From positions 4,352,001-4,416,000 of the forward strand of contig OZ244048.1 of the NCBI GenBank assembly GCA_965215265.1: a DNA stretch of 64,000 nucleotides. Direction: 5' to 3'. The first letter of the stretch is position 1. Each line of letters starts with the position of its first letter. The notes under the pieces are model-generated. The model had not been told where the DNA came from, made no database searches, and worked only from the letters and a program-made list of their open reading frames with translations. The position numbers were made by a program, and so were the translations under genes. The DNA is from Candidatus Poribacteria bacterium (GTDB lineage Bacteria > Poribacteria > WGA-4E > WGA-3G). Below, piece after piece: positions 1 through 64,000 of this stretch.

Positions 1-15
1 CATATTTGATGATTG

Positions 16-2037
16 TTATCCGGGCAATAAGCGATATCCGATGCCTGTCATCAGCCCGACGATGATCCAGATGCCGCCGATAAAGCATTCCCCTAAAACA
101 ATACCTAAAACGAGTGGCCTCAGTTTACGATAATAAGCAACGCCGCCGAATTTGAGCACAATGTATTTCAGCAACCATCCAATAAAAAATGAGCCCCAAA
201 AGCAGTAAGTCGCGTAGCTAGTCATCATCAAAGAGCCGATCGGATGCAATTTCCACCAGAGGTAGTACTGGCGGAGCCAGAACATTCCAAACATTGCAAT
301 CCCACCGAAAATAAAGGAGCCGAGTCTCTCCAATTCAATTCCTTTCGGATGCTGTAAAATGCTGGTAAGTCGATTAAACGGGTTTTTCGCGGAAATCATA
401 TAGGTCCAGTGTTGCAAATTGAGTGCCCCGTGCGTGTAAGCGAGGTCAATTGAAGAATAGTAGGAGATACCTATTGCGAGGACTATGGCTGCAGCTATTG
501 CGACCAAAAAGGGACGTTGTTTGAGCCGGATCGGTTCTGCCAATTTAAAGTTGTTCATCACGCTCGGCATCAGGATTTCCCGCATATCAAACATCAAAAC
601 CCGTTCGTATGCGACGAGTGTCCAGCTCGGTGCGTTGACGCGTGAACTGCCGAAAAGCGTAATGAGATACTCCCCGGGCAGGAAGGAGTATAGTACAAAC
701 AACAAGCCTCCATTGGCAACCATCCATGTCATCACGGTTGTCAATCCGAGGAAGAGTGTCAATATGAAGAGTGCCACCCAGAAACTCATGCCGGCGCTGG
801 TGCAGATAAGACTGAGTGCGAGTATGCCAAGGATTAATCCAGTAGTTGCCCAGACGTAAGGCAGCGGTTCGGTGTTATCATCCATTGGCTGTCTAGCGAA
901 CGCTCGTCGAAAGTGCCGCTTGCCGCTCCATAGAATTAGCAAGATGAAAACAAGAAATCCGCCCATCTGCTGATTTTGATGGAAATTCCACTGATTTATT
1001 TTCGATCCGGTTGCGTAGATAAGGACTGTCTCCATCCTCCCCAGTAGAAAGAAAAACCAGAAGCTAAACGAAATCTCAAGCGTGAGTAAGTAAACGACAG
1101 CGATGACAGACGGATAAATAAAGAAATTAACCGAGGGCCACCATGCCAAAGCGGAGAGTGGTTTTTCGGTAAAAAATTTGGCAAGTGGAAAATAAACTGC
1201 CGGACTCGGAATCGCAGGAAAGTAAAGGTGTAACCCCCTCAGGCCATGCAGTATGACCGGTATTGCAAAACCGCACCACATCATAGGTGACTTAAAGAAT
1301 CGGTTTACAAGTGAGCCGCGAGATGGAGACTGAAACATTTCCAACGGTAATTGGACGAGTGGAAAGGTGAAACGTTCGTGTTCTACCCACTGCTTTCTGA
1401 GGAGGACCGTCCAGCAGATAGTGACAAAATAGAAAATGAGTACAAAGGTACTCCAGGCGATGATGGGCTTTACCCAAGCCCTCCAGGGAATACTACTGCT
1501 ATCCGGTAGCTGCTCATAAAAGTAAAAAACGGCTTTCGGGTCAGTGACGACCATCCAATCGGGGAGATGCTGATGAAACAGAGCTGCCCATTCGTTTTCT
1601 GGCGTTGCGAAGTAAAACGGGCTGACTGATAGAGGAATCAGGTATCGCATTAATCCTGAAGAAGGGATGCCTGACGCTACCAGCATCATGCCCCAGATAA
1701 CAAGGAGTTCGGGGCCTTGTAATTCTGCACCGGGTTTCGCCTTTTTGAGAAGTACATTGACTCCCAAGACGAAAATCAGCAGTGTGAAAACCACGGCAAT
1801 GGGGAGGTGATTACCAGCGAGGTAGGTGCCGCCGATAAGGAAGTCGTTGTAAGGGGTGGCAAGGCATTGGCATGTAACGGCAACGAGGCCGATGAGGAAA
1901 CTTCGAGTTGTGAGTCCGGTCATTGCAGGATGGGAGGTTCGTGCATTATTGACGGCGAATCGAGAACGTCGAAATTGAGTAGCGGGAGGAGGTTGCATAG
2001 AGATGCTTTTTTTTAAAGGAATACTTACATTTGGCAC
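16..2037 (-). CDS. Multi-pass membrane protein, DUF6785/DUF6784-like (putative transporter); start uncertain
   Basis: 673-aa hydrophobic ORF with FATPENEW, RKQWVEHERFTFPLVQLP and WLLKYIVLKFGG motifs shared with paralog 11240..13180. Confidence 0.7.
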   Translation of the reverse strand: MPNVSIPLKKSISMQPPPATQFRRSRFAVNNARTSHPAMTGLTTRSFLIGLVAVTCQCLATPYNDFLIGGTYLAGNHLPIAVVFTLLIFVLGVNVLLKKAKPGAELQGPELLVIWGMMLVASGIPSSGLMRYLIPLSVSPFYFATPENEWAALFHQHLPDWMVVTDPKAVFYFYEQLPDSSSIPWRAWVKPIIAWSTFVLIFYFVTICWTVLLRKQWVEHERFTFPLVQLPLEMFQSPSRGSLVNRFFKSPMMWCGFAIPVILHGLRGLHLYFPAIPSPAVYFPLAKFFTEKPLSALAWWPSVNFFIYPSVIAVVYLLTLEISFSFWFFFLLGRMETVLIYATGSKINQWNFHQNQQMGGFLVFILLILWSGKRHFRRAFARQPMDDNTEPLPYVWATTGLILGILALSLICTSAGMSFWVALFILTLFLGLTTVMTWMVANGGLLFVLYSFLPGEYLITLFGSSRVNAPSWTLVAYERVLMFDMREILMPSVMNNFKLAEPIRLKQRPFLVAIAAAIVLAIGISYYSSIDLAYTHGALNLQHWTYMISAKNPFNRLTSILQHPKGIELERLGSFIFGGIAMFGMFWLRQYYLWWKLHPIGSLMMTSYATYCFWGSFFIGWLLKYIVLKFGGVAYYRKLRPLVLGIVLGECFIGGIWIIVGLMTGIGYRLLPG

Positions 2038-2113
2038 CGGTGAGGGATGTCAGGCCTATTTAGTCGAGCAGTTTTTAGGAAGCACCCTTTAAAGTTATGA
2101 GTAATTCCTCCGT

Positions 2114-2139
2114 AAAAAGTTACCATTTGGTAACTTTTT
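2114..2139. promoter_or_regulatory. Perfect inverted repeat (operator or bidirectional terminator)
   Basis: AAAAAGTTACCA-TT-TGGTAACTTTTT, ~80 nt upstream of the 16..2037 gene. Confidence 0.4.
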
Positions 2140-3286
2140 TATAATTTTTGAAACACTTGAGAATCCAGTCACTATAACCATTAATAGCGTTTTTTGATTT
2201 TGCATGATCAAAAGAAACGGAAAGTGTAACAAATTTTGCGGTTCAGGTTAAGGGGCTTATTTTTGCTGGATTTCCAAGATTTAGGAAGTTCTGATATGAA
2301 AATATTGTTTCACTCCCGGACAAATCGTTGAGTTTATTCCTAGGATCTTGAGCCTTTTCCTGTTCCGTTGCCCGCATTTCTTCATCTATTGGAAGTTCAA
2401 CGCGCGTGGGTGGAGTCGTAACCTCTACATGAAATAACAATTCCTGCACCTGTTTGTCGCCATTGTGGCTCTGAGAGTGACTTTTGAAGCGTTGGTAATC
2501 GATAGTAGAACTCAAAGTTGCCTCACCACGAGTAGATAGGACGGAAAGAATTGCGTCAGATGAAAGAATACCCTCGTTGCTGTAACTGACGATGATATGT
2601 TTCGCATCCGCTTTTTCGACTAAATCTGTCAATGCTGAAAGACAACTCGTCTTTGAGCAGTACACCGGTTTTTCTGATTCTCCATAATCACGCAATCCAG
2701 TTTTTCCGTGAATCGACGGGTTATCGTAGCGAGCAATCGTCTCTAACAGGTGGTAATTCGTAATATATTGGCGCGTGTTGTAGGGTGGATCTATGTACAG
2801 TACATCGCACTGAATCTCGTTAATCAGGTCATTGGCAGGTTTGTGATAGACACGATGAGGTAGCGGGGATGGAATAATATTCACGGGTACTAAGGTTAGT
2901 GGTTTGTAAGTGCGGGCATCCCAGTGTTTTAGATAGGCTGCATAGGTTCCGGAGATATTGGCAACTTTCGATGTAGCCTCCAATAAAGGCAATAACAGTA
3001 GATAAAATTCGCTTTCCGTAATTTCGCCAGATTCCCGCCACGTCTCAATTTGTTGACGAATTGCATCAATCTTTTGTCCATTGACATCAGACAGGTACTG
3101 CCGACAGAATTCGTTGTTGCCAGATGGGCAGTACGCGTTGAAGATGAAGCCTTTTTTGCCGGGTAGCCAGTTTAACCAGGCAATAACCTGGTTATAGGCG
3201 GATAAGGAGGTAAACAGGTCAGCATTTCCTACATTGCTAAGGGTATTAATGATTCCGGCGAATTGCGGCTCTTCGTTATTGGCAAT

Positions 3287-3371
3287 TTTCGTATATCTCC
3301 GTACCATCAACGTCTTGGTAATCATAACTCGTGTGTAAATCTCGTCTGAGCCGTTCGATGTATTGTCTCTA
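3287..3371 (-). mobile_element. Dispersed ~87-nt element (type A), 85-nt copy inserted in MTase gene
   Basis: Core ACGAGATTTACACACG...GTTGATGGTACGGAGATATAC. Confidence 0.8.
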
Positions 3372-3583
3372 AAAGGCATGTTGAAAAGCAGAGGAAAGTT
3401 CCAATAAATCATTGGTGATAATTTGAAACCCTTGTTTTTTGAAATGTGCGGCGACACTAGCGGTGCCTGCGAAAAGGTCGCAGAACACGCCTTCTTTTGG
3501 AGATTCACCCCGCTGGCGGGGACAAATCCTCAATAACAAGTTTTTCTGTGACAAGGTGTTCAATATAGGTTAATAGGTTCAAT

Positions 3584-3672
3584 TTTTTTTGTATATCTCC
3601 GTACCGTCAACGCTTATGTCGTGGGTACTCGTGTGTAAATCTCGTCGGAGGTTATCTATGCTATGATTCATA
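3584..3672 (-). mobile_element. Dispersed ~87-nt element (type A), 89-nt copy inserted in MTase codon 7
   Basis: CTCCGACGAGATTTACACACG...GGTACGGAGATATAC followed by A8. Confidence 0.8.
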
Positions 3673-3816
3673 TTACAGCCGATATAACGCATCTTGTATA
3701 GGTGGTTGACAGTACAGGTTGCACAACTTTAACCCTACCTCCTTGTGTATTTCGTTTAGTTAATTAAAACATAAAGCGGCTCATGTTTGCAAGTTAAATA
3801 TGAGTGTAAATCGTTC

Positions 3817-5406
3817 TTAAAAACCAAACGGTAAGGTCGGGATTAAGGGTTTGCCAGTATACGGATTTATCATATCCGGCATTCTCGGTATATTTTGCCT
3901 TTTCTCTTCGAATCGGCTTTCAATGGAGTAGAGTTGGAGGCGCGGAAAAAGATTATTCCCTATCTGGACATTACCGAATTTTGAGAGCTCGTTTTGTGAT
4001 GCTTTGGAGGAGACAGGCTCCAAGGTAATATAGATGCCCATGACGGCATTTTCGCGATGGACAACATGGAGAAAATCACGAAGGTGACTGAGTGAAAACT
4101 TTCCACTTTTGACTTGGGCGAGAACGATTTTGCGGTAGCCGTCTTCTGGGGTTTCAAGTGTATTACCGATTCCATCAATGCCGCTATCCGCTCCACCGCT
4201 TTCGTTAGGAACAAGTCCGGGAATAAGGTTAATTGCCCATATCTCAAAATGCCTACGGTTCTCTTTAGCAAGACGGTGTGCACTCCTAAGGTCCGCGGGA
4301 ATGCCATAGGTTGAGATGTTTCTGCCTGGAAATCGTTGGTTCTTGATAACATCCAAAGCGGAAGGATTGATGTCAATGCCGATCCACTTTCGTTTTAGGA
4401 GATCCGCGGCGACAACGGTTGTGCCACACCCACAGAACGGATCAAGGACAGTATCACCTTCATCCGATGATGAATTGATGATGCGTTCGAGGAGTTCTAT
4501 AGGTTTCTGCGTATTGTATCCGAGACTGGACTTCCCACGAACTGGTGGAATGTCTGTCCAGATGTCCTGCAACGGAACACCTTTCGCTTCACTCAGGTAC
4601 TTTTTGTAATAATACGGACCGCCTTCTCTAAGTTGCACAAGGCGGTTGGATTTAGACATCTGTGTCATGTTTTCTTCACTGAACCGCCAAGCACGCGTGA
4701 TACCTTTAAAGGTATACGGTTTATTGCCACCTGCCTCGTTGGTACAGGGCAGCAGCCGATATAATCCTATTCCGTCTTTATGTTTGTAATGGGATTTAAC
4801 ATACGCAGTATCATAAGGCATGTATTGGATGCGATACTTAGTTTTGTTGGACATGCCGTAAAAAAGGATGGTGTCGTGGTTTCTTCCCATGTGACTTTTG
4901 GCGAGGTTGTGCGTATCTAACCGACGTTTCCAGACAATTTCATTTCGGAAATTGTCTGACCCGAAAATTGTATCCATAACGATTTTGAGATAGTGACTTG
5001 CTGTATCATCACAGTGGAGATAGATACTGCCTGTCGGCTTGAGAAGCCGCTTCATCTCAACTAAGCGGATTGCCATATAACTGATGTATGCCATCATGCC
5101 GCAGTTGCCGAGGATGAGGTGCAACCCGGCGATAGTTTTATGAATTGGTGATGTAACCATGCCGGTAAGTTCATCGACTCGGGCTTGTACCTCGCGGCTC
5201 CAATGCCACGTATCATCAAATGCTTTAAGCGAGGCAGAAGGTGTCTCCTTATTTGCGGCTTCAATCGCGTAAAGTTGATTGAACTTCTGCTTGGAATTGA
5301 AGGGCGGATCGGCGTACATCATATCCACCCAGCTATCCTGCCATTGGTGCATAATCTCCAAATTGTCGCCATAGTAGAGACTGTTGTATTCAGGAATTGT
5401 TAACAT
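3817..5406 (-). CDS. N4/N6 DNA methyltransferase (beta class) with C-terminal restriction-endonuclease-like domain
   Basis: YYGDNL, YADPPF, TQKPIELLERII, LDPFCGCGTT; C-terminal DSGIDG...AQVKSG; AAGAGG SD before ATG 5406. Confidence 0.8.
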   Translation of the reverse strand: MLTIPEYNSLYYGDNLEIMHQWQDSWVDMMYADPPFNSKQKFNQLYAIEAANKETPSASLKAFDDTWHWSREVQARVDELTGMVTSPIHKTIAGLHLILGNCGMMAYISYMAIRLVEMKRLLKPTGSIYLHCDDTASHYLKIVMDTIFGSDNFRNEIVWKRRLDTHNLAKSHMGRNHDTILFYGMSNKTKYRIQYMPYDTAYVKSHYKHKDGIGLYRLLPCTNEAGGNKPYTFKGITRAWRFSEENMTQMSKSNRLVQLREGGPYYYKKYLSEAKGVPLQDIWTDIPPVRGKSSLGYNTQKPIELLERIINSSSDEGDTVLDPFCGCGTTVVAADLLKRKWIGIDINPSALDVIKNQRFPGRNISTYGIPADLRSAHRLAKENRRHFEIWAINLIPGLVPNESGGADSGIDGIGNTLETPEDGYRKIVLAQVKSGKFSLSHLRDFLHVVHRENAVMGIYITLEPVSSKASQNELSKFGNVQIGNNLFPRLQLYSIESRFEEKRQNIPRMPDMINPYTGKPLIPTLPFGF

Positions 5407-5419
5407 GACAAATTTCCTC

Positions 5420-5612
5420 TTTTTAGTATATCTCCGTACCATAACCACTTATGCTTTGATAGCTCGTGTGTAAATCTTGGCAGGTTCGGTATTCTTTGTC
5501 TGTCCATGAGACAAGATAACCTTTTATCTGCCACCCACTGGGCAGGGTGAATTCCCTTTGTACAGGATTTAACATAGCAGCAATTGGCATCGGGCTCCTG
5601 TAGACAAAAAAA
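5420..5612. mobile_element. Composite repeat: type A element with nested TGGCAG..CTGCCA insert, plus an opposite-facing degenerate type B copy
   Basis: 5420-5533 closely matches 27088-27200; 5562-5612 is the reverse of the TATAGGAGCCC-type arm. Confidence 0.7.
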
Positions 5613-5619
5613 ATCATTA

Positions 5620-6843
5620 TCAACTGCGCAAATCAAAAACGGTTTTGACTGTGCCTGATGTACCCGTGTTGAGCGCGGTATGGATTGCGCGTTTGTAATC
5701 CAGTAACGAAAAGAGTGGACCAACCAGTGGGCGCAATTGTGTTCCCATTTGTTGTAGCAGCTGCATGCCCAGCGTAAACGTATGAATCTGTTCGCCGTTA
5801 TGTGTTTCAAACCCATAGGTGTATGCCCCTTTAACGCGCAACTGTTTATACCAAACCGAATTCCAATCGATGTTTTTCGGGATGCCTGGCATCCCGAGTA
5901 GGATGACTTCTCCACTGGCCCGGGTGAAACGGAGTGCATCGTCTATGGTGATGCTGGATGCGATACAATCAAATGTGACATCTACGCCTCCTAATAAAAC
6001 TTGTTGCCCTAATTCGGGCTGATACGATTCTGCGTTTGTTAATTCACAAAACGCCGCATAACGTCCTTTATTTGGAGTTACTACCTCATCTGCACCAAGT
6101 TCTCGTGCGAATTGCTGCTGGTGTGGATACTTTGCGAAACTGAGGATGCGATTTTGATGCCCAAGCATCCGGAGTGCTGCGACGGTGAGCAATCCGATGC
6201 TTCCGCCGCCGAGTATACAGATATCGTCTGTTGGTTTGAGTTCTGTCTGCAAAATGCCGTGTAGGGCGCAGGCAAATGGTTCCAGTAGCACCGCCACTTC
6301 ATCTGAAATGTCATCTGGCACGAGATGGAGTTGTGATTGATGTGCGACGAGATATTGGCTCCAACCGCCGCCGGTGTCGCGACAATACCCGGTTTGAATG
6401 CCTGCAGAAATGCTGCCTTTTGTGATATTTTCACAATTGGAGAAGTGTGAATCTCGGCACTGATAGCACATAGGCGAAATTTCTCTCGCCTTACACGACA
6501 ATGCAGGTTCGATCACTACCCTTGTCCCGATGGCCATATCTTGCACTGCAGAACCTACCTCGGCAATTTCTCCAATGATTTCGTGTCCAATTACAAAGGG
6601 GAAGGAGGTGAATGGCGAAAAATAGGGACTCCCTTTTGCTGTAATCGTTGCCAAATCAGAGCCACAGATGCCACTGAGTTGGGTTTTTATCTTTACCCAT
6701 TCTGGTGTCGGCAATTGCGGCTCCGGAATATCGACGAGGCGTAGACAAGACAAAGGCGACGTATAGAGGGGTGGCCATCTGCTTCCAAGGAAACGCGTGG
6801 CTAGATAGCGTGGGATGCTTTTCGTGTACTGGATGGCTTGCAC
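5620..6843 (-). CDS. Zinc-binding (MDR) dehydrogenase
   Basis: GICGSD, GHE, structural Zn cysteines, GGGSIG. Confidence 0.85.
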   Translation of the reverse strand: MQAIQYTKSIPRYLATRFLGSRWPPLYTSPLSCLRLVDIPEPQLPTPEWVKIKTQLSGICGSDLATITAKGSPYFSPFTSFPFVIGHEIIGEIAEVGSAVQDMAIGTRVVIEPALSCKAREISPMCYQCRDSHFSNCENITKGSISAGIQTGYCRDTGGGWSQYLVAHQSQLHLVPDDISDEVAVLLEPFACALHGILQTELKPTDDICILGGGSIGLLTVAALRMLGHQNRILSFAKYPHQQQFARELGADEVVTPNKGRYAAFCELTNAESYQPELGQQVLLGGVDVTFDCIASSITIDDALRFTRASGEVILLGMPGIPKNIDWNSVWYKQLRVKGAYTYGFETHNGEQIHTFTLGMQLLQQMGTQLRPLVGPLFSLLDYKRAIHTALNTGTSGTVKTVFDLRS

Positions 6844-7005
6844 TGCGTTATAGACACCTCTATTGCGTGAGTGACTCCGACGGAGCTCTATCTTCGCGAA
6901 TGACCCATTTGCTCATTGCTTTTTCAATTACCTTAATCAGTTTTTCTTTTTAGTCTCCAAAGAAAGCGCAGAAATCATCAGCCCGGGGACTATCACAGAG
7001 ATGAC

Positions 7006-8202
7006 TTACGCATTTGTCTCATTCTGATAGTACTCCATCAAAATCTTAGCAACTTCAGGACGTGCGATTTCCGGGGGTAACGGTTTGCCCGCAGCGAGTA
7101 GTTCGCGTTGCTTCGTGCCGGAGATGGAGAAATAATCGTCTCCACCGTGCGGACAATCTCGCATCATGACGATTTTATTACACTTGTGGCACCAGACTGT
7201 AAAGTCACCTCGGAAGAGCTGAATATGCAATGCATCTTTAGGAATTTCATGAAATATGTGTTGTGCATCAAAGGGACCGTAATAGTCACCTGCCCCGGCG
7301 TGGTCTCGTCCGACGATGAAGTGTGTGCAACCGCAGTTCTGACGGAACACTGCGTGCAGGAGTGCTTCTCTTGGTCCGGCGTAAAGCATATCAAAACCGT
7401 AGCCGGTAATAGAGACGGTGTTTTCTGGGAAATAGTGTTTTACCATAGCGCGGATGGCAGCATCGCGAACAGCAGCGGGTATATCCCCCGGTTTGAGTTT
7501 ACCGAGGAGCATGTGAATTAAGATGCCGTCGGCGTTGACTTCTTGTTGTGCAATTTTACAGAGTTCTTCATGAGCACGGTGCATCGGGTTGCGGGTCTGG
7601 AAAGCGACGACCTTGTTCCATCCACGCGATGCAATATCTTCGCGAATCTCTACGGCGGTTCGGAATGTATCCGGAAAATCTAAACGGAAATAGGAGTAGT
7701 TCAGCACCTGGATGGGCCCGGATAAGACGTTGTCGCCTACATCTGCATAAGCGGGGACCCCGGGATGTGCAGCGTCTGCGGTGCCAAAAGTCTTCTGGAT
7801 AAGGAATTGTTTCTGTTCTTTTGAGAGTGTCTCAATTGCCGAAACCTTTAAAATCGCCAGCGGTGGATTGCCTTCGACGTTCGCGTCGCGTAGAGCGATT
7901 CGTTCTGCGTTTTTCACTGCGTTAGTGAGTTGTTCTCCTGGAACGATGTTCATCACAGGGACCGGCCAGAAAAGTCCGTTGGGGAGTTTCATATCCGCGG
8001 CGACGCTCGTCGCTTCGGCGATGTTCATGTAGCCTGTGAGCGGTGTAAAGTAACCGGCTGCCAACATAACTGCAGAGGCGGCAGCACCAGAAGAGATGAG
8101 AACTGAGGGGAGGTGTTCTGCCTCTTTTGCCAATTCGTTACGTTGTGCATCGTCCGCGATGTAACGCGGGTCTAAGGTTTCGGCACCATGTGGTTGAATC
8201 AT
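7006..8202 (-). CDS. sat: Sulfate adenylyltransferase (ATP sulfurylase)
   Basis: AFQTRNPMHRAHE, YAGPREA, VGRDHAG motifs. Confidence 0.95.
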   Translation of the reverse strand: MIQPHGAETLDPRYIADDAQRNELAKEAEHLPSVLISSGAAASAVMLAAGYFTPLTGYMNIAEATSVAADMKLPNGLFWPVPVMNIVPGEQLTNAVKNAERIALRDANVEGNPPLAILKVSAIETLSKEQKQFLIQKTFGTADAAHPGVPAYADVGDNVLSGPIQVLNYSYFRLDFPDTFRTAVEIREDIASRGWNKVVAFQTRNPMHRAHEELCKIAQQEVNADGILIHMLLGKLKPGDIPAAVRDAAIRAMVKHYFPENTVSITGYGFDMLYAGPREALLHAVFRQNCGCTHFIVGRDHAGAGDYYGPFDAQHIFHEIPKDALHIQLFRGDFTVWCHKCNKIVMMRDCPHGGDDYFSISGTKQRELLAAGKPLPPEIARPEVAKILMEYYQNETNA

Positions 8203-8284
8203 TAAATTCTCCTTGCGCGAATCTTATATTCGCTCTGTATCATATATCACAAATGTTGTACACTGACGGGAAGGCGTTTCTGTC

Positions 8285-10423
8285 TTAGCGTTCACTTTCA
8301 TCCGAGGCGGCTATCTGCTCAACGGTACAGCCGTTCCAGATCCAATAATTGTGTTTCCTATCCCATTCTTCCTCGGTTCCCACGCGTCGTTTGGGCGTGA
8401 AGATGACTTGTGTGAGGTAACCGTCTGTCACTTCCACTGTATAGACATGCTCAACGAATCCGTGTTTGTCATAAACGATCGGGCGTTCTCCGGGTACTTT
8501 GTCTGAAAGAGTATGTGGGATGTCTACATTGTCGCGACGGATGGTGAATTTTTTAAGAACCGATTTCCTATTTGCTAACAGATTAACTGTATGCACTGCG
8601 TCCTCTGCTGTGCAGAAGGTATTGGTGACGCGATAAGTCCCATTAGGGAGGTCAAGTTTGAAGGCGGCATCTTCCTTTCCCCATACAGCATCCCGAATCA
8701 ATGCGGGCTTGCTTTTTTCCCCATGATATGCTTCATGTGGCGCGCTCGTATCCCAGCCGAATTTACCGTTCTCGTAGACAGTATTAGGGCCAATTGCGTG
8801 GTAATTCTCCGCTGTCTGGGCGTTGTGCGGCTGCATATCAAAACGGATTATAAGGTTGCCGTCTTCTGACTTCTCCCATAGTTCGAGGTTTGGACCTCGC
8901 GCACGTTTTTTTCTAAACAGTTGGAGGTGTTTCGTTTCATGGATGATTTCATAACCGTCCTCCGTAAGTTCTTTCTCTGCCTTTGAGTCGTACCAGGCGA
9001 CAACATAATCTACCGGGATTTTTTCTCTAGCAGTGTTCCGGTTAACCGGGAAGTAATTATAAGCGGATTCGTAGTTTGCAAGATGGACAACATCATTCGC
9101 ATAGACACCGTAGAAAGATGCGGAATGCACGAAGGGTGTAACGTATTCAATCTTTCCTAACGCCTCAGATTTATGCCAATCCTCTGCTCGAATTTCAAAC
9201 ACCGTGTGCGGTTCTATCAGACGTGTGCCTGTGACAAGTTCTTCAATCTCCGGGGCAATGCGTCCATGGTCATAGGCAGTCCTGCCGAAGTGGATTAAGG
9301 TGAAAATAATCAGACAGGCAGTGAGAGTGTAGCGAAAGAGTTTGCCCATATTCGGAATTAACCATGGCACTAACATCAGCAGAATATAGAGGTGGATGCG
9401 ATCGTTAATCCAGCCGCCGTGTCCATAACTCCACGGTGCCCTGATGAACATATAGGTAAATAGGAGTGCAATCAGCAAGAAAGCATCGGTTGGTTTGACC
9501 CACTGCCTTCGGTGAATTCTGTAGCCGAGAGAAATAATAACTGCAACGCCTAAAACTGCAAGTAGGACGTGGTTGACTGGAATATGCCAATCCGTAAAAT
9601 AGACTATCGACTTAATACCCAAGAAGTATTCCCAAATCCATTCCAGGCCCCTATGGTTTCCTTGTTGATACTGTTTCATGCTTTGTAGGTAGTATCCCAT
9701 CAGTACAAAGTACATCGGAATCATGTAGAGCAGGAAGCGTGAAAACGGTTTAAGACTGACAACGAACTGTCGGAGCATCGCAGTGGCACGTTCGCTCCGG
9801 GCCTGCCACGTTTCTGCTAACGCCTTGCCACCCCCGAGTGAGCCAGCCGCGACAGAGATTCCTAACACGACAAGCCCATAAGAGGCGATGTGTGAAAGGT
9901 AGGTGAGCAGCAGCAACACATAGAGGACAGTGAGATGTTTTACCTGCATTTCTTCCTTATGCTTCCACCAAAACCCGAAACTGAAAAAGAAGAAGGAGAT
10001 GCTCAGCGTGAAGTTGTAAAACCCCATGTAAAGGAGGTAGTTATAAGCGAACGGGAATCCAAGCCATGCGAATGTAAAGCCTCGCTTATGAACAGCGTCC
10101 ACAAAATAGAAGAAAGCAATCGGGATCATCCCTATTGCGAGCGTGAGAAAGACCTTTTCAGCAATGACAGGTGGAAACACGTAGAGGAGTAGCGCCAATA
10201 AAATATGAGAGAGCCAGTTCGGGAAAACGGTTATGTTAAGCTGCCATGCGTCCCGAAGTTTGTGGTTTTCGTGTTTGGCGTACTCTGTCAGCACTAAGCC
10301 GTTGTAGACGTGACTCACGCCATCTTGAGAGGGGAAATAGGCAAAGATCCAGATCGGCATGAGATGCAATATCAACAAGACGATGAATAGATGCTTCCAG
10401 GACAAGTTGCTCCAATTGAACAT
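8285..10423 (-). CDS. Multi-pass membrane protein (GT-C-like N-terminus) with C-terminal putative carbohydrate-binding domain
   Basis: About 10 TM segments after SQDGVSH; C-terminal RFDMQP...FKLDLPNGTYRVT beta-rich domain. Confidence 0.55.
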   Translation of the reverse strand: MFNWSNLSWKHLFIVLLILHLMPIWIFAYFPSQDGVSHVYNGLVLTEYAKHENHKLRDAWQLNITVFPNWLSHILLALLLYVFPPVIAEKVFLTLAIGMIPIAFFYFVDAVHKRGFTFAWLGFPFAYNYLLYMGFYNFTLSISFFFFSFGFWWKHKEEMQVKHLTVLYVLLLLTYLSHIASYGLVVLGISVAAGSLGGGKALAETWQARSERATAMLRQFVVSLKPFSRFLLYMIPMYFVLMGYYLQSMKQYQQGNHRGLEWIWEYFLGIKSIVYFTDWHIPVNHVLLAVLGVAVIISLGYRIHRRQWVKPTDAFLLIALLFTYMFIRAPWSYGHGGWINDRIHLYILLMLVPWLIPNMGKLFRYTLTACLIIFTLIHFGRTAYDHGRIAPEIEELVTGTRLIEPHTVFEIRAEDWHKSEALGKIEYVTPFVHSASFYGVYANDVVHLANYESAYNYFPVNRNTAREKIPVDYVVAWYDSKAEKELTEDGYEIIHETKHLQLFRKKRARGPNLELWEKSEDGNLIIRFDMQPHNAQTAENYHAIGPNTVYENGKFGWDTSAPHEAYHGEKSKPALIRDAVWGKEDAAFKLDLPNGTYRVTNTFCTAEDAVHTVNLLANRKSVLKKFTIRRDNVDIPHTLSDKVPGERPIVYDKHGFVEHVYTVEVTDGYLTQVIFTPKRRVGTEEEWDRKHNYWIWNGCTVEQIAASDESER

Positions 10424-10445
10424 CTGTTTCCCTCCATTTAGACTC

Positions 10446-11108
10446 TTACAAGGTACCGTTAAAATAGAGACAGTGCTCTGTCAACGGACATTTTTCACAT
10501 AACGGTTTTCGTGCGTTGCAAATTTGTCGCCCAAAATAGATAAGGTTCATGTGGAACGGATATGCCTTCCCTTCAGGAATAATCGGGGGTAACACTTTGT
10601 GGGCTTTCTCTGCACTACAATTTGAAGGGACTAAGCCGAGCCGCTTAGAAATGCGTAGAATATGTGTATCCACCGGGAAGACCTCCCGGCCGCACGCGAA
10701 AGAGAGTGTCACACAGGCGGTTTTAATACCGATGCCTTTGTGTTGACATAGCAGCTCCAAAGCCTCTGTCGTTTCCAGGTCATGGATAAATTCTAGCGCT
10801 AGTTCACCATATTCTGCTTGGAGCCAGACGAGGAAATTTTTTATCGTGCGGCTTTTCTGTTTTCCCAGCCCGGCAATTTTTATCGCATCCTCGACGGTTT
10901 CAACAGGGGCATTCAGCACATCGTCCCACGTCGGAAAACGGTGTCTGAGTTGAACAAAGGCTTTATCACGGTTAATATCTGTCGTGTTCTGCGATAGCAC
11001 GGTTAGCATCAGGCTATCCAGGACGTTTTCATTCCCGGCGCGAGTTGGCACCCCGAGTAACGTCTCTAATGTGTCTGAGACAATTGCTGCTTTCTGTTTT
11101 AATTCCAT
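10446..11108 (-). CDS. Endonuclease III / HhH-GPD DNA glycosylase
   Basis: LSQNTTD, GIGIKTA, FPVDTH, 4Fe-4S C-x6-C-x2-C-x5-C. Confidence 0.9.
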   Translation of the reverse strand: MELKQKAAIVSDTLETLLGVPTRAGNENVLDSLMLTVLSQNTTDINRDKAFVQLRHRFPTWDDVLNAPVETVEDAIKIAGLGKQKSRTIKNFLVWLQAEYGELALEFIHDLETTEALELLCQHKGIGIKTACVTLSFACGREVFPVDTHILRISKRLGLVPSNCSAEKAHKVLPPIIPEGKAYPFHMNLIYFGRQICNARKPLCEKCPLTEHCLYFNGTL

Positions 11109-11239
11109 GCTGCAGTAAGAAAAAAAATAGATTTTAATATAGTATACCATGAAGTGGGAAAATGGTAAAGAAAATTTGTGGTGCTTCCCGTTTTATAGGT
11201 GGGCAAAACTGCCTGAATCAGGGTTTTCAGGCGAATCGA

Positions 11240-13180
11240 TTAAAATAGAAAGCGATACATCGGCTTATCAAGCGCAACCGCCAAGAGGCTCCAGAAAGCG
11301 CCGATCACAAATTCACCGAGTACAATGCCGAGAAAGAACGGAATCGCTTTACGGTGTAAACGGAGTCCACCGTACTTGAGTACGAACCATTTAAGGAGCC
11401 AGCCGACAAAGATGGAGCCTACCATCGGATTGATTGCCCAACTGCCTGAGATGGCATAGCCGACGGGATGTAGGTTCCACCAGAGAAACCGCATACGCAT
11501 TGCAGCAAGCAGTAGCGTTAACCCGAATCCGAATGTTGCGAAGCCGATGGCGGGGACATCCGGGGGTGCCGCGTACGTGAGCCATGTTTCTAATCGATTA
11601 AAGGATTCTCGTCCGAATCCGGCGAAACCGCCTTCGGCGTAATACATAGAAAGATATGCCCAAAAGGAACCTAGCGCGCCTAAGGCGGAAGCCAGCATCA
11701 TGAGGAGTGCGAACCGCTTTAATGGGATATTCGCGCCCTCTGCGAGTTTGAATCCTTCTAGTTGATGCGGCATCGCATGCGAACGGTGTGCCCTATTCAG
11801 ACAATAGAGATAGGCGAAGCCGGTTAAGTTTACCGCTCCAAGGCGGCGGATCCCGAATAAGCGCGGTAACATTTCATCTGGGCCGATAAAGTGGAGGTCA
11901 TGTACCGGAGATCCGAGCTCTGCCCGCAGCCGTGCGATCGCAATCGCGATGGCGAACCAGATTAGAAAATAGAGCACAATCACCCAAAACGTCATACCCA
12001 TTTTGAGACAGAAAGCGACGATGAACGCTGCCCCGCCAAGGAGGGCGACGAGTGTGACGCGGTGGGAAACCGGTTCGTCTGGGTGCGGGGACACTACCTG
12101 GCGCACGACCTGCATTAGGTAACGCCGGCTCATCCAGATGGCCAAAACGCAAAGGCCCAAGTAAGCACCATGGGACTGTTCGGCTTCATAAGGAAATCGG
12201 GGTAAACCCCGCCACCCGGCTATCACACCCAGCAGCCGTTCTGCACGCCAAATTAACCAGAATGCCCAACACGAGAAGGAGAGATCAAGTGGAATAAAGA
12301 ACGAAAGCCCCACACCGAAAGGGAACACTCCGAGAGGACTCCACCCGATGCCGTTCCACGGTCTCTCCGTAAAAATCTGCCGCAAATCGTATAGCTTGCC
12401 ACCGAGACTTGGGACAACCGGGAACAGAAAGTTTAGCCCGTTGATGATGTCAATAGAGATGCCAATTGTGAATCCTACCCACATCCACGGTGAACGGAAA
12501 AATCTCGCACGAGACGCGGTCATTTCAAAGGGGAGTTGGATGATCGGGTAACTGAGACGCTCTGACTCTACCCACTGCTTCCGGAAAATTAGACTCAAGC
12601 AGAGCATCACGAGATGAACTGCGACAATGAAGAGCGTCCACCAAAAGATCGCGGGCAACCAGGCAATTAAGTTCGGCTGTTCATAAATGCTTGAAAACCC
12701 GTGATAATAGCCTTCAAGCGCACGTCTATTGCTCACCGCTAACCATTGCGGAATGTGCAGATGAAATAGGTTTATCCAATCATTTTCCGGGGTAGCGAAC
12801 CAGTGCGCGTGCCCGATAATCGGCATTAAAACCAAAAATCTATCGACACCGGCGAGCCCTGCACCGACTGAAATGCAGGTGTAGATGACGAGCAATTCAG
12901 CGCGGTTGAAGGTGAGATGATGATGCAACCGGCGAAAAAGCAGCCCAAAACCGAATAGAATTAAAATCGTGATAACGGCGTTGTAAAATAGGGAGACTTG
13001 CGTTGGGCTTCCACCACCACGGATAATCGAGGCAGATACCCACCAACAGTTCAACGGCACTAAGAGACAGATAAGGAGGATCGCGAATGGCCGAATGCGT
13101 AGGATTTTTCTTTGAACCTTGTTCACCTTCTTTCCAAAGAATAACGAACGTATTCTATCACATTTTTGATCCTGAGACAA
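11240..13180 (-). CDS. Multi-pass membrane protein, DUF6785/DUF6784-like; start uncertain
   Basis: Paralog of 16..2037 (FATPENDW, RKQWVESERLSYPIIQLP). Confidence 0.7.
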   Translation of the reverse strand: MSQDQKCDRIRSLFFGKKVNKVQRKILRIRPFAILLICLLVPLNCWWVSASIIRGGGSPTQVSLFYNAVITILILFGFGLLFRRLHHHLTFNRAELLVIYTCISVGAGLAGVDRFLVLMPIIGHAHWFATPENDWINLFHLHIPQWLAVSNRRALEGYYHGFSSIYEQPNLIAWLPAIFWWTLFIVAVHLVMLCLSLIFRKQWVESERLSYPIIQLPFEMTASRARFFRSPWMWVGFTIGISIDIINGLNFLFPVVPSLGGKLYDLRQIFTERPWNGIGWSPLGVFPFGVGLSFFIPLDLSFSCWAFWLIWRAERLLGVIAGWRGLPRFPYEAEQSHGAYLGLCVLAIWMSRRYLMQVVRQVVSPHPDEPVSHRVTLVALLGGAAFIVAFCLKMGMTFWVIVLYFLIWFAIAIAIARLRAELGSPVHDLHFIGPDEMLPRLFGIRRLGAVNLTGFAYLYCLNRAHRSHAMPHQLEGFKLAEGANIPLKRFALLMMLASALGALGSFWAYLSMYYAEGGFAGFGRESFNRLETWLTYAAPPDVPAIGFATFGFGLTLLLAAMRMRFLWWNLHPVGYAISGSWAINPMVGSIFVGWLLKWFVLKYGGLRLHRKAIPFFLGIVLGEFVIGAFWSLLAVALDKPMYRFLF

Positions 13181-13220
13181 CAGTTTTTTTTGTCTCTCAA
13201 TTCCATCTGATAAGGAGAGT

Positions 13221-14078
13221 TGCGTTGATACAATCTAAAATGCTTTTTTTTCGTGAAAACGGCTTATCTGGCGACGGCTTGTGTTTTGCTCCAAAGTCTC
13301 CAATTCACGAAAAGTTTCACGAGAGGTTTTCATGAGCGTAGACTACCACTGCGTTCATACAATACAAAACCCATTTCTTTCGTGAAACGGCTCATATCGC
13401 AACTTCCTTTGTTTTGCTCCAAAGTCTCCAATTCACGAAAAGTTTCACGAGGGATTTTCGTGAGCGTAGACTACCACTGCGTTCAGAAGATTCGACATGC
13501 GTTTTTTCGTGAAACAGGCTTATCTGGCAGTTTCCTCTGTTTTGGTTGGTGGTATGCAATTCACGAAAAGTTTCACGAGGGATTTTCGTGAGCGTAGACT
13601 ACCACTGCGTTCAGAAGATTCGACATGCGTTTTTTCGTGAAACAGGCTTATCTGGTAGTTTCCTCTGTTTTGGTTGGTGGTATGCAATTCACGAAAAGTT
13701 TCACGAGAGGTTTTCGTGAGCGTAGACTACCACTGCGTTCATAAAATCCAAAGCCGTTTCTTTCGTGAAAACGACTTATCTGGCAGCTTCAGATGTTTTG
13801 CTCCAGAGTCTCCAATTCACGAAAAGTTTCACGAGAGGTTTTCATGAGCGTAGACTACCACTGCGTTCATACGATACAGAATCCGTTCCTTTCGTGAAAC
13901 GGCTCATATCGCAACTTCCTTTGTTTTGCTCCAGAGTCTCCAATTCACGAAAAGTTTCACGAGAGGTTTTCGTGAGCGTAGACTACCACTGCGTTCATAA
14001 ATACAAAGCCGTTTCTTTCGTGAAAACGGGTTATCTGGCAGCTGCCTCTGTTTGACTACAAACTATCCAATTCACGAA
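13221..14078. repeat. 128-bp-period non-coding tandem array (six full units plus flanking partials)
   Basis: GCGTAGACTACCACTGCGTTCA starts at 13336, 13464, 13592, 13720, 13848 and 13976; detached partial unit near 14235-14292. Confidence 0.95.
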
Positions 14079-14199
14079 TGGAGGCGGTTATCGCCGAAGC
14101 AGCTTCGGCCCCAAAGTCGTCGCCACTTCGCGCAGACGCGTTTGAAATAAATCTTGATATCCTTATCTATCTGCTTAGGCTCTTAACTTCTCATGATAA

Positions 14200-14229
14200 A
14201 GTATAGCAGCGTCTCTGCTTTTTTGTCAA
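14200..14229 (-). promoter_or_regulatory. Sigma70-like promoter facing the 128-bp array
   Basis: TTGACA-N18-TATACT on the minus strand. Confidence 0.5.
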
Positions 14230-14324
14230 CGTCTTTTTTCGTGAAAACGGCTCATATCGTAACTTCAGATGTTTGGCTCCAAACCGCAATTCTGGTGGGT
14301 TGCTATAATATAGAGCGTGGTGCT

Positions 14325-17300
14325 TCATACTGTCATCCCTGCGTCGCGATACGTCTGTTCTATGAGTTGAATTTCTTGCGGCGTTAACTCATATAACTGA
14401 TAGACTAAGGTATCTATCTCTTTCTCAAGTGCGTTCACGGCATCGCCGTTGGGTTCTGCCAATATCTGCGCGACGAGGCGTGAGAGTGCGGCTTTCTGTG
14501 CTTCTGTTCTATTGGCTATCGGGACATGTCGCATGTATTGAGCAATGAAACGCAAGCCACCACCTATCCACGGATCGTTAAGGCTCTGAAACTTATATTT
14601 GGCATACCAATCAAAAAGTTGGCTGTTCAAAATTGCAAGCAAAGAGAGATCCTCAGTAGGTAAGATGTAGGTAGTCTGTAAGGAAAAAGCGTTTGCGGTA
14701 TCATAACACGCACGCATAGATGAGCTAATATCCGGATAGATGATCTTCGGCTTTTCGAACGCGTCGTAATAGGCGCACGAACGCAACTCCCAATAGAATT
14801 TTCCCTGGTTATCACGGGGTAAAAGCCGCTCTTTATAGCGTATTAGATGGCGATGGATTGCTGGATAGGTTTTTTCAAAAATCTGTTCGGCTTCAGATTC
14901 GCTTGCTGCGTTTGACCAGGGCCACTGTTTATTGGCACTGCTGGCTATTGCTATCAAGTGCTCGTTTGCTGATACCGCTTTCCATTTTTTGAGATTCCGC
15001 CCTCGCAGTAAAGGTTTTATGAGTTGTGCGCTTTTGGCATCCTCTGCTATTAGCTGCTGACAGAGAGATTCATCTATGATAAATGCTTCATTGTATCCGG
15101 TGAAGATACCAATATAAAGTTGACCTTGTATTGATTCGCTGAATGATGTTCCCGTGTGTTGCAATTTCTGTAGTAGGGCGAGTGTTTCTGTGCGTGCTAA
15201 CGTCCATTCTTCTGAAGACAAATAGGCGAGCTGCATCGGGAATGCCTGCGTTTGAAATGCTTTCCGGACGTTAAATTCCTTTGAAACATGCCTTAGGGTT
15301 GTCGCATGGAGGGTGTGGTTTGGAGTAGGTGGCGACTTTTGAACGAGGAGAATGGATGCATTTACTGCTGCGTCAAAGACGGAAAGGCTGCCGAAATCCA
15401 AAATTGTTTTTAGTGCCATCTCAGCGGTTAGGAATTGGCGTAGTTTTTTTCCGTAGCCGCTGCGCATAAACTTGTTTGTGCAGATGTAGGAGAGTAAACC
15501 ACCTTCTCGTAGTAGTTCGGCTCCGCGTTTGTAGAAGTAGACGCTGATGTCTGCCATGCCCGTAAAGAAATCACCAAATTGTGTTTTCAAGGTAGGTTTG
15601 AGATGGTGAATTTTGTGGTGTCGGATGTAGGGTGGATTGCCGATGACGATGTGAAAGCCGTGGTGGATGCCGAACATCCATGCGGGTTCAAAGAAATCGG
15701 CGACGGCGTTCTGGTTGTATGGATTCCAGTCTGCGATTTTCTGTGCCTCTTCTACGCTGGCTGTTAGCTTTTGCTGACGAATTGCATACGCTTTCTCGAG
15801 TTTTTCTTGGAGTTGGTTGCGCGCCTCCTTTTTTGGCAGCTGCGCAATCTGTTGGGATATCCGGCTTTGCTCCTGCACCGTCCACTGTTCCGACTGTGTT
15901 CTTAGCGCGAGTGCCAATTTTTCACGGCACTTTTCCTCTTTTCGCATCGCCTCAAGTTTTTGCCGACGGGTGCTGCCGGAGAAGTGTTTGGCGCGGATGA
16001 CTTCAATGTCGTTGCGGAGTTGTTGGATGGTGTCTGTTTCCAGCAAGCGCTGAAAATCCGTTTCTTTTGCCCCCTTCAAGCCGATGAGGGTGTTTGCGGC
16101 AACGAACTTCGTCTCCAAGTTGGGGAGGGGTCTGATGCCGTAGTTGTCGTCAGGGTTCTGGTTGGGTATCTGCTCGATGATGAGAGAGATGAAAAAACGG
16201 AGTTTGGCTATTGTGACGGCGATGGGTTGTATATCTATGCCGTAGAGGGAGTTTTGGATGAGGTAGAGTTTGCGTCCGTAGTCGTTGTAGTGATTCGCCT
16301 TGGAGAAAACTGCCTCAATTGCCTGCTTTGCGCTTTCTCGGCTTTGGACGTCTGGTATGTTCTCAGCTTGTTGAAGTTGTCGCTGTTTCCAGTTTTGATT
16401 CTGCGGATCGAGTTTTCGGAGGATGAGCACGAGTTTATTGAGGATGCCCATAGCGAAAGCCCCGGAGCCGACGGCTGGATCTATGACTTTGAGTTCGTTT
16501 ATCGCCTGAATGAGGGGTTGAATTTCCTCTGGATGAATGAGGTGATGTGCGTCTTCATCAATGTTGCCTTGGGAATCGTAAGCGAGGAGGTCTTCGCGGA
16601 GGCGTTCCTCAAGGTATTGTGTGTCGCCGTCGTAGGGTTTGACGTTTTGGATGAGATAGGCGCTGAGTGCCTCGTCTACCATGTGTTCAACGATTTGGCG
16701 GGGTGTGTAGTAAGAGCCTGTGGCTTTGCGTGCGGTGGATTGCGTTTCAGGGTTATAGGTGCCGAGCAGGTTTTCAAACACTTGTCCGAGGAGCTCTGGA
16801 TCGAGCGCGACTTCTTGTTCAATGGGTGTGTTTTCCTCGACAGTAAACTTATAGTGAGCGAAGAGAGGAAAGAGTCCGTGTGTTTCGTCAAAGAAGAGTT
16901 TTGCGGGGACGTGTAATTTTTGCCGAACCGTTTTGTTATCAGAGAAACAGTCTATTCGGACACCGCCGTCGCCGGTTGCCTCAAAGGTATCCAAGCAGTC
17001 AAATAAGCCGCCGTTGACAAATGGGACGTGCTTTAGGTGTTGAAGGAAGGTTTGGGGTGATTGCAGCAAGTCAGCATAGCGATATTTGCTTGAATCGCGA
17101 TGGCTCCTGTTATCGTGTGTGCTAAAGGTGCGTTGATTTATGGGTGTGTTGAGAGTAGCAAAGAATAGATTTTGGAGGATGGCTTGGTAGTAGTCGGATG
17201 TGTCGGGGTTAAAGTTTTTGAGGTGTGCGTGCAGGCTGTTTTCTGTCGTGGCGTTCGGCAGAAGACTTAACGTCTGTAAGGGGGGGGGTATTCAGACTGT

Positions 17301-18232
17301 TGGTTGTTTTGCAGGCTTACCTGCCTATTCTGTTCAGATTCTTCAGACAGCTCGTTGTTTTGCGTGCCCGCCTGCTCTTTCTGCTCGGAATCTTCAAAAA
17401 GCCACTCGGGGACAAGCCCTTTTTCTTTCAAGAACCATATAAAGAGCAGCCGCGTGATGAGCCGGATGATGTGTGCTTCGGAACCCAACGGATTCAGCTC
17501 GGCTGTCGGGAACTTCGCTTCCCTCACTGCCCACTCGAACCAGTTGAACAACCTTCCGTAGAACTGCTTGTTGAGCGCTTCGGTGTTGAGTTTCGCTAGC
17601 CAGGCGGATAGCAGCCCCTCGAAGTTTTTCTGTTTCTTATTTGCGTCAATCCACTTCACGCATTCTGTTAGTGACAGCTCAGAGAGGATATCCAGATGCG
17701 CACGGTGCGGCGCCTCAAGACGAATATCCTTGATGAGTGTCACTTGCTGGAGAACATCGCGCCCTGGGTGGTGCGCGTGTGGACGGCGTCCCACAAAACC
17801 GAGGGTTAGCCGGGTTGACACACGAAATAACACCACCGTCGGAACAATCAGACGCTTGTTGATTTCTCGCGTCAATTCTGCGTACGCACCGCGGGAGTAG
17901 GTTTTCTCTTTTAGTTCTACCGCGAAGAAAAAGAAACTTTCCGCATCGTTTCCTTCAAAGAGTTCTAACCGCTGTTGCGTTTCGCCATCTATTTCTGCGT
18001 CTGTGAGTTGGAAGATGAAGTGTATCGAGGCTGCGTGGTTTCGGAGGGCTTGTTCTGTTTGGGTGTTTCGGTTGAATGCGGGGAAAGTCTCTATAAAGTC
18101 GCCGGCTGTTCCAGAGAATGCTTCTGTCAAATCGCTGCGGTAGCCGAGCGTGGCGAGCAGGTTTTTCGCAGTTTGTAAAAAGGGGCCAGTGCATATTGCA
18201 GCGAGAGCCTCTCTGATGTGTTCTTTGTTCAT
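14325..18232 (-). CDS. Type IIG (Eco57I/TaqI-like) fused restriction-modification enzyme, frameshifted at a C9 tract (17280-17288)
   Basis: IDPAVGSGAF, IGNPPY, C-terminal specificity domain; the downstream frame is open from 17279 (SDYYQAILQNLFFATLN) and joins the upstream ORF with 10 or 7 C. Confidence 0.85.
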
Positions 18233-18709
18233 GCGTTTGCTCCTCTGGGGCCATGCGGTTGAGGGACGAGGCTGGGCTTTGTGAGTTTATTGTGCATGCG
18301 GTTGTCTCCTCTGATAAGCAGGTTTTCAACATTGTCAGGCAGATTTTTATGGTGTTCACATTAATATATCATATTTTAAAAAAAATTGTAAGAGAAATGT
18401 GGGGCATCTGATTTAGCGGCACTTTTTTTGTGAGTTGCGGGTGGGGGCGATGGCGGAGTCTGTGTATGAGAAAAGCTATGAGTCCGCGCGGCGCAAGAGA
18501 GCTGCGAAAAAGGCGACGCGAACCCTCGGACAACGAGGAGCCGGAGGTCGCAGCAACAGAAACACAAAAAACTTCAGTTTCATCTCTTCCAAGCCGTTCA
18601 AGCGCTAAAAAAGGCGAATTTGGTCACGACATGTAAAAATTCATAGAAATGCAACAATTCTGTCAAAAAAGTAAAAAAGTTTCGGTTTAGGTTAAACTAA
18701 ACATATTTG

Positions 18710-18737
18710 TTGACAAATTCACGCGAAGCCGTATAAT
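18710..18737 (+). promoter_or_regulatory. Sigma70 promoter
   Basis: TTGACA-N16-TATAAT. Confidence 0.6.
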
Positions 18738-18869
18738 TAAAGTTACCGACCAAGGGTGTCAGTTTCTTTTTGGGCGAGGGCCGATATTCTTTTTATTCAA
18801 ACACCGGAACGGAGATTTTTGTCGTGTCCTGACGGCAGGCTCCCGATCATCACAAAGGTCTCAAAAACG

Positions 18870-20483
18870 ATGCCTCTGAGCAATAGAAAAAAAATTGTTA
18901 TAATCAGTCTAATCGCATTTATTGGAATTATTATTTTGCTGTCTATTATTTATCATCGTACGTCGCTTTGGAAACCGGAGCAGCAGCTTATCACGCTACT
19001 CCCAGAAAATCCTGTGGGTTATGTGAGTTTCAAAGAAGTTGAAGGGTTCGTCCAAACGTTTACCGGCAGCGAATTCGGGCAGCAGATGTCAGAAATTCCG
19101 CTTATTGCTAAAATTAAGACGCAACTTTGGTGGAGGCAGCTCGTCGATCAGAAGCAGCTATGGGAATATGAGATGGGTGGCAAGCTCGACCTCCAAGCAG
19201 TGAAGGCATATTTCGGCGAAGAAACCATTCTCGCGCTGTACCGACGCGACGAAGAAATTACATTCCTCTTGATTAGCGCGCTCGGCGCGACGGAGAAATT
19301 GGCTATTGAAGCGATGACGGCGACTGACGCGATTAACCCGAAATACAGACGCACCCGAACCGAACACGCGGGTTTCACAATTAATACAATTACGGGGTAC
19401 CCGCGTGATTTTAGCTACGCCTTTATCGGAAAAATCGGCATTTTGAGCCTCAGTTACCCCTTGCTCACGGAGGTGCTTGATATCTACATGGGCAAAAAAC
19501 AGCATTTCCTTCAGCAGCATCCGATGCAGGAAACTATTCAGAGAGACTATGGTCGTGACAAGAGTACTGTTTACATGGATATTCCACGCCTACTCACCTC
19601 ATTTGTCAAGACGAACGAACGTTTGCTGCATTTTGTTGAACAAGTTCATCCGCTATTGGGTAAAACGGAATTCTGGACTTTGGGGAACCGGTATGAGGAT
19701 GGCATAATTCTGTCACGTCATCGTGTTCGCAATCAGACAAAGGAAGGCGCAAATGTCAGTACGTTCCCTCAGCTGCATCCGGGTATCAGTGCACTTCTCC
19801 CGGAAAGAACTGCCTTGGTCACCGCTGTTCCACTCTCATCTCAGATAGAGACGTTTGTTCCCAATCTTGATTTATCCGAGTACTTAGGTGCGGAATTGGT
19901 GCTCGGGTTAATCGCCGCGGAAGCAGAGCAGCTGTCCGTTGTGCCTTCGGTCATTCTGCTGGCTCCTGTTAAAGCCGCGGGGGGGTTGAGAGCCGAATTG
20001 GAAAACCTGAAGGCGCGAAAAATCTCTATTGCGGGGCAACCGCTTCAATTCCTCGCGCCGCAGGACTACCGGGGTACGCGCCTCCATCCGTTCCAACTGC
20101 GCTTTAATTTTTTGTTGGCACTCACAGGAGGCTATGCTGTTGTCAAGGATTACCTTGTGTTCAGCACCACGCTCGCTAGTTTGAAATCTGTGGTGGATGC
20201 GAGCTTAGCGCCAACTCCGACATTAACCGATGCGGTGCTTAACACGAAGGCCGGTTCGATGCAGACTTTTGTTCAGCCGCATCTCTTTGTTCCGGAATTG
20301 AAGCGATTTTTGGTGATGGTTACGTTGCTGACCTCGCTATCCGGTCAGGATTCGGATGCTGAACTGATTGAGCAGTTCCAAGAGAATCTGTTTCCGCTGG
20401 AGGCGCTCGGTCCAATTTCTGCTGAGGTGCGGCGCACGGAGGACGGTGTGGATATCGAATTTCGGATTGTTTTGGAAGAGTAA
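18870..20483 (+). CDS. Membrane-anchored hypothetical protein (DUF3352-like)
   Basis: N-terminal TM after RKK; long ORF; GYAVVKDYLVFST motif. Confidence 0.6.
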   Translation: MPLSNRKKIVIISLIAFIGIIILLSIIYHRTSLWKPEQQLITLLPENPVGYVSFKEVEGFVQTFTGSEFGQQMSEIPLIAKIKTQLWWRQLVDQKQLWEYEMGGKLDLQAVKAYFGEETILALYRRDEEITFLLISALGATEKLAIEAMTATDAINPKYRRTRTEHAGFTINTITGYPRDFSYAFIGKIGILSLSYPLLTEVLDIYMGKKQHFLQQHPMQETIQRDYGRDKSTVYMDIPRLLTSFVKTNERLLHFVEQVHPLLGKTEFWTLGNRYEDGIILSRHRVRNQTKEGANVSTFPQLHPGISALLPERTALVTAVPLSSQIETFVPNLDLSEYLGAELVLGLIAAEAEQLSVVPSVILLAPVKAAGGLRAELENLKARKISIAGQPLQFLAPQDYRGTRLHPFQLRFNFLLALTGGYAVVKDYLVFSTTLASLKSVVDASLAPTPTLTDAVLNTKAGSMQTFVQPHLFVPELKRFLVMVTLLTSLSGQDSDAELIEQFQENLFPLEALGPISAEVRRTEDGVDIEFRIVLEE

Positions 20484-20506
20484 GCGTGTAATGTTGGAAC
20501 TCACGC

Positions 20507-20781
20507 TTTCGTATATTTCAGCCCGACACAAATTGCTGAAATGAACACCCTAGCATAAATTTCGTTCTTTCGTCTATAGGAGCCCCATAAAGGCGTTTGT
20601 TATGTAAAATCCTGTGAAAACCTCGCCAGAGCCATCTGGTGCTATGCCTAAGAAGTCCCCGACGAGATGTGCACAGTGATTGACAACGCCTGATGCGTTG
20701 ATGGGCTCCAGTATACAAAAAGACGAGATTTACACCCGAGCCATCAAGGCATAGGCATTGACGGTACGGAGATATATAACA
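20507..20781. mobile_element. Cluster of four dispersed-element copies (two minus, two plus; includes a tail-out dimer)
   Basis: TATATTTCAGCCC, TATAGGAGCCCC, GGGCTCCAGTATACAAAA and GGTACGGAGATATAT arms. Confidence 0.7.
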
Positions 20782-20789
20782 GAAAAGAG

Positions 20790-21878
20790 ATGCTGAGATT
20801 TGCACAGATTGCCCGTTTTCATGGAGTAGGCGCTCGATTTGAGCTCACCAAATGTCCCATTCCTTTTCTGGGGGCTCATTCCGTTTTAATACAGGTACGG
20901 TTGGCGGCAGTCTGTGGTTCTGACCTGCACACAATTAGCGGAAGACGCGCCGCGGTCTTACCGTGTGTGCTTGGACACGAAGTCGTCGGAACCGTTGCAG
21001 CGCCTACACAAGTACGCGCTGCAGATGGAGCACCCTTAGGCATAGGCGAGCGAGTGACATGGAGCCTCACGGCATCATGTGGGACATGTTTATATTGTGT
21101 GGCGAGAAATCTCCCGCAAAAATGCGAGCGGTTGTTCAAATATGGGCATGCACAAGACAACGGTGCAGGTGCATTGAGCGGCGGTTTTGCGACACATATT
21201 CTGCTTCGACCGGGGACAACGATTTATCGCATCCCTGATACGGTAACGGATGCCGAGGCGGTTTCTGCGAATTGTGCGCTTTCTACCGTTATCAATGGAC
21301 TTGATGCCATCGGAATGCAATCAAGCACGACGGCTGTGGTGCATGGGGCAGGCATGTTGGGTATCTATGCAGTCTGCTATCTACGTGAGCAGTCATATCA
21401 GACTGTGGCGGTTGTGGATAAAAATGCCGCGCGTTTGCAAATCGCTGAGCAGTTTGGAGCTACACATACCTTTAATATGGACACGGTTTCGGCGGCAGAA
21501 ATCGGGAACGTCTTGAAACAACACACGGATGGGCAGGGCGTTGAGCTTGCGGTGGAAGTGAGCGGTGCGCCGTCCGCGCTCCCGGCGCTTGTTGATTGGT
21601 TGACGACCGGCGGGAAGTGTCTCACACTCGGCTACGTTTATCCGGAGGCAGAAGTCTCGCTCGACGCGCACCAATTGGTCACAAAATGTTTAACGCTCCG
21701 CGGTTTCCATAACTATCATCCGGAGGCGGTTGGTAAGGCAGTTCGATTTTTAGCGCGAACGCGGGAGCGTTATCCGTTCGCGGCGCTTGTTGGTAAGATA
21801 TATCCGTTATCTGAAATTGATAGCGCGGTTGTTCATGCAATGCGACAAGAGGCTATCCGCATCGCGATTCAACCGTAG
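20790..21878 (+). CDS. Zinc-dependent alcohol dehydrogenase (resembles the HpnZ-proposed phosphonate-associated family)
   Basis: CGSD, GHE, CGTCLYC..LPQKC..LFKYGH, GAGMLG. Confidence 0.8.
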   Translation: MLRFAQIARFHGVGARFELTKCPIPFLGAHSVLIQVRLAAVCGSDLHTISGRRAAVLPCVLGHEVVGTVAAPTQVRAADGAPLGIGERVTWSLTASCGTCLYCVARNLPQKCERLFKYGHAQDNGAGALSGGFATHILLRPGTTIYRIPDTVTDAEAVSANCALSTVINGLDAIGMQSSTTAVVHGAGMLGIYAVCYLREQSYQTVAVVDKNAARLQIAEQFGATHTFNMDTVSAAEIGNVLKQHTDGQGVELAVEVSGAPSALPALVDWLTTGGKCLTLGYVYPEAEVSLDAHQLVTKCLTLRGFHNYHPEAVGKAVRFLARTRERYPFAALVGKIYPLSEIDSAVVHAMRQEAIRIAIQP

Positions 21879-21923
21879 GGGCCCTTTTTTTACTCAAATC
21901 TGAAAATAGATTGGCTACAAACT

Positions 21924-22011
21924 TTGAGAACCAATACATCAGGAGCCTCCGACGAGATTTACACACGAGCTGTCAATACCTAAGCGTTGATGGTACGGAG
22001 ATATACAAAAA
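21924..22011 (+). mobile_element. Dispersed ~87-nt element (type A)
   Basis: ACATCAGGAGCCTCCGACGAGATTTACACACG...GGAGATATACAAAAA. Confidence 0.85.
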
Positions 22012-22030
22012 TAGAATGGATTGATAGACA

Positions 22031-23083
22031 ATGAACTCAAAAATAGGAATTGGCATAATTAGTTTTGCGCACGGACATGCGAACGCCTACTGTAACCAGA
22101 TGAGAACGTTTGACGATGCGGTCCTCGTAACATGTTGGGACGATAACGTTGAACGCGGGGAGGCTGCAGCGACGCAATTCGGCATGCCTTTCTCTCCACA
22201 CCTCGAAGATGTCATAAATCATCCTGAGATTCACGGCGTTATTGTAACGTGTGAAACCAATCGGCATGCGGATATGGTTGAGGCAGCAGCATCCGCAGGG
22301 AAGCACATCCTCTGCCAAAAACCGATGGCACTGACCTTGGCTGATTGCGACAGGATTGAGGTAGCTGTACAGAAATCCGGCGTTAAGTTCATGATGGGCT
22401 ACCAGATGCGGCGCGACCCGGCGAACATTGCAATGAAGGAACTGATTGAGAGTGGAGTGTTGGGGAAAATTGGGGTGTTGCGCCGCCGACACTGTATAGA
22501 TGCGCTCTTTAGCGAAGCTTTCGTGACTGGACGCAGCCGCTGGCATATTGACCCGGAAAAGAACATGGGGATGTTCATGGACGATGCCTCCCACGCGACA
22601 GATTTCATCCATTGGATGCTCGGTAAACCGACCAGCGTTATTGCCGAGATTGATAATATCTTAACTGATGTAGCACCTGATGATACCGGGCTGGCGGTCT
22701 ATCGGTTTGAGAGCGGCGCAATGGCGATTCTACTGAATACATCCGTGACGCTGGCTGGTGAAAATACGACTGAGATTTACGGAGACGAAGGCGTTGTGAT
22801 TCAGAACTATGGCGACGGTCCTTCGTGTAATCTTCCGCGTCCAGCGGATGCTGTTGCTCTCAAGTTGTGTACGCGCGCGGAACCGTCGTGGAAAGATCTG
22901 GGGATTCCAATTCCGAAGAGTCACGGTGAGCGAATTGCGGCAGTCCCACGTCCGTTTATTGACTGTTTGAAGAACAACACGGAGCCCGATGTTACGGTAG
23001 CGGATGGGCGTGTTTCGGTAGAGATGGTTCTCGGCGCGTATCGTTCGGCACAAGCGGGGACGCGCGTTGTGTTTCCGTTGTAA
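22031..23083 (+). CDS. Gfo/Idh/MocA oxidoreductase
   Basis: HILCQKPMA; GMFMDDASHATD. Confidence 0.9.
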   Translation: MNSKIGIGIISFAHGHANAYCNQMRTFDDAVLVTCWDDNVERGEAAATQFGMPFSPHLEDVINHPEIHGVIVTCETNRHADMVEAAASAGKHILCQKPMALTLADCDRIEVAVQKSGVKFMMGYQMRRDPANIAMKELIESGVLGKIGVLRRRHCIDALFSEAFVTGRSRWHIDPEKNMGMFMDDASHATDFIHWMLGKPTSVIAEIDNILTDVAPDDTGLAVYRFESGAMAILLNTSVTLAGENTTEIYGDEGVVIQNYGDGPSCNLPRPADAVALKLCTRAEPSWKDLGIPIPKSHGERIAAVPRPFIDCLKNNTEPDVTVADGRVSVEMVLGAYRSAQAGTRVVFPL

Positions 23084-23101
23084 ACCTTTAATTTGACTAT
23101 T

Positions 23102-23836
23102 TTATGGGCTGTTGCGGCGCATAATGCTGAGAATCTGTCCGGTCATGCCGGTTGCAGTGGGTTGCGCGGCAAGGAAGAGGGCAGCTGCGACAACTTGTTC
23201 TGGCTCCTTCCACGGATCGCTTTGGGCCCGGAAAGTGCCCGCGTTCTCCCACGCCGGTTTTGATAATTCTGTTTTCACGGGGCCAGGGATGAGCACATTG
23301 GCAATGATGCCATCTGTCCATACTTCTTCTGCAATTGCTTGGGTTAAGCCATGCAACGCGGCTTTAGAGGCGCAATAGATGCTGAGGTCTGCGTGTCCAA
23401 CTTGTCCCATGCCGGATCCGACGTTGATAATGTTACCACTTCCTTGCTGTTTCATAATGGGCAATGCGGCACGGCAGCAGTGCACAACGCCCATGACATT
23501 GATCTGCCAAGTCTGTTGCCACTGTTCATCTGTTGTCTCTAAAAACGTCCCGCGCGGATTGACTCCTGCGTTATTGACGAGAATGTCTATCCGTCCAAAA
23601 CGTTCAACCGTTTTCTGAATCAGATTCTCCACCTCGTCCGGAATCTGCACATCGGTTGGTACTGCAAAGGCTTCGCCAGACTTGTCTCTTATCGTGTTGA
23701 CGACCTGGGTGAGTTGGGCGTTGCTGCGTGCGGCGATGACGACGTTCGCGCCCGCTGCAGCGTAAGCGATAGCAATGGCTTTACCGATACCTCTACCGCC
23801 GCCGGTGATGATGGCAATTTTGTCTTGGAGCTGCAT
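23102..23836 (-). CDS. Short-chain dehydrogenase/reductase
   Basis: TGGGRGIG, NNAG, YCASK. Confidence 0.92.
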   Translation of the reverse strand: MQLQDKIAIITGGGRGIGKAIAIAYAAAGANVVIAARSNAQLTQVVNTIRDKSGEAFAVPTDVQIPDEVENLIQKTVERFGRIDILVNNAGVNPRGTFLETTDEQWQQTWQINVMGVVHCCRAALPIMKQQGSGNIINVGSGMGQVGHADLSIYCASKAALHGLTQAIAEEVWTDGIIANVLIPGPVKTELSKPAWENAGTFRAQSDPWKEPEQVVAAALFLAAQPTATGMTGQILSIMRRNSP

Positions 23837-23848
23837 AGATGCTTCCTT

Positions 23849-24670
23849 TTACGAATTGGAGCGGTGCCATATATTAACAAGCCGTGCTAGCTGTGCCCGG
23901 CTTGTCTTGAGTTTCCGTTCTAAGTCTTTCGCGAGTACTGTGAGGAGGTCTGTGCCGCTTTCTCGGGCGGATTCTACCTGTTGTTTGAGTTGATAGATAC
24001 GGCCTGCCTTAAGGCGATTCATCTGTAATTGCAATTCACTTGTCGCCCGGTTAAGCCGGTGCAATTCAGCTTGCAGTCGCTTGCGCTTTTCCGCTATTGC
24101 TTCCTCGCTATTTTCTGCTATATCTATCTCCCCAAGGCTTAACCGTTCTAAAGTTTGGATATCCTTTTCATGGTATGCCCGGTTAATGAGGGGCATCAAT
24201 TGCTTTCGCTGCTGCTGTTCTTCCGTATCTTCGGCCTTGTCAGGATGGTACTGCTTTGCGAGTTTACGGTAGAGGGTTTGCAGCTGCTTGGCTTTTTCGT
24301 TTGGAAGTTCTGCCTGCTGATGCGCCTGCGGTGATTCTTCTGCATCTCCGTCCTCGACGACACGGGCACGATTTGCCCGGAAACAGGATTCGACACGCTC
24401 CTCAATCTCTTCTTGACTCACTTTTTCTCGGATAAGTTGTAAACGGAGCCGATACTCTTTTGTCTCAAGTTCAACTTTATCGAGTTCAAGGTAGTAGTGC
24501 CCGATATGAGCATTATACCTTTGCTGAAAGGAGTCAACTTCAGCTTCGAGGTGTTGAACAGTCAAGGTGAGTCCCGCTACCTGTCCACGTTTTTCTTCAA
24601 TAACTTGAAGTAGACGGTAAGTCTCCTTTTCATTTGCGTTATTGATATAAACTAAGGTGTCGGGTTTCAT
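23849..24670 (-). CDS. J-domain-containing coiled-coil protein
   Basis: LYRKLAKQYHPD...INRAY. Confidence 0.8.
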   Translation of the reverse strand: MKPDTLVYINNANEKETYRLLQVIEEKRGQVAGLTLTVQHLEAEVDSFQQRYNAHIGHYYLELDKVELETKEYRLRLQLIREKVSQEEIEERVESCFRANRARVVEDGDAEESPQAHQQAELPNEKAKQLQTLYRKLAKQYHPDKAEDTEEQQQRKQLMPLINRAYHEKDIQTLERLSLGEIDIAENSEEAIAEKRKRLQAELHRLNRATSELQLQMNRLKAGRIYQLKQQVESARESGTDLLTVLAKDLERKLKTSRAQLARLVNIWHRSNS

Positions 24671-24754
24671 AAGTCTGCTCTTCGGTTTCATACAGTGGCA
24701 AGCGTAGAGACTGCACATACTGGATTCAGCAAAGCGCATGCCACAAGCTGAAAG

Positions 24755-25120
24755 CTACTGTTTCCGATAGGTGATCCGTCCGCGTGTCAGATCGTACGGT
24801 GATAATTCCACGGTTACTTTATCGCCTGGCAGAATTTTGATAAAGAATTTACGCATTCTACCGGAAATATGGGCAAGAATCTGATGCTTATTGTCCAATT
24901 CTACACGGAACATGGCATTAGGTAAAGGTTCTACAACGACTCCTTCCACTTCAATTTTATTCTTTTGAGTGGTGGGCCGTGAACTATCTTGGCCTGGATT
25001 CTCGGTATTTTCTGTGAGGTTGCGTACCTTTTTCTTTTTCTGTGGCTTCCGTTTGGGACGGCTGGGGTTCGCGTAGCGCGTTCCCGACTTTCGCTTATTT
25101 CCTGAGGGTCTACGGTTCAC
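24755..25120 (-). CDS. infA: Translation initiation factor IF-1 with basic N-terminal extension
   Basis: [20 protein letters not shown]...[13 protein letters not shown]; AAGGAG SD before GTG 25120. Confidence 0.92.
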
Positions 25121-25138
25121 AATAATAGTTCTCCTTCT

Positions 25139-25933
25139 TTAGGATTCTCCTTCAAGACTGAAGTGTTTTCCTCTTTCATTAACAAGTTTTTTAAAATAAT
25201 CTATGGCAAATTGAAGTTGCCTCTCTGCCTCTGCATTGCTGGTATTTGTTGAAACCAGATCGACGGGCATCGCTGCTCCGTCTACATCGCGGAGTGCAAC
25301 ATAAGCTTTTAAATAGACGTTTGGGTGGCGTTCCATCACGGTTTGCATAAGTGGTGAAACCTCCGCTTCAAACATACTGACATAGACACGCGCGGTGCAA
25401 ATTTCTGCGCGATACCGTTCGGCAATTAAAGGTTGAATGTGTGTCTCAAAGATTGCCTTCATTTCTCTGGGTGGACCGGGCATTAGCATGAGAGTAGACT
25501 GTTTGTGCGTGATACGAATGCAGGGTGCCCATCCTGCGGGGTTTTGAAAGACCTCGGCTGTTTCCGGCACAGTTGCCATTTTCATCAAGGCTTCACTGAG
25601 CAATTCATTTTCTGACATCTGTCTCCGTTCCCGGAAAGCTGCGACGGTTTTCTCACTGATGACGGTTTTGCGGCCGGTAAGTTTCGCGACAACATCGACT
25701 GTCATATCGTCCGGGGTTGGTCCGAGTCCCCCTGTTGTGAGGATAAGTGCAGTTTTGCGTTCAATGGCATCCGACAAAGCCTCGTGCATTTCATCAAAAT
25801 TATCGCGAAGCATGGTGACGCGTCTTAATTCGCCGCCTTGTTGAAGAATCTGCTGGGCAATCCAATGGGCGTTAGTGTCCTGAATTTGCCCGAGTACCAA
25901 TTCTGTGCCTATTGAAAATAGTTCGATTGCCAA
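25139..25933 (-). CDS. CinA N-terminal / molybdopterin-binding domain protein
   Basis: IGTELVLGQIQDTNA, TTGGLGPTPDD, MPGPPREM. Confidence 0.85.
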   Translation of the reverse strand: MAIELFSIGTELVLGQIQDTNAHWIAQQILQQGGELRRVTMLRDNFDEMHEALSDAIERKTALILTTGGLGPTPDDMTVDVVAKLTGRKTVISEKTVAAFRERRQMSENELLSEALMKMATVPETAEVFQNPAGWAPCIRITHKQSTLMLMPGPPREMKAIFETHIQPLIAERYRAEICTARVYVSMFEAEVSPLMQTVMERHPNVYLKAYVALRDVDGAAMPVDLVSTNTSNAEAERQLQFAIDYFKKLVNERGKHFSLEGES

Positions 25934-25981
25934 TTCATCCTCCTTACCCCTTTATCCGATACGGGGCACTTGTCGTGTTTG

Positions 25982-27034
25982 CTACAAGACGTTTTTGAGA
26001 AACTCAAACGCGCCTATACCGTGGAAGCTATGCCCGGCATCAAATAATTCACAGCCCAATTTGTCGTGTGCCCCGAAACGTGTAAAGATTGCTTCCGCAC
26101 TATTCACTGCCAAACGTGTGGCTTCAATTGGGAATATCGTATCTTGTATGCCAGACTCAACAAATAGAGCCCGCGGTGCAATGAGTCCAGCAATATCGTA
26201 CATCTCTGCGTATTTTAGCACACCGGGTATATAATTGTCCATACAATGACTGAGGCTGAGGAGGCTATCCCGGAATGTATTGAAATAGCCGCTCACAACA
26301 GCAGCTTTGAAACGTTGGTCAAGCGCTGCGGCGAAGAAGGTTGTTGTACCCCCGCCGGAGATGCCCATAACACCGACGCGATTGATGTCTATCTCAGGAC
26401 GTGTGGCCAAATAGTCAATCGCACGCATGGCATCATAGACTCGCCATCCTATCATAGTCTGTCCGAGTAATAAGGCTGCACCTGCACTCGGTTGGCAGGA
26501 GGAGTGCGCAGCGCCCTTCTGCCGAGCGTTGCTATCGCGGCGATGCCCAAATCCGAACTGTTCAATCGCAAAAACAGCGTAGCCGTGTTCAACGCATTGA
26601 AGAGCAAAATCGTTCTGGTACCCGCCATATTCGGGACGCATTGAGCCATCTTCCTCTATTCCTACGATGTCGTCTACGCCCCGTCCGTGTCCTGCCAAAC
26701 AGAGTATTATTGGACTCGGTGCAGAAAAATTTCTGGGAAAAAGGAGATATCCGAACACATCCATGTCTGGGCGGCTCTGAAACTGCACCGTTTCACGGAT
26801 ATAGACAGGGAATTCGCGCGAATCCAGAACCTCCTGTCGTAAGTCGCATCTCTTCTTCGGAAAACCACCAACTAATTCGACAAGTTTTGCACGCAACTCC
26901 TGTTGCCACGCTTCTGCCTCAGCCACAGTAGTCGCCTGAAATGCTAATTGACGAGATGTCTCATCATATAATTGGTGGGAAAATGCTAAAGTATCCCTCT
27001 TCTGTTTTGTATGCATCGTTCTGTCTTCAAACAC
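25982..27034 (-). CDS. Alpha/beta hydrolase
   Basis: GISGGG nucleophile elbow; Asp/His in DTIFP and GHSF. Confidence 0.85.
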   Translation of the reverse strand: MFEDRTMHTKQKRDTLAFSHQLYDETSRQLAFQATTVAEAEAWQQELRAKLVELVGGFPKKRCDLRQEVLDSREFPVYIRETVQFQSRPDMDVFGYLLFPRNFSAPSPIILCLAGHGRGVDDIVGIEEDGSMRPEYGGYQNDFALQCVEHGYAVFAIEQFGFGHRRDSNARQKGAAHSSCQPSAGAALLLGQTMIGWRVYDAMRAIDYLATRPEIDINRVGVMGISGGGTTTFFAAALDQRFKAAVVSGYFNTFRDSLLSLSHCMDNYIPGVLKYAEMYDIAGLIAPRALFVESGIQDTIFPIEATRLAVNSAEAIFTRFGAHDKLGCELFDAGHSFHGIGAFEFLKNVL

Positions 27035-27087
27035 TATTCCATTTTGAGCTTAGTTGATGAGCTCTCTAAAAACTATTAAAATACCAA

Positions 27088-27238
27088 TTTTTAGTATATC
27101 TCCGTACCATAAACGCTTATGCTTTGATAGTTCGTGTGTAAATCTTGGCAGGTTCGGTATGCTTTGTCTGTCCATGAGACAAGATTACCTTATCCTGCCA
27201 ATCTATAGATCGTCGGAGTTTTCCGATGTTTAGATTCA
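27088..27238 (-). mobile_element. Type A element with nested 55-nt inverted-repeat insert
   Basis: AAATCT|TGGCAGG...CCTGCCA ATCTATAGAT|CGTCGGAG. Confidence 0.8.
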
Positions 27239-27447
27239 TAAAGTAGGAGGATTACAATACCACATACAAGAAGCGGTCATAGTGCACCTATTACTAGACC
27301 GGCTATAATTGAAGGCAGCCAATCAATCCTAGCGTCGAAGTTAACAGCCCGGTATATCCAAGAAATGACGCAGGTCAGAATAAAGGTGAAAGCAAAACTT
27401 ATTTTGTAAACTTCCTACATGCTCGTAAATTTCTGAAAATTGCTTTT

Positions 27448-28710
27448 TTATCTGTTCAGCAGATTCAGAACCAAACCAGTGGCCATTTTGGGATAAAAAT
27501 AGGTAGACTTCTGTGGCATTGTTTGCCCAGCCATTGCTACATCGAGCACTTGAGAGACTGGGGTAGGATTCATGAGGAGCGCGACGCGTCCTGCTTGTCC
27601 TTTAACTGATGCGACAGCCTCTGCTGCATCCACCGTGTAACTGACATACTCCGGGACTGTTTCAACGCCAAAGTGCTTGTCTATGAGGTTATCGTGAAGG
27701 AGCGTTACATCCAACCGGTCGTATTGCTTGATATCAGTATCCAATCTTGGAATTAATAAACGATAAGAATCGTCCGGGGTATACAGTCCAAATGCAGGTT
27801 GTACCCCGCGTTGTGCCGCCAGGTTTTCCATGAGTGCCGTGAGATTTTCTATTTTTTGAACGTCGAACGATTCAGGGAGCTTCGCAACAACGTGTGCTAT
27901 TTTGTGCGGACTGAGCCCTTGGATAATACGATGAATTGCGAGCACTGCCAAGCCGGGGGATTCCATTCTGACGAGGTTCATCATCATGTAGCCGTAGCCT
28001 GTTAGTTGCGGTGAGCGTGCGTGCATCTCCTGTCGGAAAGCGAGGGCAGTTTCGTAGCGATGATGTCCATCTGCAATAAGGAGCGATTTTGTGGAGAAAA
28101 GCGTTTGGATTTGGCGCGTGGCTTGTGTCATCTGCCACAATTGGTGTGTACTGCCGAATGCCTCATCTATGCTAACAATAGGCGGTGTTCCATCTGTGAA
28201 GGCTTCCATTATACGTTCAATATCGCCTTGTGTGTCAGAATAGAGGAGGAAAATAGGGCTCAAATTCGCGTGGGATGCTCGCATCAGGTTGAGCCTGTCT
28301 GCCTTGGGGGCTGCGTGTGTTTTTTCATGCGGATAGATGACCTTGTTTTCAAAAGGTTCTAATTTGACTTGTGCGATGAGGGCGCGGCGGGTATAAGTGA
28401 TACCGTCCGGGGCTGTGAAGGTTTGTTCATAGATGTAGTAGCTCGGGACCTGGTCTGGGACGAGCGTCCTGTTCGCCATCCACGTGTTCATTAGTGCAGT
28501 AGCGCGTGTGTACTGGTTATCGGTTTCGGTATCCGTTTCCCGTGGTTGGCTCAAAATCAAGCGAATAATGTTAGCAGGGTGTTGTTTCTCTAAGGCGAGC
28601 CGTTCTTGGACGTTGATAACATCATAAGGGGGTGCGATGACATCGGCGATGTCCTCTACCTTTTCCGTATTGTAGCGTAGCCCACGAAAGGGCATCACTG
28701 CTGTCTCCAT
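27448..28710 (-). CDS. DUF1015 family protein
   Basis: APPYDVI, PHEKT, IADGHHRYETA, MPQKSTYFYPK. Confidence 0.9.
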   Translation of the reverse strand: METAVMPFRGLRYNTEKVEDIADVIAPPYDVINVQERLALEKQHPANIIRLILSQPRETDTETDNQYTRATALMNTWMANRTLVPDQVPSYYIYEQTFTAPDGITYTRRALIAQVKLEPFENKVIYPHEKTHAAPKADRLNLMRASHANLSPIFLLYSDTQGDIERIMEAFTDGTPPIVSIDEAFGSTHQLWQMTQATRQIQTLFSTKSLLIADGHHRYETALAFRQEMHARSPQLTGYGYMMMNLVRMESPGLAVLAIHRIIQGLSPHKIAHVVAKLPESFDVQKIENLTALMENLAAQRGVQPAFGLYTPDDSYRLLIPRLDTDIKQYDRLDVTLLHDNLIDKHFGVETVPEYVSYTVDAAEAVASVKGQAGRVALLMNPTPVSQVLDVAMAGQTMPQKSTYFYPKMATGLVLNLLNR

Positions 28711-28753
28711 TCTTTTCCGCCTTCTCCTTTGTGGTGTTTTTCGAGATTAATTT

Positions 28754-29686
28754 CTATTTATCCCAGAGTCTTGTGCTAAAATAGCGTTCGCCTAAATCGT
28801 TAAAGACTGTAACGATAAGGCCTTCCTGAATGCGTTGAGCGACTTTATAAGCCCCGTAGAGGTAGCCTCCAGAAGATTGTCCGACGAACCAGCCCCTTCG
28901 TGCGAGCCGGCTGCACATCTCATGCGCATCTTCAATTGTAGCGTCAATTCTGCTGTCAATGATAGTTTCGTCAAGAATTTCTGGCACAATATCCTCAGGG
29001 TGTCCTAACGGTTTGAGTCCTTCGATACCGGGAAACGCCTCAGGTGAAATGGAGCAGACGTGAATATCCGCGTTATACGTTTTGAGTCGTCGTCCGACAC
29101 CGGTGATGGTCCCGCCAGTGCCGACACCTGCGACGAAGTGAGTGACTTTGCCGTTCGTCTGTTCCCAGATTTCAACGCCAGTGGTTTCATAATGTGCGCG
29201 CCAATTATTCTCATTTTCATATTGTGATTTAAAAAAATACTTATCAGGTGCAGCTTCGTAACGTCGAGTTACCTCACGGAGTGCCTCATCGTAACCGAGG
29301 ATTGCATCCGTATAAATAATTTGTGCGCCGTGCGAATGAATACGTTTTTTGCGTTCCTCACTCGCGTTATCCGGTATGACCAGCTCCACGTTGTAACCGA
29401 GTGCTGCGCCAATCATCGCATAAGCGATGCCTGCATTGCCTGAACTAGAATCTAAAATGATCTTTTCGCGTGTGAGTTCACCGGATGTAATCGCCTCGGT
29501 CAGCATCCGTAAAACCGGCCGGTCTTTGATGGAGCCTCCGGGGTTATAGGTTTCGACTTTGGCGTAGATATGAACATTGGGCAATTCGTCTGCAAAAAGA
29601 TCTATTTTGGCAAGTGGTGTGTGCCCAATTAGTTGAAGTAGTGGGTATTCTGAAAGATTCACCATCGGAATAATGCTATTGCTCAT
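28754..29686 (-). CDS. PLP-dependent cysteine synthase (CysK/CysM family)
   Basis: NPGGSIKDR, SSGNAG, GVGTGGT. Confidence 0.9.
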   Translation of the reverse strand: MSNSIIPMVNLSEYPLLQLIGHTPLAKIDLFADELPNVHIYAKVETYNPGGSIKDRPVLRMLTEAITSGELTREKIILDSSSGNAGIAYAMIGAALGYNVELVIPDNASEERKKRIHSHGAQIIYTDAILGYDEALREVTRRYEAAPDKYFFKSQYENENNWRAHYETTGVEIWEQTNGKVTHFVAGVGTGGTITGVGRRLKTYNADIHVCSISPEAFPGIEGLKPLGHPEDIVPEILDETIIDSRIDATIEDAHEMCSRLARRGWFVGQSSGGYLYGAYKVAQRIQEGLIVTVFNDLGERYFSTRLWDK

Positions 29687-29737
29687 CTGTTTTGGATGTA
29701 CCGAACATCCGTGCTTACAATGTAGATTAAATAAACC

Positions 29738-30349
29738 TCAACGCCTCACAATTCGCTCGTGAAGCAGCCGCGTTATATAAGTCTTCGCTGCATTGCCTGT
29801 TAATTTTCCATTGAGAATATCTCTTACCTCAAATTCAGCGAGGCGGACTGTTGGATTGAGCCCATGTCGTGTAGGTAGCCAGTCCCGAAACGTGTCAAAA
29901 AAAGCCCGCTGGGCGGCTCGCCCATTCGTGTAAGGAAAGTCAGCTGTTGCCCGTCTAAACCGCGCGGGTCCCTTCGCAAGCGCTTGTACATGATATTTGC
30001 GACAAAACTGCCTATATTTTTTTAGTTCATAAGCTTGTGGTAGATGCGCCGGATAAAACCGTAAAGTCTGTTCCCGATATTTTGTGAAATGTTGCAGCTC
30101 ATCAAATTCAAAGATAAAATGATGGGGTTCTGGAAAATAGGCATCGGGAATCAGGTAACCGTCTGCTTTCGCTGTTGTGCCTTCCCAATCTCCTTTTAGT
30201 GATGTGTAAATTTCTATAATATTATCGTAAATATCGCCAAAATGCTCACGAGTGGGTTTATTGCGTAGCCATTCAAATTGTGCACGTTTTTCAGCAGCCG
30301 TTTCCAAGCTGGCTTCTACCAATGAGATAATACCTACCTCTAACCGCAT
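29738..30349 (-). CDS. Hypothetical protein, possible PD-(D/E)xK-like nuclease
   Basis: LIPDAYF...IFEFDELQHF; QRAFFDTFRD. Confidence 0.5.
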   Translation of the reverse strand: MRLEVGIISLVEASLETAAEKRAQFEWLRNKPTREHFGDIYDNIIEIYTSLKGDWEGTTAKADGYLIPDAYFPEPHHFIFEFDELQHFTKYREQTLRFYPAHLPQAYELKKYRQFCRKYHVQALAKGPARFRRATADFPYTNGRAAQRAFFDTFRDWLPTRHGLNPTVRLAEFEVRDILNGKLTGNAAKTYITRLLHERIVRR

Positions 30350-30404
30350 TTGTTCAGCCTATGCGCCCATTGGGCGTGTGTTTTGCGGCACGTCCGTTTA
30401 TGCA

Positions 30405-31211
30405 TTACACTGGTGCAACGTCTAAATTTTTCAGAGACTCTTTGGTAACTGACCCAATTAAGCTCGCGAGATAGTCCCGGTCGCGTTGCAAAGCCTCCAG
30501 TTTGTTATCCCCATGTACAAACTCTACCTCTAGGTATCCATCGTATCCTACCTCTCCGAGGATATCGACGATTCGTGCATAATCGACGAGCCCGTCTGCA
30601 ATGGGGCATGCTTTTCCGTATTGATCAAAGTTTTGGGCATGGACGTTGACAATATGCGATGCGAGTTTTTGTGCGGCAGTATGGGGTTCGTCTGCATCTC
30701 CGCGCGCGAGTGGTTGATAATATGTCCGGAGCGCTGGAACATTGACACCTTCAATCGTTTCTAGGATGGTTGCGACACTGTCCGTGAAGTGGTTGTTGTG
30801 CATTTCTAAACCTAGTCTCATGTTCCGAAAATTCGCCCACTGTGCCATGCTGACTAATCGAAAGAGGATTAGGCGTTTATCTGAGGGCGCAATAGATGCA
30901 GATGCACCGCCACCAGACCAGATTCTCAAGAGAGCGGTACCTAACCCCTGCGCGATTTTAAACGCCTCTTCAAAATGTTTCTGGTAGAGATGCATCATAG
31001 GGCTAACGTAAGAACCGTATGCCGAGATGGCTAACCCCCTTTGAGCGGCGGCGTTTCTAATTTTTTCGACATGAGCCGCATCGTACTCCGCAGGCATGTG
31101 AGGTGGCTTGCCCCAAACCTCAATCCCATCAAAACCGTAATCCGCTGCGATGTCTATGACCTCTTCCAGCGGTTTTTCTTGAAAGGCGATACTGCATAAA
31201 CCCAATTTCAT
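30405..31211 (-). CDS. Sugar phosphate isomerase/epimerase (xylose isomerase-like TIM barrel)
   Basis: GFDGIEVW, LEMH, GYDGYLEVEF. Confidence 0.85.
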   Translation of the reverse strand: MKLGLCSIAFQEKPLEEVIDIAADYGFDGIEVWGKPPHMPAEYDAAHVEKIRNAAAQRGLAISAYGSYVSPMMHLYQKHFEEAFKIAQGLGTALLRIWSGGGASASIAPSDKRLILFRLVSMAQWANFRNMRLGLEMHNNHFTDSVATILETIEGVNVPALRTYYQPLARGDADEPHTAAQKLASHIVNVHAQNFDQYGKACPIADGLVDYARIVDILGEVGYDGYLEVEFVHGDNKLEALQRDRDYLASLIGSVTKESLKNLDVAPV

Positions 31212-31244
31212 TTGTACTCCTCGCTCCTATCTGTCTATATGAAA

Positions 31245-31328
31245 AGTATACCATAAGTGCAAACGGATTGCAAGAAAAATTTCCCATTTCTCTTTAGACT
31301 TGACACTTGTTTGCATATCTGTTATACT
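31245..31328. promoter_or_regulatory. Divergent sigma70 promoters
   Basis: Plus: TTGACA(31300)-N17-TATACT; minus: TTGCAA(31273)-N17-TATACT. Confidence 0.6.
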
Positions 31329-31364
31329 TTTTGAGAAGCAAAATCAGTAGAATATTAGATAATT

Positions 31365-32153
31365 ATGTGGATTAAGTTTCAGATATTAGTTATCCTTCTG
31401 CTCATATTGGCTGCACTTTTAGGGTGCTCACAGCCAAACGGATTAACAGTCTTCAGTGCGATGAGTTTGACAGATGTGCTCACCGAAATCGGTGAACAGT
31501 TTAGGATGGCACATCAGGTTAAGGTTTATTTTAATTTCGCTGCATCCTCAACGCTTCAACGTCAACTTGAGAAAGGTGCATCGGCAGATGTTTTTATTTC
31601 AGCGAGCCCGCGGCAGGTTATGGCACTTGAAACGCTCGGCATCCTTGTTAAAAATAGCCGTCGCGATATCCTGTCCAATCAATTAGTGCTGGTGTCTCAT
31701 GAATCTTCTGCGTTATCCGTCAAGTACAATAATTCTGACAAGGACATCGTTAATACTTTAGTGGATAAATCGATTTTACGAATAGCGATTGGGCAACCTG
31801 ACGTTGTCCCTGCTGGTACTTACGGAAAAGAGGCATTAACTTACTTAGACGTGTGGGATGCCATCCAGTCCAAGTTGATTTTCGGTGCAGATGTCCGTGC
31901 GACGCTCGCCTATGTCACTGCTGGAAATGTTGATGCAGCTATTGTCTATCAGACTGACGCAACATTGATGCGAAACGTCAAAGTACTGTATCAATTTCCG
32001 GCAGAGACACATAGTCCGATTGTTTATCCAGCTGTGGTGGTGGAGCAAAGTCCACGAAAGGGACGAGCCCAACAGTTTATTGATTATCTGAAAACTGCAC
32101 ACGCTATACAAATTTTTGAAAAGCATGGGTTTACTTGTCTATTATCCGAATAA
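31365..32153 (+). CDS. modA: Molybdate ABC transporter substrate-binding lipoprotein
   Basis: Lipobox LLGC, ADVFISA, VPAGTYG, IVYQTDA. Confidence 0.92.
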   Translation: MWIKFQILVILLLILAALLGCSQPNGLTVFSAMSLTDVLTEIGEQFRMAHQVKVYFNFAASSTLQRQLEKGASADVFISASPRQVMALETLGILVKNSRRDILSNQLVLVSHESSALSVKYNNSDKDIVNTLVDKSILRIAIGQPDVVPAGTYGKEALTYLDVWDAIQSKLIFGADVRATLAYVTAGNVDAAIVYQTDATLMRNVKVLYQFPAETHSPIVYPAVVVEQSPRKGRAQQFIDYLKTAHAIQIFEKHGFTCLLSE

Positions 32154-32206
32154 GGAGCGCGGTTGTCACTATAATCTAAGTGAAGTGCACCGGTAGTATA
32201 AAAAGA

Positions 32207-32872
32207 ATGCGGATAACCCCTGCCGAACTCACCGCTCTCGTGTTATCCATTAAGGTTGCGTTGCTGAGCCTCCTCGTGATGTTGCCACCGGGCCTCCTTA
32301 TAGGATGGCTTCTGACAAAACGGACGTTCCCTGCAAAGGCTTTTCTAAATACATTTGTGATGTTACCGCAAGTGCTTCCGCCGGTGGTAAGTGGCTATCT
32401 GCTACTTGTCATTTTAAGCAAGCATGGATTCATAGGCAAATTTCTTTTCCAGTTTTTTGGGCTCGAGCTTGTTTTTTCTCAATCTGCGGTTATTATCGCG
32501 CTATCGTTGATATCCTTTCCACTATTGGTGCGAGGTATCCTGACTGGCATGGCATCCGTGCCGTCAGAACTTGAGAATGTGGCTCGGACGCTCGGTGCTT
32601 CGCCTCTTAAAGTGTTTTTTACGGTCACGTTACCCCTCGCCTCTCGTGGCATTATCGGGGGCATCATCCTCGGCTTTTCTAAAAGCCTTGGAGAATTTGG
32701 TGCAACGATTATGGTAGCAGGCAACATACCCGGTAAAACACAGACAATCGCACTTGCCATTTTCAACGCCGTGCAGCTTGGAGAGGATGCTTCTGTCTAT
32801 CGATTAGTTTTGATTTCAACCGTCATCGCTTTTGTTGCAATTTGGTTGGCGGAACGTTTCACCTTCCGGTAA
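32207..32872 (+). CDS. modB: Molybdate ABC transporter permease
   Basis: VLPPVVSGY, LGEFGATIMVAGNIPGKTQT. Confidence 0.92.
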   Translation: MRITPAELTALVLSIKVALLSLLVMLPPGLLIGWLLTKRTFPAKAFLNTFVMLPQVLPPVVSGYLLLVILSKHGFIGKFLFQFFGLELVFSQSAVIIALSLISFPLLVRGILTGMASVPSELENVARTLGASPLKVFFTVTLPLASRGIIGGIILGFSKSLGEFGATIMVAGNIPGKTQTIALAIFNAVQLGEDASVYRLVLISTVIAFVAIWLAERFTFR

Positions 32873-32924
32873 ACAGACTAAAACTGAGAGCCGCTGTTTC
32901 CCTTTCAATTGTCAAAAACAAAAC

Positions 32925-34073
32925 ATGTCACATCCTATCAAAATCAGGTTCAACGTTTGCAAGCATCTGGGCAGTTTCACCTTACAACTCAACTGCACGC
33001 TGACGAAAAAAGTTACTGCGTTTTTGGGCAGTTCTGGAAGTGGCAAAAGCACACTTCTTAATTGCCTCAGTGGCATTCTATCTCCGGATGAAGGAGAGAT
33101 TGTCTTTGACGATAAGGTACTTTATAGTTCTGAATTGGGTATTCACCTTCCTCCGGAGAAACGCGGATTCGGTTATATATTTCAAGACGGATACCTGTTT
33201 CCCCATCTCACGGTTGCACAGAATATCCGCTATGGTGAGAAATCTGTCAGTGCGCGTGGAAAAAGTGCTTTCCGCCAGACGGCTTCAGACTTAGATAAAG
33301 TGATCGAGATTCTCGAAATCACGACGTTGCTAGGACGTTACCCTAACCAACTTTCCGGCGGTCAACGTCAACGCGTCGCGATTGCCCGGGCCTTAGCTAT
33401 GAATCCACGGTTGCTACTGATGGATGAACCTCTCGCATCGCTTGACCACGGCTTAAAAAACCGGATTTTGCCTTACCTTCGCTACGTTAAAGAGGTTTTT
33501 GATATCCCAATTCTCTATGTGACGCACGCGATTTCAGAGGCGATTGCGATTGCGGATGAGGCGTTCCTGCTCAGCGACGGAAAGATTACAGCAAGTGGTG
33601 AACCGTATCAACTCTTGGCTGCCCCATCTGCGTTGCCGATAGCGCAGTTAGCTGGTGTCGAAAACATTCTATCTTTATCTGTTGCCTTTTCAGACAAAGC
33701 GGCTGGTGTCACGGTATTGAAGATTGGCAGTCAGCAGCTCGTCATTCCATATACCACGGATGCCCCCTTACACTTTCCGTCTGGCAGCGTGGCTATAGGC
33801 GAAAACAGCCGTTCCGTGCTGGTTGCTATTCGGGCAGAGGATATTATTATTTCACTTGAACCGAATCTGCCTATTAGCGCGCGTAATATTTTAAAAGGGA
33901 CAATTCATCAGATAAACCGTGTTGAGAACAGAACATTTTTGTCGATGCTTGTTGAGGGTTACCCGTTATCTGTGAAAATTACCCATGATGCTCACGAGCA
34001 GCTTCAATTGAGCGTGGGGATGTCTTGTTATTGTGTTATCAAGGCCAATGCTATTAATCTGCTCTGGAATTAG
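32925..34073 (+). CDS. modC: Molybdate ABC transporter ATPase
   Basis: GSSGSGKST, LSGGQRQR, TOBE domain ISARN. Confidence 0.9.
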   Translation: MSHPIKIRFNVCKHLGSFTLQLNCTLTKKVTAFLGSSGSGKSTLLNCLSGILSPDEGEIVFDDKVLYSSELGIHLPPEKRGFGYIFQDGYLFPHLTVAQNIRYGEKSVSARGKSAFRQTASDLDKVIEILEITTLLGRYPNQLSGGQRQRVAIARALAMNPRLLLMDEPLASLDHGLKNRILPYLRYVKEVFDIPILYVTHAISEAIAIADEAFLLSDGKITASGEPYQLLAAPSALPIAQLAGVENILSLSVAFSDKAAGVTVLKIGSQQLVIPYTTDAPLHFPSGSVAIGENSRSVLVAIRAEDIIISLEPNLPISARNILKGTIHQINRVENRTFLSMLVEGYPLSVKITHDAHEQLQLSVGMSCYCVIKANAINLLWN

Positions 34074-34187
34074 GAGATTAGGGAACTAGTGGAACATCTC
34101 TAATCAGTTGGGTGCTGTAGCCTTCACGCCCGCCGAATGCCGCCCGGCACTCGGTTCTCTTACAGTGATGTACGTTCCACCTTACGC

Positions 34188-34844
34188 TTATTGCTTGCCT
34201 TGATGAGAACGCTGAAGTTCTTGCCAAAATTTATCTACCTGCTGGTGGAGTTGCTGAAGGGTGCCGCTGTTTTCTATGATAACATCGGCATACTTCAGCT
34301 TCTCTGCTAACGGCATTTGTGCGGCAATCCGGGCGTAGACCTGATTTTCGGTAAGCGGTTTGCCTTGGGCCCGGCTGCGTTCTAGAGTGCGCTGAACCTG
34401 TTTCTCTTGTGAGGCAGTGACGACTACAATCACATCTACTGTGTCGTATGCCCCGGCTTCAATGAGAAGCGGGGCATCAAGCAGAACGATGCATTCAGGA
34501 TTTTCTGTAACAAGTTGTCGTGCATGTTCGCGTGAACGTTGAATGATCAAAGGGTGTAGCATCGCATTTAACCGTTCACGCGCGGCTTTATCATTGAAAA
34601 CAAGACTGCCGAGTTTTTTTCGGCTAACATTCCCTGATTCTTCAAGGATTTTTTCGCCAAAAGTTTCAACCAGGTCATGAATTACGGGGCTGTCTGCTTT
34701 GAGGAGTTGATGGCCGACTTCGTCAGCATTAATCGGAATCGCGCCCTTTTCTGCGAGGAGTTCGGAGACGGTTGTTTTTCCGCACGCGATACCTCCTGTA
34801 ATACCGATGAGCGTCCCCCGTCTGCCTTGTCTTTGTGTATCCAT
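34188..34844 (-). CDS. coaE: Dephospho-CoA kinase
   Basis: GITGGIACGKTT, LHPLI, DAPLLIE. Confidence 0.95.
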   Translation of the reverse strand: MDTQRQGRRGTLIGITGGIACGKTTVSELLAEKGAIPINADEVGHQLLKADSPVIHDLVETFGEKILEESGNVSRKKLGSLVFNDKAARERLNAMLHPLIIQRSREHARQLVTENPECIVLLDAPLLIEAGAYDTVDVIVVVTASQEKQVQRTLERSRAQGKPLTENQVYARIAAQMPLAEKLKYADVIIENSGTLQQLHQQVDKFWQELQRSHQGKQ

Positions 34845-34880
34845 GCTTACAATGAGAAATATCTTAATCTTTTCTTGATG

Positions 34881-36938
34881 CTAAAATGCAACTGTAATTC
34901 CTAAAGTTGGAACGATTGGAAAAAGTGGTTCTTCTTCGATGAGACAATCGATAATCTTACCGGTATTTTCATCTCGGATTTCACTAAGTGCATATTGATC
35001 TACGTTTGTACGGTTGTATAGGTTTAAGATTTGAAAGTACCACGTGAGTTCCCAGCGTTTATAAGGGCTCCGCTTTGTAATCCGAAAATCGAGACTATGG
35101 TATGGCGGCAGCCGTTCGGAATGAGTTTTGCCAAATTGGCGTTCACACGCGCTGCCGCCATTAGGCAGATTTACCAGGGTGTGAATCAACGGTGTGCTCG
35201 GTTCCCCGGTATAAAACCGCCAGCTGAGATAGAGGTGCCACGTCAGGGAGAGTTGGTGACTACTGCTCACTGCGAGGGAATGCCGCCTATCATACTGTCT
35301 AAAGATGGTTTCGTTGCCTGCGATTTCTTTCGCTATGCCATAGGCGTAGCCAATGCTCCACGCCCATTGATGAGATATTGCATGTGTGACAAACATATCA
35401 ATGCCTTTTGCATTTCCAGATTCCGGTGACACGAAAACCTGGTTTTGCCGTCCGAATTCTCTAAGTCGCCCCGCGAGGTTATCAAATGTGTTGTAGTAAC
35501 CTTCCACACGCATCAAGAAATTTTGAGTCGGTGTGTATTCAGCCCCGACTACGTAATGCGTTGCTTGCTCAGCGTGCCCGACTGTTTTAACACCGTCCTC
35601 TATAGGCAGGCCCATCAGATGAATCGGTTGATGGTAGATGCCCCAGGTGCCGCGCAAAATAATATTTTCCGTTGGCTGTACGGCAAGCGCCAGCCGAGGA
35701 CCTATCTCATAACGTTGGATATTCGCCGCCCGATAATTTTGAAAAAAGTAACGCCCCCCTACCTGAATCGCTAGTTTTGAAGTCGGCTGCCATTCATCTT
35801 GCAAAAATGCTGTAACTTCACTACCAGTACCCTCAAAATTGACATGGATTGACTCATATCGGTTTATGCCGGACTGCCTTTCTTGAACGTCATAATCATA
35901 CTGTCCAGCCAACCAACGCCATGAAAGCCCGCTGCGGAAGGTATGTTTTTCAAGTGCGTTCACCGTAGCTTCCGCTTTCATGCCGACAAATCCGAATTCA
36001 CGATTGTCAAAGTTAGCTTTTCCTGTTGTTCTATCTTGCCCCGCGGTGCCCGTAAAAATAAATACATCCGTCCAATTAGATGTTCCGAAGACGTGCCGCC
36101 ACTTTGTCCAAGCCGTCGCATTATCATAGCGGGAGTCCAGGTTGTTGTCCACATCATCGACGCGAATACGGTTCTTATCCCAACCGTATAACCCGTTAAC
36201 CGTGAGTGTATCTCTTGCTGTCAATTGGTAGGTGAGTTTTCCGTAGACATCGGCGTATTGCGGTTTGTATCTTTCGTCGATATCCATAAGCCCGAGAATT
36301 AAATCGACGTATCCACGGCGTGCTGAGAGCATCCAGCCGCCTTTTTGAGATAGAGGTCCCTCGAGCAGAGCCGTGGCGTTAATGAGATCCAGACCGAAAT
36401 CTGCGGAGAATTTCTGGGCGTTTGCCGCCTTTGTGGTTATGTCAAAGACACCGGACATCTTCTCTCCATATTCTGCCGGGAATCCCCCTATTAACAGTTC
36501 GGCACGCTGGATTAATCCGAGTCCAATGAGTGAGATAGCTCCTCCGAAGTCCTGGAGGTGATAAGGATTATAGAGTTCCATACCGTCTAACCTAACGGCA
36601 ATATCGTCTTTTTCTCCGCCGCGTACACTAAATCTCGCGCTGTAGTCGCTGGCAACCACACCAGGCAAGGTGTGTGCAGAACGCATCACATCATTATCAA
36701 TGAGCGGAAAACGTTCAATCTGTTTCTTAGATAGTGAGAGTCGTGCAGATGCCCCGTCATAAATCGCAAATCGTCCTGGGGTGACAACGATTTTTTTCAA
36801 TTGAATGGGCGCTGGCTGTTCTTGCAAGGTAGGCGCTTCTGAAGTTGTACTATCTTCCGCAGCAAGAGACGTAGAAATTCCGCAAAATAGGATATACAGA
36901 ATGATATATATTGAATGCTGGAAGTAGTGCGTGAGCAT
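34881..36938 (-). CDS. TonB-dependent receptor
   Basis: Signal peptide, plug domain (FSVRGG, GGFPAEYG), terminal Phe. Confidence 0.88.
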   Translation of the reverse strand: MLTHYFQHSIYIILYILFCGISTSLAAEDSTTSEAPTLQEQPAPIQLKKIVVTPGRFAIYDGASARLSLSKKQIERFPLIDNDVMRSAHTLPGVVASDYSARFSVRGGEKDDIAVRLDGMELYNPYHLQDFGGAISLIGLGLIQRAELLIGGFPAEYGEKMSGVFDITTKAANAQKFSADFGLDLINATALLEGPLSQKGGWMLSARRGYVDLILGLMDIDERYKPQYADVYGKLTYQLTARDTLTVNGLYGWDKNRIRVDDVDNNLDSRYDNATAWTKWRHVFGTSNWTDVFIFTGTAGQDRTTGKANFDNREFGFVGMKAEATVNALEKHTFRSGLSWRWLAGQYDYDVQERQSGINRYESIHVNFEGTGSEVTAFLQDEWQPTSKLAIQVGGRYFFQNYRAANIQRYEIGPRLALAVQPTENIILRGTWGIYHQPIHLMGLPIEDGVKTVGHAEQATHYVVGAEYTPTQNFLMRVEGYYNTFDNLAGRLREFGRQNQVFVSPESGNAKGIDMFVTHAISHQWAWSIGYAYGIAKEIAGNETIFRQYDRRHSLAVSSSHQLSLTWHLYLSWRFYTGEPSTPLIHTLVNLPNGGSACERQFGKTHSERLPPYHSLDFRITKRSPYKRWELTWYFQILNLYNRTNVDQYALSEIRDENTGKIIDCLIEEEPLFPIVPTLGITVAF

Positions 36939-37078
36939 TCAGTTGTACCTCGTGAAGAAATTCATCGGAGTCAACATAAACGGGCTGGTCGAACTACTTA
37001 ATTAGTGATGCATTCAGTCTATCATTTTCGGTAGCTCAAATGGCACAACCCGCTTCAACTATCTGTCCTATAAATGTA

Positions 37079-37107
37079 AGTATACCTTAATTGTGGGAAA
37101 AAGTCAA
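37079..37107 (-). promoter_or_regulatory. Sigma70-like promoter for the TonB-dependent receptor
   Basis: TTGACT-N17-TATACT. Confidence 0.5.
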
Positions 37108-37429
37108 TTTTTTCGGAAAGACACGTTTCAGTTTCCAGTTTGCTTCGTAATATGATTGGGGACTATGGATAAAACGGAACTCGAACATCGTGAAGTTGAA
37201 CCAATTCATAAACAAGGAAAAATCAAATTACGCTTGTTCATTTGGTATTTTTTTTGAAATATGCTATCCTATCAACGTTGAAAAAGTCATTTCATTGCAA
37301 AACCCTCACGAAGATGTTATGATTTCCTTAATAATCGTAACATTGCATTTTTGCATTTAGAAAGTTAAATTGCAAAAAGTGTAAAAAATTTTCTTTGAAC
37401 TCAAACCCGGACTTCAAAGTTCTACTATT

Positions 37430-39187
37430 ATGGAAAAAATACAAGCAATGACGGTAAAAGCGACATCTGCTTTAAAACAGGGGCTGACTTTCCTATGTCA
37501 GCAACAGCGTGAAGAAGGGTACTTTGAGGGACAACTCTCCTCAAGCACGTTTCCTTCGTGTGCTTATGCCTGGGTACAATTAGCTCAAGGCAAAACGGTT
37601 GAATCTCACCTTATTGAATGGTTTATGGCAAATCAGAATCAAGGTGGCGCGTGGGGATTAGACACTGCTAATATATCAAACTCCGAGGCGACGTTGTTTG
37701 TTAAATTGATTCTGGAACAGATTCATCAACGGACTTCGGACCCACGGCTTGAAAAAGTACTGGAATCAATTCCAACGCATTCGCTATCCCTCGCCCTGAT
37801 CAAATTGACTTACGCTGCTTTTAATCAGTTTGATTGGAACGAGCTCACCGTATCAGAAAAAGCATTGCCGTTGATGAAGTTAGTAAAACAATTGGCGAAA
37901 ATTCCTATGCTTCGCAAGTGGTTAAAAACGCCCCGACATCGGTTGCCCCCGGTTGCTCTGTTCAACACGTCACTATTTGAGGAATTATTCATCGCTGAGC
38001 AGCATACCCTCGTGCCGGTTTTTATCCTGATAGAACTGAATACAACAAAACGTCCTGATATGATTGCGTCGCTTCTACAGTGGTTAAAATCACACGTTTT
38101 GAGCGATGGAAGTTGGTTCCGGGTAAATTACATTACGGCTTTATCGGTTTTAGCTCTGATTGAACTTCAAGATAAATGGCAGGTTGATGACGACATTCCG
38201 GTGATGCTGGAGAAGGCCCTCGTTTGGCTTGGCTCTACCTGCAACCGTGATGGTGGTTGCCGTGAAGCATTAAATCTGAACGTTTGGGATACTGCCTTGT
38301 CGATTATTACCCTTACAGATGTTGGTACTAGAGAAGGGACGGCCAATTCTGAAGTGCATCCGTTTTCACAATCTTTGGCAGCCGCTACTGGATGGCTCGT
38401 TGCGCATCAAAATTCCGATGGCGGATGGGCATTTTCTGGGCTATCCGACAGTTCACTCCCAAGTGATGCGGACGATACTGCCTTGGCAACCCTCGCGCTA
38501 CTGCGAGCTGCAGTATCGGACGCGGACGCGGCAATTCAACGCGGTGTGGCGTGGTTAAAATGCAATCAGGGTACTGACGGGAGTTGGAGCACATACCAAC
38601 CTGGGCAAGGCGATGTTGGGTGCGTCAGCATCACTGCTCATGCAATTGAAGCATTGCTTGCCTATGGCGAAAACGAGGACGCGATTGAACGTGGCATTCG
38701 CTGGCTCCGCCGTGAAATGCATCCTGATGGCTATTGGGACGATCTTTGGTTGGCAAAGCGGACTTACGGCACCGCTCATGCTATCACTGCTTTTGTCAAG
38801 GTCGGAATGGCGGACATACCTGAAGTCGCTCGCGGCGTAAAATGGTTAGAAGGCACGCAAAACGCAGATGGAGGTTGGGGGGAAGATATGTTCGGCAACC
38901 GAACTGCCAGTACGGTGGAGCAGACAGCGTGGAGCACCTATTCACTGTTACTCGCTATGCCTGATAACCGAGCTGCCCAAAGAGGTATTGATTTTCTCTG
39001 CGAGTGCCAACGCCAAGACGGTTCATGGGAGGAGAGCTGCGTCGGTATCTATTGGGAAATTATCGGTGGCTACGCTGATCCGATTTACGCCTCTGTTTTC
39101 CCGTTGTTGGCTTTAAATCAATACATACAAGGCACCCCTTTATTCACAAAGCAGACCGAACGGAATGTGCCTTCAGACGCATCTTAA
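37430..39187 (+). CDS. Squalene-hopene cyclase-like class II terpene cyclase
   Basis: DADDTA protonation motif, VWDTAL, multiple QW repeats (QNSDGGW, QNADGGWGE, QRQDGSW). Confidence 0.8.
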   Translation: MEKIQAMTVKATSALKQGLTFLCQQQREEGYFEGQLSSSTFPSCAYAWVQLAQGKTVESHLIEWFMANQNQGGAWGLDTANISNSEATLFVKLILEQIHQRTSDPRLEKVLESIPTHSLSLALIKLTYAAFNQFDWNELTVSEKALPLMKLVKQLAKIPMLRKWLKTPRHRLPPVALFNTSLFEELFIAEQHTLVPVFILIELNTTKRPDMIASLLQWLKSHVLSDGSWFRVNYITALSVLALIELQDKWQVDDDIPVMLEKALVWLGSTCNRDGGCREALNLNVWDTALSIITLTDVGTREGTANSEVHPFSQSLAAATGWLVAHQNSDGGWAFSGLSDSSLPSDADDTALATLALLRAAVSDADAAIQRGVAWLKCNQGTDGSWSTYQPGQGDVGCVSITAHAIEALLAYGENEDAIERGIRWLRREMHPDGYWDDLWLAKRTYGTAHAITAFVKVGMADIPEVARGVKWLEGTQNADGGWGEDMFGNRTASTVEQTAWSTYSLLLAMPDNRAAQRGIDFLCECQRQDGSWEESCVGIYWEIIGGYADPIYASVFPLLALNQYIQGTPLFTKQTERNVPSDAS

Positions 39188-39192
39188 GCACC

Positions 39193-39864
39193 ATGGTTTC
39201 GGTTATTATTCCAATTTTGAACGAAGAGATGATATTGGAAAAGAACCTGTCTCAACTTCAATCTGAGTTGACCAACCAGGAACTTATCCTCGTAGATGGT
39301 GGAAGCACCGATGCTTCGGTTTACATCGCGGAGAAATATGGGAGAGTGCTTCTATCTGAACAGGGACGTGCAAAACAGTTGAATGCAGGAGCAACCGGAG
39401 CAACTGGCGACATTCTTCTTTTCTTGCACGCGGATGTTTGGCTTGAACCGGGGGCGATCACTGCAGTAGAAGCTGCGATCGCTGATGGGTACGTTGGCGG
39501 AGCGTTTCGGCAAAAGATTGACGGTCATCATTTTTTGTTTCGTGTGATTGAGAGCGCCGCTAATTTTCGTGCAAAACGGTTAAAGGTATTTTATGGTGAT
39601 GGCGGCATTTTCCTTGCACGTGACGATTTTCTGAAAATCGGAGGATTTCCGGAGATACCGATTTTGGAAGAGATGGGGTTTTCGCAGGGGCTGCGGCGTT
39701 TGGGTAAGACGGTGCTGATTGAGCCGGGCATCCATATCTCCGCAAGACGCTGGGAAGCACGCGGTATTGTCCGCACAACGTTAAACAATTGGCTGATAAC
39801 GGCTCTCTATTTTTGTGGTTTCTCACCGGAGCGACTCGCGAAACTCTATCAGCACATTCGGTAG
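39193..39864 (+). CDS. GT2 glycosyltransferase (TIGR04283-like)
   Basis: VIIPILNEE, VDGGSTD, GRAKQLNAGA, LFLHAD, SARRWE. Confidence 0.85.
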   Translation: MVSVIIPILNEEMILEKNLSQLQSELTNQELILVDGGSTDASVYIAEKYGRVLLSEQGRAKQLNAGATGATGDILLFLHADVWLEPGAITAVEAAIADGYVGGAFRQKIDGHHFLFRVIESAANFRAKRLKVFYGDGGIFLARDDFLKIGGFPEIPILEEMGFSQGLRRLGKTVLIEPGIHISARRWEARGIVRTTLNNWLITALYFCGFSPERLAKLYQHIR

Positions 39865-40107
39865 CGACGTTTTTATAGGTGGATAGGAGATCTCTGCGTT
39901 TTTTTTAGGAAGAGGCTTTGGCTTATGCCCTATTTCTGCTTGATTTCGCCCCGGATCCATGACGTAGATTTCCGAATTGCCATCTCGAGAGGAATTGAAG
40001 ATTCTCTAAAGCAGGAATACAGAAACCCCTAAAATCGCTTGAAGCTACCTCTTCTCAAAGACGGCATCGATATCAGCGGTGCTTCAACCCACCACTGGTA
40101 TCTGCTG

Positions 40108-40371
40108 TTAATACTTCGGGAGTTGAGTGCTAAGGCGTTTCCGTTGCACCCAAATGTGTCGAGTGTTCAGTTGGTTAAACATCGGTAGACTCCTTTCTAA
40201 TACGGATACAACCAGATGCTCAAAATCAATCAACGCGGCGAGTTCTGCCGCAACGATTTCTAACAAGCCCCGGACGTTTTCCTTGTTTTCTAATAAGCGG
40301 CGTATGCTCCGGTCGGAAAAGTTCGAAACAGACATCTCGGACAAAAAGTCGTGGATGTCCCTCTTCTGCAT
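40108..40371 (-). pseudogene. Truncated duplicate of the Rpn 5' end
   Basis: First ~54 codons and upstream region nearly identical to 41628 downward, then unrelated sequence. Confidence 0.8.
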
Positions 40372-40491
40372 ATTAGACTCCTAAAACGTGTCAGCTGGCA
40401 AGTGCTTTCCTTCTCAAAACGCCTAGGGTTCCTACCTGACACCCCGACAAGAGCAGCCCGGTGCCGGCCATGGCGCTCGGCACGTGCGTTT

Positions 40492-41628
40492 CTATAGTTC
40501 TAATGCCTGTAGGAATGCTTGAAAACTGTCGGTTTTGACGGCTGTCAGCAGCAGCAGCTCGAGGTATTCGAGGTCAGAAAGCGTTTCGAGTTGCTGCGTG
40601 GCAGTGTGTATGTCACAATGAGGGAATCGCGCATTGAGGACGGCGGTTATATTTTTGATAGCATTCTGGCACGCCCCTCGCTCAATCCCTTCTTCTCGCC
40701 CTTCTTCTCGCCCTTCTTCTCGCCCTTCTTCTCGCCCTTCTTCTATGCCTCGTTCTATGCCTTGTGCCAAGCCTCGTTCGAAGAGGAATTCGGCCATTGT
40801 CTCTGCCATCGGTGCTACCTCCATATCACTCGTATGCCGGTCTACCAGTTCTATCAACTCTTCTTGCTCTTCCTTTGAACGCCGATGCACAATCAGCGAT
40901 ACCAGATACATTATCGCTTCCCGCCGCTGCCCAGAATCCGCCGCATCAAGCGCCGCCAACTGCGTCAAAGTCTCCACTAAGGCGCGGCTTATAGACGCTT
41001 TGTCTGAATCTCCTTGTTGCAGCACTCTCATCAGCCACCCGAACGGATGCGCCGCCTCTGTCAGCGTCGCCTTGTCTGTGCGGTTCAGATTCAGAAACAG
41101 GATGTCAAATCTCGGAACGAATCTAGAGAGCGCCGCGGGCAGATTCATCATCGCCTCAAGTGTCAGTGGCTTTTCCCACCGCCGCTCCCCTGTGTAAAAC
41201 ACCACGGGCAGAATCGGCGGCAATACACGCTCTCTTCTCGGCACCTTCTCGGCCGCCCACCGCCGCCGCTCTGCGTCCCAAATCAGCATCATGTAGAAAA
41301 GCACACGAAACCCCATCGTCTCATCTACCGTCGATTGATGTTCAATCAGCAGATAGATGAGCAGCTCTGCCGCACCCTCATCCGTATCACTTTTGAAGGG
41401 CACCCGATACACAATGTCTGCCTCTTGTTCTCGGAGAGTGGCGGGCAGCAGACTCCTATTCATTGGAACCAGATGCTCAAAGTCAATCAACGCGGCGAGT
41501 TCTGCCGCAACGATTTCTAACAAGCCCCGGACGTTTTCCCTGTTTTCTAATAAGCGGCGTATGCTCCGATCCGAAAAGTTCGAAACAGACATCTCGGACA
41601 AAAAGTCGTGGATGTCCCCCTTCTGCAT
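40492..41628 (-). CDS. Rpn family recombination-promoting nuclease / putative transposase (YhgA-like)
   Basis: EADIVYRV, LLIEHQS, PVVFYTG, C-terminal EEGR repeats. Confidence 0.9.
   Translation of the reverse strand: MQKGDIHDFLSEMSVSNFSDRSIRRLLENRENVRGLLEIVAAELAALIDFEHLVPMNRSLLPATLREQEADIVYRVPFKSDTDEGAAELLIYLLIEHQSTVDETMGFRVLFYMMLIWDAERRRWAAEKVPRRERVLPPILPVVFYTGERRWEKPLTLEAMMNLPAALSRFVPRFDILFLNLNRTDKATLTEAAHPFGWLMRVLQQGDSDKASISRALVETLTQLAALDAADSGQRREAIMYLVSLIVHRRSKEEQEELIELVDRHTSDMEVAPMAETMAEFLFERGLAQGIERGIEEGREEGREEGREEGREEGIERGACQNAIKNITAVLNARFPHCDIHTATQQLETLSDLEYLELLLLTAVKTDSFQAFLQALEL
40677..40742. repeat. 12-nt tandem repeat encoding (EEGR)n
   Basis: (CCCTTCTTCTCG)x4-5. Confidence 0.9.
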
Positions 41629-41692
41629 ATTATACTCCTAAAACGTATCAGTTGTCAAGTGCTTTTCGTCTCAAAACTCCTACTTTTTATTT

Positions 41693-41721
41693 ATGATAAC
41701 ACATCTGGGAATCATTGTCAA
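41693..41721 (-). promoter_or_regulatory. Sigma70 promoter for rpn
   Basis: TTGACA-N17-TATCAT with extended TG. Confidence 0.55.
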
Positions 41722-41745
41722 GCAGAGAGAAATCGGTATCACCTG

Positions 41746-41799
41746 AAAAAAAAGAGGTGTGATAGCATTCGGCACACGGCCTACTCACTATCACACCTC
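41746..41799 (-). terminator. Intrinsic terminator-like hairpin
   Basis: 12-bp stem GAGGTGTGATAG/CTATCACACCTC followed by T8 on the minus strand. Confidence 0.6.
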
Positions 41800-41983
41800 A
41801 GGTTTTATCTTTCGCTGCTCATAAGCCGAGCTGCACGCAGCTCGGAAGAGGTAAAGGCGTAAAGATTTAAGGCGTGACAGCCCTCGCACACCGGAACCCG
41901 AAGCTGCCGAACGCGAACTATTTACCACAATGTCCGCTATAAATATTCTTAATCCTGATAATTTAGACGCTCATAAACACTTT

Positions 41984-42775
41984 TTATTTGCTATCGGGTA
42001 GATAAAGGACTTCTGGCGGGATAATCTCTTCTTTTTGATCTGGTGGCCACCAAAACAATCGCAGTCCTTGTTCCCCATACCCTTGGAAATATCGGATTTC
42101 TATATCGTGTAATCCAGTGGTGAGCTCCACTGGACCATACGCAGTGGTGAAATCCTGTCTTCCGTCATTTTGTACGATACGCCTTCTTTTGACATACACC
42201 TGAGCACCATCATCGGATTGGATTTTAAAGATGTGGAGGCCGGGGTTTTCAACCAGCAGTCTCCCGCGGAACCGCATTGCGAAATCGCGGGTGTGATGGA
42301 TTCCCAGTTCGTCAAAGGGGCCTCGTCTTTGGTGCCAATTAATATTGTCTACGACAAAGGTCTTAACTGGTTTTAGCCATCTGAAATTTGGTATCGCTCT
42401 CAGGAAGCTGATGCCAGGTGTATAGACCTCCGCCTGCAAGCCATTTTGGGGGACTGCTTCTCCCATGCGTCCTGCTACCAAGGTGAGGTCGAGGATATTG
42501 ATTCTTCCGTCGCCGTTTAGATCAGGATTCGGCCTCTCATTTGCAACGGCAACCCCCCCCAACCTCGACGCAACTGCAGTCAGATCCAGGATGTTTATAA
42601 CGCCGTCGCGATTGAGATCGGAAGTCTTTAACAGATTTAAAGCGATTAACGGATCCACGGGCTTCGTTTCGGCTTTGAGAGAATCACTGTTTTCGAGATT
42701 ACCGGCGGCGTTGGGCGAAACACACAACACTGCGATAAGCAGCAAGTTCAGAATTATTACACTTTTTTTATTCAT
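41984..42775 (-). CDS. Secreted protein with dockerin-like repeats and PA14 domain
   Basis: DLNRDGVINILDL / DLNGDGRINILDL; FAMRFRG, SDDGAQVYV, YFQGYG. Confidence 0.85.
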   Translation of the reverse strand: MNKKSVIILNLLLIAVLCVSPNAAGNLENSDSLKAETKPVDPLIALNLLKTSDLNRDGVINILDLTAVASRLGGVAVANERPNPDLNGDGRINILDLTLVAGRMGEAVPQNGLQAEVYTPGISFLRAIPNFRWLKPVKTFVVDNINWHQRRGPFDELGIHHTRDFAMRFRGRLLVENPGLHIFKIQSDDGAQVYVKRRRIVQNDGRQDFTTAYGPVELTTGLHDIEIRYFQGYGEQGLRLFWWPPDQKEEIIPPEVLYLPDSK

Positions 42776-42912
42776 AAAGAACTCCTTATTTTTCTTTGTC
42801 CAAATCGGAGGGGTAGAGGTGGATACCGATTCTTTGCTGATTTAAATTTAAATACATCCTCGGGTATTTTCTATGTTATTTTTCTACTAAGCAGGCGTTG
42901 TTAATCAAGTGC

Positions 42913-42959
42913 GGCTATGTATCTGCTGCCCATAACCACAGATACATAGCCCTTTTTTT
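42913..42959 (+). terminator. Hairpin plus T7 (oriented opposite to the flanking genes)
   Basis: GGCTATGTATCTG-N13-CAGATACATAGCC-C-TTTTTTT. Confidence 0.5.
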
Positions 42960-42984
42960 GCCGTTTTTAATGCAACTTGGGGGT

Positions 42985-43920
42985 TTAAGGGGTAATAGCC
43001 CTTGCACACCGGAAACCGATACCGAAGATCGTGGTCTGCGGGTAACTGTTGTCGATTCTAAAGATACGCGCTTCACGATCAGATCCCCAATAGTCACCTC
43101 CGCGCACAGCGAGATCTGAGTCAAAACTTCTATAGTTCTCTATAATTTCAGCGATATTCGGGTTCGAATCAAACGGATCTTTATTCAGACACCACTCTGC
43201 CACATTGCCTGCCATGTCATACAGCCCATATCCGTTCGCCGCATAACTCCCCACAGGCGTTGTATCGCCTACATTATTACCGTAGTTCGCATCGTCCGGC
43301 GTTATCGTGTTCCCCCACGGGTATCTCTTACCAACTAATCCACCGCGGGCCGCATGCTCCCACTCTACCGCTGTTGGCAGACGCTTACCTGCCCACGCTG
43401 CATACGCCATTGCACCATACCAATTCACATTCGTCACAGGATGGTCCCCCTTACCCCAAGGATAGTCATTACCGTCCCAATCTTTGAGGTAATTACCTCT
43501 GTGGAGAGCATCCGATATATTGGCTTCTTGCCACTCGGGATTCGCCAGCACAAAAGTTTGATACTCTGCGTTCGTCACCTCGTGTGTGTCCATGTAGAAC
43601 GCGTATTCTATATGGATAGTCCGCACGTCATCTATGGTGTCCCGAGTGAACGAGCCTGCAGGAATCAGTGCCATGCCTTCGGGAGGCTCTGGTATTGTCT
43701 CGGCTGGTGGTTCTGGTTCCTCGGCTGGTGGTTCTGGTTCCTCGGCTGGTGGTTCCGGTATTTCTTCGGTTGGTGACACTACGGTCGCCAAAGTCTTTTG
43801 GTTTCTATCGCAGCTTGTGATAGAAACGCAGAGTGCCACAGCAAACAATAGGGTCAAAATCGATACAAACTTTCTATTCATTACCACGATGCCTTTTTTC
43901 GCGTTCATCCAATCTTTCAT
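42985..43920 (-). CDS. FGE-sulfatase (SUMF1/EgtB) domain lipoprotein with Pro/Glu linker; start may be 43881
   Basis: Lipobox ITSC, HEVTNAEY, RLPTAVEWEHAARGG, GLYDMAGNVAEWC, GFRC; 21-nt repeats encoding EEPEPPA. Confidence 0.88.
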   Translation of the reverse strand: MKDWMNAKKGIVVMNRKFVSILTLLFAVALCVSITSCDRNQKTLATVVSPTEEIPEPPAEEPEPPAEEPEPPAETIPEPPEGMALIPAGSFTRDTIDDVRTIHIEYAFYMDTHEVTNAEYQTFVLANPEWQEANISDALHRGNYLKDWDGNDYPWGKGDHPVTNVNWYGAMAYAAWAGKRLPTAVEWEHAARGGLVGKRYPWGNTITPDDANYGNNVGDTTPVGSYAANGYGLYDMAGNVAEWCLNKDPFDSNPNIAEIIENYRSFDSDLAVRGGDYWGSDREARIFRIDNSYPQTTIFGIGFRCARAITP

Positions 43921-44241
43921 TTCAAAATATCCTTTCGGACAATGTGTCCGTTGGCGATGCGGTTATCGCACCGGTTAGGTTCATAAAGAGTTATCGGTTT
44001 GATTGCGGGCGGGTCGGCACACAGAGGCAGCCGGAACCCCGCCCACAACACGGAGAAGTTAACATAAGTGCACTTATGGCTGTCTTTCATAAACGCGCGA
44101 AAGACAGAAGAAGGAGTGAGTGCACTTGTGTTATCAGGTAAGGTGCCGAGGCGACTGGCATACCGGCACCGTTGGCATAAGCCAACTGGGTCCGCACGCA
44201 GGTGCCCGGGGGCCCTGCAACTGAACGCCGCATGCACAAGA

Positions 44242-44290
44242 AAAAAAGCCTGCAACGGCCTCCACCGTCCGAGACGGGAGGCGTGCAGGC
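44242..44290 (-). terminator. GC-rich hairpin plus T7
   Basis: GCCTGCA..GCCTCC..GGAGGC..TGCAGGC-TTTTTTT. Confidence 0.55.
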
Positions 44291-44601
44291 GTGAGAAAGC
44301 AGCAACGAAGGTAGATTTAGATGCTGCCTTAGTTAATAAAAGGGTTAATATACGTGAAGTTAGGGGGGGGTCAATCGTCTTAACTGGGACTTAAAACACA
44401 CGACAGCACGGCATACGCACGCGTTCGTGCCAAAACTACAAACCCGCAACACGGGGCCAGGCACTCTGCTTATGGGGTAAACGGACTCTCGGTGTTTCAT
44501 CTGTTCTATTTTCCCTTGTTCTGATTCTAGTGAATGCAGTTTATTAGAAACCAACACTTTTTGTCAAACTTTCTTTTTGCCTGACTCAAAGTGTATTTTA
44601 T

Positions 44602-44630
44602 ATTATAACACAATCAACGTTTTTTGTCAA
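44602..44630 (-). promoter_or_regulatory. Perfect sigma70 promoter
   Basis: TTGACA-N17-TATAAT with extended TG. Confidence 0.65.
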
Positions 44631-44647
44631 GTCTTTTTTCAGATTTT

Positions 44648-45138
44648 TCAGATTTTTGTATACTGCAGCATATCAACATGAATTCGGAAGACGCTGTCCA
44701 CATGTTCGGGCGAAAGTGCTCGTAAACAGGCCTTCATACCCTCATGCTGACGTGTTCTACGAGAAAAAACGCTAAGTTCCGTTGTTGCACCCGGGTGAAA
44801 TTGGCGAAGAAAGGGGAGAACGCCTCCCGAATCCAGTTTCCAAACATCCCCTATATTGACGGGGAAGATGGGAGAAAGGCTTGAAATGCCGATGAACGAT
44901 ATTCCCTCATCGGATGTGCAGGGTTGAAATTGAACAGGGCTAACGCCTGTTCCCATGTCATATCCACTTGCTCAGGAGAGTGCCGTTTTATCGCGCGTTT
45001 TTTGAGTCTGTTAAACTTATCTTGTGGTAACCGGTGTAAATGATACTTTGCATCCGCTATCGCTTCCCAATGCACCTGCACACTGGATGAACTTTGCAGC
45101 GCATTGCTAAGGTCTATCATGATTTTCGCCTCTATCAC
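44648..45138 (-). pseudogene. Probable frameshifted gene remnant
   Basis: Two overlapping short ORFs; protein-like text continues across frames (SSAFQAFLP / VNIGDVWKLD...FLRQFHPGAT). Confidence 0.4.
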
Positions 45139-45195
45139 TAGGAGTATTATCAGGAGGGCAGGTACCCTCCTGATAAGCCTGGTTTGGTTGTGAAA

Positions 45196-46062
45196 TTAGC
45201 GAACCTGTTTGATTGAACCCCAGGTTGTCGCGAGTTTGTTCTTGGCTTCGACATCAAACGTTCCGTTTTCAGCAAGCCAGTTGTTGATGAATTCTACAAC
45301 GCCGATTCCACGGATATCCTCGTTTTCGGGCCATTCAGGCGAAGATTTCTGCCACATTGCAGCAATCATGCCGGTTCCGTCTTTGCCTGGTGTTTTGCTA
45401 ATAGCCACCGCCGGATCGGCATTATTTTTATCGGCTTCGGCAAAAATGACTAAGTCCCAATCCGAGCCGTCAAACTGTTCTACATGCCAGGGACGATCCG
45501 AACTAAAGGCTTTCATTGATGGGATGATTTGTTTGCCGAGGTCTGTCGGTTTCATAGCGCCATTCCGGGCACCGAAACTTAATCCCGGAATATCAAAGAC
45601 ATTGGCAGCACCATCAGGACCGTTATTTGGGCTACGGACTCCGCCTTCGTAGCTCATGTAGAAGATCCAATCTGCCACATTAATAACAATATTGCCTGCC
45701 TCAACGAAGTTTTCGACATTAGATCCGTCTGCATCTTTATTCGGGAACTCATAAAGTGCGCTCGGACAGGTTCCACACGCGAGAATAATCACATCTTGTT
45801 GTCCGTTGTCGGTATGTTCTACGGTCCACTTCGCGAGTGGCGAACCGTCGCCTTCTTCATCGCCGTCACCGAAATCTTCAATGCTGTTAAAGAGTGCTTT
45901 AATACCGGGATCGTTTTTAATCACTTTGACGTTTTCCGCAACAGCCTTGTCGGAAATCCAGCCTGGATTCGTTGGGCCAGAGTAGAATGCCAAATCGTTG
46001 GCTGAAACCATAGCCACACTGCTCAAGAGGGCAAAGATGGCTATACTAACATAAAGTTTCAT
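45196..46062 (-). CDS. Secreted hypothetical protein with C-terminal VEAKNKLATTWGSIK motif
   Basis: AAGGAGG SD, signal peptide, close paralog of 46277..47149. Confidence 0.8.
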   Translation of the reverse strand: MKLYVSIAIFALLSSVAMVSANDLAFYSGPTNPGWISDKAVAENVKVIKNDPGIKALFNSIEDFGDGDEEGDGSPLAKWTVEHTDNGQQDVIILACGTCPSALYEFPNKDADGSNVENFVEAGNIVINVADWIFYMSYEGGVRSPNNGPDGAANVFDIPGLSFGARNGAMKPTDLGKQIIPSMKAFSSDRPWHVEQFDGSDWDLVIFAEADKNNADPAVAISKTPGKDGTGMIAAMWQKSSPEWPENEDIRGIGVVEFINNWLAENGTFDVEAKNKLATTWGSIKQVR

Positions 46063-46214
46063 GATGTTTGACTCCTCCTTTGAGAGGTTTCTCATAATCG
46101 GCAAATACGGGACTCCCGTTCACTTGCCGATTATGGTTCTGTTTCTAAGTATTAGTAGGACATTAGAATGCCCTACTCCGTATTAGTTGAAGGGTAAATC
46201 GTTATCAACGAACT

Positions 46215-46253
46215 GCTCTAGTTGGTACGTTTTGAAAGCGTTCCAACTAGAGC
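46215..46253. repeat. Long intergenic hairpin
   Basis: GCTCTAGTTGG...CCAACTAGAGC between tandem paralogs. Confidence 0.55.
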
Positions 46254-46276
46254 GGTTTCTTACCGTGAGTTGGGTT

Positions 46277-47149
46277 TTAGTATGCCGCTTTGATTTTTCC
46301 CCAGGTTGTTGCTACTTTATCCTGGGCTTCTACAGGGGTTGTGATACTTCCGTTTTCGATGAGCCAGTTGGCGATAAATTCAATAACGCCTGTTGCTCTT
46401 GGGTCATCGCCATCCCAATCTGGTTGTGCTTTCTGCCACATGGCTGCAATGATACCGCCATACGTTTGGTTAACCGCTACAGCAGGATCGGCAGAATTTG
46501 GGTCGTCGTTTGAAATAGCAAAAGGGGTAACTTCCCAATCGGTGCCTTCAAATTGTTCAAGGTGCCATGGGCGGTCAGACTGAAATTCCACTAACGATGG
46601 GATATATTGCTCGCCCATTTCAGTAGGAACAGCGCTCCCACCGCGGGCTCCGAAGCTTAAGCCAGGGATATCAAAGACGTTAGCGGCACCATCAGGACCG
46701 TTATTCTCGCTTCGGCTTCCGCCCTCGTAGCTCATGTACAAAATCCAATCTGCAACGTTGATAAAGACGTTCCCGTCCTCAATGAAGTTTTCGATATTGG
46801 AATCGTCTGGGTCTACGTTAGGAAATTGATAGATTGCGCTCGGTGCAGTTCCGGATGCTGCGATAAAGACATCTTGTTGCCCGTTACCGGTGTGTTCCTG
46901 CATCCATTTACCTAGGGCAGAATCGTAACCCACTTCGTCGCCATCACCGTAGTTATTAATGGTTGCAAAGATTGATTTTATCTGATCATCGTTCATAATT
47001 GTTTCAGCATTGGCAATAGCGGCATCTTGTGAGATCCACCCTGGATTTGTCGGTCCTGAATAAATTGCCAGATCTGCTGCTATTCCACGTGTCAAAGCGG
47101 TGAGCATAAGCGATAAACTAAATATCGCAATGAGAAAGAGCACACGCAT
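46277..47149 (-). CDS. Secreted hypothetical protein with C-terminal VEAQDKVATTWGKIK motif
   Basis: Signal peptide; YSGPTNPGWIS and NVADWIxYMSYEGG shared with the paralog. Confidence 0.8.
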   Translation of the reverse strand: MRVLFLIAIFSLSLMLTALTRGIAADLAIYSGPTNPGWISQDAAIANAETIMNDDQIKSIFATINNYGDGDEVGYDSALGKWMQEHTGNGQQDVFIAASGTAPSAIYQFPNVDPDDSNIENFIEDGNVFINVADWILYMSYEGGSRSENNGPDGAANVFDIPGLSFGARGGSAVPTEMGEQYIPSLVEFQSDRPWHLEQFEGTDWEVTPFAISNDDPNSADPAVAVNQTYGGIIAAMWQKAQPDWDGDDPRATGVIEFIANWLIENGSITTPVEAQDKVATTWGKIKAAY

Positions 47150-47308
47150 AAATAAATTATCTCCTTATTATGTTAATGTTAATTGGCGTAACAGTTTGAG
47201 GTGTCTGTGAAGTCACTTGCAATGCAATCGCCTGAGATCTAAACAGCGACGCTTCTGTGACATTTTCAATAGATTGTGAGGAATTTGTCCTCTCAATGCT
47301 TACTGTAA

Positions 47309-47337
47309 ATTATACGCTAAGATGCCGATAATGTCAA
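47309..47337 (-). promoter_or_regulatory. Perfect sigma70 promoter
   Basis: TTGACA-N17-TATAAT. Confidence 0.65.
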
Positions 47338-47380
47338 CTCTTTTTTTTCACAAATTTGTATCTTCGGAAAAGTTGAGTGA

Positions 47381-48142
47381 CTACTGTTTAAGTTCGCCCC
47401 ACGTCACAGCAATTTTACCGTGTGGTTCAACAGCGAGATTGACTTCGCGCGGTGTATCGTAAAGGTAAAGGTTATCTATGTAATAGTGTTGGAGCTGATT
47501 GGTGTGAATTCCGAGTACCCCCTTGGGGTGAAGATTCTTCGGGTCAGTCCATTCTATAACCTTTTCTTGGACGAGTGAGCCCTGCTTTTTTATATAGAGT
47601 TCAAAGTTGTTATCATTTCCCAATAACGCCAGCGTGTACCATATTTTGGTTTCAACGGGGAATGGGAATTCGGCTCTGAGTTCACGATACTCGTTCCATG
47701 TGCCCCGGTCGTTTCCTTCGCGTTTGTACCAACGAGCTGAATTCGGGCGTCCGAATCCATCTATGGGTGTGATAATCAGTTGATAGAAGTGGTAGTCTTC
47801 ATTATTGGCGCGGAATAGGAGTTCCATCTTACTCGGGGCCGGTTTGTCTAGCAATTGAAAGTCGAGTTGGAGCCCGAAGTCTTCAAACTCTATTAATCCG
47901 TACCCGAAATCAACTTCGCCATTCCCATCTCCGGCAACCCGGTGGATTTCAAGTTTACCATCCTTTATATCCCAAGATTCGTCTTGGCCTTTCCAATAGT
48001 TGTCTTTCAATTTACCTTTAAAGTCATCTGCAACGAGGAGCGCTGCGTCGCTTACCCGGCAGAAAAACAGAATAGACATTATCAAGCAAAAGAAAATAGC
48101 AATTTTTCGCACAATCGTTACCTCCGTTAGAATAAGCATCAC
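47381..48142 (-). CDS. Secreted beta-sandwich (DUF1080/LamG-like) protein with C-terminal VEPHGKIAVTWGELK motif; start uncertain
   Basis: Signal peptide, DDF..WDIKDGKL, YIDNL. Confidence 0.7.
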   Translation of the reverse strand: MMLILTEVTIVRKIAIFFCLIMSILFFCRVSDAALLVADDFKGKLKDNYWKGQDESWDIKDGKLEIHRVAGDGNGEVDFGYGLIEFEDFGLQLDFQLLDKPAPSKMELLFRANNEDYHFYQLIITPIDGFGRPNSARWYKREGNDRGTWNEYRELRAEFPFPVETKIWYTLALLGNDNNFELYIKKQGSLVQEKVIEWTDPKNLHPKGVLGIHTNQLQHYYIDNLYLYDTPREVNLAVEPHGKIAVTWGELKQ

Positions 48143-48486
48143 TCTCTAATTACAATCGATTTTTTATCCATCTCAAACAATTATAATTGATTTTTTTTAT
48201 TGATGTCAAACGTTTTTATTTTGCAAAGAATCCACCTCTACCCGAGATGTTTTTTCAATCGGTAGCCAAGAAAGCGTGCCTGTATTCAAAGTTATGGAAA
48301 CGAGGGTTCCGCAACCAATAGTGGTAATCTGTCTATAGTGATTAAACTTTCGGAATGTGAGAGGTGCTCACTGCATTCAAAAAATCCCTCTTGCATGCTC
48401 CGGATACTGCTGACTACTTGTATCATGCCGGTTTAACAGCCCTGAGAACCGACCAGGTATCTCAAGCCTTCGCCTACCGTGCTTAA

Positions 48487-48595
48487 GCGATTGCGAGAAA
48501 AGTGATTGAAGAATCATAACCTAGTGAGGTTCAGACGAGATTTACACACGAGTTATCAAAACATAGACGTTGATGGTACGGAGATATACAAAAAA
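48487..48595 (+). mobile_element. Type A element with ARKVIEES* 5' extension
   Basis: GCGAGAAAAGTGATTGAAGAATCATAACCTAG...GGAGATATACAAAAAA. Confidence 0.8.
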
Positions 48596-48647
48596 CCTTC
48601 AAAGCAGCAGTCTGGTAGGCGAGATATATCAGGTACCGACGGGGTGC

Positions 48648-51578
48648 CTATTCGTTGTTTAACTTTGGATTCATTTGGCTTGGCCCGTTATTTTGCCAAT
48701 TGTCTGCCTTCTCTTTTAGTTTTTCCATATCGTCAGGATTCTTAATATCGACGATATGCGGGGTAATGATGATAACAATCTCCGCATCTTCAATAACCTT
48801 TTCCGTATTCTTAAAGAACCTGCCAATCCAGGGGATATCGCCTAAAATCGGAAGTTTATTTTCGACCTCTTTCTGTTTTTTACGAATGATGCCGCCGACA
48901 ACCAGCTGTTGTCCGTCTTTAACATCAATATAGACACTGATTGAATTGTCATCCGTTATAGGTGCGTTGAAGTCAGTAAATTCTATGAAGTTACTGGCAC
49001 TGATATTTTCGATATCGAGGCCGATAGTACGTTTTTCATCTTCGCCAGCTTGCGATTTAGCGATATAAGGTGTGAGTGAGATGTTAATCCCGACCGGTGG
49101 GTCGATGAAATCATAATTGAAGAGAGGCTGCGAGATGCCTTCCCTTAAGATGCTATTGGTATCTACGCTCTGGAGGTAAGGTATACGTCTACCGCTGCTC
49201 CATGTTGCGTTCCAGCTGTCGCGTGTCAAGAGTGAGGGTGTCGAAAGTGTCTTTACCTTATTCTCCCGGATCAGCGTGTGGAGCAGTGCCATATACTCTT
49301 TCGTTGCCAAACTGAGGTTAAATCCAGAAATCTCCCCATCCAGTCCTAATTGGCTATCCAGTTCTCCAACAAGAGGATTGCCGGGTTGAGCCGCGATGCC
49401 GAAAATCCGGTTTTCTTGGGCTGCCAATTCAATACCGAGTTTCGTTGTTTCGTCAAGTGTGACTTCAAGAATTTGTATATCGATCCAGACTTGCCCGCGT
49501 ACAAAGTCTAACTTTTTAATCAGTGCCTTGACATCCGGAAGGTAGCGTTGTAGGGTTGTGACGATGAGCGAATTGGTATCCGTTTCAGCATAAACGGTAA
49601 CCTTCCCGCGCAAGGAATTAATATCGTTTTGCTCTAATCTGCCTCCTGTAGCAAAGAACCGGGTGAAACTGAAACCGCGATTTTCGCTTGATGTTCCTTC
49701 CCAAACTTGGTCAAGTAACTGAGCGAGCTGTTCTGCATTGCCGTATTCAAGCCGGATTGTTTCTGTTATCTCTTTCTGTCCTTCCGGTGTCGGTACATCC
49801 ATTGATGCGATGAATTCAGAAATTAGGTCGAAATTACGTTGGGTTGCGGTTGACACGATAACTGCGTTGAGGGTAGGATAAGGTTCCGCTGTGACATTGC
49901 CTGCTAGTGAACCTTGTGTCTGATTGCGTTGCCGTTCTGCGAGAAAGAAAAAGAAGTTTCTCGAATTTCCTGAGCTGCCTTGGTAGACATTGTTAATCAC
50001 ATTTGCTACGTTTTCGGCGTCGGCGTATTTGAGTTTGTACATGCGGGTGCCCCATTCCTGATTAGGCATATTGACATCAAGTCTTTTGATGAGCGTATCA
50101 ATGGTTTCAAAATTCTGTGAAGCCGTAGAGATAAGTAGTGCGTTAAGTCGTGTATCTGCGACGATATGGACTTCGCCTTGCACCCCGAAGCCGCCATCTT
50201 CAGTGGGTCTCCGTTCTCTGCGCTCCCACCAAGGCCGGTCTCTATCGGCTCCAGCACTACCGCCTTCAAACAGATCTTGTAGGTCAGTTGATAGGGTTTC
50301 AGCATTGGCGAATTGTAGGAAATAGAGTTTAATCTCTTCTTGCGTCTGTTCCTGATCTAATTCGTTGATAACCTTTTCAATGATAGGAAAATTGCGCGGG
50401 TCGGAAGAGACAACGACAACATTTAACCGGTCATCATATGAGATGTTAACAGTCCCTACAATTCCTTGGAATTCGGAACTAGTGAGTCCGCGCTCCCGTC
50501 GATAGGCGCTTAGTTTGGCACGATCCCACGGATCTAGGCGTCGTCCCCGTCCTGTATTTTCTTCTCCAACGATGACTTCTTCAAGTGTTGAGGCAACATC
50601 TTCGGCGACAGCGTACTTGAGACGGAATACGCGAATCTCTGCTTGCAGATTGGGGGCAATGTCAAGTTTACGGATGAGTTCGCGGATGTAGACGAGATTG
50701 GTTTCGGATGCTTTGACGACGAGTGCATTAGAATTTTCATCTGCATAGACTTTGATGATGCCTTCAAGCATTTCAAAGTCTTCGCCTTGTTGAATAGTTT
50801 CCTTGGCTCGCGTTGGATCGCCGGCCCGTTTACTGCCAGTTGTTTTTCCTTCTTTATCTTCTTGTTCGAAGACCTGTGTGAGGGTTTGCGCAAGTGATGT
50901 CGCATTTGCGTGGGCTAAGGTTATAATCGCAATTTGTAAGGGGTATTGTTCGCCCTCATCGGCAATTTGTAAGATCTCCACAATCCGACGAATGTTTGAG
51001 GCCACATCGGTGATGACAAGCGAATTGGTGGCAGCATCAGCAAAGATAATCGCTTGTTTATTTAATAGCGGACGTAGTAAGTCGACTTGTGCGGGGGCAA
51101 CAGCATTCTCAAGTTGCACAATGTAAGTCTGGATTTCGTCTGTTTGTTCGACCTGTTCAGGATGGGGGAGGATATGCTTCACAGGGACTTTCATCACAGT
51201 CGCCTTTTCAAAAGTTGTGATGAGTAGCGTGTTATCGGTGTGGATTAACGTGAGATTATATTGGGCGAGCACAGTTTTGATTTTTTCTATTACCTCATCA
51301 AGTGTAACGTTTCTGAGATTAATGAGAGAGAATCTTTTATTTCGGATATCTTCTTCGCTCGCGATGATAGTGAGGTCTGTTTCTCGTGAGAGCCATTCTA
51401 AGAGGCCGTTAAGTTCCTGCCCCGTGAAGTTAAAGTCAAAACGGATAGCACGTCCTTCTTCATCAGTTTCAGCGACACGCATAGATGCTTGTTGCGGGTT
51501 CTGGGCAGGTGACTCAATAAGTGCACCGAACAGCAATCCTATAGAGACAAGTAAAAGAAATGAAAGTCGAACTTTCAT
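48648..51578 (-). CDS. gspD: Type II secretion secretin
   Basis: Signal peptide, multiple N-domains, QVWIDIQILEV, KLPILGDIPWIGRFF, IIITPHIV. Confidence 0.9.
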   Translation of the reverse strand: MKVRLSFLLLVSIGLLFGALIESPAQNPQQASMRVAETDEEGRAIRFDFNFTGQELNGLLEWLSRETDLTIIASEEDIRNKRFSLINLRNVTLDEVIEKIKTVLAQYNLTLIHTDNTLLITTFEKATVMKVPVKHILPHPEQVEQTDEIQTYIVQLENAVAPAQVDLLRPLLNKQAIIFADAATNSLVITDVASNIRRIVEILQIADEGEQYPLQIAIITLAHANATSLAQTLTQVFEQEDKEGKTTGSKRAGDPTRAKETIQQGEDFEMLEGIIKVYADENSNALVVKASETNLVYIRELIRKLDIAPNLQAEIRVFRLKYAVAEDVASTLEEVIVGEENTGRGRRLDPWDRAKLSAYRRERGLTSSEFQGIVGTVNISYDDRLNVVVVSSDPRNFPIIEKVINELDQEQTQEEIKLYFLQFANAETLSTDLQDLFEGGSAGADRDRPWWERRERRPTEDGGFGVQGEVHIVADTRLNALLISTASQNFETIDTLIKRLDVNMPNQEWGTRMYKLKYADAENVANVINNVYQGSSGNSRNFFFFLAERQRNQTQGSLAGNVTAEPYPTLNAVIVSTATQRNFDLISEFIASMDVPTPEGQKEITETIRLEYGNAEQLAQLLDQVWEGTSSENRGFSFTRFFATGGRLEQNDINSLRGKVTVYAETDTNSLIVTTLQRYLPDVKALIKKLDFVRGQVWIDIQILEVTLDETTKLGIELAAQENRIFGIAAQPGNPLVGELDSQLGLDGEISGFNLSLATKEYMALLHTLIRENKVKTLSTPSLLTRDSWNATWSSGRRIPYLQSVDTNSILREGISQPLFNYDFIDPPVGINISLTPYIAKSQAGEDEKRTIGLDIENISASNFIEFTDFNAPITDDNSISVYIDVKDGQQLVVGGIIRKKQKEVENKLPILGDIPWIGRFFKNTEKVIEDAEIVIIITPHIVDIKNPDDMEKLKEKADNWQNNGPSQMNPKLNNE

Positions 51579-51733
51579 AGAGATATTCCTCCTCAATTTT
51601 TTTTGATAGCGTTCAATGGTGATATCCACAACTTAAATCCGACCTTCAATGGCACTGCCGACTCTTCCCTGCTTGCAAGGCTAAAGTCGGCAAAAGCCAC
51701 TTTTCAGCAATCATTTGTTAAACGGAGTAGAGA

Positions 51734-52963
51734 TTAAAAAATTTGCGCAATCATAACGAGATCGACATTTAGGTTCAATTGATCTCTGTCCGCGGCCCTA
51801 CCTGCAGGCCGTTCGCGTTCTTCATTAGGACGCGTGTTCGACTGTTTATCCACAGTAATTCTTAGATCCTTGGCTGACAACCACTTCGTGTTAGTTTCAA
51901 TCAGGTGGTTTAAATTAACCAATTTTTCCATGCTGGTTTTGAACTTCATTTCAATAATGTAGTTATCAAACTGATACGTCGAGGGTGCCAAATCCAATTG
52001 CCTCAAAAGTGCTGTCCGTTGTTCCTGAATTTGTCCAACGTAATCGATGAGTGCGACAATGAATTCCTCTGCTGGTAGGGTCTCCGAAGTCAATGCCCCT
52101 TGTGTACGCAGCGATTGCGTGAGTACGTCTAGCAGTTTACTATTCGCTCTGAATTGAATTTCAACATAGGTGGGCTTCGCCCCGATGCCGAAAATGCCGG
52201 GGGTAGCAGGAGATTGGTGTTCATAAATCTGTGCTTCAAGGAAGCCGGGCCGGAAATTCGATGCCCCCAACAACTCTTGCGAAATCATTGAGAGAATAAA
52301 GTCTGCGAGTTCTATCCGCGTCTGTATAGGTATAACTTCCGGTAGTGACGCAAATTCCCGCTGTTTAATTGTCGTAGCGATTTTTTTGCTACTGTCGATG
52401 TTCTCTGTTTTTCCTTTTTCCGGGGGTTTATCTTCGCCCAGCCATGCGTTCATCAATTTTGAGAACGTGTCATCTTCAGTTTCTTGTTCCGCTTCCGCTT
52501 CTAGACTCTTTTTCTCTGCTTCCAAGTGTTTCATGTACAGATAAAGCACCAGATTCTGACGCGCCGGTGTGCCGAGTTTAACTGTCTGTTTGCTGGGTGA
52601 AGGTTTCGTCCGGAGTTGGTAATTTTGCTCAACCCCGGCGCGCTTTATCAATTCGTCAACGCGCTTTCTGATAACTGTCTCAGGATGTTCTTGATGAAAA
52701 ATGGTAAGCGGATCTGGTGTATCTTTTGACGATGCTAACCCGGTATCTTTATAAATTTCCCTTTCAATAGGCTTTAGGATTTCGGCTGCATGAACTAAAT
52801 TTTCTGCATTCGCTAAGTTTTTCTGTTTAGCATCTATGTTTTGGTTAGCAAACAGTTCGTAGAAGGCGGGGCCCCCTTGCAGCACAAGTACAATGAAGAG
52901 CACAATGCCTAAAATTCCAAGTAATATTCGGGCCTGAGGGGTTAATTCAAAATTAAATTCCAT
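51734..52963 (-). CDS. T2SS-associated membrane-anchored protein (GspM/PilO-like position)
   Basis: Single N-terminal TM; operon position between the PilM-like gene and gspD. Confidence 0.55.
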   Translation of the reverse strand: MEFNFELTPQARILLGILGIVLFIVLVLQGGPAFYELFANQNIDAKQKNLANAENLVHAAEILKPIEREIYKDTGLASSKDTPDPLTIFHQEHPETVIRKRVDELIKRAGVEQNYQLRTKPSPSKQTVKLGTPARQNLVLYLYMKHLEAEKKSLEAEAEQETEDDTFSKLMNAWLGEDKPPEKGKTENIDSSKKIATTIKQREFASLPEVIPIQTRIELADFILSMISQELLGASNFRPGFLEAQIYEHQSPATPGIFGIGAKPTYVEIQFRANSKLLDVLTQSLRTQGALTSETLPAEEFIVALIDYVGQIQEQRTALLRQLDLAPSTYQFDNYIIEMKFKTSMEKLVNLNHLIETNTKWLSAKDLRITVDKQSNTRPNEERERPAGRAADRDQLNLNVDLVMIAQIF

Positions 52964-53220
52964 TTTTTTGTATATTTCAGCCCAATAAAGGCTGCTGCTA
53001 TTTACAACCCTGTGAAAATCTCGCTAGAGCCGCTTTATGCTATGCCTAAGGAATCTCCGATTTTTTGTATATGTTAGCCCAATAAAGGCTGCTGCTATTT
53101 ACAACCCTGTGAAAATCTCGCTAGAGCCGCTTTATGCTATGCCTAAGGAATTTCAGACGAGATTTACACACGATTAAACAAAATCATAAGCGTTGACGGT
53201 ACGGAGATATACAAAAAAAA
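52964..53220. mobile_element. Two tandem type B copies plus an inverted type A copy
   Basis: Duplicated AGCCCAATAAAGGCTGCTGCTATTTACAACCCTGTGAAAATCTCGCTAGAG; ends GGAGATATACAAAAAAAA. Confidence 0.8.
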
Positions 53221-53222
53221 GA

Positions 53223-55151
53223 CTAACGATGCTTTAATTCTGGTTTTACAGACTCTTTTTTTTGCGGTGTGGTTTCGGATTGTTTTTCAGTATCCTCAGA
53301 ATTGTCGGTTGCTGAGATTTTTTCTTCAGGTCCGTTTTCATCCGAAGTTTCCGCGTCCGGAGAAGTATCCTCAGAATTCTGTTCTTCAAGCGTTTCAACA
53401 TCTGGCGGATGGATTTCAATTTCTGCTTCCGGTATTTGCCGTTCAGGCATCGGGTGACGTTTTTTAGCGAGCGTTTCAGGTGCTGAAGTGCTGAGTTTAC
53501 AATGCACTTGGACCCGGAAAATCTGTTTTCTATTCTCTGTCATTGCCGAAACTTCCCCGAGTTCAATACTCGTGAACACGTTAGAACGGTTGAGAGTGCT
53601 GAACAAAGCATTAATTGCCTGATGGGAAGCGGCCTCCAAATTAAAGGTAATCTGTGCTTTAGCAGGTTCATCCAAATTGCTGATGTTGAAATGGGTCCAT
53701 GCGATCTGAGTCCGATCTTTAAACATTTCGCTCAGGGCTTTTAAAATATCTAGTGGCGAAATGCGGTGTGTTAACAGATTCGTGAGTGCCAATTCGCGGG
53801 TGATTTGTGTCTTAGCCTGATTCATCAACGGTGTGATTTGAGCAGTGTGTGCGTTTAACATTTCTGCTCTATGCTGCTGCATTTGCTGTAAGGTGACAGC
53901 CACAAAAATAAGTCCGGCTATGGCTGTCCCACCCCACGCGCTTGTGAGCACAAGTTGACGTTTCCGGTTCGCTTGCGTATGGGTTGCTTCCACCTCTTTG
54001 GGTAAAAGCGAGACGCGTGTTGCAGGGTTCAGTGCATTGAGTGCAATGCCTAATGTGACTGCGAGGGTATCGCCCCATTCATCAAATACTTGTTGTGTCC
54101 GAGGAGCTATCATCGCAATTTCTGCTCGGTTATGAATTGCGATAGGGAGTGTCATTCCCACCTTCAGTGCCTCAACCGGATTCCAAAGGTGCGTTGGAAT
54201 ATTCAGTGTCTCTTCACAAACTTGGGTGAGTTCAAGCAGTCGTGCGCCTCCGCCGCATAACCAGAGTTCTGTGTTTCCTTCCGGTAAAGCCGCGGATTCA
54301 TATCTGCGTCTCGCTTCAGCTGCCGGTTGATTTCCCGTTTCGCGGAGTGCGGCGGCAATGGAACGTCGTAATTCACTGATAAATCGGGTTGTCCAAGCAG
54401 TTGCGGGTTCTTCACGTGCAGAAATTGTCCGCTTTTCCTGCTCTGCAGTTTCAAATTCAACGTTCAGTGCTGCCATCACACTCTCTGTCAAATGATTTCC
54501 GCCGGTCAAGAAACTCCGTGAAAACCGCAGCGAATTGCCCTGCATGAAACAGAAATCAGTCAGTTCGGCACCGATATCAACAATAATTCTATTTTGTAGG
54601 CTATTTTCCGGTGTAGAGGTAATACGTGCGGTTTCTGCAATTGCTACCATTGAAGGAACGATCGCTGATGGTGAAATTCGATGCTTTTCGAGCGGTGAGA
54701 TATATTCCTGAACAGTTGCACGGCGAGTTGAAATGAGTTCTACGGAGGTTGATTCGGCTGTCCGCCGGACATCATGGTAAGTAAAAATTGCATCTTCCAC
54801 CCGGAAAGGCAGCTCCGTTTCTGCAGCCATTGCAACCAAATTCTCAAGTTGGTCATCCGATGCATCCGGCAGGTTCGGTAAACGTTTCGTACTCACCAAG
54901 AATCGCGGGAGTGCAATAGTTACCTGCATCTTACTTCTGTTGAAAATGGCTCGCACCCCGGTCGGAATGGGATTACCTAGCGATTTCCAGATTTCGTCTA
55001 TTGCTGTGGTTACTGTTTGCTTATTCTCATTTTTAGGACGCTCTACAACGATTGCATTAACAAAATGCAGAGATGTAGCTGTTTGTTCGAGTTGCACGAC
55101 TTTAGTCGTTTTTGTGCCGATATCTATTGCGACGACCTGATTTTTTGCCAT
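53223..55151 (-). CDS. PilM/GspL-like protein fused to a PilN-like C-terminus
   Basis: AIDIGTKTTKVV, IVDIGA, LWLCGGGA actin-like motifs, then TM and periplasmic domain. Confidence 0.8.
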   Translation of the reverse strand: MAKNQVVAIDIGTKTTKVVQLEQTATSLHFVNAIVVERPKNENKQTVTTAIDEIWKSLGNPIPTGVRAIFNRSKMQVTIALPRFLVSTKRLPNLPDASDDQLENLVAMAAETELPFRVEDAIFTYHDVRRTAESTSVELISTRRATVQEYISPLEKHRISPSAIVPSMVAIAETARITSTPENSLQNRIIVDIGAELTDFCFMQGNSLRFSRSFLTGGNHLTESVMAALNVEFETAEQEKRTISAREEPATAWTTRFISELRRSIAAALRETGNQPAAEARRRYESAALPEGNTELWLCGGGARLLELTQVCEETLNIPTHLWNPVEALKVGMTLPIAIHNRAEIAMIAPRTQQVFDEWGDTLAVTLGIALNALNPATRVSLLPKEVEATHTQANRKRQLVLTSAWGGTAIAGLIFVAVTLQQMQQHRAEMLNAHTAQITPLMNQAKTQITRELALTNLLTHRISPLDILKALSEMFKDRTQIAWTHFNISNLDEPAKAQITFNLEAASHQAINALFSTLNRSNVFTSIELGEVSAMTENRKQIFRVQVHCKLSTSAPETLAKKRHPMPERQIPEAEIEIHPPDVETLEEQNSEDTSPDAETSDENGPEEKISATDNSEDTEKQSETTPQKKESVKPELKHR

Positions 55152-55192
55152 TTTTCTTGTTTCAACTCCCGAAATTGTGTTATGTTTTTCGA

Positions 55193-55310
55193 TTTTTTGT
55201 ATCTTTCAGCCCCATCAAGGGTTATGTATTGTTAAATCGTGTGTAAATCTCGTCGGAGCCTCACTAGGTTATGATTCCTCAAGAACTTTACGCGCTAACT
55301 CTTCAATCTC
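55193..55310 (-). mobile_element. Type B element with EIEELARKVLEES* 5' extension
   Basis: GTGTAAATCTCGTCGGAG core; extension matches 58553-58599. Confidence 0.8.
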
Positions 55311-55419
55311 CGCTGGGTCGCCACCCTGATCTCGAACAGTTTTCTCCCAATCAATACTCACCCGATGAGCCGCTGGCGGGGCCCAAAAGAATTGAACCCA
55401 GTTTAGTAAGGAAATTTTG

Positions 55420-56955
55420 CTAATACTGCCGCCAATATGGGATTGCCACAGTTTCCCCAGTCCGATTGATAATACCGATACACCGGGCGATGACTCTATT
55501 ATTTGCGTCAACGCCAGCGGATTCAATGCGAAAAGCGTGTGAGCGATAGGTTACCCAATCCACAATGTTCCTAAACGTCTCAAAATCAATTTCCTCAATT
55601 TCTAAAAGTTGGGATATTGCGGTGAAAGGGTTTCCTTTGATTTCTTCTGCTGTTAAATTTTGTATCTCCGGGGTGTTAGGTACTTCTTCTTCTCTCCGGG
55701 CAACAATCGCTTGTGCTTTTTCGCCATCCATTCCCGGCAAGAGTGCTAAGGTTTCCGGCGGTGCCGTATTTATATTGATTAACCCGCTAAGCGTCTCCTC
55801 ATCTTTTATGGTAACTTTATCAGCGATGCTGACAAATTCGTCTTGCGTTAACATTTTGACCTCTTTTAGCGCATCAATGTTCTGGAAATTCCCTTGTGAG
55901 TTGCGGTGTGCCACAATACGTTGGGCAATTCCCTCATCAATACCTTCAAGCGATTGAAGTGTCTCTATATCTGCAGTATTGATATTAATCTGTCCGTTTT
56001 CTGCCTGCTGCTCCTTTTCTTGGTTATCTTGTTCTTCGTTACCTTGTGTGGTAAGTCGAGCTCGGACGGAATTGAAGAGTTCATCGGAGACGGCTTGGAT
56101 GTCTACTAATGCTGCTATCTGGTCAAATTCGCGTTGTTGGATGAACGACTCCGCCTCATCTGGCGTGAAAACGGGCCCGTTATTTCCCTGAATTTGGGTT
56201 AGCTGCGAAGATTCTGCCGTATTCACGTTGACGCGCTCCTGCCCTTCTGCATCTGTATTTGTATCAATTGAATAGACTGTTGCTAAATGCACTAATCCGA
56301 TTCCACTTGTGGGGATATTTTCCTGTCTCGTGCCAGTTTCTGTTACTGGTATTGCAGTCTCTTCCTGCTGTGTAGTCGATTGGACGGGTGCCGACGAATT
56401 TTGTTGTACCCCGTAAAGCAGCTCTGCTGACATGTCATCAACGCCTGCAAGCGCACGAACGGTGCGGTATGGCTGCCCTTCCACAATGTTGTTCGCTAAT
56501 TCCTGCGTAAAGGCATCATCCGGGTTTGCCCCTATGTGTACCAACAAATTAAGGATGAGCGAAACGTCAGCCGTATTGAGGTTAATCTTTGATGCTTCGT
56601 CTATAATGTTAACGCTATAGGTTAAAAGGTTTCCGCCTTGAATACCGTCTTCAATTTGTCCCTCAATCGGTTCACCCCAATTTTCACCAAGGGCATCAAA
56701 AGGTATCTGATCGTCGCGTAGTAGAGCGAGTGCCCATTCAAAACCGGCTCTGGCAGCATAGTGAAATTTTTCGCGATGCAAGAAATTTCGCTGTGCACGC
56801 TGCTCCAAGTGAATCGAATAGAGCAGTTGTGTCGCGAGGATGGAGAGGAGTGTCAAGATCCAGAGCGTTGAAATGAGAGAGAGACCTTCCTCGTTGCTGC
56901 AGCTGCATGCCACTTTATTTTTTTTAAATATGGGCACGTATGCAGGATTTTCCAC
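55420..56955 (-). CDS. gspK: Minor pseudopilin GspK with helix-hairpin-helix repeats
   Basis: G|LSLISTLWIL, DEASKINLNTA, ININTA repeats. Confidence 0.8.
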   Translation of the reverse strand: MENPAYVPIFKKNKVACSCSNEEGLSLISTLWILTLLSILATQLLYSIHLEQRAQRNFLHREKFHYAARAGFEWALALLRDDQIPFDALGENWGEPIEGQIEDGIQGGNLLTYSVNIIDEASKINLNTADVSLILNLLVHIGANPDDAFTQELANNIVEGQPYRTVRALAGVDDMSAELLYGVQQNSSAPVQSTTQQEETAIPVTETGTRQENIPTSGIGLVHLATVYSIDTNTDAEGQERVNVNTAESSQLTQIQGNNGPVFTPDEAESFIQQREFDQIAALVDIQAVSDELFNSVRARLTTQGNEEQDNQEKEQQAENGQININTADIETLQSLEGIDEGIAQRIVAHRNSQGNFQNIDALKEVKMLTQDEFVSIADKVTIKDEETLSGLININTAPPETLALLPGMDGEKAQAIVARREEEVPNTPEIQNLTAEEIKGNPFTAISQLLEIEEIDFETFRNIVDWVTYRSHAFRIESAGVDANNRVIARCIGIINRTGETVAIPYWRQY

Positions 56956-56965
56956 TGTTTTTTCC

Positions 56966-57052
56966 TTTTTTTGTATATAGGAGCCCCGTAACGCTTTATG
57001 TTTTGTTAATGACTGTGTAAATCTCGTCGGAGGTTTTGATGTTTAGATTCAA
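56966..57052 (-). mobile_element. Type B element
   Basis: About two differences from the copy at 57933-58019. Confidence 0.85.
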
Positions 57053-57093
57053 TATCCAGTTTGGATCGAGCTCGGTACTCCGCCTAATTCTGA

Positions 57094-58041
57094 TTAATTT
57101 GCAGCTGCGCCTGGCAAATGAACCATTGTTGATTGCGTCATCATTCCCGGCTGTGTTACGTTTTCGCCTTCTTGCAGGGTTGATGCTGTCTGCGGGCTTG
57201 AGAGATCTGCGTCTTCCCCTTGCACTGAGATTAGAATTTGAACTGCAAGCGGCGTACTTTCAGTTTCGTCCCATGAATCATACCAAGTTTCCTCGCCATC
57301 AAAGTACTTCAAATCGAAACTGACAATTCCAGAAATGAGGGCTGCGAATTGAGAAGAGATCGGTTCGCCATTTTCGTCGGTTTCAGGTGCATCTCCGGTC
57401 TCTAATAAATTTCCAATAACCAGCTGCGGGTCAAGTGCAGTGGTTGTAACCCGATAGAGGACCAGTGCCTCAGTTTGCTGCTCAGAACTCTGTTCAGTTC
57501 GGGTTGGAAGTGCTGTTTCGCCCAGCGGTATTTCATTTCCGAGGAAATAGGCAACGCGCTGTACATCACTAACGAGTGGAGACATAGAGATACTTTGGGT
57601 TCCAACGCTTTCTGCAGCCAATTGGAATAAAAAGGGATCTGGGTCTGTGTTTACTAACGTGACGAAGCTAAGTATGTCCCGGTCTCCGGATTCCATCGGC
57701 ATATCTTGTGTGTATAAAGCAAACTCCGGTTCTTCAGGCGATACCTGTATGTGTCGTAAATCGTTCACGAGTTTGTCCAACGCGACGCGACTTCTTTGGG
57801 CGGCTAACGTCTTTGTAGCAGTTCTATGGTAGACATCTACCGCTGTCTTAAAGACAAAATACGAAGTGCCTCCAAGAATAACCAGAATGCTAACAGCTAC
57901 AAGCATTTCAATAAGTGTGAAGCCCCTATCAGTTTTTTGTATATAGGAGCCCCGTAACGCTTTATGTTTTGTTAATAACTGTGTAAATCTCGTCGGAGGT
58001 TTTTGATGTTTAGATTCAATTTTTTGTAAATGCACTGTCAA
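57094..58041 (-). CDS. gspJ: Minor pseudopilin, GspJ-like, with an 87-nt in-frame insertion in its leader
   Basis: RG|FTLIEML prepilin motif; VAYFL, W..SWD...PLAVQI. Confidence 0.75.
   Translation of the reverse strand: MTVHLQKIESKHQKPPTRFTQLLTKHKALRGSYIQKTDRGFTLIEMLVAVSILVILGGTSYFVFKTAVDVYHRTATKTLAAQRSRVALDKLVNDLRHIQVSPEEPEFALYTQDMPMESGDRDILSFVTLVNTDPDPFLFQLAAESVGTQSISMSPLVSDVQRVAYFLGNEIPLGETALPTRTEQSSEQQTEALVLYRVTTTALDPQLVIGNLLETGDAPETDENGEPISSQFAALISGIVSFDLKYFDGEETWYDSWDETESTPLAVQILISVQGEDADLSSPQTASTLQEGENVTQPGMMTQSTMVHLPGAAAN
57933..58019 (-). mobile_element. Type B element inserted in frame in the gspJ leader
   Basis: TTTTTTGTA repeated at 57933 and 58020 (87 nt apart). Confidence 0.88.
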
Positions 58042-58053
58042 CCCCTGCTTCCC

Positions 58054-58479
58054 CTATCGTCCCTGCTGTTTTTGCCTATCTGCAATAAAGGTATGCATGG
58101 ACATCGAACGTGCCCCGCCGAGGTGTTGCCATGTGACGGTGACTTGAACTCTTACGACTGCTGCAACCTCTTCAGATTGTACCTCTTCAACGACAGACTG
58201 CCATTGGTACCGAGAATTGTCGCCAAATTCCCCGCTATCTTCACCGACTTCAGGGAAACCCTCCATTTCAATCTCAGCCATCCGGTATTTGATGAGGTAG
58301 AGTGCTGTGGTGCGATCGTCTGAAAGTCCCTGAGTACGGGTAGTTGACGAGAAAACTTGCGAAAGCGCAGGCAGAACCACCGATAAAATCGCCAAAGTTA
58401 CCAGAATTTCAACCAATGTAAAGCCTTGGTTACTTGTTTCATGTCGAGCCAATTCAAATGGTAGCTGATATTGTCTCAT
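58054..58479 (-). CDS. gspI: Minor pseudopilin, GspI-like
   Basis: QG|FTLVEIL; short; VRVQVTVTW. Confidence 0.75.
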   Translation of the reverse strand: MRQYQLPFELARHETSNQGFTLVEILVTLAILSVVLPALSQVFSSTTRTQGLSDDRTTALYLIKYRMAEIEMEGFPEVGEDSGEFGDNSRYQWQSVVEEVQSEEVAAVVRVQVTVTWQHLGGARSMSMHTFIADRQKQQGR

Positions 58480-58481
58480 GG

Positions 58482-58599
58482 TTTTTTGTATATCTCCTTA
58501 CCATCAACGTCTATGTAATGATAGCTCGTGTGTAAATCTCGTCTCAGCCGTTCTAGGTTATGATTCCTCGATAACTTTTCGCGCAAGCTCTTCAATCTC
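58482..58599 (-). mobile_element. Type A element with EIEELARKVIEES* extension, abutting the gspI start
   Basis: GGTAAGGAGATATACAAAAAACCATG. Confidence 0.85.
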
Positions 58600-58629
58600 G
58601 AGGGTTACAACCCCGGAAGCACTTGAAGA

Positions 58630-59373
58630 TTATTCGCGAGTTTCTGCTCGAAATCCCAGCAGTTCAATATCTTCAGGCGTGAGCTGTCGAACGTGAACAC
58701 GCCCATTTGCTAACTCAACGGTGATCGACATCATCTGATTTTGCTGGTTCCGAAGATAGATCAACGTTTCCTCGGAAGTGCCGGTTGGCGAAAAATAGAC
58801 GTACTCAATCCCATCCTCTATCTGTGCAGTTCGCCCATTGTGGTTTGTTACCATGCTGGCGAATGTAACGTTCTGTTCTAAGGTTTGTGGTATTCCTAAG
58901 ATGTCACTTGTACGAGACAGTGCTTGTTGTCCACTTGCCGTAGCGGCTGCGCCTTGACGCTGCAGAGTGCCTGCTTGTGCTGTTATCACCGTAGAATTTT
59001 CTGCTTCGACGATTGAGGTCAATGGGTCCCTCGGGTTAAACGTTTCACTAGAGGCGAGCCAATAAAGTTCCCTGTCCAAATCAATGACAACAAGGTAGGG
59101 TATTCGCTCTGTAATTGCCATATCCCGTGCAAAGGTGAGCAGGTCTCGGAGGGTATAGGCAGATGCCTTCAACCGGCGCGTGGTTGCAAACCCCTTCAGC
59201 GCAGGCATGGCTATGGAGGACAGTACGGCGATAATTGCCATGACGAGCAGTAGCTCCATGATAGTAAAACCGAGCTGGCGAACGGAGGTCTGGTTACGAA
59301 CCGTGCCTCCGTTTTTATAGGAACCGTCAGTTGTTTGCGGCGGCTGTATCCCAATTGGTAATATCCGCGTCAA
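58630..59373 (-). CDS. gspH: Pseudopilin, GspH/FimT-like; start uncertain (TTG 59373 has a GGAGG SD)
   Basis: LG|FTIMELL; ARDMAI; VYFSPTG. Confidence 0.7.
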   Translation of the reverse strand: MTRILPIGIQPPQTTDGSYKNGGTVRNQTSVRQLGFTIMELLLVMAIIAVLSSIAMPALKGFATTRRLKASAYTLRDLLTFARDMAITERIPYLVVIDLDRELYWLASSETFNPRDPLTSIVEAENSTVITAQAGTLQRQGAAATASGQQALSRTSDILGIPQTLEQNVTFASMVTNHNGRTAQIEDGIEYVYFSPTGTSEETLIYLRNQQNQMMSITVELANGRVHVRQLTPEDIELLGFRAETRE

Positions 59374-59779
59374 ATTCTTCGCCTCCGACCTTACCGTCTT
59401 TTCCGAGTGAGTAGAGGTCATAATCGTACCCAGGGCGCGTTCCGGGGTATCTATAAATGTAACTGTTGTTCCATGGATCTAGAAAAGTCTCAGCTTTAAG
59501 GTAGGGTCCGTTCCAAGTCTCGGGCGTTGGATTGGGTGCCTGCCATAAAGCAGCGAGGCCTTGTTCAGTGGTTGGGTAGGTCCCGACTTCAATCGCATAC
59601 AGCTCTAAAGCTGTTTTGATGTTTCCAATTTCAATTTTAGCTTTCGAGACACGTGCCTTTTGCGGCGCATTTACTATCTTAGGTGCGATGAACGTTGCCA
59701 AAATGCCTAAGATAACTATAACAATTGTCAATTCAATCAAGGTTAATCCTGATTGGTCTGTTCTGAGTTGCGTTAGCAT
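59327..59779 (-). CDS. gspG: Major pseudopilin
   Basis: SG|LTLIEL, YPTTEQGLAAL, WNGPYL, DPWNNSYIY, SLGKDG. Confidence 0.93.
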   Translation of the reverse strand: MLTQLRTDQSGLTLIELTIVIVILGILATFIAPKIVNAPQKARVSKAKIEIGNIKTALELYAIEVGTYPTTEQGLAALWQAPNPTPETWNGPYLKAETFLDPWNNSYIYRYPGTRPGYDYDLYSLGKDGKVGGEEFDADITNWDTAAANN

Positions 59780-59856
59780 GTAAATCACCTTTTTTCTGGG
59801 GGAGATCGACGCAACGGCGATGTGCACGTTGTGTCGCTATGTCCCTTTTAGGATAA

Positions 59857-59935
59857 TTCGTGTATTTCAGCCCGATAACGCTCTATGTTGTGTCAATGAA
59901 TGACTGTGTAAATCTCGTCGGAGATTTTCTAGGTT
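59857..59935 (-). mobile_element. Type B element
   Basis: TATTTCAGCCC...GTGTAAATCTCGTCGGAG. Confidence 0.75.
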
Positions 59936-60007
59936 TTAACGGTAATGGTCCTTTATTCTTTTACGGCGGTTTAGCCACATTTATTGTTATTAGAAAGACT
60001 GCGTTTT

Positions 60008-61231
60008 TTACCCGGTGAGTAATTGGTTTGCCTCAAAGATCGGCAGAATCATTGCGACAGCGATAAACCCGATGATTAAACCCATCAATAGGATTACCAG
60101 GGGACCGATAGACCCGGTTAGCCGATCGAGGCTCTTCTTAATTTCTACATCGTAGTATTCAGAAAGTTTGCTGAGCATGCTGGCCGGTTCGCCCGATTCC
60201 TCGCCGACTGCTATCATTTGTGTGACAAACTCCGGAAAATCGCTATTTCTTTCAAGTTCCCGGGCGAGTGTTGAGCCCTGCTCAACAGCTTTTTCTGCCT
60301 CAGCAACCGCATTACTGTAAACTTTATTTCCGATTGTATCTTTTGCAACTTGGAGTGCAGGCAGCATTCGCACACCGTTCTGCAAAAGGGTTGTCATCGT
60401 GCGGGTGAATCGAACAATGGCGAAGGTACTAAAAATCGAACCGACGAGGGGCAGCCGTATTTTCAGTCTGTCAAACCAGACTTGTCCTGGCTCTGTTTGG
60501 AGTACTTGCCGTATTCCAACGGCCCCGATGATAATGATAATTCCTACTATCCACCAATATTGCGTAACGACATCTGTTGTGTTAATCAGCACTTGTGTTG
60601 GAAGCGGGAGTGCTACGCCCATATCTTCAAACATCGCAGTGAATTGTGGAACAACAACAATCATGAGAATGGTAACTGCGGTGATACTTAGCGTTAAGAG
60701 AATAGCAGGATAGAAGAGAGCCGAAATAACATCATTTTTCAGAATGCGCTGACGTTCGGCAAATCCTGCCAATCGTTCAAGCACTAATCCAAGCACGCCG
60801 CCACTTTCACCGGCTTTAACCATATTGATATAGAGATTTGAGAAGACTTTAGGGTGTTGGTTCAATGCATCGTTAAACGTCGCACCATGCTCAACATCGT
60901 ATTTGACTTGTGAAACGATTCGATGGAGTGCTGGGCTCTGGATTTGGCCTAGAGTGACCTCTAACGCTCTCGGCAGTGCGACATGGGCGTTTAGCAACGT
61001 TGAAAGTTGATAAGTAAAGAATTCAACATCGGCCGATTTAACTTTGCCTCTGCCAATTTGAAGCCAACGCATGAAGCTGCTTTGCGTTTCTTCAGCTTCT
61101 TCAGCAATTTGTGTAGGCCAATAGCCCATCTGCCTTAAGCGTGAGATAAGTTCCGCTTTTGAGTCGGCTTCCAATGTATTTTTTACGGTGTCCCCGCCGT
61201 GGGTGAGTGCTTCATATCGAAAGATAGGCAT
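60008..61231 (-). CDS. gspF: T2SS inner-membrane platform protein
   Basis: MVKAGESGG, YPAIL, MIAVGEESG, AMILPI. Confidence 0.9.
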   Translation of the reverse strand: MPIFRYEALTHGGDTVKNTLEADSKAELISRLRQMGYWPTQIAEEAEETQSSFMRWLQIGRGKVKSADVEFFTYQLSTLLNAHVALPRALEVTLGQIQSPALHRIVSQVKYDVEHGATFNDALNQHPKVFSNLYINMVKAGESGGVLGLVLERLAGFAERQRILKNDVISALFYPAILLTLSITAVTILMIVVVPQFTAMFEDMGVALPLPTQVLINTTDVVTQYWWIVGIIIIIGAVGIRQVLQTEPGQVWFDRLKIRLPLVGSIFSTFAIVRFTRTMTTLLQNGVRMLPALQVAKDTIGNKVYSNAVAEAEKAVEQGSTLARELERNSDFPEFVTQMIAVGEESGEPASMLSKLSEYYDVEIKKSLDRLTGSIGPLVILLMGLIIGFIAVAMILPIFEANQLLTG

Positions 61232-61270
61232 CTATGTTTTCTCGCGCTGTAGCTTGTAGGCAGCTGCGTT

Positions 61271-61618
61271 CTTTTATATATCTCCGTACCATTAACGCTT
61301 CTGCTTTGATGGCTCGTGTATAAATCTCGTCGGAGGCTCCTGATGTTTAGATTCAATCTTTTATATATCTCCGTACCATTAACGCTTCTGCTTTGATGGC
61401 TCGTGTGTAAATCTCGTCGGAGGCTCCTGATGTTTAGATTCAATCTTTTATATATCTCCGTACCATCAACGCTTCTGCTTTGATGGCTCGTGTATAAATC
61501 TCGTCGGAGGCTCCTGATGTTTAGATTCAATCTTTTATATATCTTCGTACCATCAACGCTTCTACTTTGATGGCTCGTGTATAAATCTCGTCGGAGGCTC
61601 CTGATGTTTAGATTCAAT
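61271..61618 (-). repeat. 4x head-to-tail tandem of the 87-nt type A element
   Basis: Exact 87-nt period with few substitutions. Confidence 0.95.
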
Positions 61619-61622
61619 AATC

Positions 61623-63377
61623 CTACAGTACTTCTCCGAAATCAAGTTCGTCTTCTTGTGTCAACCGTAGTACTTCGTCAACGGTTGTAGCCCCGGCAGT
61701 GACTTTTCGCCAGCCATCCTCACGAAGGGTTTTCATGCCTAATTTCACCGCGAGCCGCCGAATGTCGCTGGTTGAGGCTTGCTTTAGTGCCGTTGCACGG
61801 AGTTCTTCACCCATGAATAGAACCTCAAAAATCCCAATTCTACCTTTATATCCTCTGCCGCTGCACTCCTTACACCCCACGGCTCTCGGAATTTTCAAAT
61901 CTGCTGGCAAATGCCCTTTGTTGGTATTAAAAATTTCGGCAATTTCGTTCGTATCGGGTTCGTACATTTCGCAACACGCCAGACAGACGCGACGGGCAAG
62001 TCTCTGCGCAATGATTCCTTCCACTGTTGAGGCCACGAGATAGGGCTCAACCTTCATATCAATAAGCCGTGTGATCGCGCCTGGGGCATCGTTGGTGTGG
62101 AGCGTACTAAAGACGAGGTGTCCTGTTAGAGCCGTGTGAATTGCCATCTCTGCAGTTTCATAATCCCGAATTTCGCCTACCAGCACCTTATCCGGGTCTT
62201 GACGTAAAATATGCCTGAGTCCGGCCGCAAAGGTAAATTCGATATCCGGATTGACCTGGATTTGGTTAATTCCTTCTAATTCGTATTCTACGGGGTCTTC
62301 AAGCGTGATAATTTTAACGTCCGGCGTGTTAATCTCTTTCAAACATGCGTAGAGGGACGTTGTTTTTCCACTGCCTGTAGGCCCTGTGGCGAGGATGATA
62401 CCGTGCGGTTTACGAATCATCCGGTGAAAGAGGGCGAGATTGTCTTCCGTTAATCCGAGTTCTGCTAAGCCAAAATCAATTGACTGCCGATCAAGAATTC
62501 TGAGCACGACACTCTCGCTGTGAAGTGTTGCGACGGTAGGGACGGTGGAGACACGGAGATCTATTTGCCGGTTACCGACGCTGCCGATTTGCCGGTTAAT
62601 TTTTCCATCTTGTGGACGGCGACGTTCAGCCACATCCATACCGGCCATAATCTTAATTCGTGAGATGATTGCAGACTGAAGATATGCCGGTGGATGTGGT
62701 TGGTCTTCTAAGACACCATCCACACGGAACCTGATTTTGAGTTGCGTCGGATACGGTTCAATGTGGATATCACTTGCCCCCATTCTAACAGCATCGATGA
62801 TCATCTGGTCAACAGCATTTATAACTGTTGGGTCTTGGCTGAGATCTTTCTCGTCAATACCGAAATCATCAATAGTTTCACGTGCAAAAATTTCGGTTTC
62901 ACCCACTGGCCCCTTAATCCCTGCGCTCATCAGACTATCTGCTGTTCGTCCATAAAATCTAACGATCGCATCATCTATTTCAGCCTCATCGGCGAGGACC
63001 GGCATAATCTGACAGTTGGTGATAAGTTGAATTTCATCAATCAATACGATGTTTAGGACATCCGCCATAGCCACTGTAAGGATATCTGAATCCAATTCAA
63101 TCGGCACAATCTTATTTCGATAGGCAAAGCCAGGGGATACTTTTTCAAGTGCTGCTTGTTCGGGCGTTATACCCTCCAATTGAATGCACGGGGTACCGGA
63201 CTCAACGCTCTTTGTAGCGAGTTCCAGAGCTTCAGGTGTTACGTGCTTCGCGAGTACTGTTGTATCAGGGGCACCACTCTCTTTAATTTCTGCTAAGATT
63301 TGTTCGTACTCTTGTTCGGAGATTAGTGTTGCCTGCCGCATCACGTCAACAAGTGAATTATTTAGAATATTTTGCAT
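61623..63377 (-). CDS. gspE: T2SS/T4P assembly ATPase
   Basis: ASDIHIEP, GPTGSGKTT, LRQDPD, STLHTND, tetracysteine motif. Confidence 0.92.
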   Translation of the reverse strand: MQNILNNSLVDVMRQATLISEQEYEQILAEIKESGAPDTTVLAKHVTPEALELATKSVESGTPCIQLEGITPEQAALEKVSPGFAYRNKIVPIELDSDILTVAMADVLNIVLIDEIQLITNCQIMPVLADEAEIDDAIVRFYGRTADSLMSAGIKGPVGETEIFARETIDDFGIDEKDLSQDPTVINAVDQMIIDAVRMGASDIHIEPYPTQLKIRFRVDGVLEDQPHPPAYLQSAIISRIKIMAGMDVAERRRPQDGKINRQIGSVGNRQIDLRVSTVPTVATLHSESVVLRILDRQSIDFGLAELGLTEDNLALFHRMIRKPHGIILATGPTGSGKTTSLYACLKEINTPDVKIITLEDPVEYELEGINQIQVNPDIEFTFAAGLRHILRQDPDKVLVGEIRDYETAEMAIHTALTGHLVFSTLHTNDAPGAITRLIDMKVEPYLVASTVEGIIAQRLARRVCLACCEMYEPDTNEIAEIFNTNKGHLPADLKIPRAVGCKECSGRGYKGRIGIFEVLFMGEELRATALKQASTSDIRRLAVKLGMKTLREDGWRKVTAGATTVDEVLRLTQEDELDFGEVL

Positions 63378-63611
63378 TTTAGCGATTCCTGTCGGCGGTT
63401 CTTATTCATATCCGTCCGCTCTTCAAGTTTTTTTATTTAGTTCGCTACAAATAAATGTGTGTTTCAGGGTTATAACTTAAGACGTTTATGGAGATTGATA
63501 AGTTTAACAAATAATGTCTAAACGCAACTGTAGATATCAGAAACTTCTAATTGCGAGAAAGGTGACCGCCGTTTTATACGGCCCTCTTGAAACCTGTCAT
63601 TCAGAAAAAGG

Positions 63612-64000
63612 CTATTTTGCCTTCTCGATTCGCCGGATTGCGGTTTTCGCAGACTTACGCACACGCGAAGAAGTATCGTTCAGTGCAATCTTCAACGCTT
63701 CTAACACTTCCGGAAGTGTAGCCCGCATTTCGCCCAGTTCATCAGCAGCGTTCCGCCGTACATCATCAGAGGTATCCGTTAGTGCTTGCAACAGTGCGGG
63801 TACAACTATGCTAACCGCGTTTCCTGATTCTCCTAGGGCACCAAGCACATCAACAATGGCCCCACGTGTTAACGCGCTTTCACTGTTCTTAAGTGCACTT
63901 GCTAACATCGGGGCAAGAGTTGTATGAGCCTGTTTACCGAGTTCAATTAGTGCGCCCTCTGCTTTCTCTCGCACAGATTTCGAACTGTCTGCTAGTGCCC
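63612..64000 (-). CDS. HEAT-repeat protein (5' end outside the window)
   Basis: ALTDTSDDVRRNAADELG, ALNDTSSRVRKSA. Confidence 0.75.
   Translation of the reverse strand, partial: ALADSSKSVREKAEGALIELGKQAHTTLAPMLASALKNSESALTRGAIVDVLGALGESGNAVSIVVPALLQALTDTSDDVRRNAADELGEMRATLPEVLEALKIALNDTSSRVRKSAKTAIRRIEKAK

What the first reader, a model, noticed from the sequence alone, without database searches (positions are those of the whole stretch)
3287..61618. ~23 copies of an ~87-nt structured, A-tailed dispersed element family
Seen: the consensus in tail orientation is GAATC..CTCCGACGAGATTTACACACGAGCCATCAA-N~10-TTGATGGTACGGAGATATAC-A(n); a type B variant ends GGGCTCCTATATAC-A(n) or GGGCTGAAATATAC-A(n). 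Copies lie at ~3287, 3584, 5420, 5562, 20507-20781 (x4), 21924, 27088, 48506, 52964-53220 (x3), 55193, 56966, 57933, 58482, 59857 and 61271 (x4). About 18 of 23 are co-directional with local transcription. The stems CTCCG/CGGAG and CCATCAA/TTGATGG are present, and the variants CTGTCAA and TTATCAA keep pairing through G-U only on that strand. Monomers lack terminal inverted repeats and the window has no cognate transposase. Inference: a non-autonomous mobile element that may move via RNA (SINE-like), analogous in behaviour but not in sequence to Rickettsia palindromic elements or REP/ERIC.
Basis: partly seen in the sequence, partly recalled or inferred. Interest (0 to 1): 0.82.

Follow-up and report, generated by a model that had tools for sequence, protein, structure and literature searches.

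The report
Selfish mosaic repeats, some inside genes
A sponge-associated bacterium carries about 800 copies of a roughly 90-base selfish DNA repeat that fills the gaps between its genes and in a few cases sits in frame inside essential genes, much like the palindromic elements of Rickettsia; how it moves is still unknown.

Summary
The window has 22 profile hits, plus 2 arms read by eye, at the listed places. The genome has 817 hits in 438 clusters, 1.3% of its bases. Earlier scan notes on other DNA of this genome (e1-1459511, e1-1459510) reported the same family.

The copies are insertions. All 8 repeat-bearing gaps of a type II secretion operon are short and repeat-free in a complete genome of the same genus. 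Copies are mosaic: singles, head-to-head A/B doublets, and tandem arrays.

New here: 21 hits lie deep inside 10 long open frames. These include a double-UvrA gene (8 hits), GlyQS and GcvP. In the window, one copy sits in a pseudopilin leader peptide. All are read in frame.

A 17-base box plus an ACGAAAA tail defines a wider superfamily. Box counts are 231 in this genome, 87 in another genus and 4 in the sister species.

The SINE-like RNA route is not supported:
- the A-run is fixed at 4-7 bases
- there is no consistent target duplication
- the stems show no covariation.

No Y1, TnpB or IS110 enzyme is encoded, so the mobilising enzyme is unknown.

Verdict: a new member of the REP/BIME and RPE kind.

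The parts
3285..3380 (-). full type-A unit, sense to the flanking methylase genes
   Evidence: nhmmer hit, E 4e-24; sequence
3582..3675 (-). full type-A unit; 100% identical to a copy at genome position 479830 that has unrelated flanks
5416..5501 (-). type-A core whose 5' part is replaced by a TGGCAGG..CCTGCCA hairpin module
5556..5612 (+). degenerate type-B arm, head-to-head with the unit at 5416-5501; read by eye, approximate ends
   Evidence: missed by the profile
20506..20779 (.). cluster of arms: a by-eye type-B fragment (about 20506-20556, -), then 20557-20653 (-), 20640-20721 (+) and a short unit at 20722-20779 (+)
21921..22014 (+). full type-A unit; identical core to copies at genome positions 1276432 and 2303313 with unrelated flanks and no target duplication
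27083..27248 (-). one unit split inside its box (CCGACG|AGATTT) by a nested ATCTATAGAT + TGGCAGG..CCTGCCA module
48506..48598 (+). full type-A unit, antisense, downstream of the secretin gene
52956..53222 (.). two type-B units (-, 97-nt period) followed by one type-A unit (+), head-to-head
55187..55390 (-). long form: the unit plus about 110 nt of 5' extension holding a truncated copy of the 46-codon ORF; this gap is 51 nt in G001
56962..57055 (-). type-B unit between T2SS genes
57922..58019 (-). type-B unit read in frame inside the leader peptide of a pseudopilin; adds about 31 residues before GFTLIEM
   Evidence: G001 leader is MHLKKQDIADS|GFTLIEM
58478..58600 (-). 118-nt form of the unit ending 2 nt before the ATG of the next pseudopilin gene; it replaces the native GGAG leader seen in G001
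59857..59939 (-). type-B unit between T2SS genes
61264..61625 (-). four tandem 87-nt units between the gspE-like and gspF-like genes; 87 nt is 29 codons and the array is one open frame; this gap is 37 nt in G001

Best explanation
This is a non-autonomous, selfish small DNA repeat family of the REP/BIME and Rickettsia-palindromic-element kind.

Anatomy. A unit of about 87-95 nt has four parts:
- a variable 5' module (..GAnTC.AAAC.T..)
- an almost invariant box, CTCCGACGAGATTTACA
- a variable, often hairpin-forming middle
- a conserved 3' end, GGAGATATAC or GTAGAC, followed by (A/G)AAAA.

How it spread. Units have been copied to some 440 places in this one species. Most lie between genes and about 70% are in the sense orientation. 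Once in place they rearrange among themselves into head-to-head A/B doublets, tandem arrays, short units and nested inserts. A small share landed, or survived, in frame in linkers and leader peptides of conserved proteins, where they are read through as hydrophilic peptides.

Mechanism, inferred and not shown. The most likely route is copying as single-stranded DNA by a trans-acting enzyme that recognises the box and the 3' end, in the manner of HUH/Y1 enzymes acting on REPs or on IS200/IS605 ends. That enzyme is not among the families I could test, and no Y1 gene is left in this genome. I put about 0.3 on the HUH-type route. I put about 0.55 on the wider statement: a selfish DNA-level repeat with no dedicated host function.

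Shown here: the insertions (empty sites in a relative), the mosaic anatomy, the in-frame copies and the conserved box across genera.
Inferred: the single-strand route, and selection as the cause of the sense bias.
For: Size and layout of the family.
- 817 profile hits in 438 clusters, 63,373 bases.
- 218 singletons. Adjacent pairs: 169 head-to-head, 21 tail-to-tail, 189 tandem.

Insertion.
- The 8 repeat-bearing gaps of the T2SS operon are 37-220 nt and repeat-free in G001, a same-genus genome in a single contig.
- The element-derived peptides are clean extra segments relative to the G001 orthologues of double-UvrA, GlyQS, GcvP and the pseudopilin.

Recent copying.
- Of 485 full copies, 334 had a near-full-length partner more than 3 kb away. 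27 of these were 100% identical and 25 were 98-99% identical.
- Their flanks are unrelated, and I saw no target duplication in the 23 near-identical pairs printed.

Features typical of hairpin or single-strand elements.
- No terminal inverted repeats in monomers.
- G.U cells outnumber A.C cells 423 to 104 on one strand.
- Sense bias of 110 to 47 among singletons in co-directional gaps, p = 5e-7, and 37 to 10 among tandems.
- Doublets built from two arm types.
- Another small module inserts precisely into the box in 13 of 18 cases.

Conserved box.
- The 17-mer with up to 1 mismatch occurs 231 times in G000, 87 in G004 and 4 in G001. It occurs 0-2 times in the other 173 of the 176 genomes searched, and reversed-pattern controls give 0-1.
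- The middle of the unit differs completely between these genomes.

In-frame copies.
- 21 hits lie in 10 open frames with at least 100 codons on both sides; 19 are sense.
Against: No mobilising enzyme was found.
- Y1_Tnp is absent from G000 (tblastn best E 0.12).
- Relatives with few or no boxes have many Y1 genes: G001 has 34 and G095 has 10. Across the 5 genomes compared, box number and Y1 number do not go together.
- No box lies within 1.5 kb of the three Y1 genes I looked at.
- No TnpB TNB domain and no IS110.

The hairpin is neither covarying nor conserved in the G004 and G001 versions. A structure-reading enzyme is therefore not clearly implied.

No presence/absence polymorphism was seen. 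Contigs of 4 runs from 4 studies all break inside the repeats at the same junctions.

Only 88 of 376 full copies are stop-free in the main frame, so the family is not shaped for coding as some RPEs are.

Gene positions come from my own crude ORF caller, not from a gene finder.
Confidence: 0.55

Rival explanations
1. SINE-like retroelement. The unit is transcribed, reverse-transcribed from its A-rich 3' end and inserted at A/T-rich sites. This leaves 5'-truncated copies and head-to-tail arrays.
For: - The 3' end is fixed while the 5' ends vary. Long forms show a ladder of 5' truncations of a 46-codon ORF, starting at residues 1, 4, 7, 8, 16, 19, 22, 24, 28, 31, 34, 34 and 35.
- 3' fragments abut the tails of full copies.
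- Some targets are A-runs, or show AAAG on both sides.
- There is a sense bias relative to transcription.
- One RVT_1 gene exists.
Against: - The A-run is short and tightly distributed: mode 5, range 0-8, over 347 anchored copies.
- No consistent target duplication.
- 3'-truncated hits are also common. Roughly 90, against roughly 115 5'-truncated hits once the discrete short unit is set aside; these are my sums from the bins.
- The short unit starts at one fixed point: 77 of 142 tail-abutting hits start at profile position 40-49. Box and tail share ACGA(A/G)A, which I infer could give this form by deletion.
- No group II intron or other RNA family matched.
Confidence: 0.08
2. Host-function element. 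The box and the 3' end are binding sites for a host protein or RNA, for example in mRNA stabilisation, translation leaders or nucleoid organisation. On this view the copies are kept because they are useful.
For: - The box is kept almost unchanged in three genomes of two genera while the rest of the unit diverges.
- About 70% of copies are in sense orientation within operons.
- In uvrA the start codon itself lies in a unit.
Against: - Distribution is patchy. Box counts of 0-2 in 173 of the 176 Poribacteria genomes searched, including complete ones, and only 4 in the sister species.
- All 8 T2SS gaps work without the unit in G001.
- Copies sit in every context: convergent gaps, divergent gaps and inside genes.
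- Promoter-like sites are not enriched: 12 found against 12.6 +/- 3.9 in shuffles.
- No structure conservation.
Confidence: 0.12
3. A classical MITE of a DDE transposon. On this view the head-to-head doublet, whose outer ends are inverted repeats (TTTTTGTATATC ... GATATACAAAAA), is the real mobile unit, and single units are decayed halves.
For: - 169 head-to-head adjacencies against 21 tail-to-tail.
- The doublets fold as long foldbacks.
Against: - 218 of 438 clusters are singletons, and identical singletons occur at distant sites.
- The two arms of a doublet belong to different subfamilies.
- No target duplication was seen.
- No longer element bounded by the same ends and carrying a transposase was found.
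Confidence: 0.12

Closest known systems
Rickettsia palindromic elements (RPEs)
   Same: Small repeats without a transposase. They are found between genes and also in frame inside unrelated housekeeping genes, where they add a hydrophilic peptide; the mechanism of movement is unknown. I read passages of the review PMC10969869: RPEs of about 150 bp, ten families, 44 integrations reported in metabolic genes of R. conorii, nearly half of the RPEs able to make translational fusions.
   Different: There is no sequence relation that I could test, because no RPE sequence was at hand. Here only 21 of 817 hits are clearly intragenic, and only 88 of 376 full copies keep an open frame. The host is a sponge-associated free genome of 4.8 Mb, not a reduced intracellular one. 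The units form arrays and A/B doublets.
REP / BIME / REPIN elements with their RAYT enzymes (enterobacteria, pseudomonads)
   Same: Hundreds of short extragenic units. Two unit types are paired in inverted orientation with linkers, and there are tandem clusters. Units have no inverted ends and no duplications, are species-specific, and show a one-strand asymmetry. This comparison rests on my own knowledge of the literature, not on a paper read here.
   Different: No RAYT or Y1 gene in this genome. The unit is two to three times longer than a REP. The conserved part is an unpaired 17-nt box, not a GTAG-flanked stem. Some copies are intragenic.
IS200/IS605-derived palindrome-associated elements (PATEs)
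   Same: No inverted ends, no duplication, a hairpin close to one end and strand-specific behaviour. Relatives of this genome are rich in IS200/IS605-type Y1 genes.
   Different: G000 has none of these genes. Only one hairpin, and it is not conserved. No fixed tetra- or pentanucleotide on the left flank could be established: ATTA or ATTG in 3 of 8 junctions.
ERIC / Correia / other bacterial MITEs
   Same: Small size, co-transcription with operons and occasional intragenic copies. The review passages name intragenic ERIC elements.
   Different: Monomers lack inverted ends, no TA or other duplication was seen, and no parent insertion sequence was found.

Membership tests
SINE-like / retro-mobile element | a reverse transcriptase able to copy it (non-LTR or group II type) | tested here: not met
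One RVT_1 match in the genome. No group II intron RNA in the window.
SINE-like / retro-mobile element | a variable-length poly(A) tail and variable target duplications | tested here: not met
   A-run mode 5, range 0-8. No consistent duplication.
SINE-like / retro-mobile element | 5'-truncated copies sharing a common 3' end | tested here: inconclusive
   A ladder exists in the long forms, but 3'-truncated hits are also common and the short unit starts at one fixed point.
REP/BIME/REPIN | a cognate RAYT (Y1 HUH) gene in the genome | tested here: not met
   0 matches in G000, with controls ringing; tblastn best E 0.12.
REP/BIME/REPIN | units of two types in alternating orientation; inverted doublets more frequent than chance | tested here: met
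   169 head-to-head against 21 tail-to-tail adjacencies; A/B arms in doublets.
REP/BIME/REPIN | strictly extragenic position | tested here: not met
   21 hits deep inside 10 open frames; checked against orthologues.
Rickettsia palindromic elements | in-frame insertion in unrelated conserved genes with the reading frame kept | tested here: met
   Double-UvrA with 8 hits, GlyQS, GcvP and a pseudopilin leader.
Rickettsia palindromic elements | sequence homology to RPE families 1-10 | not testable with these tools
   No RPE sequences were held. Rfam gave nothing at E up to 1.
MITE (DDE type) | terminal inverted repeats on the mobile unit | tested here: inconclusive
   Absent in monomers. Present as the outer ends of the doublets.
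MITE (DDE type) | target site duplication | tested here: not met
   None in the 23 near-identical pairs or at the 8 T2SS junctions. One AAAG pair in uvrA.
MITE (DDE type) | a parent insertion sequence with the same ends | tested here: not met
   No multi-copy long element carries the ends. ISfinder was not available.
IS200/IS605-derived PATE | insertion 3' of a fixed short target word | tested here: inconclusive
   Left flank is ATTA or ATTG in 3 of 8 junctions. The 5' flank is W-rich with low information.

The most novel reading that the evidence does not exclude
The 'box-tail' units could form a Poribacteria-wide superfamily: about 86-87 nt, with the box CTCCGACGAGATTTACA and an ACGAAAA tail. 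On this reading they are moved by an enzyme or route outside the known classes for end-less, duplication-free elements, since no Y1/HUH, TnpB or IS110 gene is present and no usable reverse transcriptase was found. Copying would be anchored at the 3' end, leaving variable 5' ends. The route would be precise enough to seed in-frame peptides in essential proteins.
Probability: 0.15. Interest if true: 0.8.

Novelty: new member of a known kind. Interest (0 to 1): 0.45.

Why it matters
The finding adds a well-documented second case, in an uncultured sponge-symbiont phylum, of small selfish repeats that colonise operon spacers and also the coding sequence of essential genes (UvrA, glycyl-tRNA synthetase, glycine dehydrogenase, a pilin leader).

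It gives a clean natural experiment. A closed sister genome has almost none of these repeats, which allows study of how such repeats rewrite leaders, start codons and protein linkers.

The invariant 17-base box, shared by otherwise unrelated units in two genera, is a concrete handle for finding the unknown mobilising or binding factor.

For annotation, these repeats break short-read assemblies at fixed places. They also create false N-terminal extensions and spurious ORFs, such as the 144-codon frame over the 4 x 87 array.

Tried and rejected
- RNA evidence: no RNA holder was listed for the stretch.
- Population polymorphism: I laid contigs of 4 runs from 4 studies on 48000-63500. All contigs break inside the repeats and no joint skips a single unit. 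Contigs cannot show absence.
- Public collections: the gapped pattern gave 0 hits and the 19-mer gave 2 single hits in unrelated gut bacteria in genome contigs. The 19-mer gave 2 single hits in human-gut contigs in metagenome contigs. I read all of these as chance.
- Plasmids and phages: no blastn match.
- Rfam: nothing at gathering score or at E up to 1.
- Protein search with the array-encoded peptide against longer proteins: none at E up to 0.001. The tool itself calls this weak evidence.
- Replication-strand bias: the cumulative GC skew has no clear V shape, so replichores could not be set.
- GANTC (CcrM-type site) lead: GANTC is present in 271 of 438 full copies, but it is barely enriched in the repeats, at 4.8 per kb against 3.7 per kb genome-wide. 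Dropped.
- Link to the 10-copy methylase unit: doublets lie downstream of several copies, but the homologous block is not bounded by the repeats, and the 'two genes' are one frameshifted methylase. Dropped as a mobiliser.
- Y2_Tnp (IS91): no match, but the control genomes were silent too, so this is uninformative.
- The 46-codon ORF of the long form: no Pfam family, and not found in 111 other genomes of the family.
- Literature: three searches gave nothing relevant in the listings: Poribacteria + intergenic + repeats; Poribacteria + MITE; sponge symbiont + repetitive extragenic palindromic.
- One search was an empty placeholder call and returned an error.

Full report
**What is there**

The window is G000:C1:4352001-4416000, from a single-contig genome of 4.83 Mb with 48% G+C. 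Earlier notes of this scan call it a sponge-associated Poribacteria genome. I did not test that name.

- Its 3' 20-mer occurs 13 times in the window with up to 3 mismatches, and never in 100 shuffles.
- A profile from 11 window copies finds 469 hits genome-wide at E < 1e-3.
- A profile from 217 full copies finds 817 hits at E < 1e-2 (392 on +, 425 on -), of which 22 are in the window.
- Together the hits cover 63,373 bases, 1.3% of the genome.
I could see them by eye, but the profile missed them.
- The 4 x 87-nt array at 61270-61618 is confirmed at 98% matches.

**Anatomy**

Conservation starts about 6-8 nt before a GA(A/G)TC word, roughly 30 nt upstream of GACGAG. It ends after ATATAC plus (A/G)AAAA. 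The A-run has mode 5 and range 0-8 over 347 anchored copies.

In 196 distinct type-A copies the best-kept positions are the unpaired stretch CGAGATTTACACA and the 3' stretch GGTACGGAGATATAC. The 5' arm of the inner stem is the most variable part.

- 1881 of 2548 cells pair, against 1873 +/- 9 when partners are shuffled.
- On 16 window copies 70.5% of cells pair, against 72.9% in shuffles, with 481 of 500 shuffles at least as high.
- RNAalifold predicts no consensus pair.
- G.U cells (423) do outnumber A.C cells (104) on the tail strand. Most of this comes from C-to-T changes in one arm opposite a sequence-conserved arm.
- Fold z-scores are -3.6 for a perfect-stem copy (on either strand), about 0 for the CTGTCAA variant and -0.95 for a type-B copy.

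**Organisation**

The 817 hits form 438 clusters:

| Cluster type | Count |
|---|---|
| singletons | 218 |
| head-to-head pairs | 83 |
| tandem pairs | 48 |
| '-++' triplets | 37 |

- Head-to-head adjacencies (169) far outnumber tail-to-tail ones (21).
- The two arms of a doublet usually belong to different subfamilies, A and B.
- A discrete short unit starts at ACGAGATTT and follows the tail of a full unit. 77 of 142 tail-abutting hits start at profile position 40-49.
- Box and tail share the word ACGA(A/G)A. I infer that deletion between these words explains the short unit.
- Near-identical cores carry different 5' modules, so the parts are shuffled between copies.
- 38 hits stop at the box. 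Most of these are units split there by another small module, or units that abut an antisense arm.
- That module is the palindrome ATCTATAGAT plus a TGGCAGG..CCTGCCA hairpin. It sits at GATTT|ACACAC or CGACG|AGATTT, and the flanks rebuild the box in 13 of 18 cases, without duplication. The window unit at 27083-27248 is one such split unit.

**They are insertions**

G001 is a same-genus genome in one contig of 4.0 Mb. It has 0 matches to the 19-mer and no BLAST match to a whole unit. Its type II secretion operon is collinear with window 48000-63500 at 71-81% identity.

All 8 gaps that hold repeats in the window are short and repeat-free in G001. Examples are 37 against 396 nt between the gspE-like and gspF-like genes, and 51 against 231 nt before the gspK-like gene.

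No consistent duplication flanks these insertions. In 3 of the 8 the left flank is ATTA or ATTG.

Copying has been recent. Of 485 full copies, 334 had a near-full-length partner more than 3 kb away, and 27 of those were identical. Their flanks are unrelated and show no duplication.

Contigs of four runs from four studies all enter the repeats at the same junctions and break there. These sites are therefore shared by the sampled populations, and no empty allele was seen. Contigs cannot show absence.

**Orientation**

These figures use my own crude ORF calls, made on a repeat-masked genome.

| Set (co-directional gaps) | Sense | Antisense |
|---|---|---|
| all hits | 386 | 190 |
| singletons | 110 | 47 (binomial p = 5e-7) |
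| tandems | 37 | 10 |

In the window 19 of 22 hits are sense. Promoter-like sites are not enriched over shuffles. The antisense strand of the 87-nt units carries a weak hairpin-plus-T match. This could contribute to selection against antisense copies, but that is an inference.

**Copies inside genes (new here)**

Twenty-one hits lie in 10 stop-to-stop frames with at least 100 codons on both sides, and 19 of them are in sense.

- Double-UvrA. A 2068-codon double-UvrA frame holds 8 hits. Aligned with the 1901-residue G001 orthologue, the element peptides are clean extra segments:
  - 36 residues after IVHIMPPK
  - 79 residues after GTPHAFSQE
  - 7 residues in the linker between the two halves
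  - a partly replaced stretch near VDGTLRPAL
  - an N-terminus whose ATG lies in a unit.
- GlyQS. The linker of the fused glycyl-tRNA synthetase holds one and a half units in frame. G001 is fused too, but has a different and shorter linker.
- GcvP. It has an internally deleted unit in its inter-domain linker.
- Subtilase. It holds two hits; I made no orthologue check.
- Pseudopilin, in the window. The type-B unit at 57922-58019 is read through from the start codon of a pseudopilin. This gives ..HLQK-IESKHQKPPTRFTQLLTKHKALRGSYIQK-TDRGFTLIEM.., where G001 has MHLKKQDIADSGFTLIEM.

This is the behaviour described for Rickettsia palindromic elements; I read passages of the review PMC10969869. It is a minority behaviour here. 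Only 88 of 376 full copies are stop-free in the main frame.

**A wider superfamily**

A 94-nt unit used as a BLAST query over 176 genomes of the phylum matched only G000, G004 and G133. G004 is another genus of the same family, in 2 contigs, and gave 226 first-look candidates. All matches outside G000 fell on the 5' module plus box.

| Genome | Box 17-mer count, up to 1 mismatch |
|---|---|
| G000 | 231 |
| G004 | 87 |
| G001 | 4 |
| G133 | 2 |
| six other genomes | 1 each |
| the remaining 166 | 0 |

Reversed-pattern controls gave 0-1.

The G004 units are 86 nt and the G001 units 87 nt. They share with G000 only a ..CAT.AGAAA. lead-in, the box and a (G/T)ACGAAAA tail. The middle, including any hairpin, is different.

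The family is not in 185,579 species genomes or in the JGI metagenome set beyond chance single hits, nor in plasmid or phage records.

**How it moves**

- the A-run is short and fixed
- there is no variable duplication
- adenines are conserved
- no RNA family matched.

The features that favour the RNA route are the ladder of 5'-truncated long forms and the A-rich targets. They keep it alive at low odds.

Other features resemble HUH/Y1 single-strand transposition of REPs and IS200/IS605 ends:
- no inverted ends
- no duplication
- one-strand asymmetry
- a hairpin near one end
- inverted doublets
- precise insertions into the box.

Yet G000 has no Y1 gene, no TnpB TNB domain and no IS110. G001, which has only 4 boxes, has 34 Y1 matches.

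I therefore commit to a DNA-level selfish repeat at about 0.55. Within that, a single-strand HUH-like route through an enzyme now missing or unrecognised stands at about 0.3. I mark the mechanism as inferred.

**Verdict**

This is a new family of a known kind. Three points are worth keeping:
- in-frame colonisation of essential genes
- the invariant box shared across genera
- the lack of any known mobilising enzyme.

Noticed in passing
G000 whole genome; G001, G095, G004, G002: G000 has no IS200/IS605-type Y1 transposase and no TnpB TNB domain, while its same-genus relative G001 has 34 Y1 matches. G095 has 10, G004 has 3 and G002 has 2. This is a striking difference in mobile-element load between close relatives.
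   Followed up: partly
window 27172-27206 and about 98 places in G000 (for example C1:484591, C1:1251790): A second small repeat family: hairpin units TGGCAGG..CCTGCCA of 50-70 nt. A sub-class carries the palindrome ATCTATAGAT and is inserted precisely into the box of the first family, in 13 of 18 cases, without duplication.
   Followed up: partly
G000:C1:817424-819838 and about 9 other places; window 3817-5448: About ten copies, 92-95% identical, of an N6_N4-type DNA methylase gene that is split by a frameshift into 128-145 and 475-497 codon frames. Repeat doublets lie just downstream of several copies. The window holds an unsplit 543-codon relative.
   Followed up: partly
window 13221-14078: An unrelated tandem repeat, 128-nt period, 6.7 copies, 85% matches, lying between a DUF6785/DUF6784 gene and an Eco57I-type restriction-modification gene.
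   Followed up: no
window 40492-41628: A YhgA-like (Transposase_31) ORF that belongs to a multi-copy family in this genome (14 self-BLAST pieces over the region). It contains a perfect 12-nt tandem repeat (40687-40744, 4.8 copies). It is not next to any unit of the family studied.
   Followed up: no
G000:C1:1077174-1083425; G001:C1:3668160-3673818: A single frame of about 1900-2070 codons made of two complete UvrA-like halves. It is conserved as a fusion in both species.
   Followed up: partly
G000:C1:1271324-1271464 and truncated copies, including window about 55272-55388: A 46-codon ORF (MERINPVFWAPP...) whose stop codon lies in the 5' module of the unit. It has no Pfam family and was not found in 111 other genomes of the family. 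It occurs as a ladder of 5'-truncated copies.
   Followed up: partly
window 16-2037 and 11240-13180: Two paralogous large DUF6785 + DUF6784 membrane-protein genes lie 9 kb apart.
   Followed up: no

What the first reader, a model, noticed from the sequence alone, without database searches (positions are those of the whole stretch)
13221..14295. 128-bp-period array with conserved and variable blocks, with a leader-like promoter, next to a type IIG R-M gene
Seen: six full units at exactly 128-nt spacing, which is not a multiple of 3. Each has a near-invariant ~57-nt block (CAATTCACGAAAAGTTTCACGAGRGRTTTTCRTGAGCGTAGACTACCACTGCGTTCA), a ~19-nt variable block, TTTCGTGAAA and a ~42-nt variable block. 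Length changes in one variable block are offset in the other. Each unit has up to four TCACGA/TCGTGA words as inverted pairs that could loop out the variable blocks. TTGACA-18-TATACT at 14229-14200 points into the array and a detached partial unit lies just upstream. No cas genes are present. Inference: a processed RNA array, a phased protein-binding array, or a cluster of methylation sites tied to the adjacent R-M enzyme that could control the downstream DUF6785 gene.
Basis: partly seen in the sequence, partly recalled or inferred. Interest (0 to 1): 0.75.

Follow-up and report, generated by a model that had tools for sequence, protein, structure and literature searches.

The report
Tandem palindromic repeat beside multi-copy restriction gene
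The 128-base array is real, but it is a tandemly amplified local version of a small palindromic repeat scattered through this sponge symbiont's genome and its relatives, carried on the tail of a six-copy restriction-enzyme gene cassette, not a CRISPR-like or dedicated control array.

Summary
The array is confirmed: 6.7 units, period 128, a near-invariant 57-nt block and two variable blocks. It is not a stand-alone locus.

- The unit occurs at 13 places in this 4.83-Mb genome, four of them arrays.
- Its ~90-nt palindromic core has diverged, never-tandem homologues in 17 of 60 other genomes of the same family. That family is Poribacteria, judged.
- Window 13202 to about 18860 is a 5.6-kb insertion compared with the only other species of the genus searched.
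- The insertion holds the array, a gutted multi-copy gene and a split MmeI/PglX-like gene. The gene segment is present in six copies, each with units at the same end.
- The "leader promoter" is the gutted gene's own promoter.
- The variable blocks are homologous variants, not spacers. They have no phage or plasmid match.

Best reading (confidence 0.6): a lineage-specific intergenic mosaic repeat, like BIMEs or NIMEs, amplified by unequal recombination and spread with the cassette.

An RNA role, protein binding or methylation could not be tested, because no RNA runs were listed.

Side finding: an 8-9 base poly-C tract splits all six enzyme genes.

The parts
13202..18860 (.). Whole inserted segment compared with the same-genus genome G001: array, gutted gene, split enzyme gene and upstream mosaic. 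The right edge is approximate.
   Evidence: In G001 the DUF6785 orthologue and the 575-aa gene orthologue are adjacent and divergent, about 97 bp apart. Collinearity with the window ends at 13201 and resumes near 18885.
13221..13301 (+). Leading partial unit (profile positions 49-128). Bases 13221-13243 may be native sequence carrying the old -10 box of the 575-aa gene.
   Evidence: nhmmer hit.
13302..14068 (+). Six full units: five of 128 nt and one of 127 nt. Each has a 57-nt conserved block, variable block 1, a TCGTGAAA core and variable block 2.
14069..14078 (+). First 10 nt of a seventh unit, cut off by the gutted gene.
14079..14233 (-). Remnant of a multi-copy hypothetical gene. Its 3' end (14092-14164) is joined to its 5' end with RBS and promoter (14161-14239). 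About 640 bp are deleted internally and the start codon reads ATA.
   Evidence: The two halves match about 20 genome places in pairs roughly 710 bp apart. A full copy encodes a 274-aa reading frame (stop to stop). Relatives are lineage-restricted hypothetical proteins with no Pfam or NCBIfam family.
14200..14229 (-). TTGACA-18-TATACT promoter-like site, which is the gutted gene family's own promoter.
   Evidence: The same sequence lies upstream of the full-length copies.
14234..14283 (+). Trailing partial unit (profile positions 68-122), contiguous with the enzyme gene's 3' flank.
   Evidence: In two copies without the remnant (C1 2339k, 3874k) the unit is whole at this place.
14325..17069 (-). 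ORF2 of the split MmeI/PglX-like type IIG enzyme, covering the methyltransferase and target-recognition parts.
   Evidence: Pfam Eco57I 7e-37, TaqI_C 1.1e-11, N6_Mtase, weak MmeI_Mtase. NCBIfam PglX models match below their cut-offs. PDB adenine methyltransferases match at 1e-20.
17267..18232 (-). ORF1 of the same enzyme (N-terminal part). It carries D-X9-E-X-K, read by eye.
   Evidence: 60% identical to residues 20-307 of the intact 1185-aa G001 homologue. No Pfam or PDB match.
17280..17288 (-). Poly-C tract (9 C on the coding strand) exactly at the ORF1/ORF2 frame switch.
   Evidence: In all six copies a run of 7 or 10 gives one ORF of 1221-1315 aa and the assembled 8 or 9 splits it. Short-read contigs show 9 and 8.
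17291..17396 (-). 51-bp (17-aa) tandem repeat in the linker beside the poly-C tract. The segment is absent from the G001 homologue.
18404..18602 (.). Ragged upstream edge of the six-copy segment. All six copies share sequence up to about 18404, four share about 100 nt more, and two about 200 nt more.
13152..13180 (-). Native promoter-like site of the DUF6785 gene (TTGTCT-17-TAGAAT), about 20 nt from the insertion edge.
   Evidence: It lies within the stretch collinear with G001.
18710..18737 (+). Consensus promoter module TTGACA-17-TATAAT in front of the 575-aa gene, inside a 44-nt stretch repeated elsewhere in the genome.
   Evidence: (18698-18741 is 100% identical to C1:3214281-3214324).

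Best explanation
The array is a tandem amplification of a non-coding palindromic intergenic repeat. It is not a CRISPR-like, sRNA-gene or dedicated regulatory array. The ancestral element is a dispersed palindrome of about 90 nt found in several genera of this family. It has two direct copies and one inverted copy of a TTCACGGAGG-type decamer. In this species the element gained a 41-nt linker, giving the 128-nt unit. A unit came to lie just 3' of an MmeI/PglX-like gene and was then copied with that gene to six places. Shown: the dispersal, the insertion, the six copies, the mosaic gene structure and one recent gene-conversion tract. Inferred: the number of units changes by unequal homologous recombination between the invariant 57-nt blocks, and gene conversion among units produces the mosaic variable blocks. 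Also inferred: any effect on neighbouring genes is a by-product, for example blocking read-through from the enzyme gene or the relic promoter, or supplying homology for recombination.
For: - Dispersal: nhmmer gives 33 hits at 13 loci in the genome. Arrays have 6, 3, 3 and 2 units, and there are single or partial copies elsewhere.
- Mosaic joins: the first 36 nt of the unit are joined to a different conserved module at four places. Outer flanks are made of other repeat families.
- Older family: the sequence-only profile R1 finds near-full-length matches in 17 of 60 other same-family genomes, up to 16 per genome and none adjacent to another. All 40 fetched matches were re-found by nhmmer and 38 look convincing.
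- Covariation: the only structure conserved across 37 aligned sequences is the decamer/inverted-decamer stem, with G-C changed to A-U on both sides in 6 sequences.
- Insertion: this locus and the C1 4202k locus interrupt gene pairs that are adjacent in G001.
- Six-copy segment at 91-97% identity with units at the same end.
- Recombination is active: the gene copies are mosaics. A 1723-bp tract with no differences links the window copy (14186-15908) to the 437k copy against about 5% divergence, and it ends in the repeat flank.
- The genome is rich in other non-coding tandem repeat families.
- No Rfam match, no phage or plasmid match, no promoter-like site per unit.
Against: - The 57-nt block is far better conserved than the rest of the unit, and 13 of 14 array units are exactly 128 nt long despite three indel columns. 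Both point to a constraint that neutral recombination does not obviously explain.
- Terminator-like hairpins are enriched: 10 found against 1.8 expected, nine of them on the minus strand.
- Twelve of 13 loci have the unit's minus sense downstream of a co-directional gene. That is 6 of 7 loci without the enzyme gene, and one of those neighbours is only a gene fragment. This could mean an RNA-level role.
- No transposase or autonomous parent element was found, and no Y1/RAYT gene is present, so how the solitary copies spread is unknown.
- No clean empty site or target duplication could be resolved.
- Unit-number variation between samples could not be read from short-read contigs.
Confidence: 0.6

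Rival explanations
1. Recombination scaffold, as proposed for NIMEs. The array and the conserved 5' half of the gene bracket the target-recognition part of six paralogous enzyme genes. They supply the homology for swapping recognition-domain cassettes among copies, which diversifies restriction specificity.
For: The gene copies are mosaics with at least three alleles of the 3' recognition part and two of a central segment. One 1723-bp identical tract covers exactly the 3' gene part and ends 139 nt past the stop codon in the repeat flank. Cassette copies lie at synteny breakpoints compared with G001. In Neisseria, repeat arrays are reported to mark the ends of recombination fragments (PMC1797815, passages read).
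Against: Only one of the 11 long identical tracts (250 bp or more) found among the 15 copy pairs ends in the repeat flank, and the rest are internal to the gene. That end lies in the gutted gene remnant, not in a unit. Two copies carry just one unit. Units also occur at seven loci without the gene.
Confidence: 0.15
2. A cis-acting RNA element on the minus strand. The array would be a stack of weak terminator or stabiliser hairpins in the 3' untranslated region of the enzyme gene, insulating the downstream gene from read-through, much as REP elements act in enterobacteria.
For: Ten terminator-like sites are found against 1.8 expected, eight of them minus-strand sites inside units. Orientation fits in 12 of 13 loci. 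Three stem variants give G-U on the minus strand where the plus strand would have A-C (my reading). In five of six cassettes the next gene is co-directional.
Against: The hairpins are short and their T runs weak. The plus strand folds more stably in 13 of 17 units. Homologues in other genomes have an A run, not a T run, after the inverted decamer (my reading), and only 6 of 9 follow the orientation rule. There is no RNA evidence either way.
Confidence: 0.12
3. A phased binding or methylation array. The four TTCACGA words per unit would be sites for a DNA-binding protein or for the adjacent enzyme, and their occupancy or methylation would control neighbouring genes.
For: The word-bearing block is the conserved part. 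In relatives two words lie 11 nt apart as direct repeats. Unit length is kept at 128 nt.
Against: TTCACGAAA is not clearly enriched outside the repeats: 63 occurrences against a permuted-word median of 35.5 and a range of 12-75. No DNA-binding gene travels with the cassette. All six enzyme genes are split in the assembly. The repeat family occurs in genomes and at loci without the enzyme. At 10.5 bp per turn, 128 bp is about 12.2 helical turns, so successive units are not in phase.
Confidence: 0.06
4. A processed guide-RNA or sRNA array, CRISPR-like or like the NsiR1 tandem sRNA genes, with the variable blocks acting as targeting sequences.
For: Conserved and variable blocks alternate, and a promoter-like site points into the array.
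Against: The variable blocks are homologous to each other and shared between arrays. They match no phage, plasmid, GTDB-representative or JGI metagenome sequence apart from one chance 20-mer. The promoter is a relic of another gene. No promoter-like site per unit, no Rfam family, no cas-like neighbour.
Confidence: 0.03

Closest known systems
BIMEs / REP clusters of enterobacteria and pseudomonads (BIME-2 type tandem clusters; features recalled, not read here)
   Same: Short imperfect palindromes are dispersed in intergenic DNA, combined with linkers into mosaic units and repeated in tandem in variable number. They are mostly downstream of genes and are lineage-specific.
   Different: No Y1/RAYT transposase is present in the genome. 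The unit is longer, at 128 nt. It has two direct words and two inverted words rather than alternating inverted REPs. The sequence is unrelated.
Neisserial intergenic mosaic elements (NIMEs: dRS3 inverted repeats flanking RS elements; PMC1797815, passages read)
   Same: Arrays alternate a conserved inverted-repeat-bearing element with more variable segments. Arrays differ in unit number between loci. They lie beside genes that recombine, and other elements insert into the arrays.
   Different: Here the variable segments are diverged versions of one sequence, not over 100 unrelated RS families. The period is strictly 128 nt. No dRS3 sequence is present. Only one recombination endpoint was seen near an array. 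The paper states that NIME arrays had not been observed outside Neisseria.
MITEs / foldback elements such as Correia elements (features recalled; Correia elements are mentioned in PMC1797815)
   Same: A small non-coding element has terminal inverted repeats of 9-11 bp that co-vary between lineages. It is present in many copies in several genomes and in intergenic positions.
   Different: No target-site duplication or empty site could be resolved. No parent transposase was found. Tandem head-to-tail arrays are not typical of MITEs.
Phase-variable type IIG / type III restriction-modification genes with homopolymer tracts (Campylobacter, Helicobacter, Neisseria; recalled). This applies to the neighbouring gene, not the array.
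   Same: An Eco57I/MmeI-like gene is interrupted by a homopolymer tract whose length sets the reading frame.
   Different: There are six dispersed, recombining copies in one genome and all are out of frame in the assembly. Switching has not been observed.

Membership tests
CRISPR array | Short direct repeats separated by unrelated spacers of foreign origin | tested here: not met
   The variable blocks align with each other and recur between arrays. No phage or plasmid match.
CRISPR array | Adjacent cas genes or a leader belonging to the array | tested here: not met
   No cas domain in the 8 neighbouring proteins. The 'leader' promoter belongs to a gutted multi-copy gene. Two arrays that look like CRISPR by their repeat-spacer pattern, with different repeats, lie elsewhere in the genome.
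REP/BIME with RAYT | Dispersed intergenic imperfect palindromes forming mosaic tandem clusters | tested here: met
   13 loci and four arrays, with mosaic joins to other modules.
REP/BIME with RAYT | A REP-associated Y1 transposase in the genome | tested here: not met
   PF01797 gives 0 matches in the genome (95% complete) while 6 of 14 control genomes match.
NIME | Conserved short inverted-repeat element alternating with variable segments in arrays | tested here: inconclusive
   The alternation is present, but the variable segments are homologous variants and the dRS3 consensus is absent. The definition is taken from PMC1797815.
NIME | Association with recombination in flanking genes | tested here: inconclusive
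   One 1723-bp conversion tract ends in the repeat flank, and the other tracts are internal.
MITE | Terminal inverted repeats and many dispersed copies | tested here: met
   The decamer and inverted-decamer ends co-vary across genomes. 17 of 60 genomes hold copies.
MITE | Target-site duplication and an empty site in a relative | tested here: inconclusive
   At C1 1932k the intergenic gap is 486 bp against 140 bp in G001, but it is too diverged to place the edges. Two other loci lie at synteny breaks or lack a match on one flank.
MITE | A related autonomous element with a transposase | tested here: not met
   BLAST and nhmmer of the unit find only the short copies.
Tandem sRNA gene array (NsiR1/LhrC type; features recalled) | Each unit has its own promoter and terminator and yields a discrete RNA | tested here: inconclusive
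   No promoter-like site per unit, but weak terminator-like hairpins on the minus strand. RNA could not be tested because no RNA run was listed.
Known RNA families (Rfam 15) | Match to a covariance model | tested here: not met
   Only chance-level hits, none inside the array units (the nearest, 15 bits at 13200-13247, touches only the leading partial unit) and none near a gathering score.
Type IIG (MmeI/Eco57I-like) restriction-modification enzyme (the neighbouring gene) | Eco57I-type gamma-class N6-adenine methyltransferase with a TaqI_C-type recognition domain | tested here: met
   Pfam Eco57I 7e-37, TaqI_C 1.1e-11, N6_Mtase 2e-10.
Type IIG (MmeI/Eco57I-like) restriction-modification enzyme (the neighbouring gene) | N-terminal nuclease fused in one polypeptide | tested here: not met
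   The gene is split into 321-aa and 914-aa ORFs in all six copies. The D-X9-E-X-K motif was seen by eye only, and the motif definition is recalled. ORF1 has no Pfam or PDB match. The G001 homologues are single ORFs of 1185-1200 aa.

The most novel reading that the evidence does not exclude
The six dispersed enzyme cassettes would form a combinatorial defence system. Each gene would be switched on or off by its poly-C tract. The 128-nt arrays, together with the conserved 5' gene half, would act as NIME-like recombination scaffolds that move recognition-domain cassettes between copies. The conserved 57-nt block and the fixed 128-nt length would be kept by selection for that role or for binding an unknown protein.
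Probability: 0.12. Interest if true: 0.6.

Novelty: new member of a known kind. Interest (0 to 1): 0.3.

Why it matters
This removes a false lead. A tidy array with conserved and variable blocks and an apparent leader turns out to be a repeat family that hitch-hikes on a duplicated gene cassette.

It also documents an undescribed palindromic repeat family shared by several Poribacteria genera. Three library searches (listings only) turned up no title or abstract that describes one. It shows how such repeats and a six-copy restriction gene family coincide with insertions, gene conversion and synteny breaks in a sponge symbiont genome.

The more interesting thread lies beside the finding. Six recombining type IIG-like genes are all interrupted by a frame-setting poly-C tract. 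This would be a testable case of multi-copy, possibly phase-variable restriction in an uncultured symbiont.

Tried and rejected
- RNA evidence: no RNA holder was listed for the stretch.
- Unit-number variation: short-read contigs of four runs from four studies break at the repeats, so it could not be read. They do show the left junction (12800-13275) in all four.
- Exact 20-mer scans: none in the GTDB representatives. One hit in JGI metagenomes shares only the 20-mer and is a chance match.
- The BLAST-type search of 40 relatives found nothing. This was superseded by the profile search.
- Rfam: nothing.
- RAYT/IS200: absent.
- I first took the gutted gene for an Rpn/YhgA-like nuclease from memory. 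Pfam, NCBIfam and the homologue search do not support that. A true YhgA-like gene does lie next to two unit fragments at C1 2997k, which I did not pursue.
Rejected by eye, with no formal test.
- Coding potential: two plus-strand frames are open through a unit and the third closes at TGA. The 112-aa and 96-aa ORFs are by-products (and my reading).
- RNA structure: alifold on the genome's own units gives different weak folds on each strand with almost no covariation. Across genomes only the terminal stem survives.
- Empty-site mapping of solitary units against G001 gave no clean edges.
- Tandem arrays next to homologues of the enzyme gene: none. Periods 102/204/306 in L035 and L037 look like coding tetratricopeptide-type repeats by eye.

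Full report
**Observation.** TRF finds one array at window 13221-14078 with period 128, 6.7 copies and 85% matches. Units start at 13302, 13430, 13558, 13686, 13814 and 13942, and a cut-off seventh unit starts at 14069. The 57-nt block is almost invariant. Across 17 full units in the genome, 42 of 57 block columns never vary, against 4 of 20 in variable block 1 and 11 of 42 in variable block 2. The two variable blocks measure 22+42 or 21+43 nt in five window units and 20+43 in the 127-nt unit. The promoter-like TTGACA-18-TATACT at 14229-14200 is there, as is the detached partial unit at 14234-14283.

**The unit is a dispersed repeat.** The window lies at C1:4352001-4416000 of a single-contig 4.83-Mb genome. 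BLAST, a pattern scan and an nhmmer profile find 33 hits at 13 loci.
- Arrays have 6 units (here), 3 (C1 437k), 3 (4202k) and 2 (1720k). There are one and a half units at 4438k.
- Single or partial copies lie at 1010k, 1344k, 1932k, 2339k, 2669k, 2984k, 2997k and 3874k.
- At four places the first 36 nt of the unit continue into a different conserved module.
- Outer flanks of two arrays are built from other repeat families.
- The genome is rich in non-coding tandem repeats. These include an abundant family of about 61 nt, to which the window's other two arrays (52964-53151 and 61270-61618) belong by their consensus sequences, and two arrays that look like CRISPR by their repeat-spacer pattern.

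**The 'leader' is a relic of another gene.** Window 14092-14164 and 14161-14239 each match about 20 genome places. The matches come in pairs about 710 bp apart.
- They are the 3' and 5' ends of a multi-copy gene. One full copy has a 274-aa reading frame (stop to stop).
- Its relatives are lineage-restricted hypothetical proteins of 300-400 aa, with no Pfam or NCBIfam family.
- In the window about 640 bp are missing and the start codon reads ATA.
- The remnant replaces profile positions 11-67 of one unit.
- The same gutted copy sits in the four arrays. The two loci without it (2339k, 3874k) have one whole unit there.
- So the promoter is that gene family's own promoter, not an array leader.

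**The array is the tail of an inserted, six-copy cassette.** Window 14230 to about 18500 recurs at five other places at 91-97% identity, one of them with its 3' part replaced. Each copy has the unit at the same end.
- The segment holds a 321-aa ORF and a 914-aa ORF. Together they align with residues 20-307 and 321-1182 of an intact 1185-aa homologue in the same-genus genome G001.
- The 914-aa ORF has Eco57I, TaqI_C and N6_Mtase domains and resembles PglX-type and solved adenine methyltransferases.
- In G001 the orthologues of the DUF6785 gene (92% identical) and of the 575-aa gene are adjacent and divergent, about 97 bp apart.
- Collinearity with the window ends at 13201 and resumes near 18885. 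About 5.6 kb, array included, is therefore an insertion.
- The DUF6785 core promoter (13180-13152) lies in the collinear part.
- The 4202k cassette likewise splits two genes that are neighbours in G001.
- The upstream flank of the 437k cassette and the array-side flank of the 3874k cassette are contiguous in G001. Cassettes therefore lie at synteny breaks.
- The upstream edge of the repeated segment is ragged, which does not look like a transposon end.

**The link with the enzyme gene does not extend beyond this genome.** The closest homologues of the gene are in Candidatus Poribacteria assemblies, at up to 63% identity. None of the 9 loci found has a unit-like array or a convincing profile hit. 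G001 has three tandem intact copies with no array.

**The core of the unit is older and widespread.** A BLAST-type search found nothing in 40 relatives. A sequence-only profile of 19 units (A1, R1) then found near-full-length matches in 17 of 60 other same-family genomes.
- By genus the counts are 14 of 27 in one, 2 of 27 in another, and one weak hit in G001.
- There are up to 16 matches per genome, and no two are adjacent.
- I fetched 40 matches and nhmmer re-found all of them. I set aside two as poor (L116, L117).
- Their consensus is TTCACGGAGG, C, TTCACGGAGG, about 55 nt, then CTCCGTGAAAAA. That is two direct decamers and one inverted decamer.
- I aligned 37 sequences: 7 from this genome and 30 from relatives. 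I left out 8 near-duplicate same-genome copies. RNAalifold keeps only the decamer/inverted-decamer stem, with both-sided G-C to A-U changes in 6 sequences.
- The interior has no conserved fold. Within this genome the two strands give different weak folds.
- The tandem 128-nt form was seen only in this genome among those searched.

**What I infer.** The element behaves like the intergenic mosaic repeats known from other bacteria. No Y1/RAYT transposase is present, no autonomous parent was found, and no clean empty site could be resolved. How single copies spread is therefore open.

Recombination among the large copies is directly visible. The six genes are mosaics. The window and 437k copies share a 1723-bp tract (window 14186-15908) with no differences, against about 5% divergence on both sides. 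It ends 139 nt past the stop codon in the repeat flank. Unit types are shared between arrays in partly the same order. From this I infer that unit number changes by unequal recombination in the invariant blocks, and that gene conversion makes the mosaic variable blocks.

**What argues for more than selfish DNA.**
- The conserved block is far better kept than the rest of the unit.
- The unit length of 128 nt is kept in 13 of 14 array units.
- Minus-strand terminator-like hairpins are enriched, 10 against 1.8 expected.
- Orientation: 12 of 13 loci have the minus sense downstream of a co-directional gene. That is 6 of 7 outside the cassettes, one beside a gene fragment only.
- In relatives the orientation rule holds in 6 of 9 loci, and no T run follows the stem (my reading).
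- TTCACGAAA is not clearly enriched outside the repeats.
- No RNA run was available and contigs cannot show unit numbers.

**Comparison with known systems.** The closest are BIME-2 type REP clusters, NIMEs (PMC1797815, passages read) and MITE/foldback elements. See the membership table. It fails the CRISPR tests, and it shows no promoter-like site per unit as a tandem sRNA array would need. Earlier notes of this scan described other species-specific repeat families in the same genome as BIME- or MITE-like. None covered this family. Three literature searches gave no title or abstract describing such repeats in Poribacteria (listings only).

**Verdict.** The array is a new member of a known kind, a lineage-specific palindromic mosaic repeat in tandem form, riding on a multi-copy restriction gene cassette. 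Interest is modest. The poly-C-split, recombining six-copy enzyme family beside it is the more promising lead.

Noticed in passing
window 17280-17288 (and the five other copies in C1): A poly-C tract sits exactly at the frame switch between the 321-aa and 914-aa ORFs. It is 9 nt long in three copies and 8 nt in three. A run of 7 or 10 would give one ORF of 1221-1315 aa in every copy. Short-read contigs also show 9 and 8. This could be phase variation, but all six copies are out of frame.
   Followed up: partly
window 14186-15908 versus C1:437k copy: A 1723-bp tract with no differences lies in a background of about 5% divergence. This is a recent gene conversion covering the recognition-domain part of the enzyme gene. 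The six copies are mosaics with at least three 3' alleles.
   Followed up: partly
L046 (G001:C1:2304000-2321000): The same-genus genome has three tandem, intact 1185-1200-aa homologues of the enzyme gene, 97-98% identical to each other. They lack the poly-C linker insert and have no repeat array.
   Followed up: partly
C1 437k and 3874k cassette flanks: The upstream flank of one cassette and the array-side flank of another are contiguous in G001 (2055387 | 2055345). Cassette copies therefore mark genome rearrangement breakpoints.
   Followed up: partly
window 52964-53151 and 61270-61618: Two more non-coding tandem arrays (periods 97 and 87). By their consensus sequences they belong to an abundant hairpin repeat family of about 61 nt with dozens of arrays genome-wide. 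Earlier notes e1-1459510/11 describe a family of about 60 bases that may be the same one.
   Followed up: no
window 18710-18737: A consensus TTGACA-17-TATAAT promoter module lies in front of the 575-aa gene, inside a 44-nt stretch identical to C1:3214281-3214324. The gene's native promoter region was displaced by the insertion.
   Followed up: partly
C1, about 20 places such as 1733397-1734193: A multi-copy, lineage-restricted hypothetical gene has C-terminal 72-nt repeats and lies next to genes with 66-nt tandem repeats that look like leucine-rich repeats by eye. Its function is unknown.
   Followed up: partly
array units genome-wide: Unit length is exactly 128 nt in 13 of 14 array units, although the alignment has three indel columns. 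Each length change is offset elsewhere in the same unit. This is unexplained.
   Followed up: partly
window 11240-13180 and relatives: The DUF6785/DUF6784 protein family has 15-33 matches per genome (counted as matches, not gene copies) in the five relatives searched.
   Followed up: no
C1:2997360-2998448: A true YhgA-like (Transposase_31) gene lies just upstream of two fragments of the unit. A possible link between this nuclease family and the repeat was not examined.
   Followed up: no
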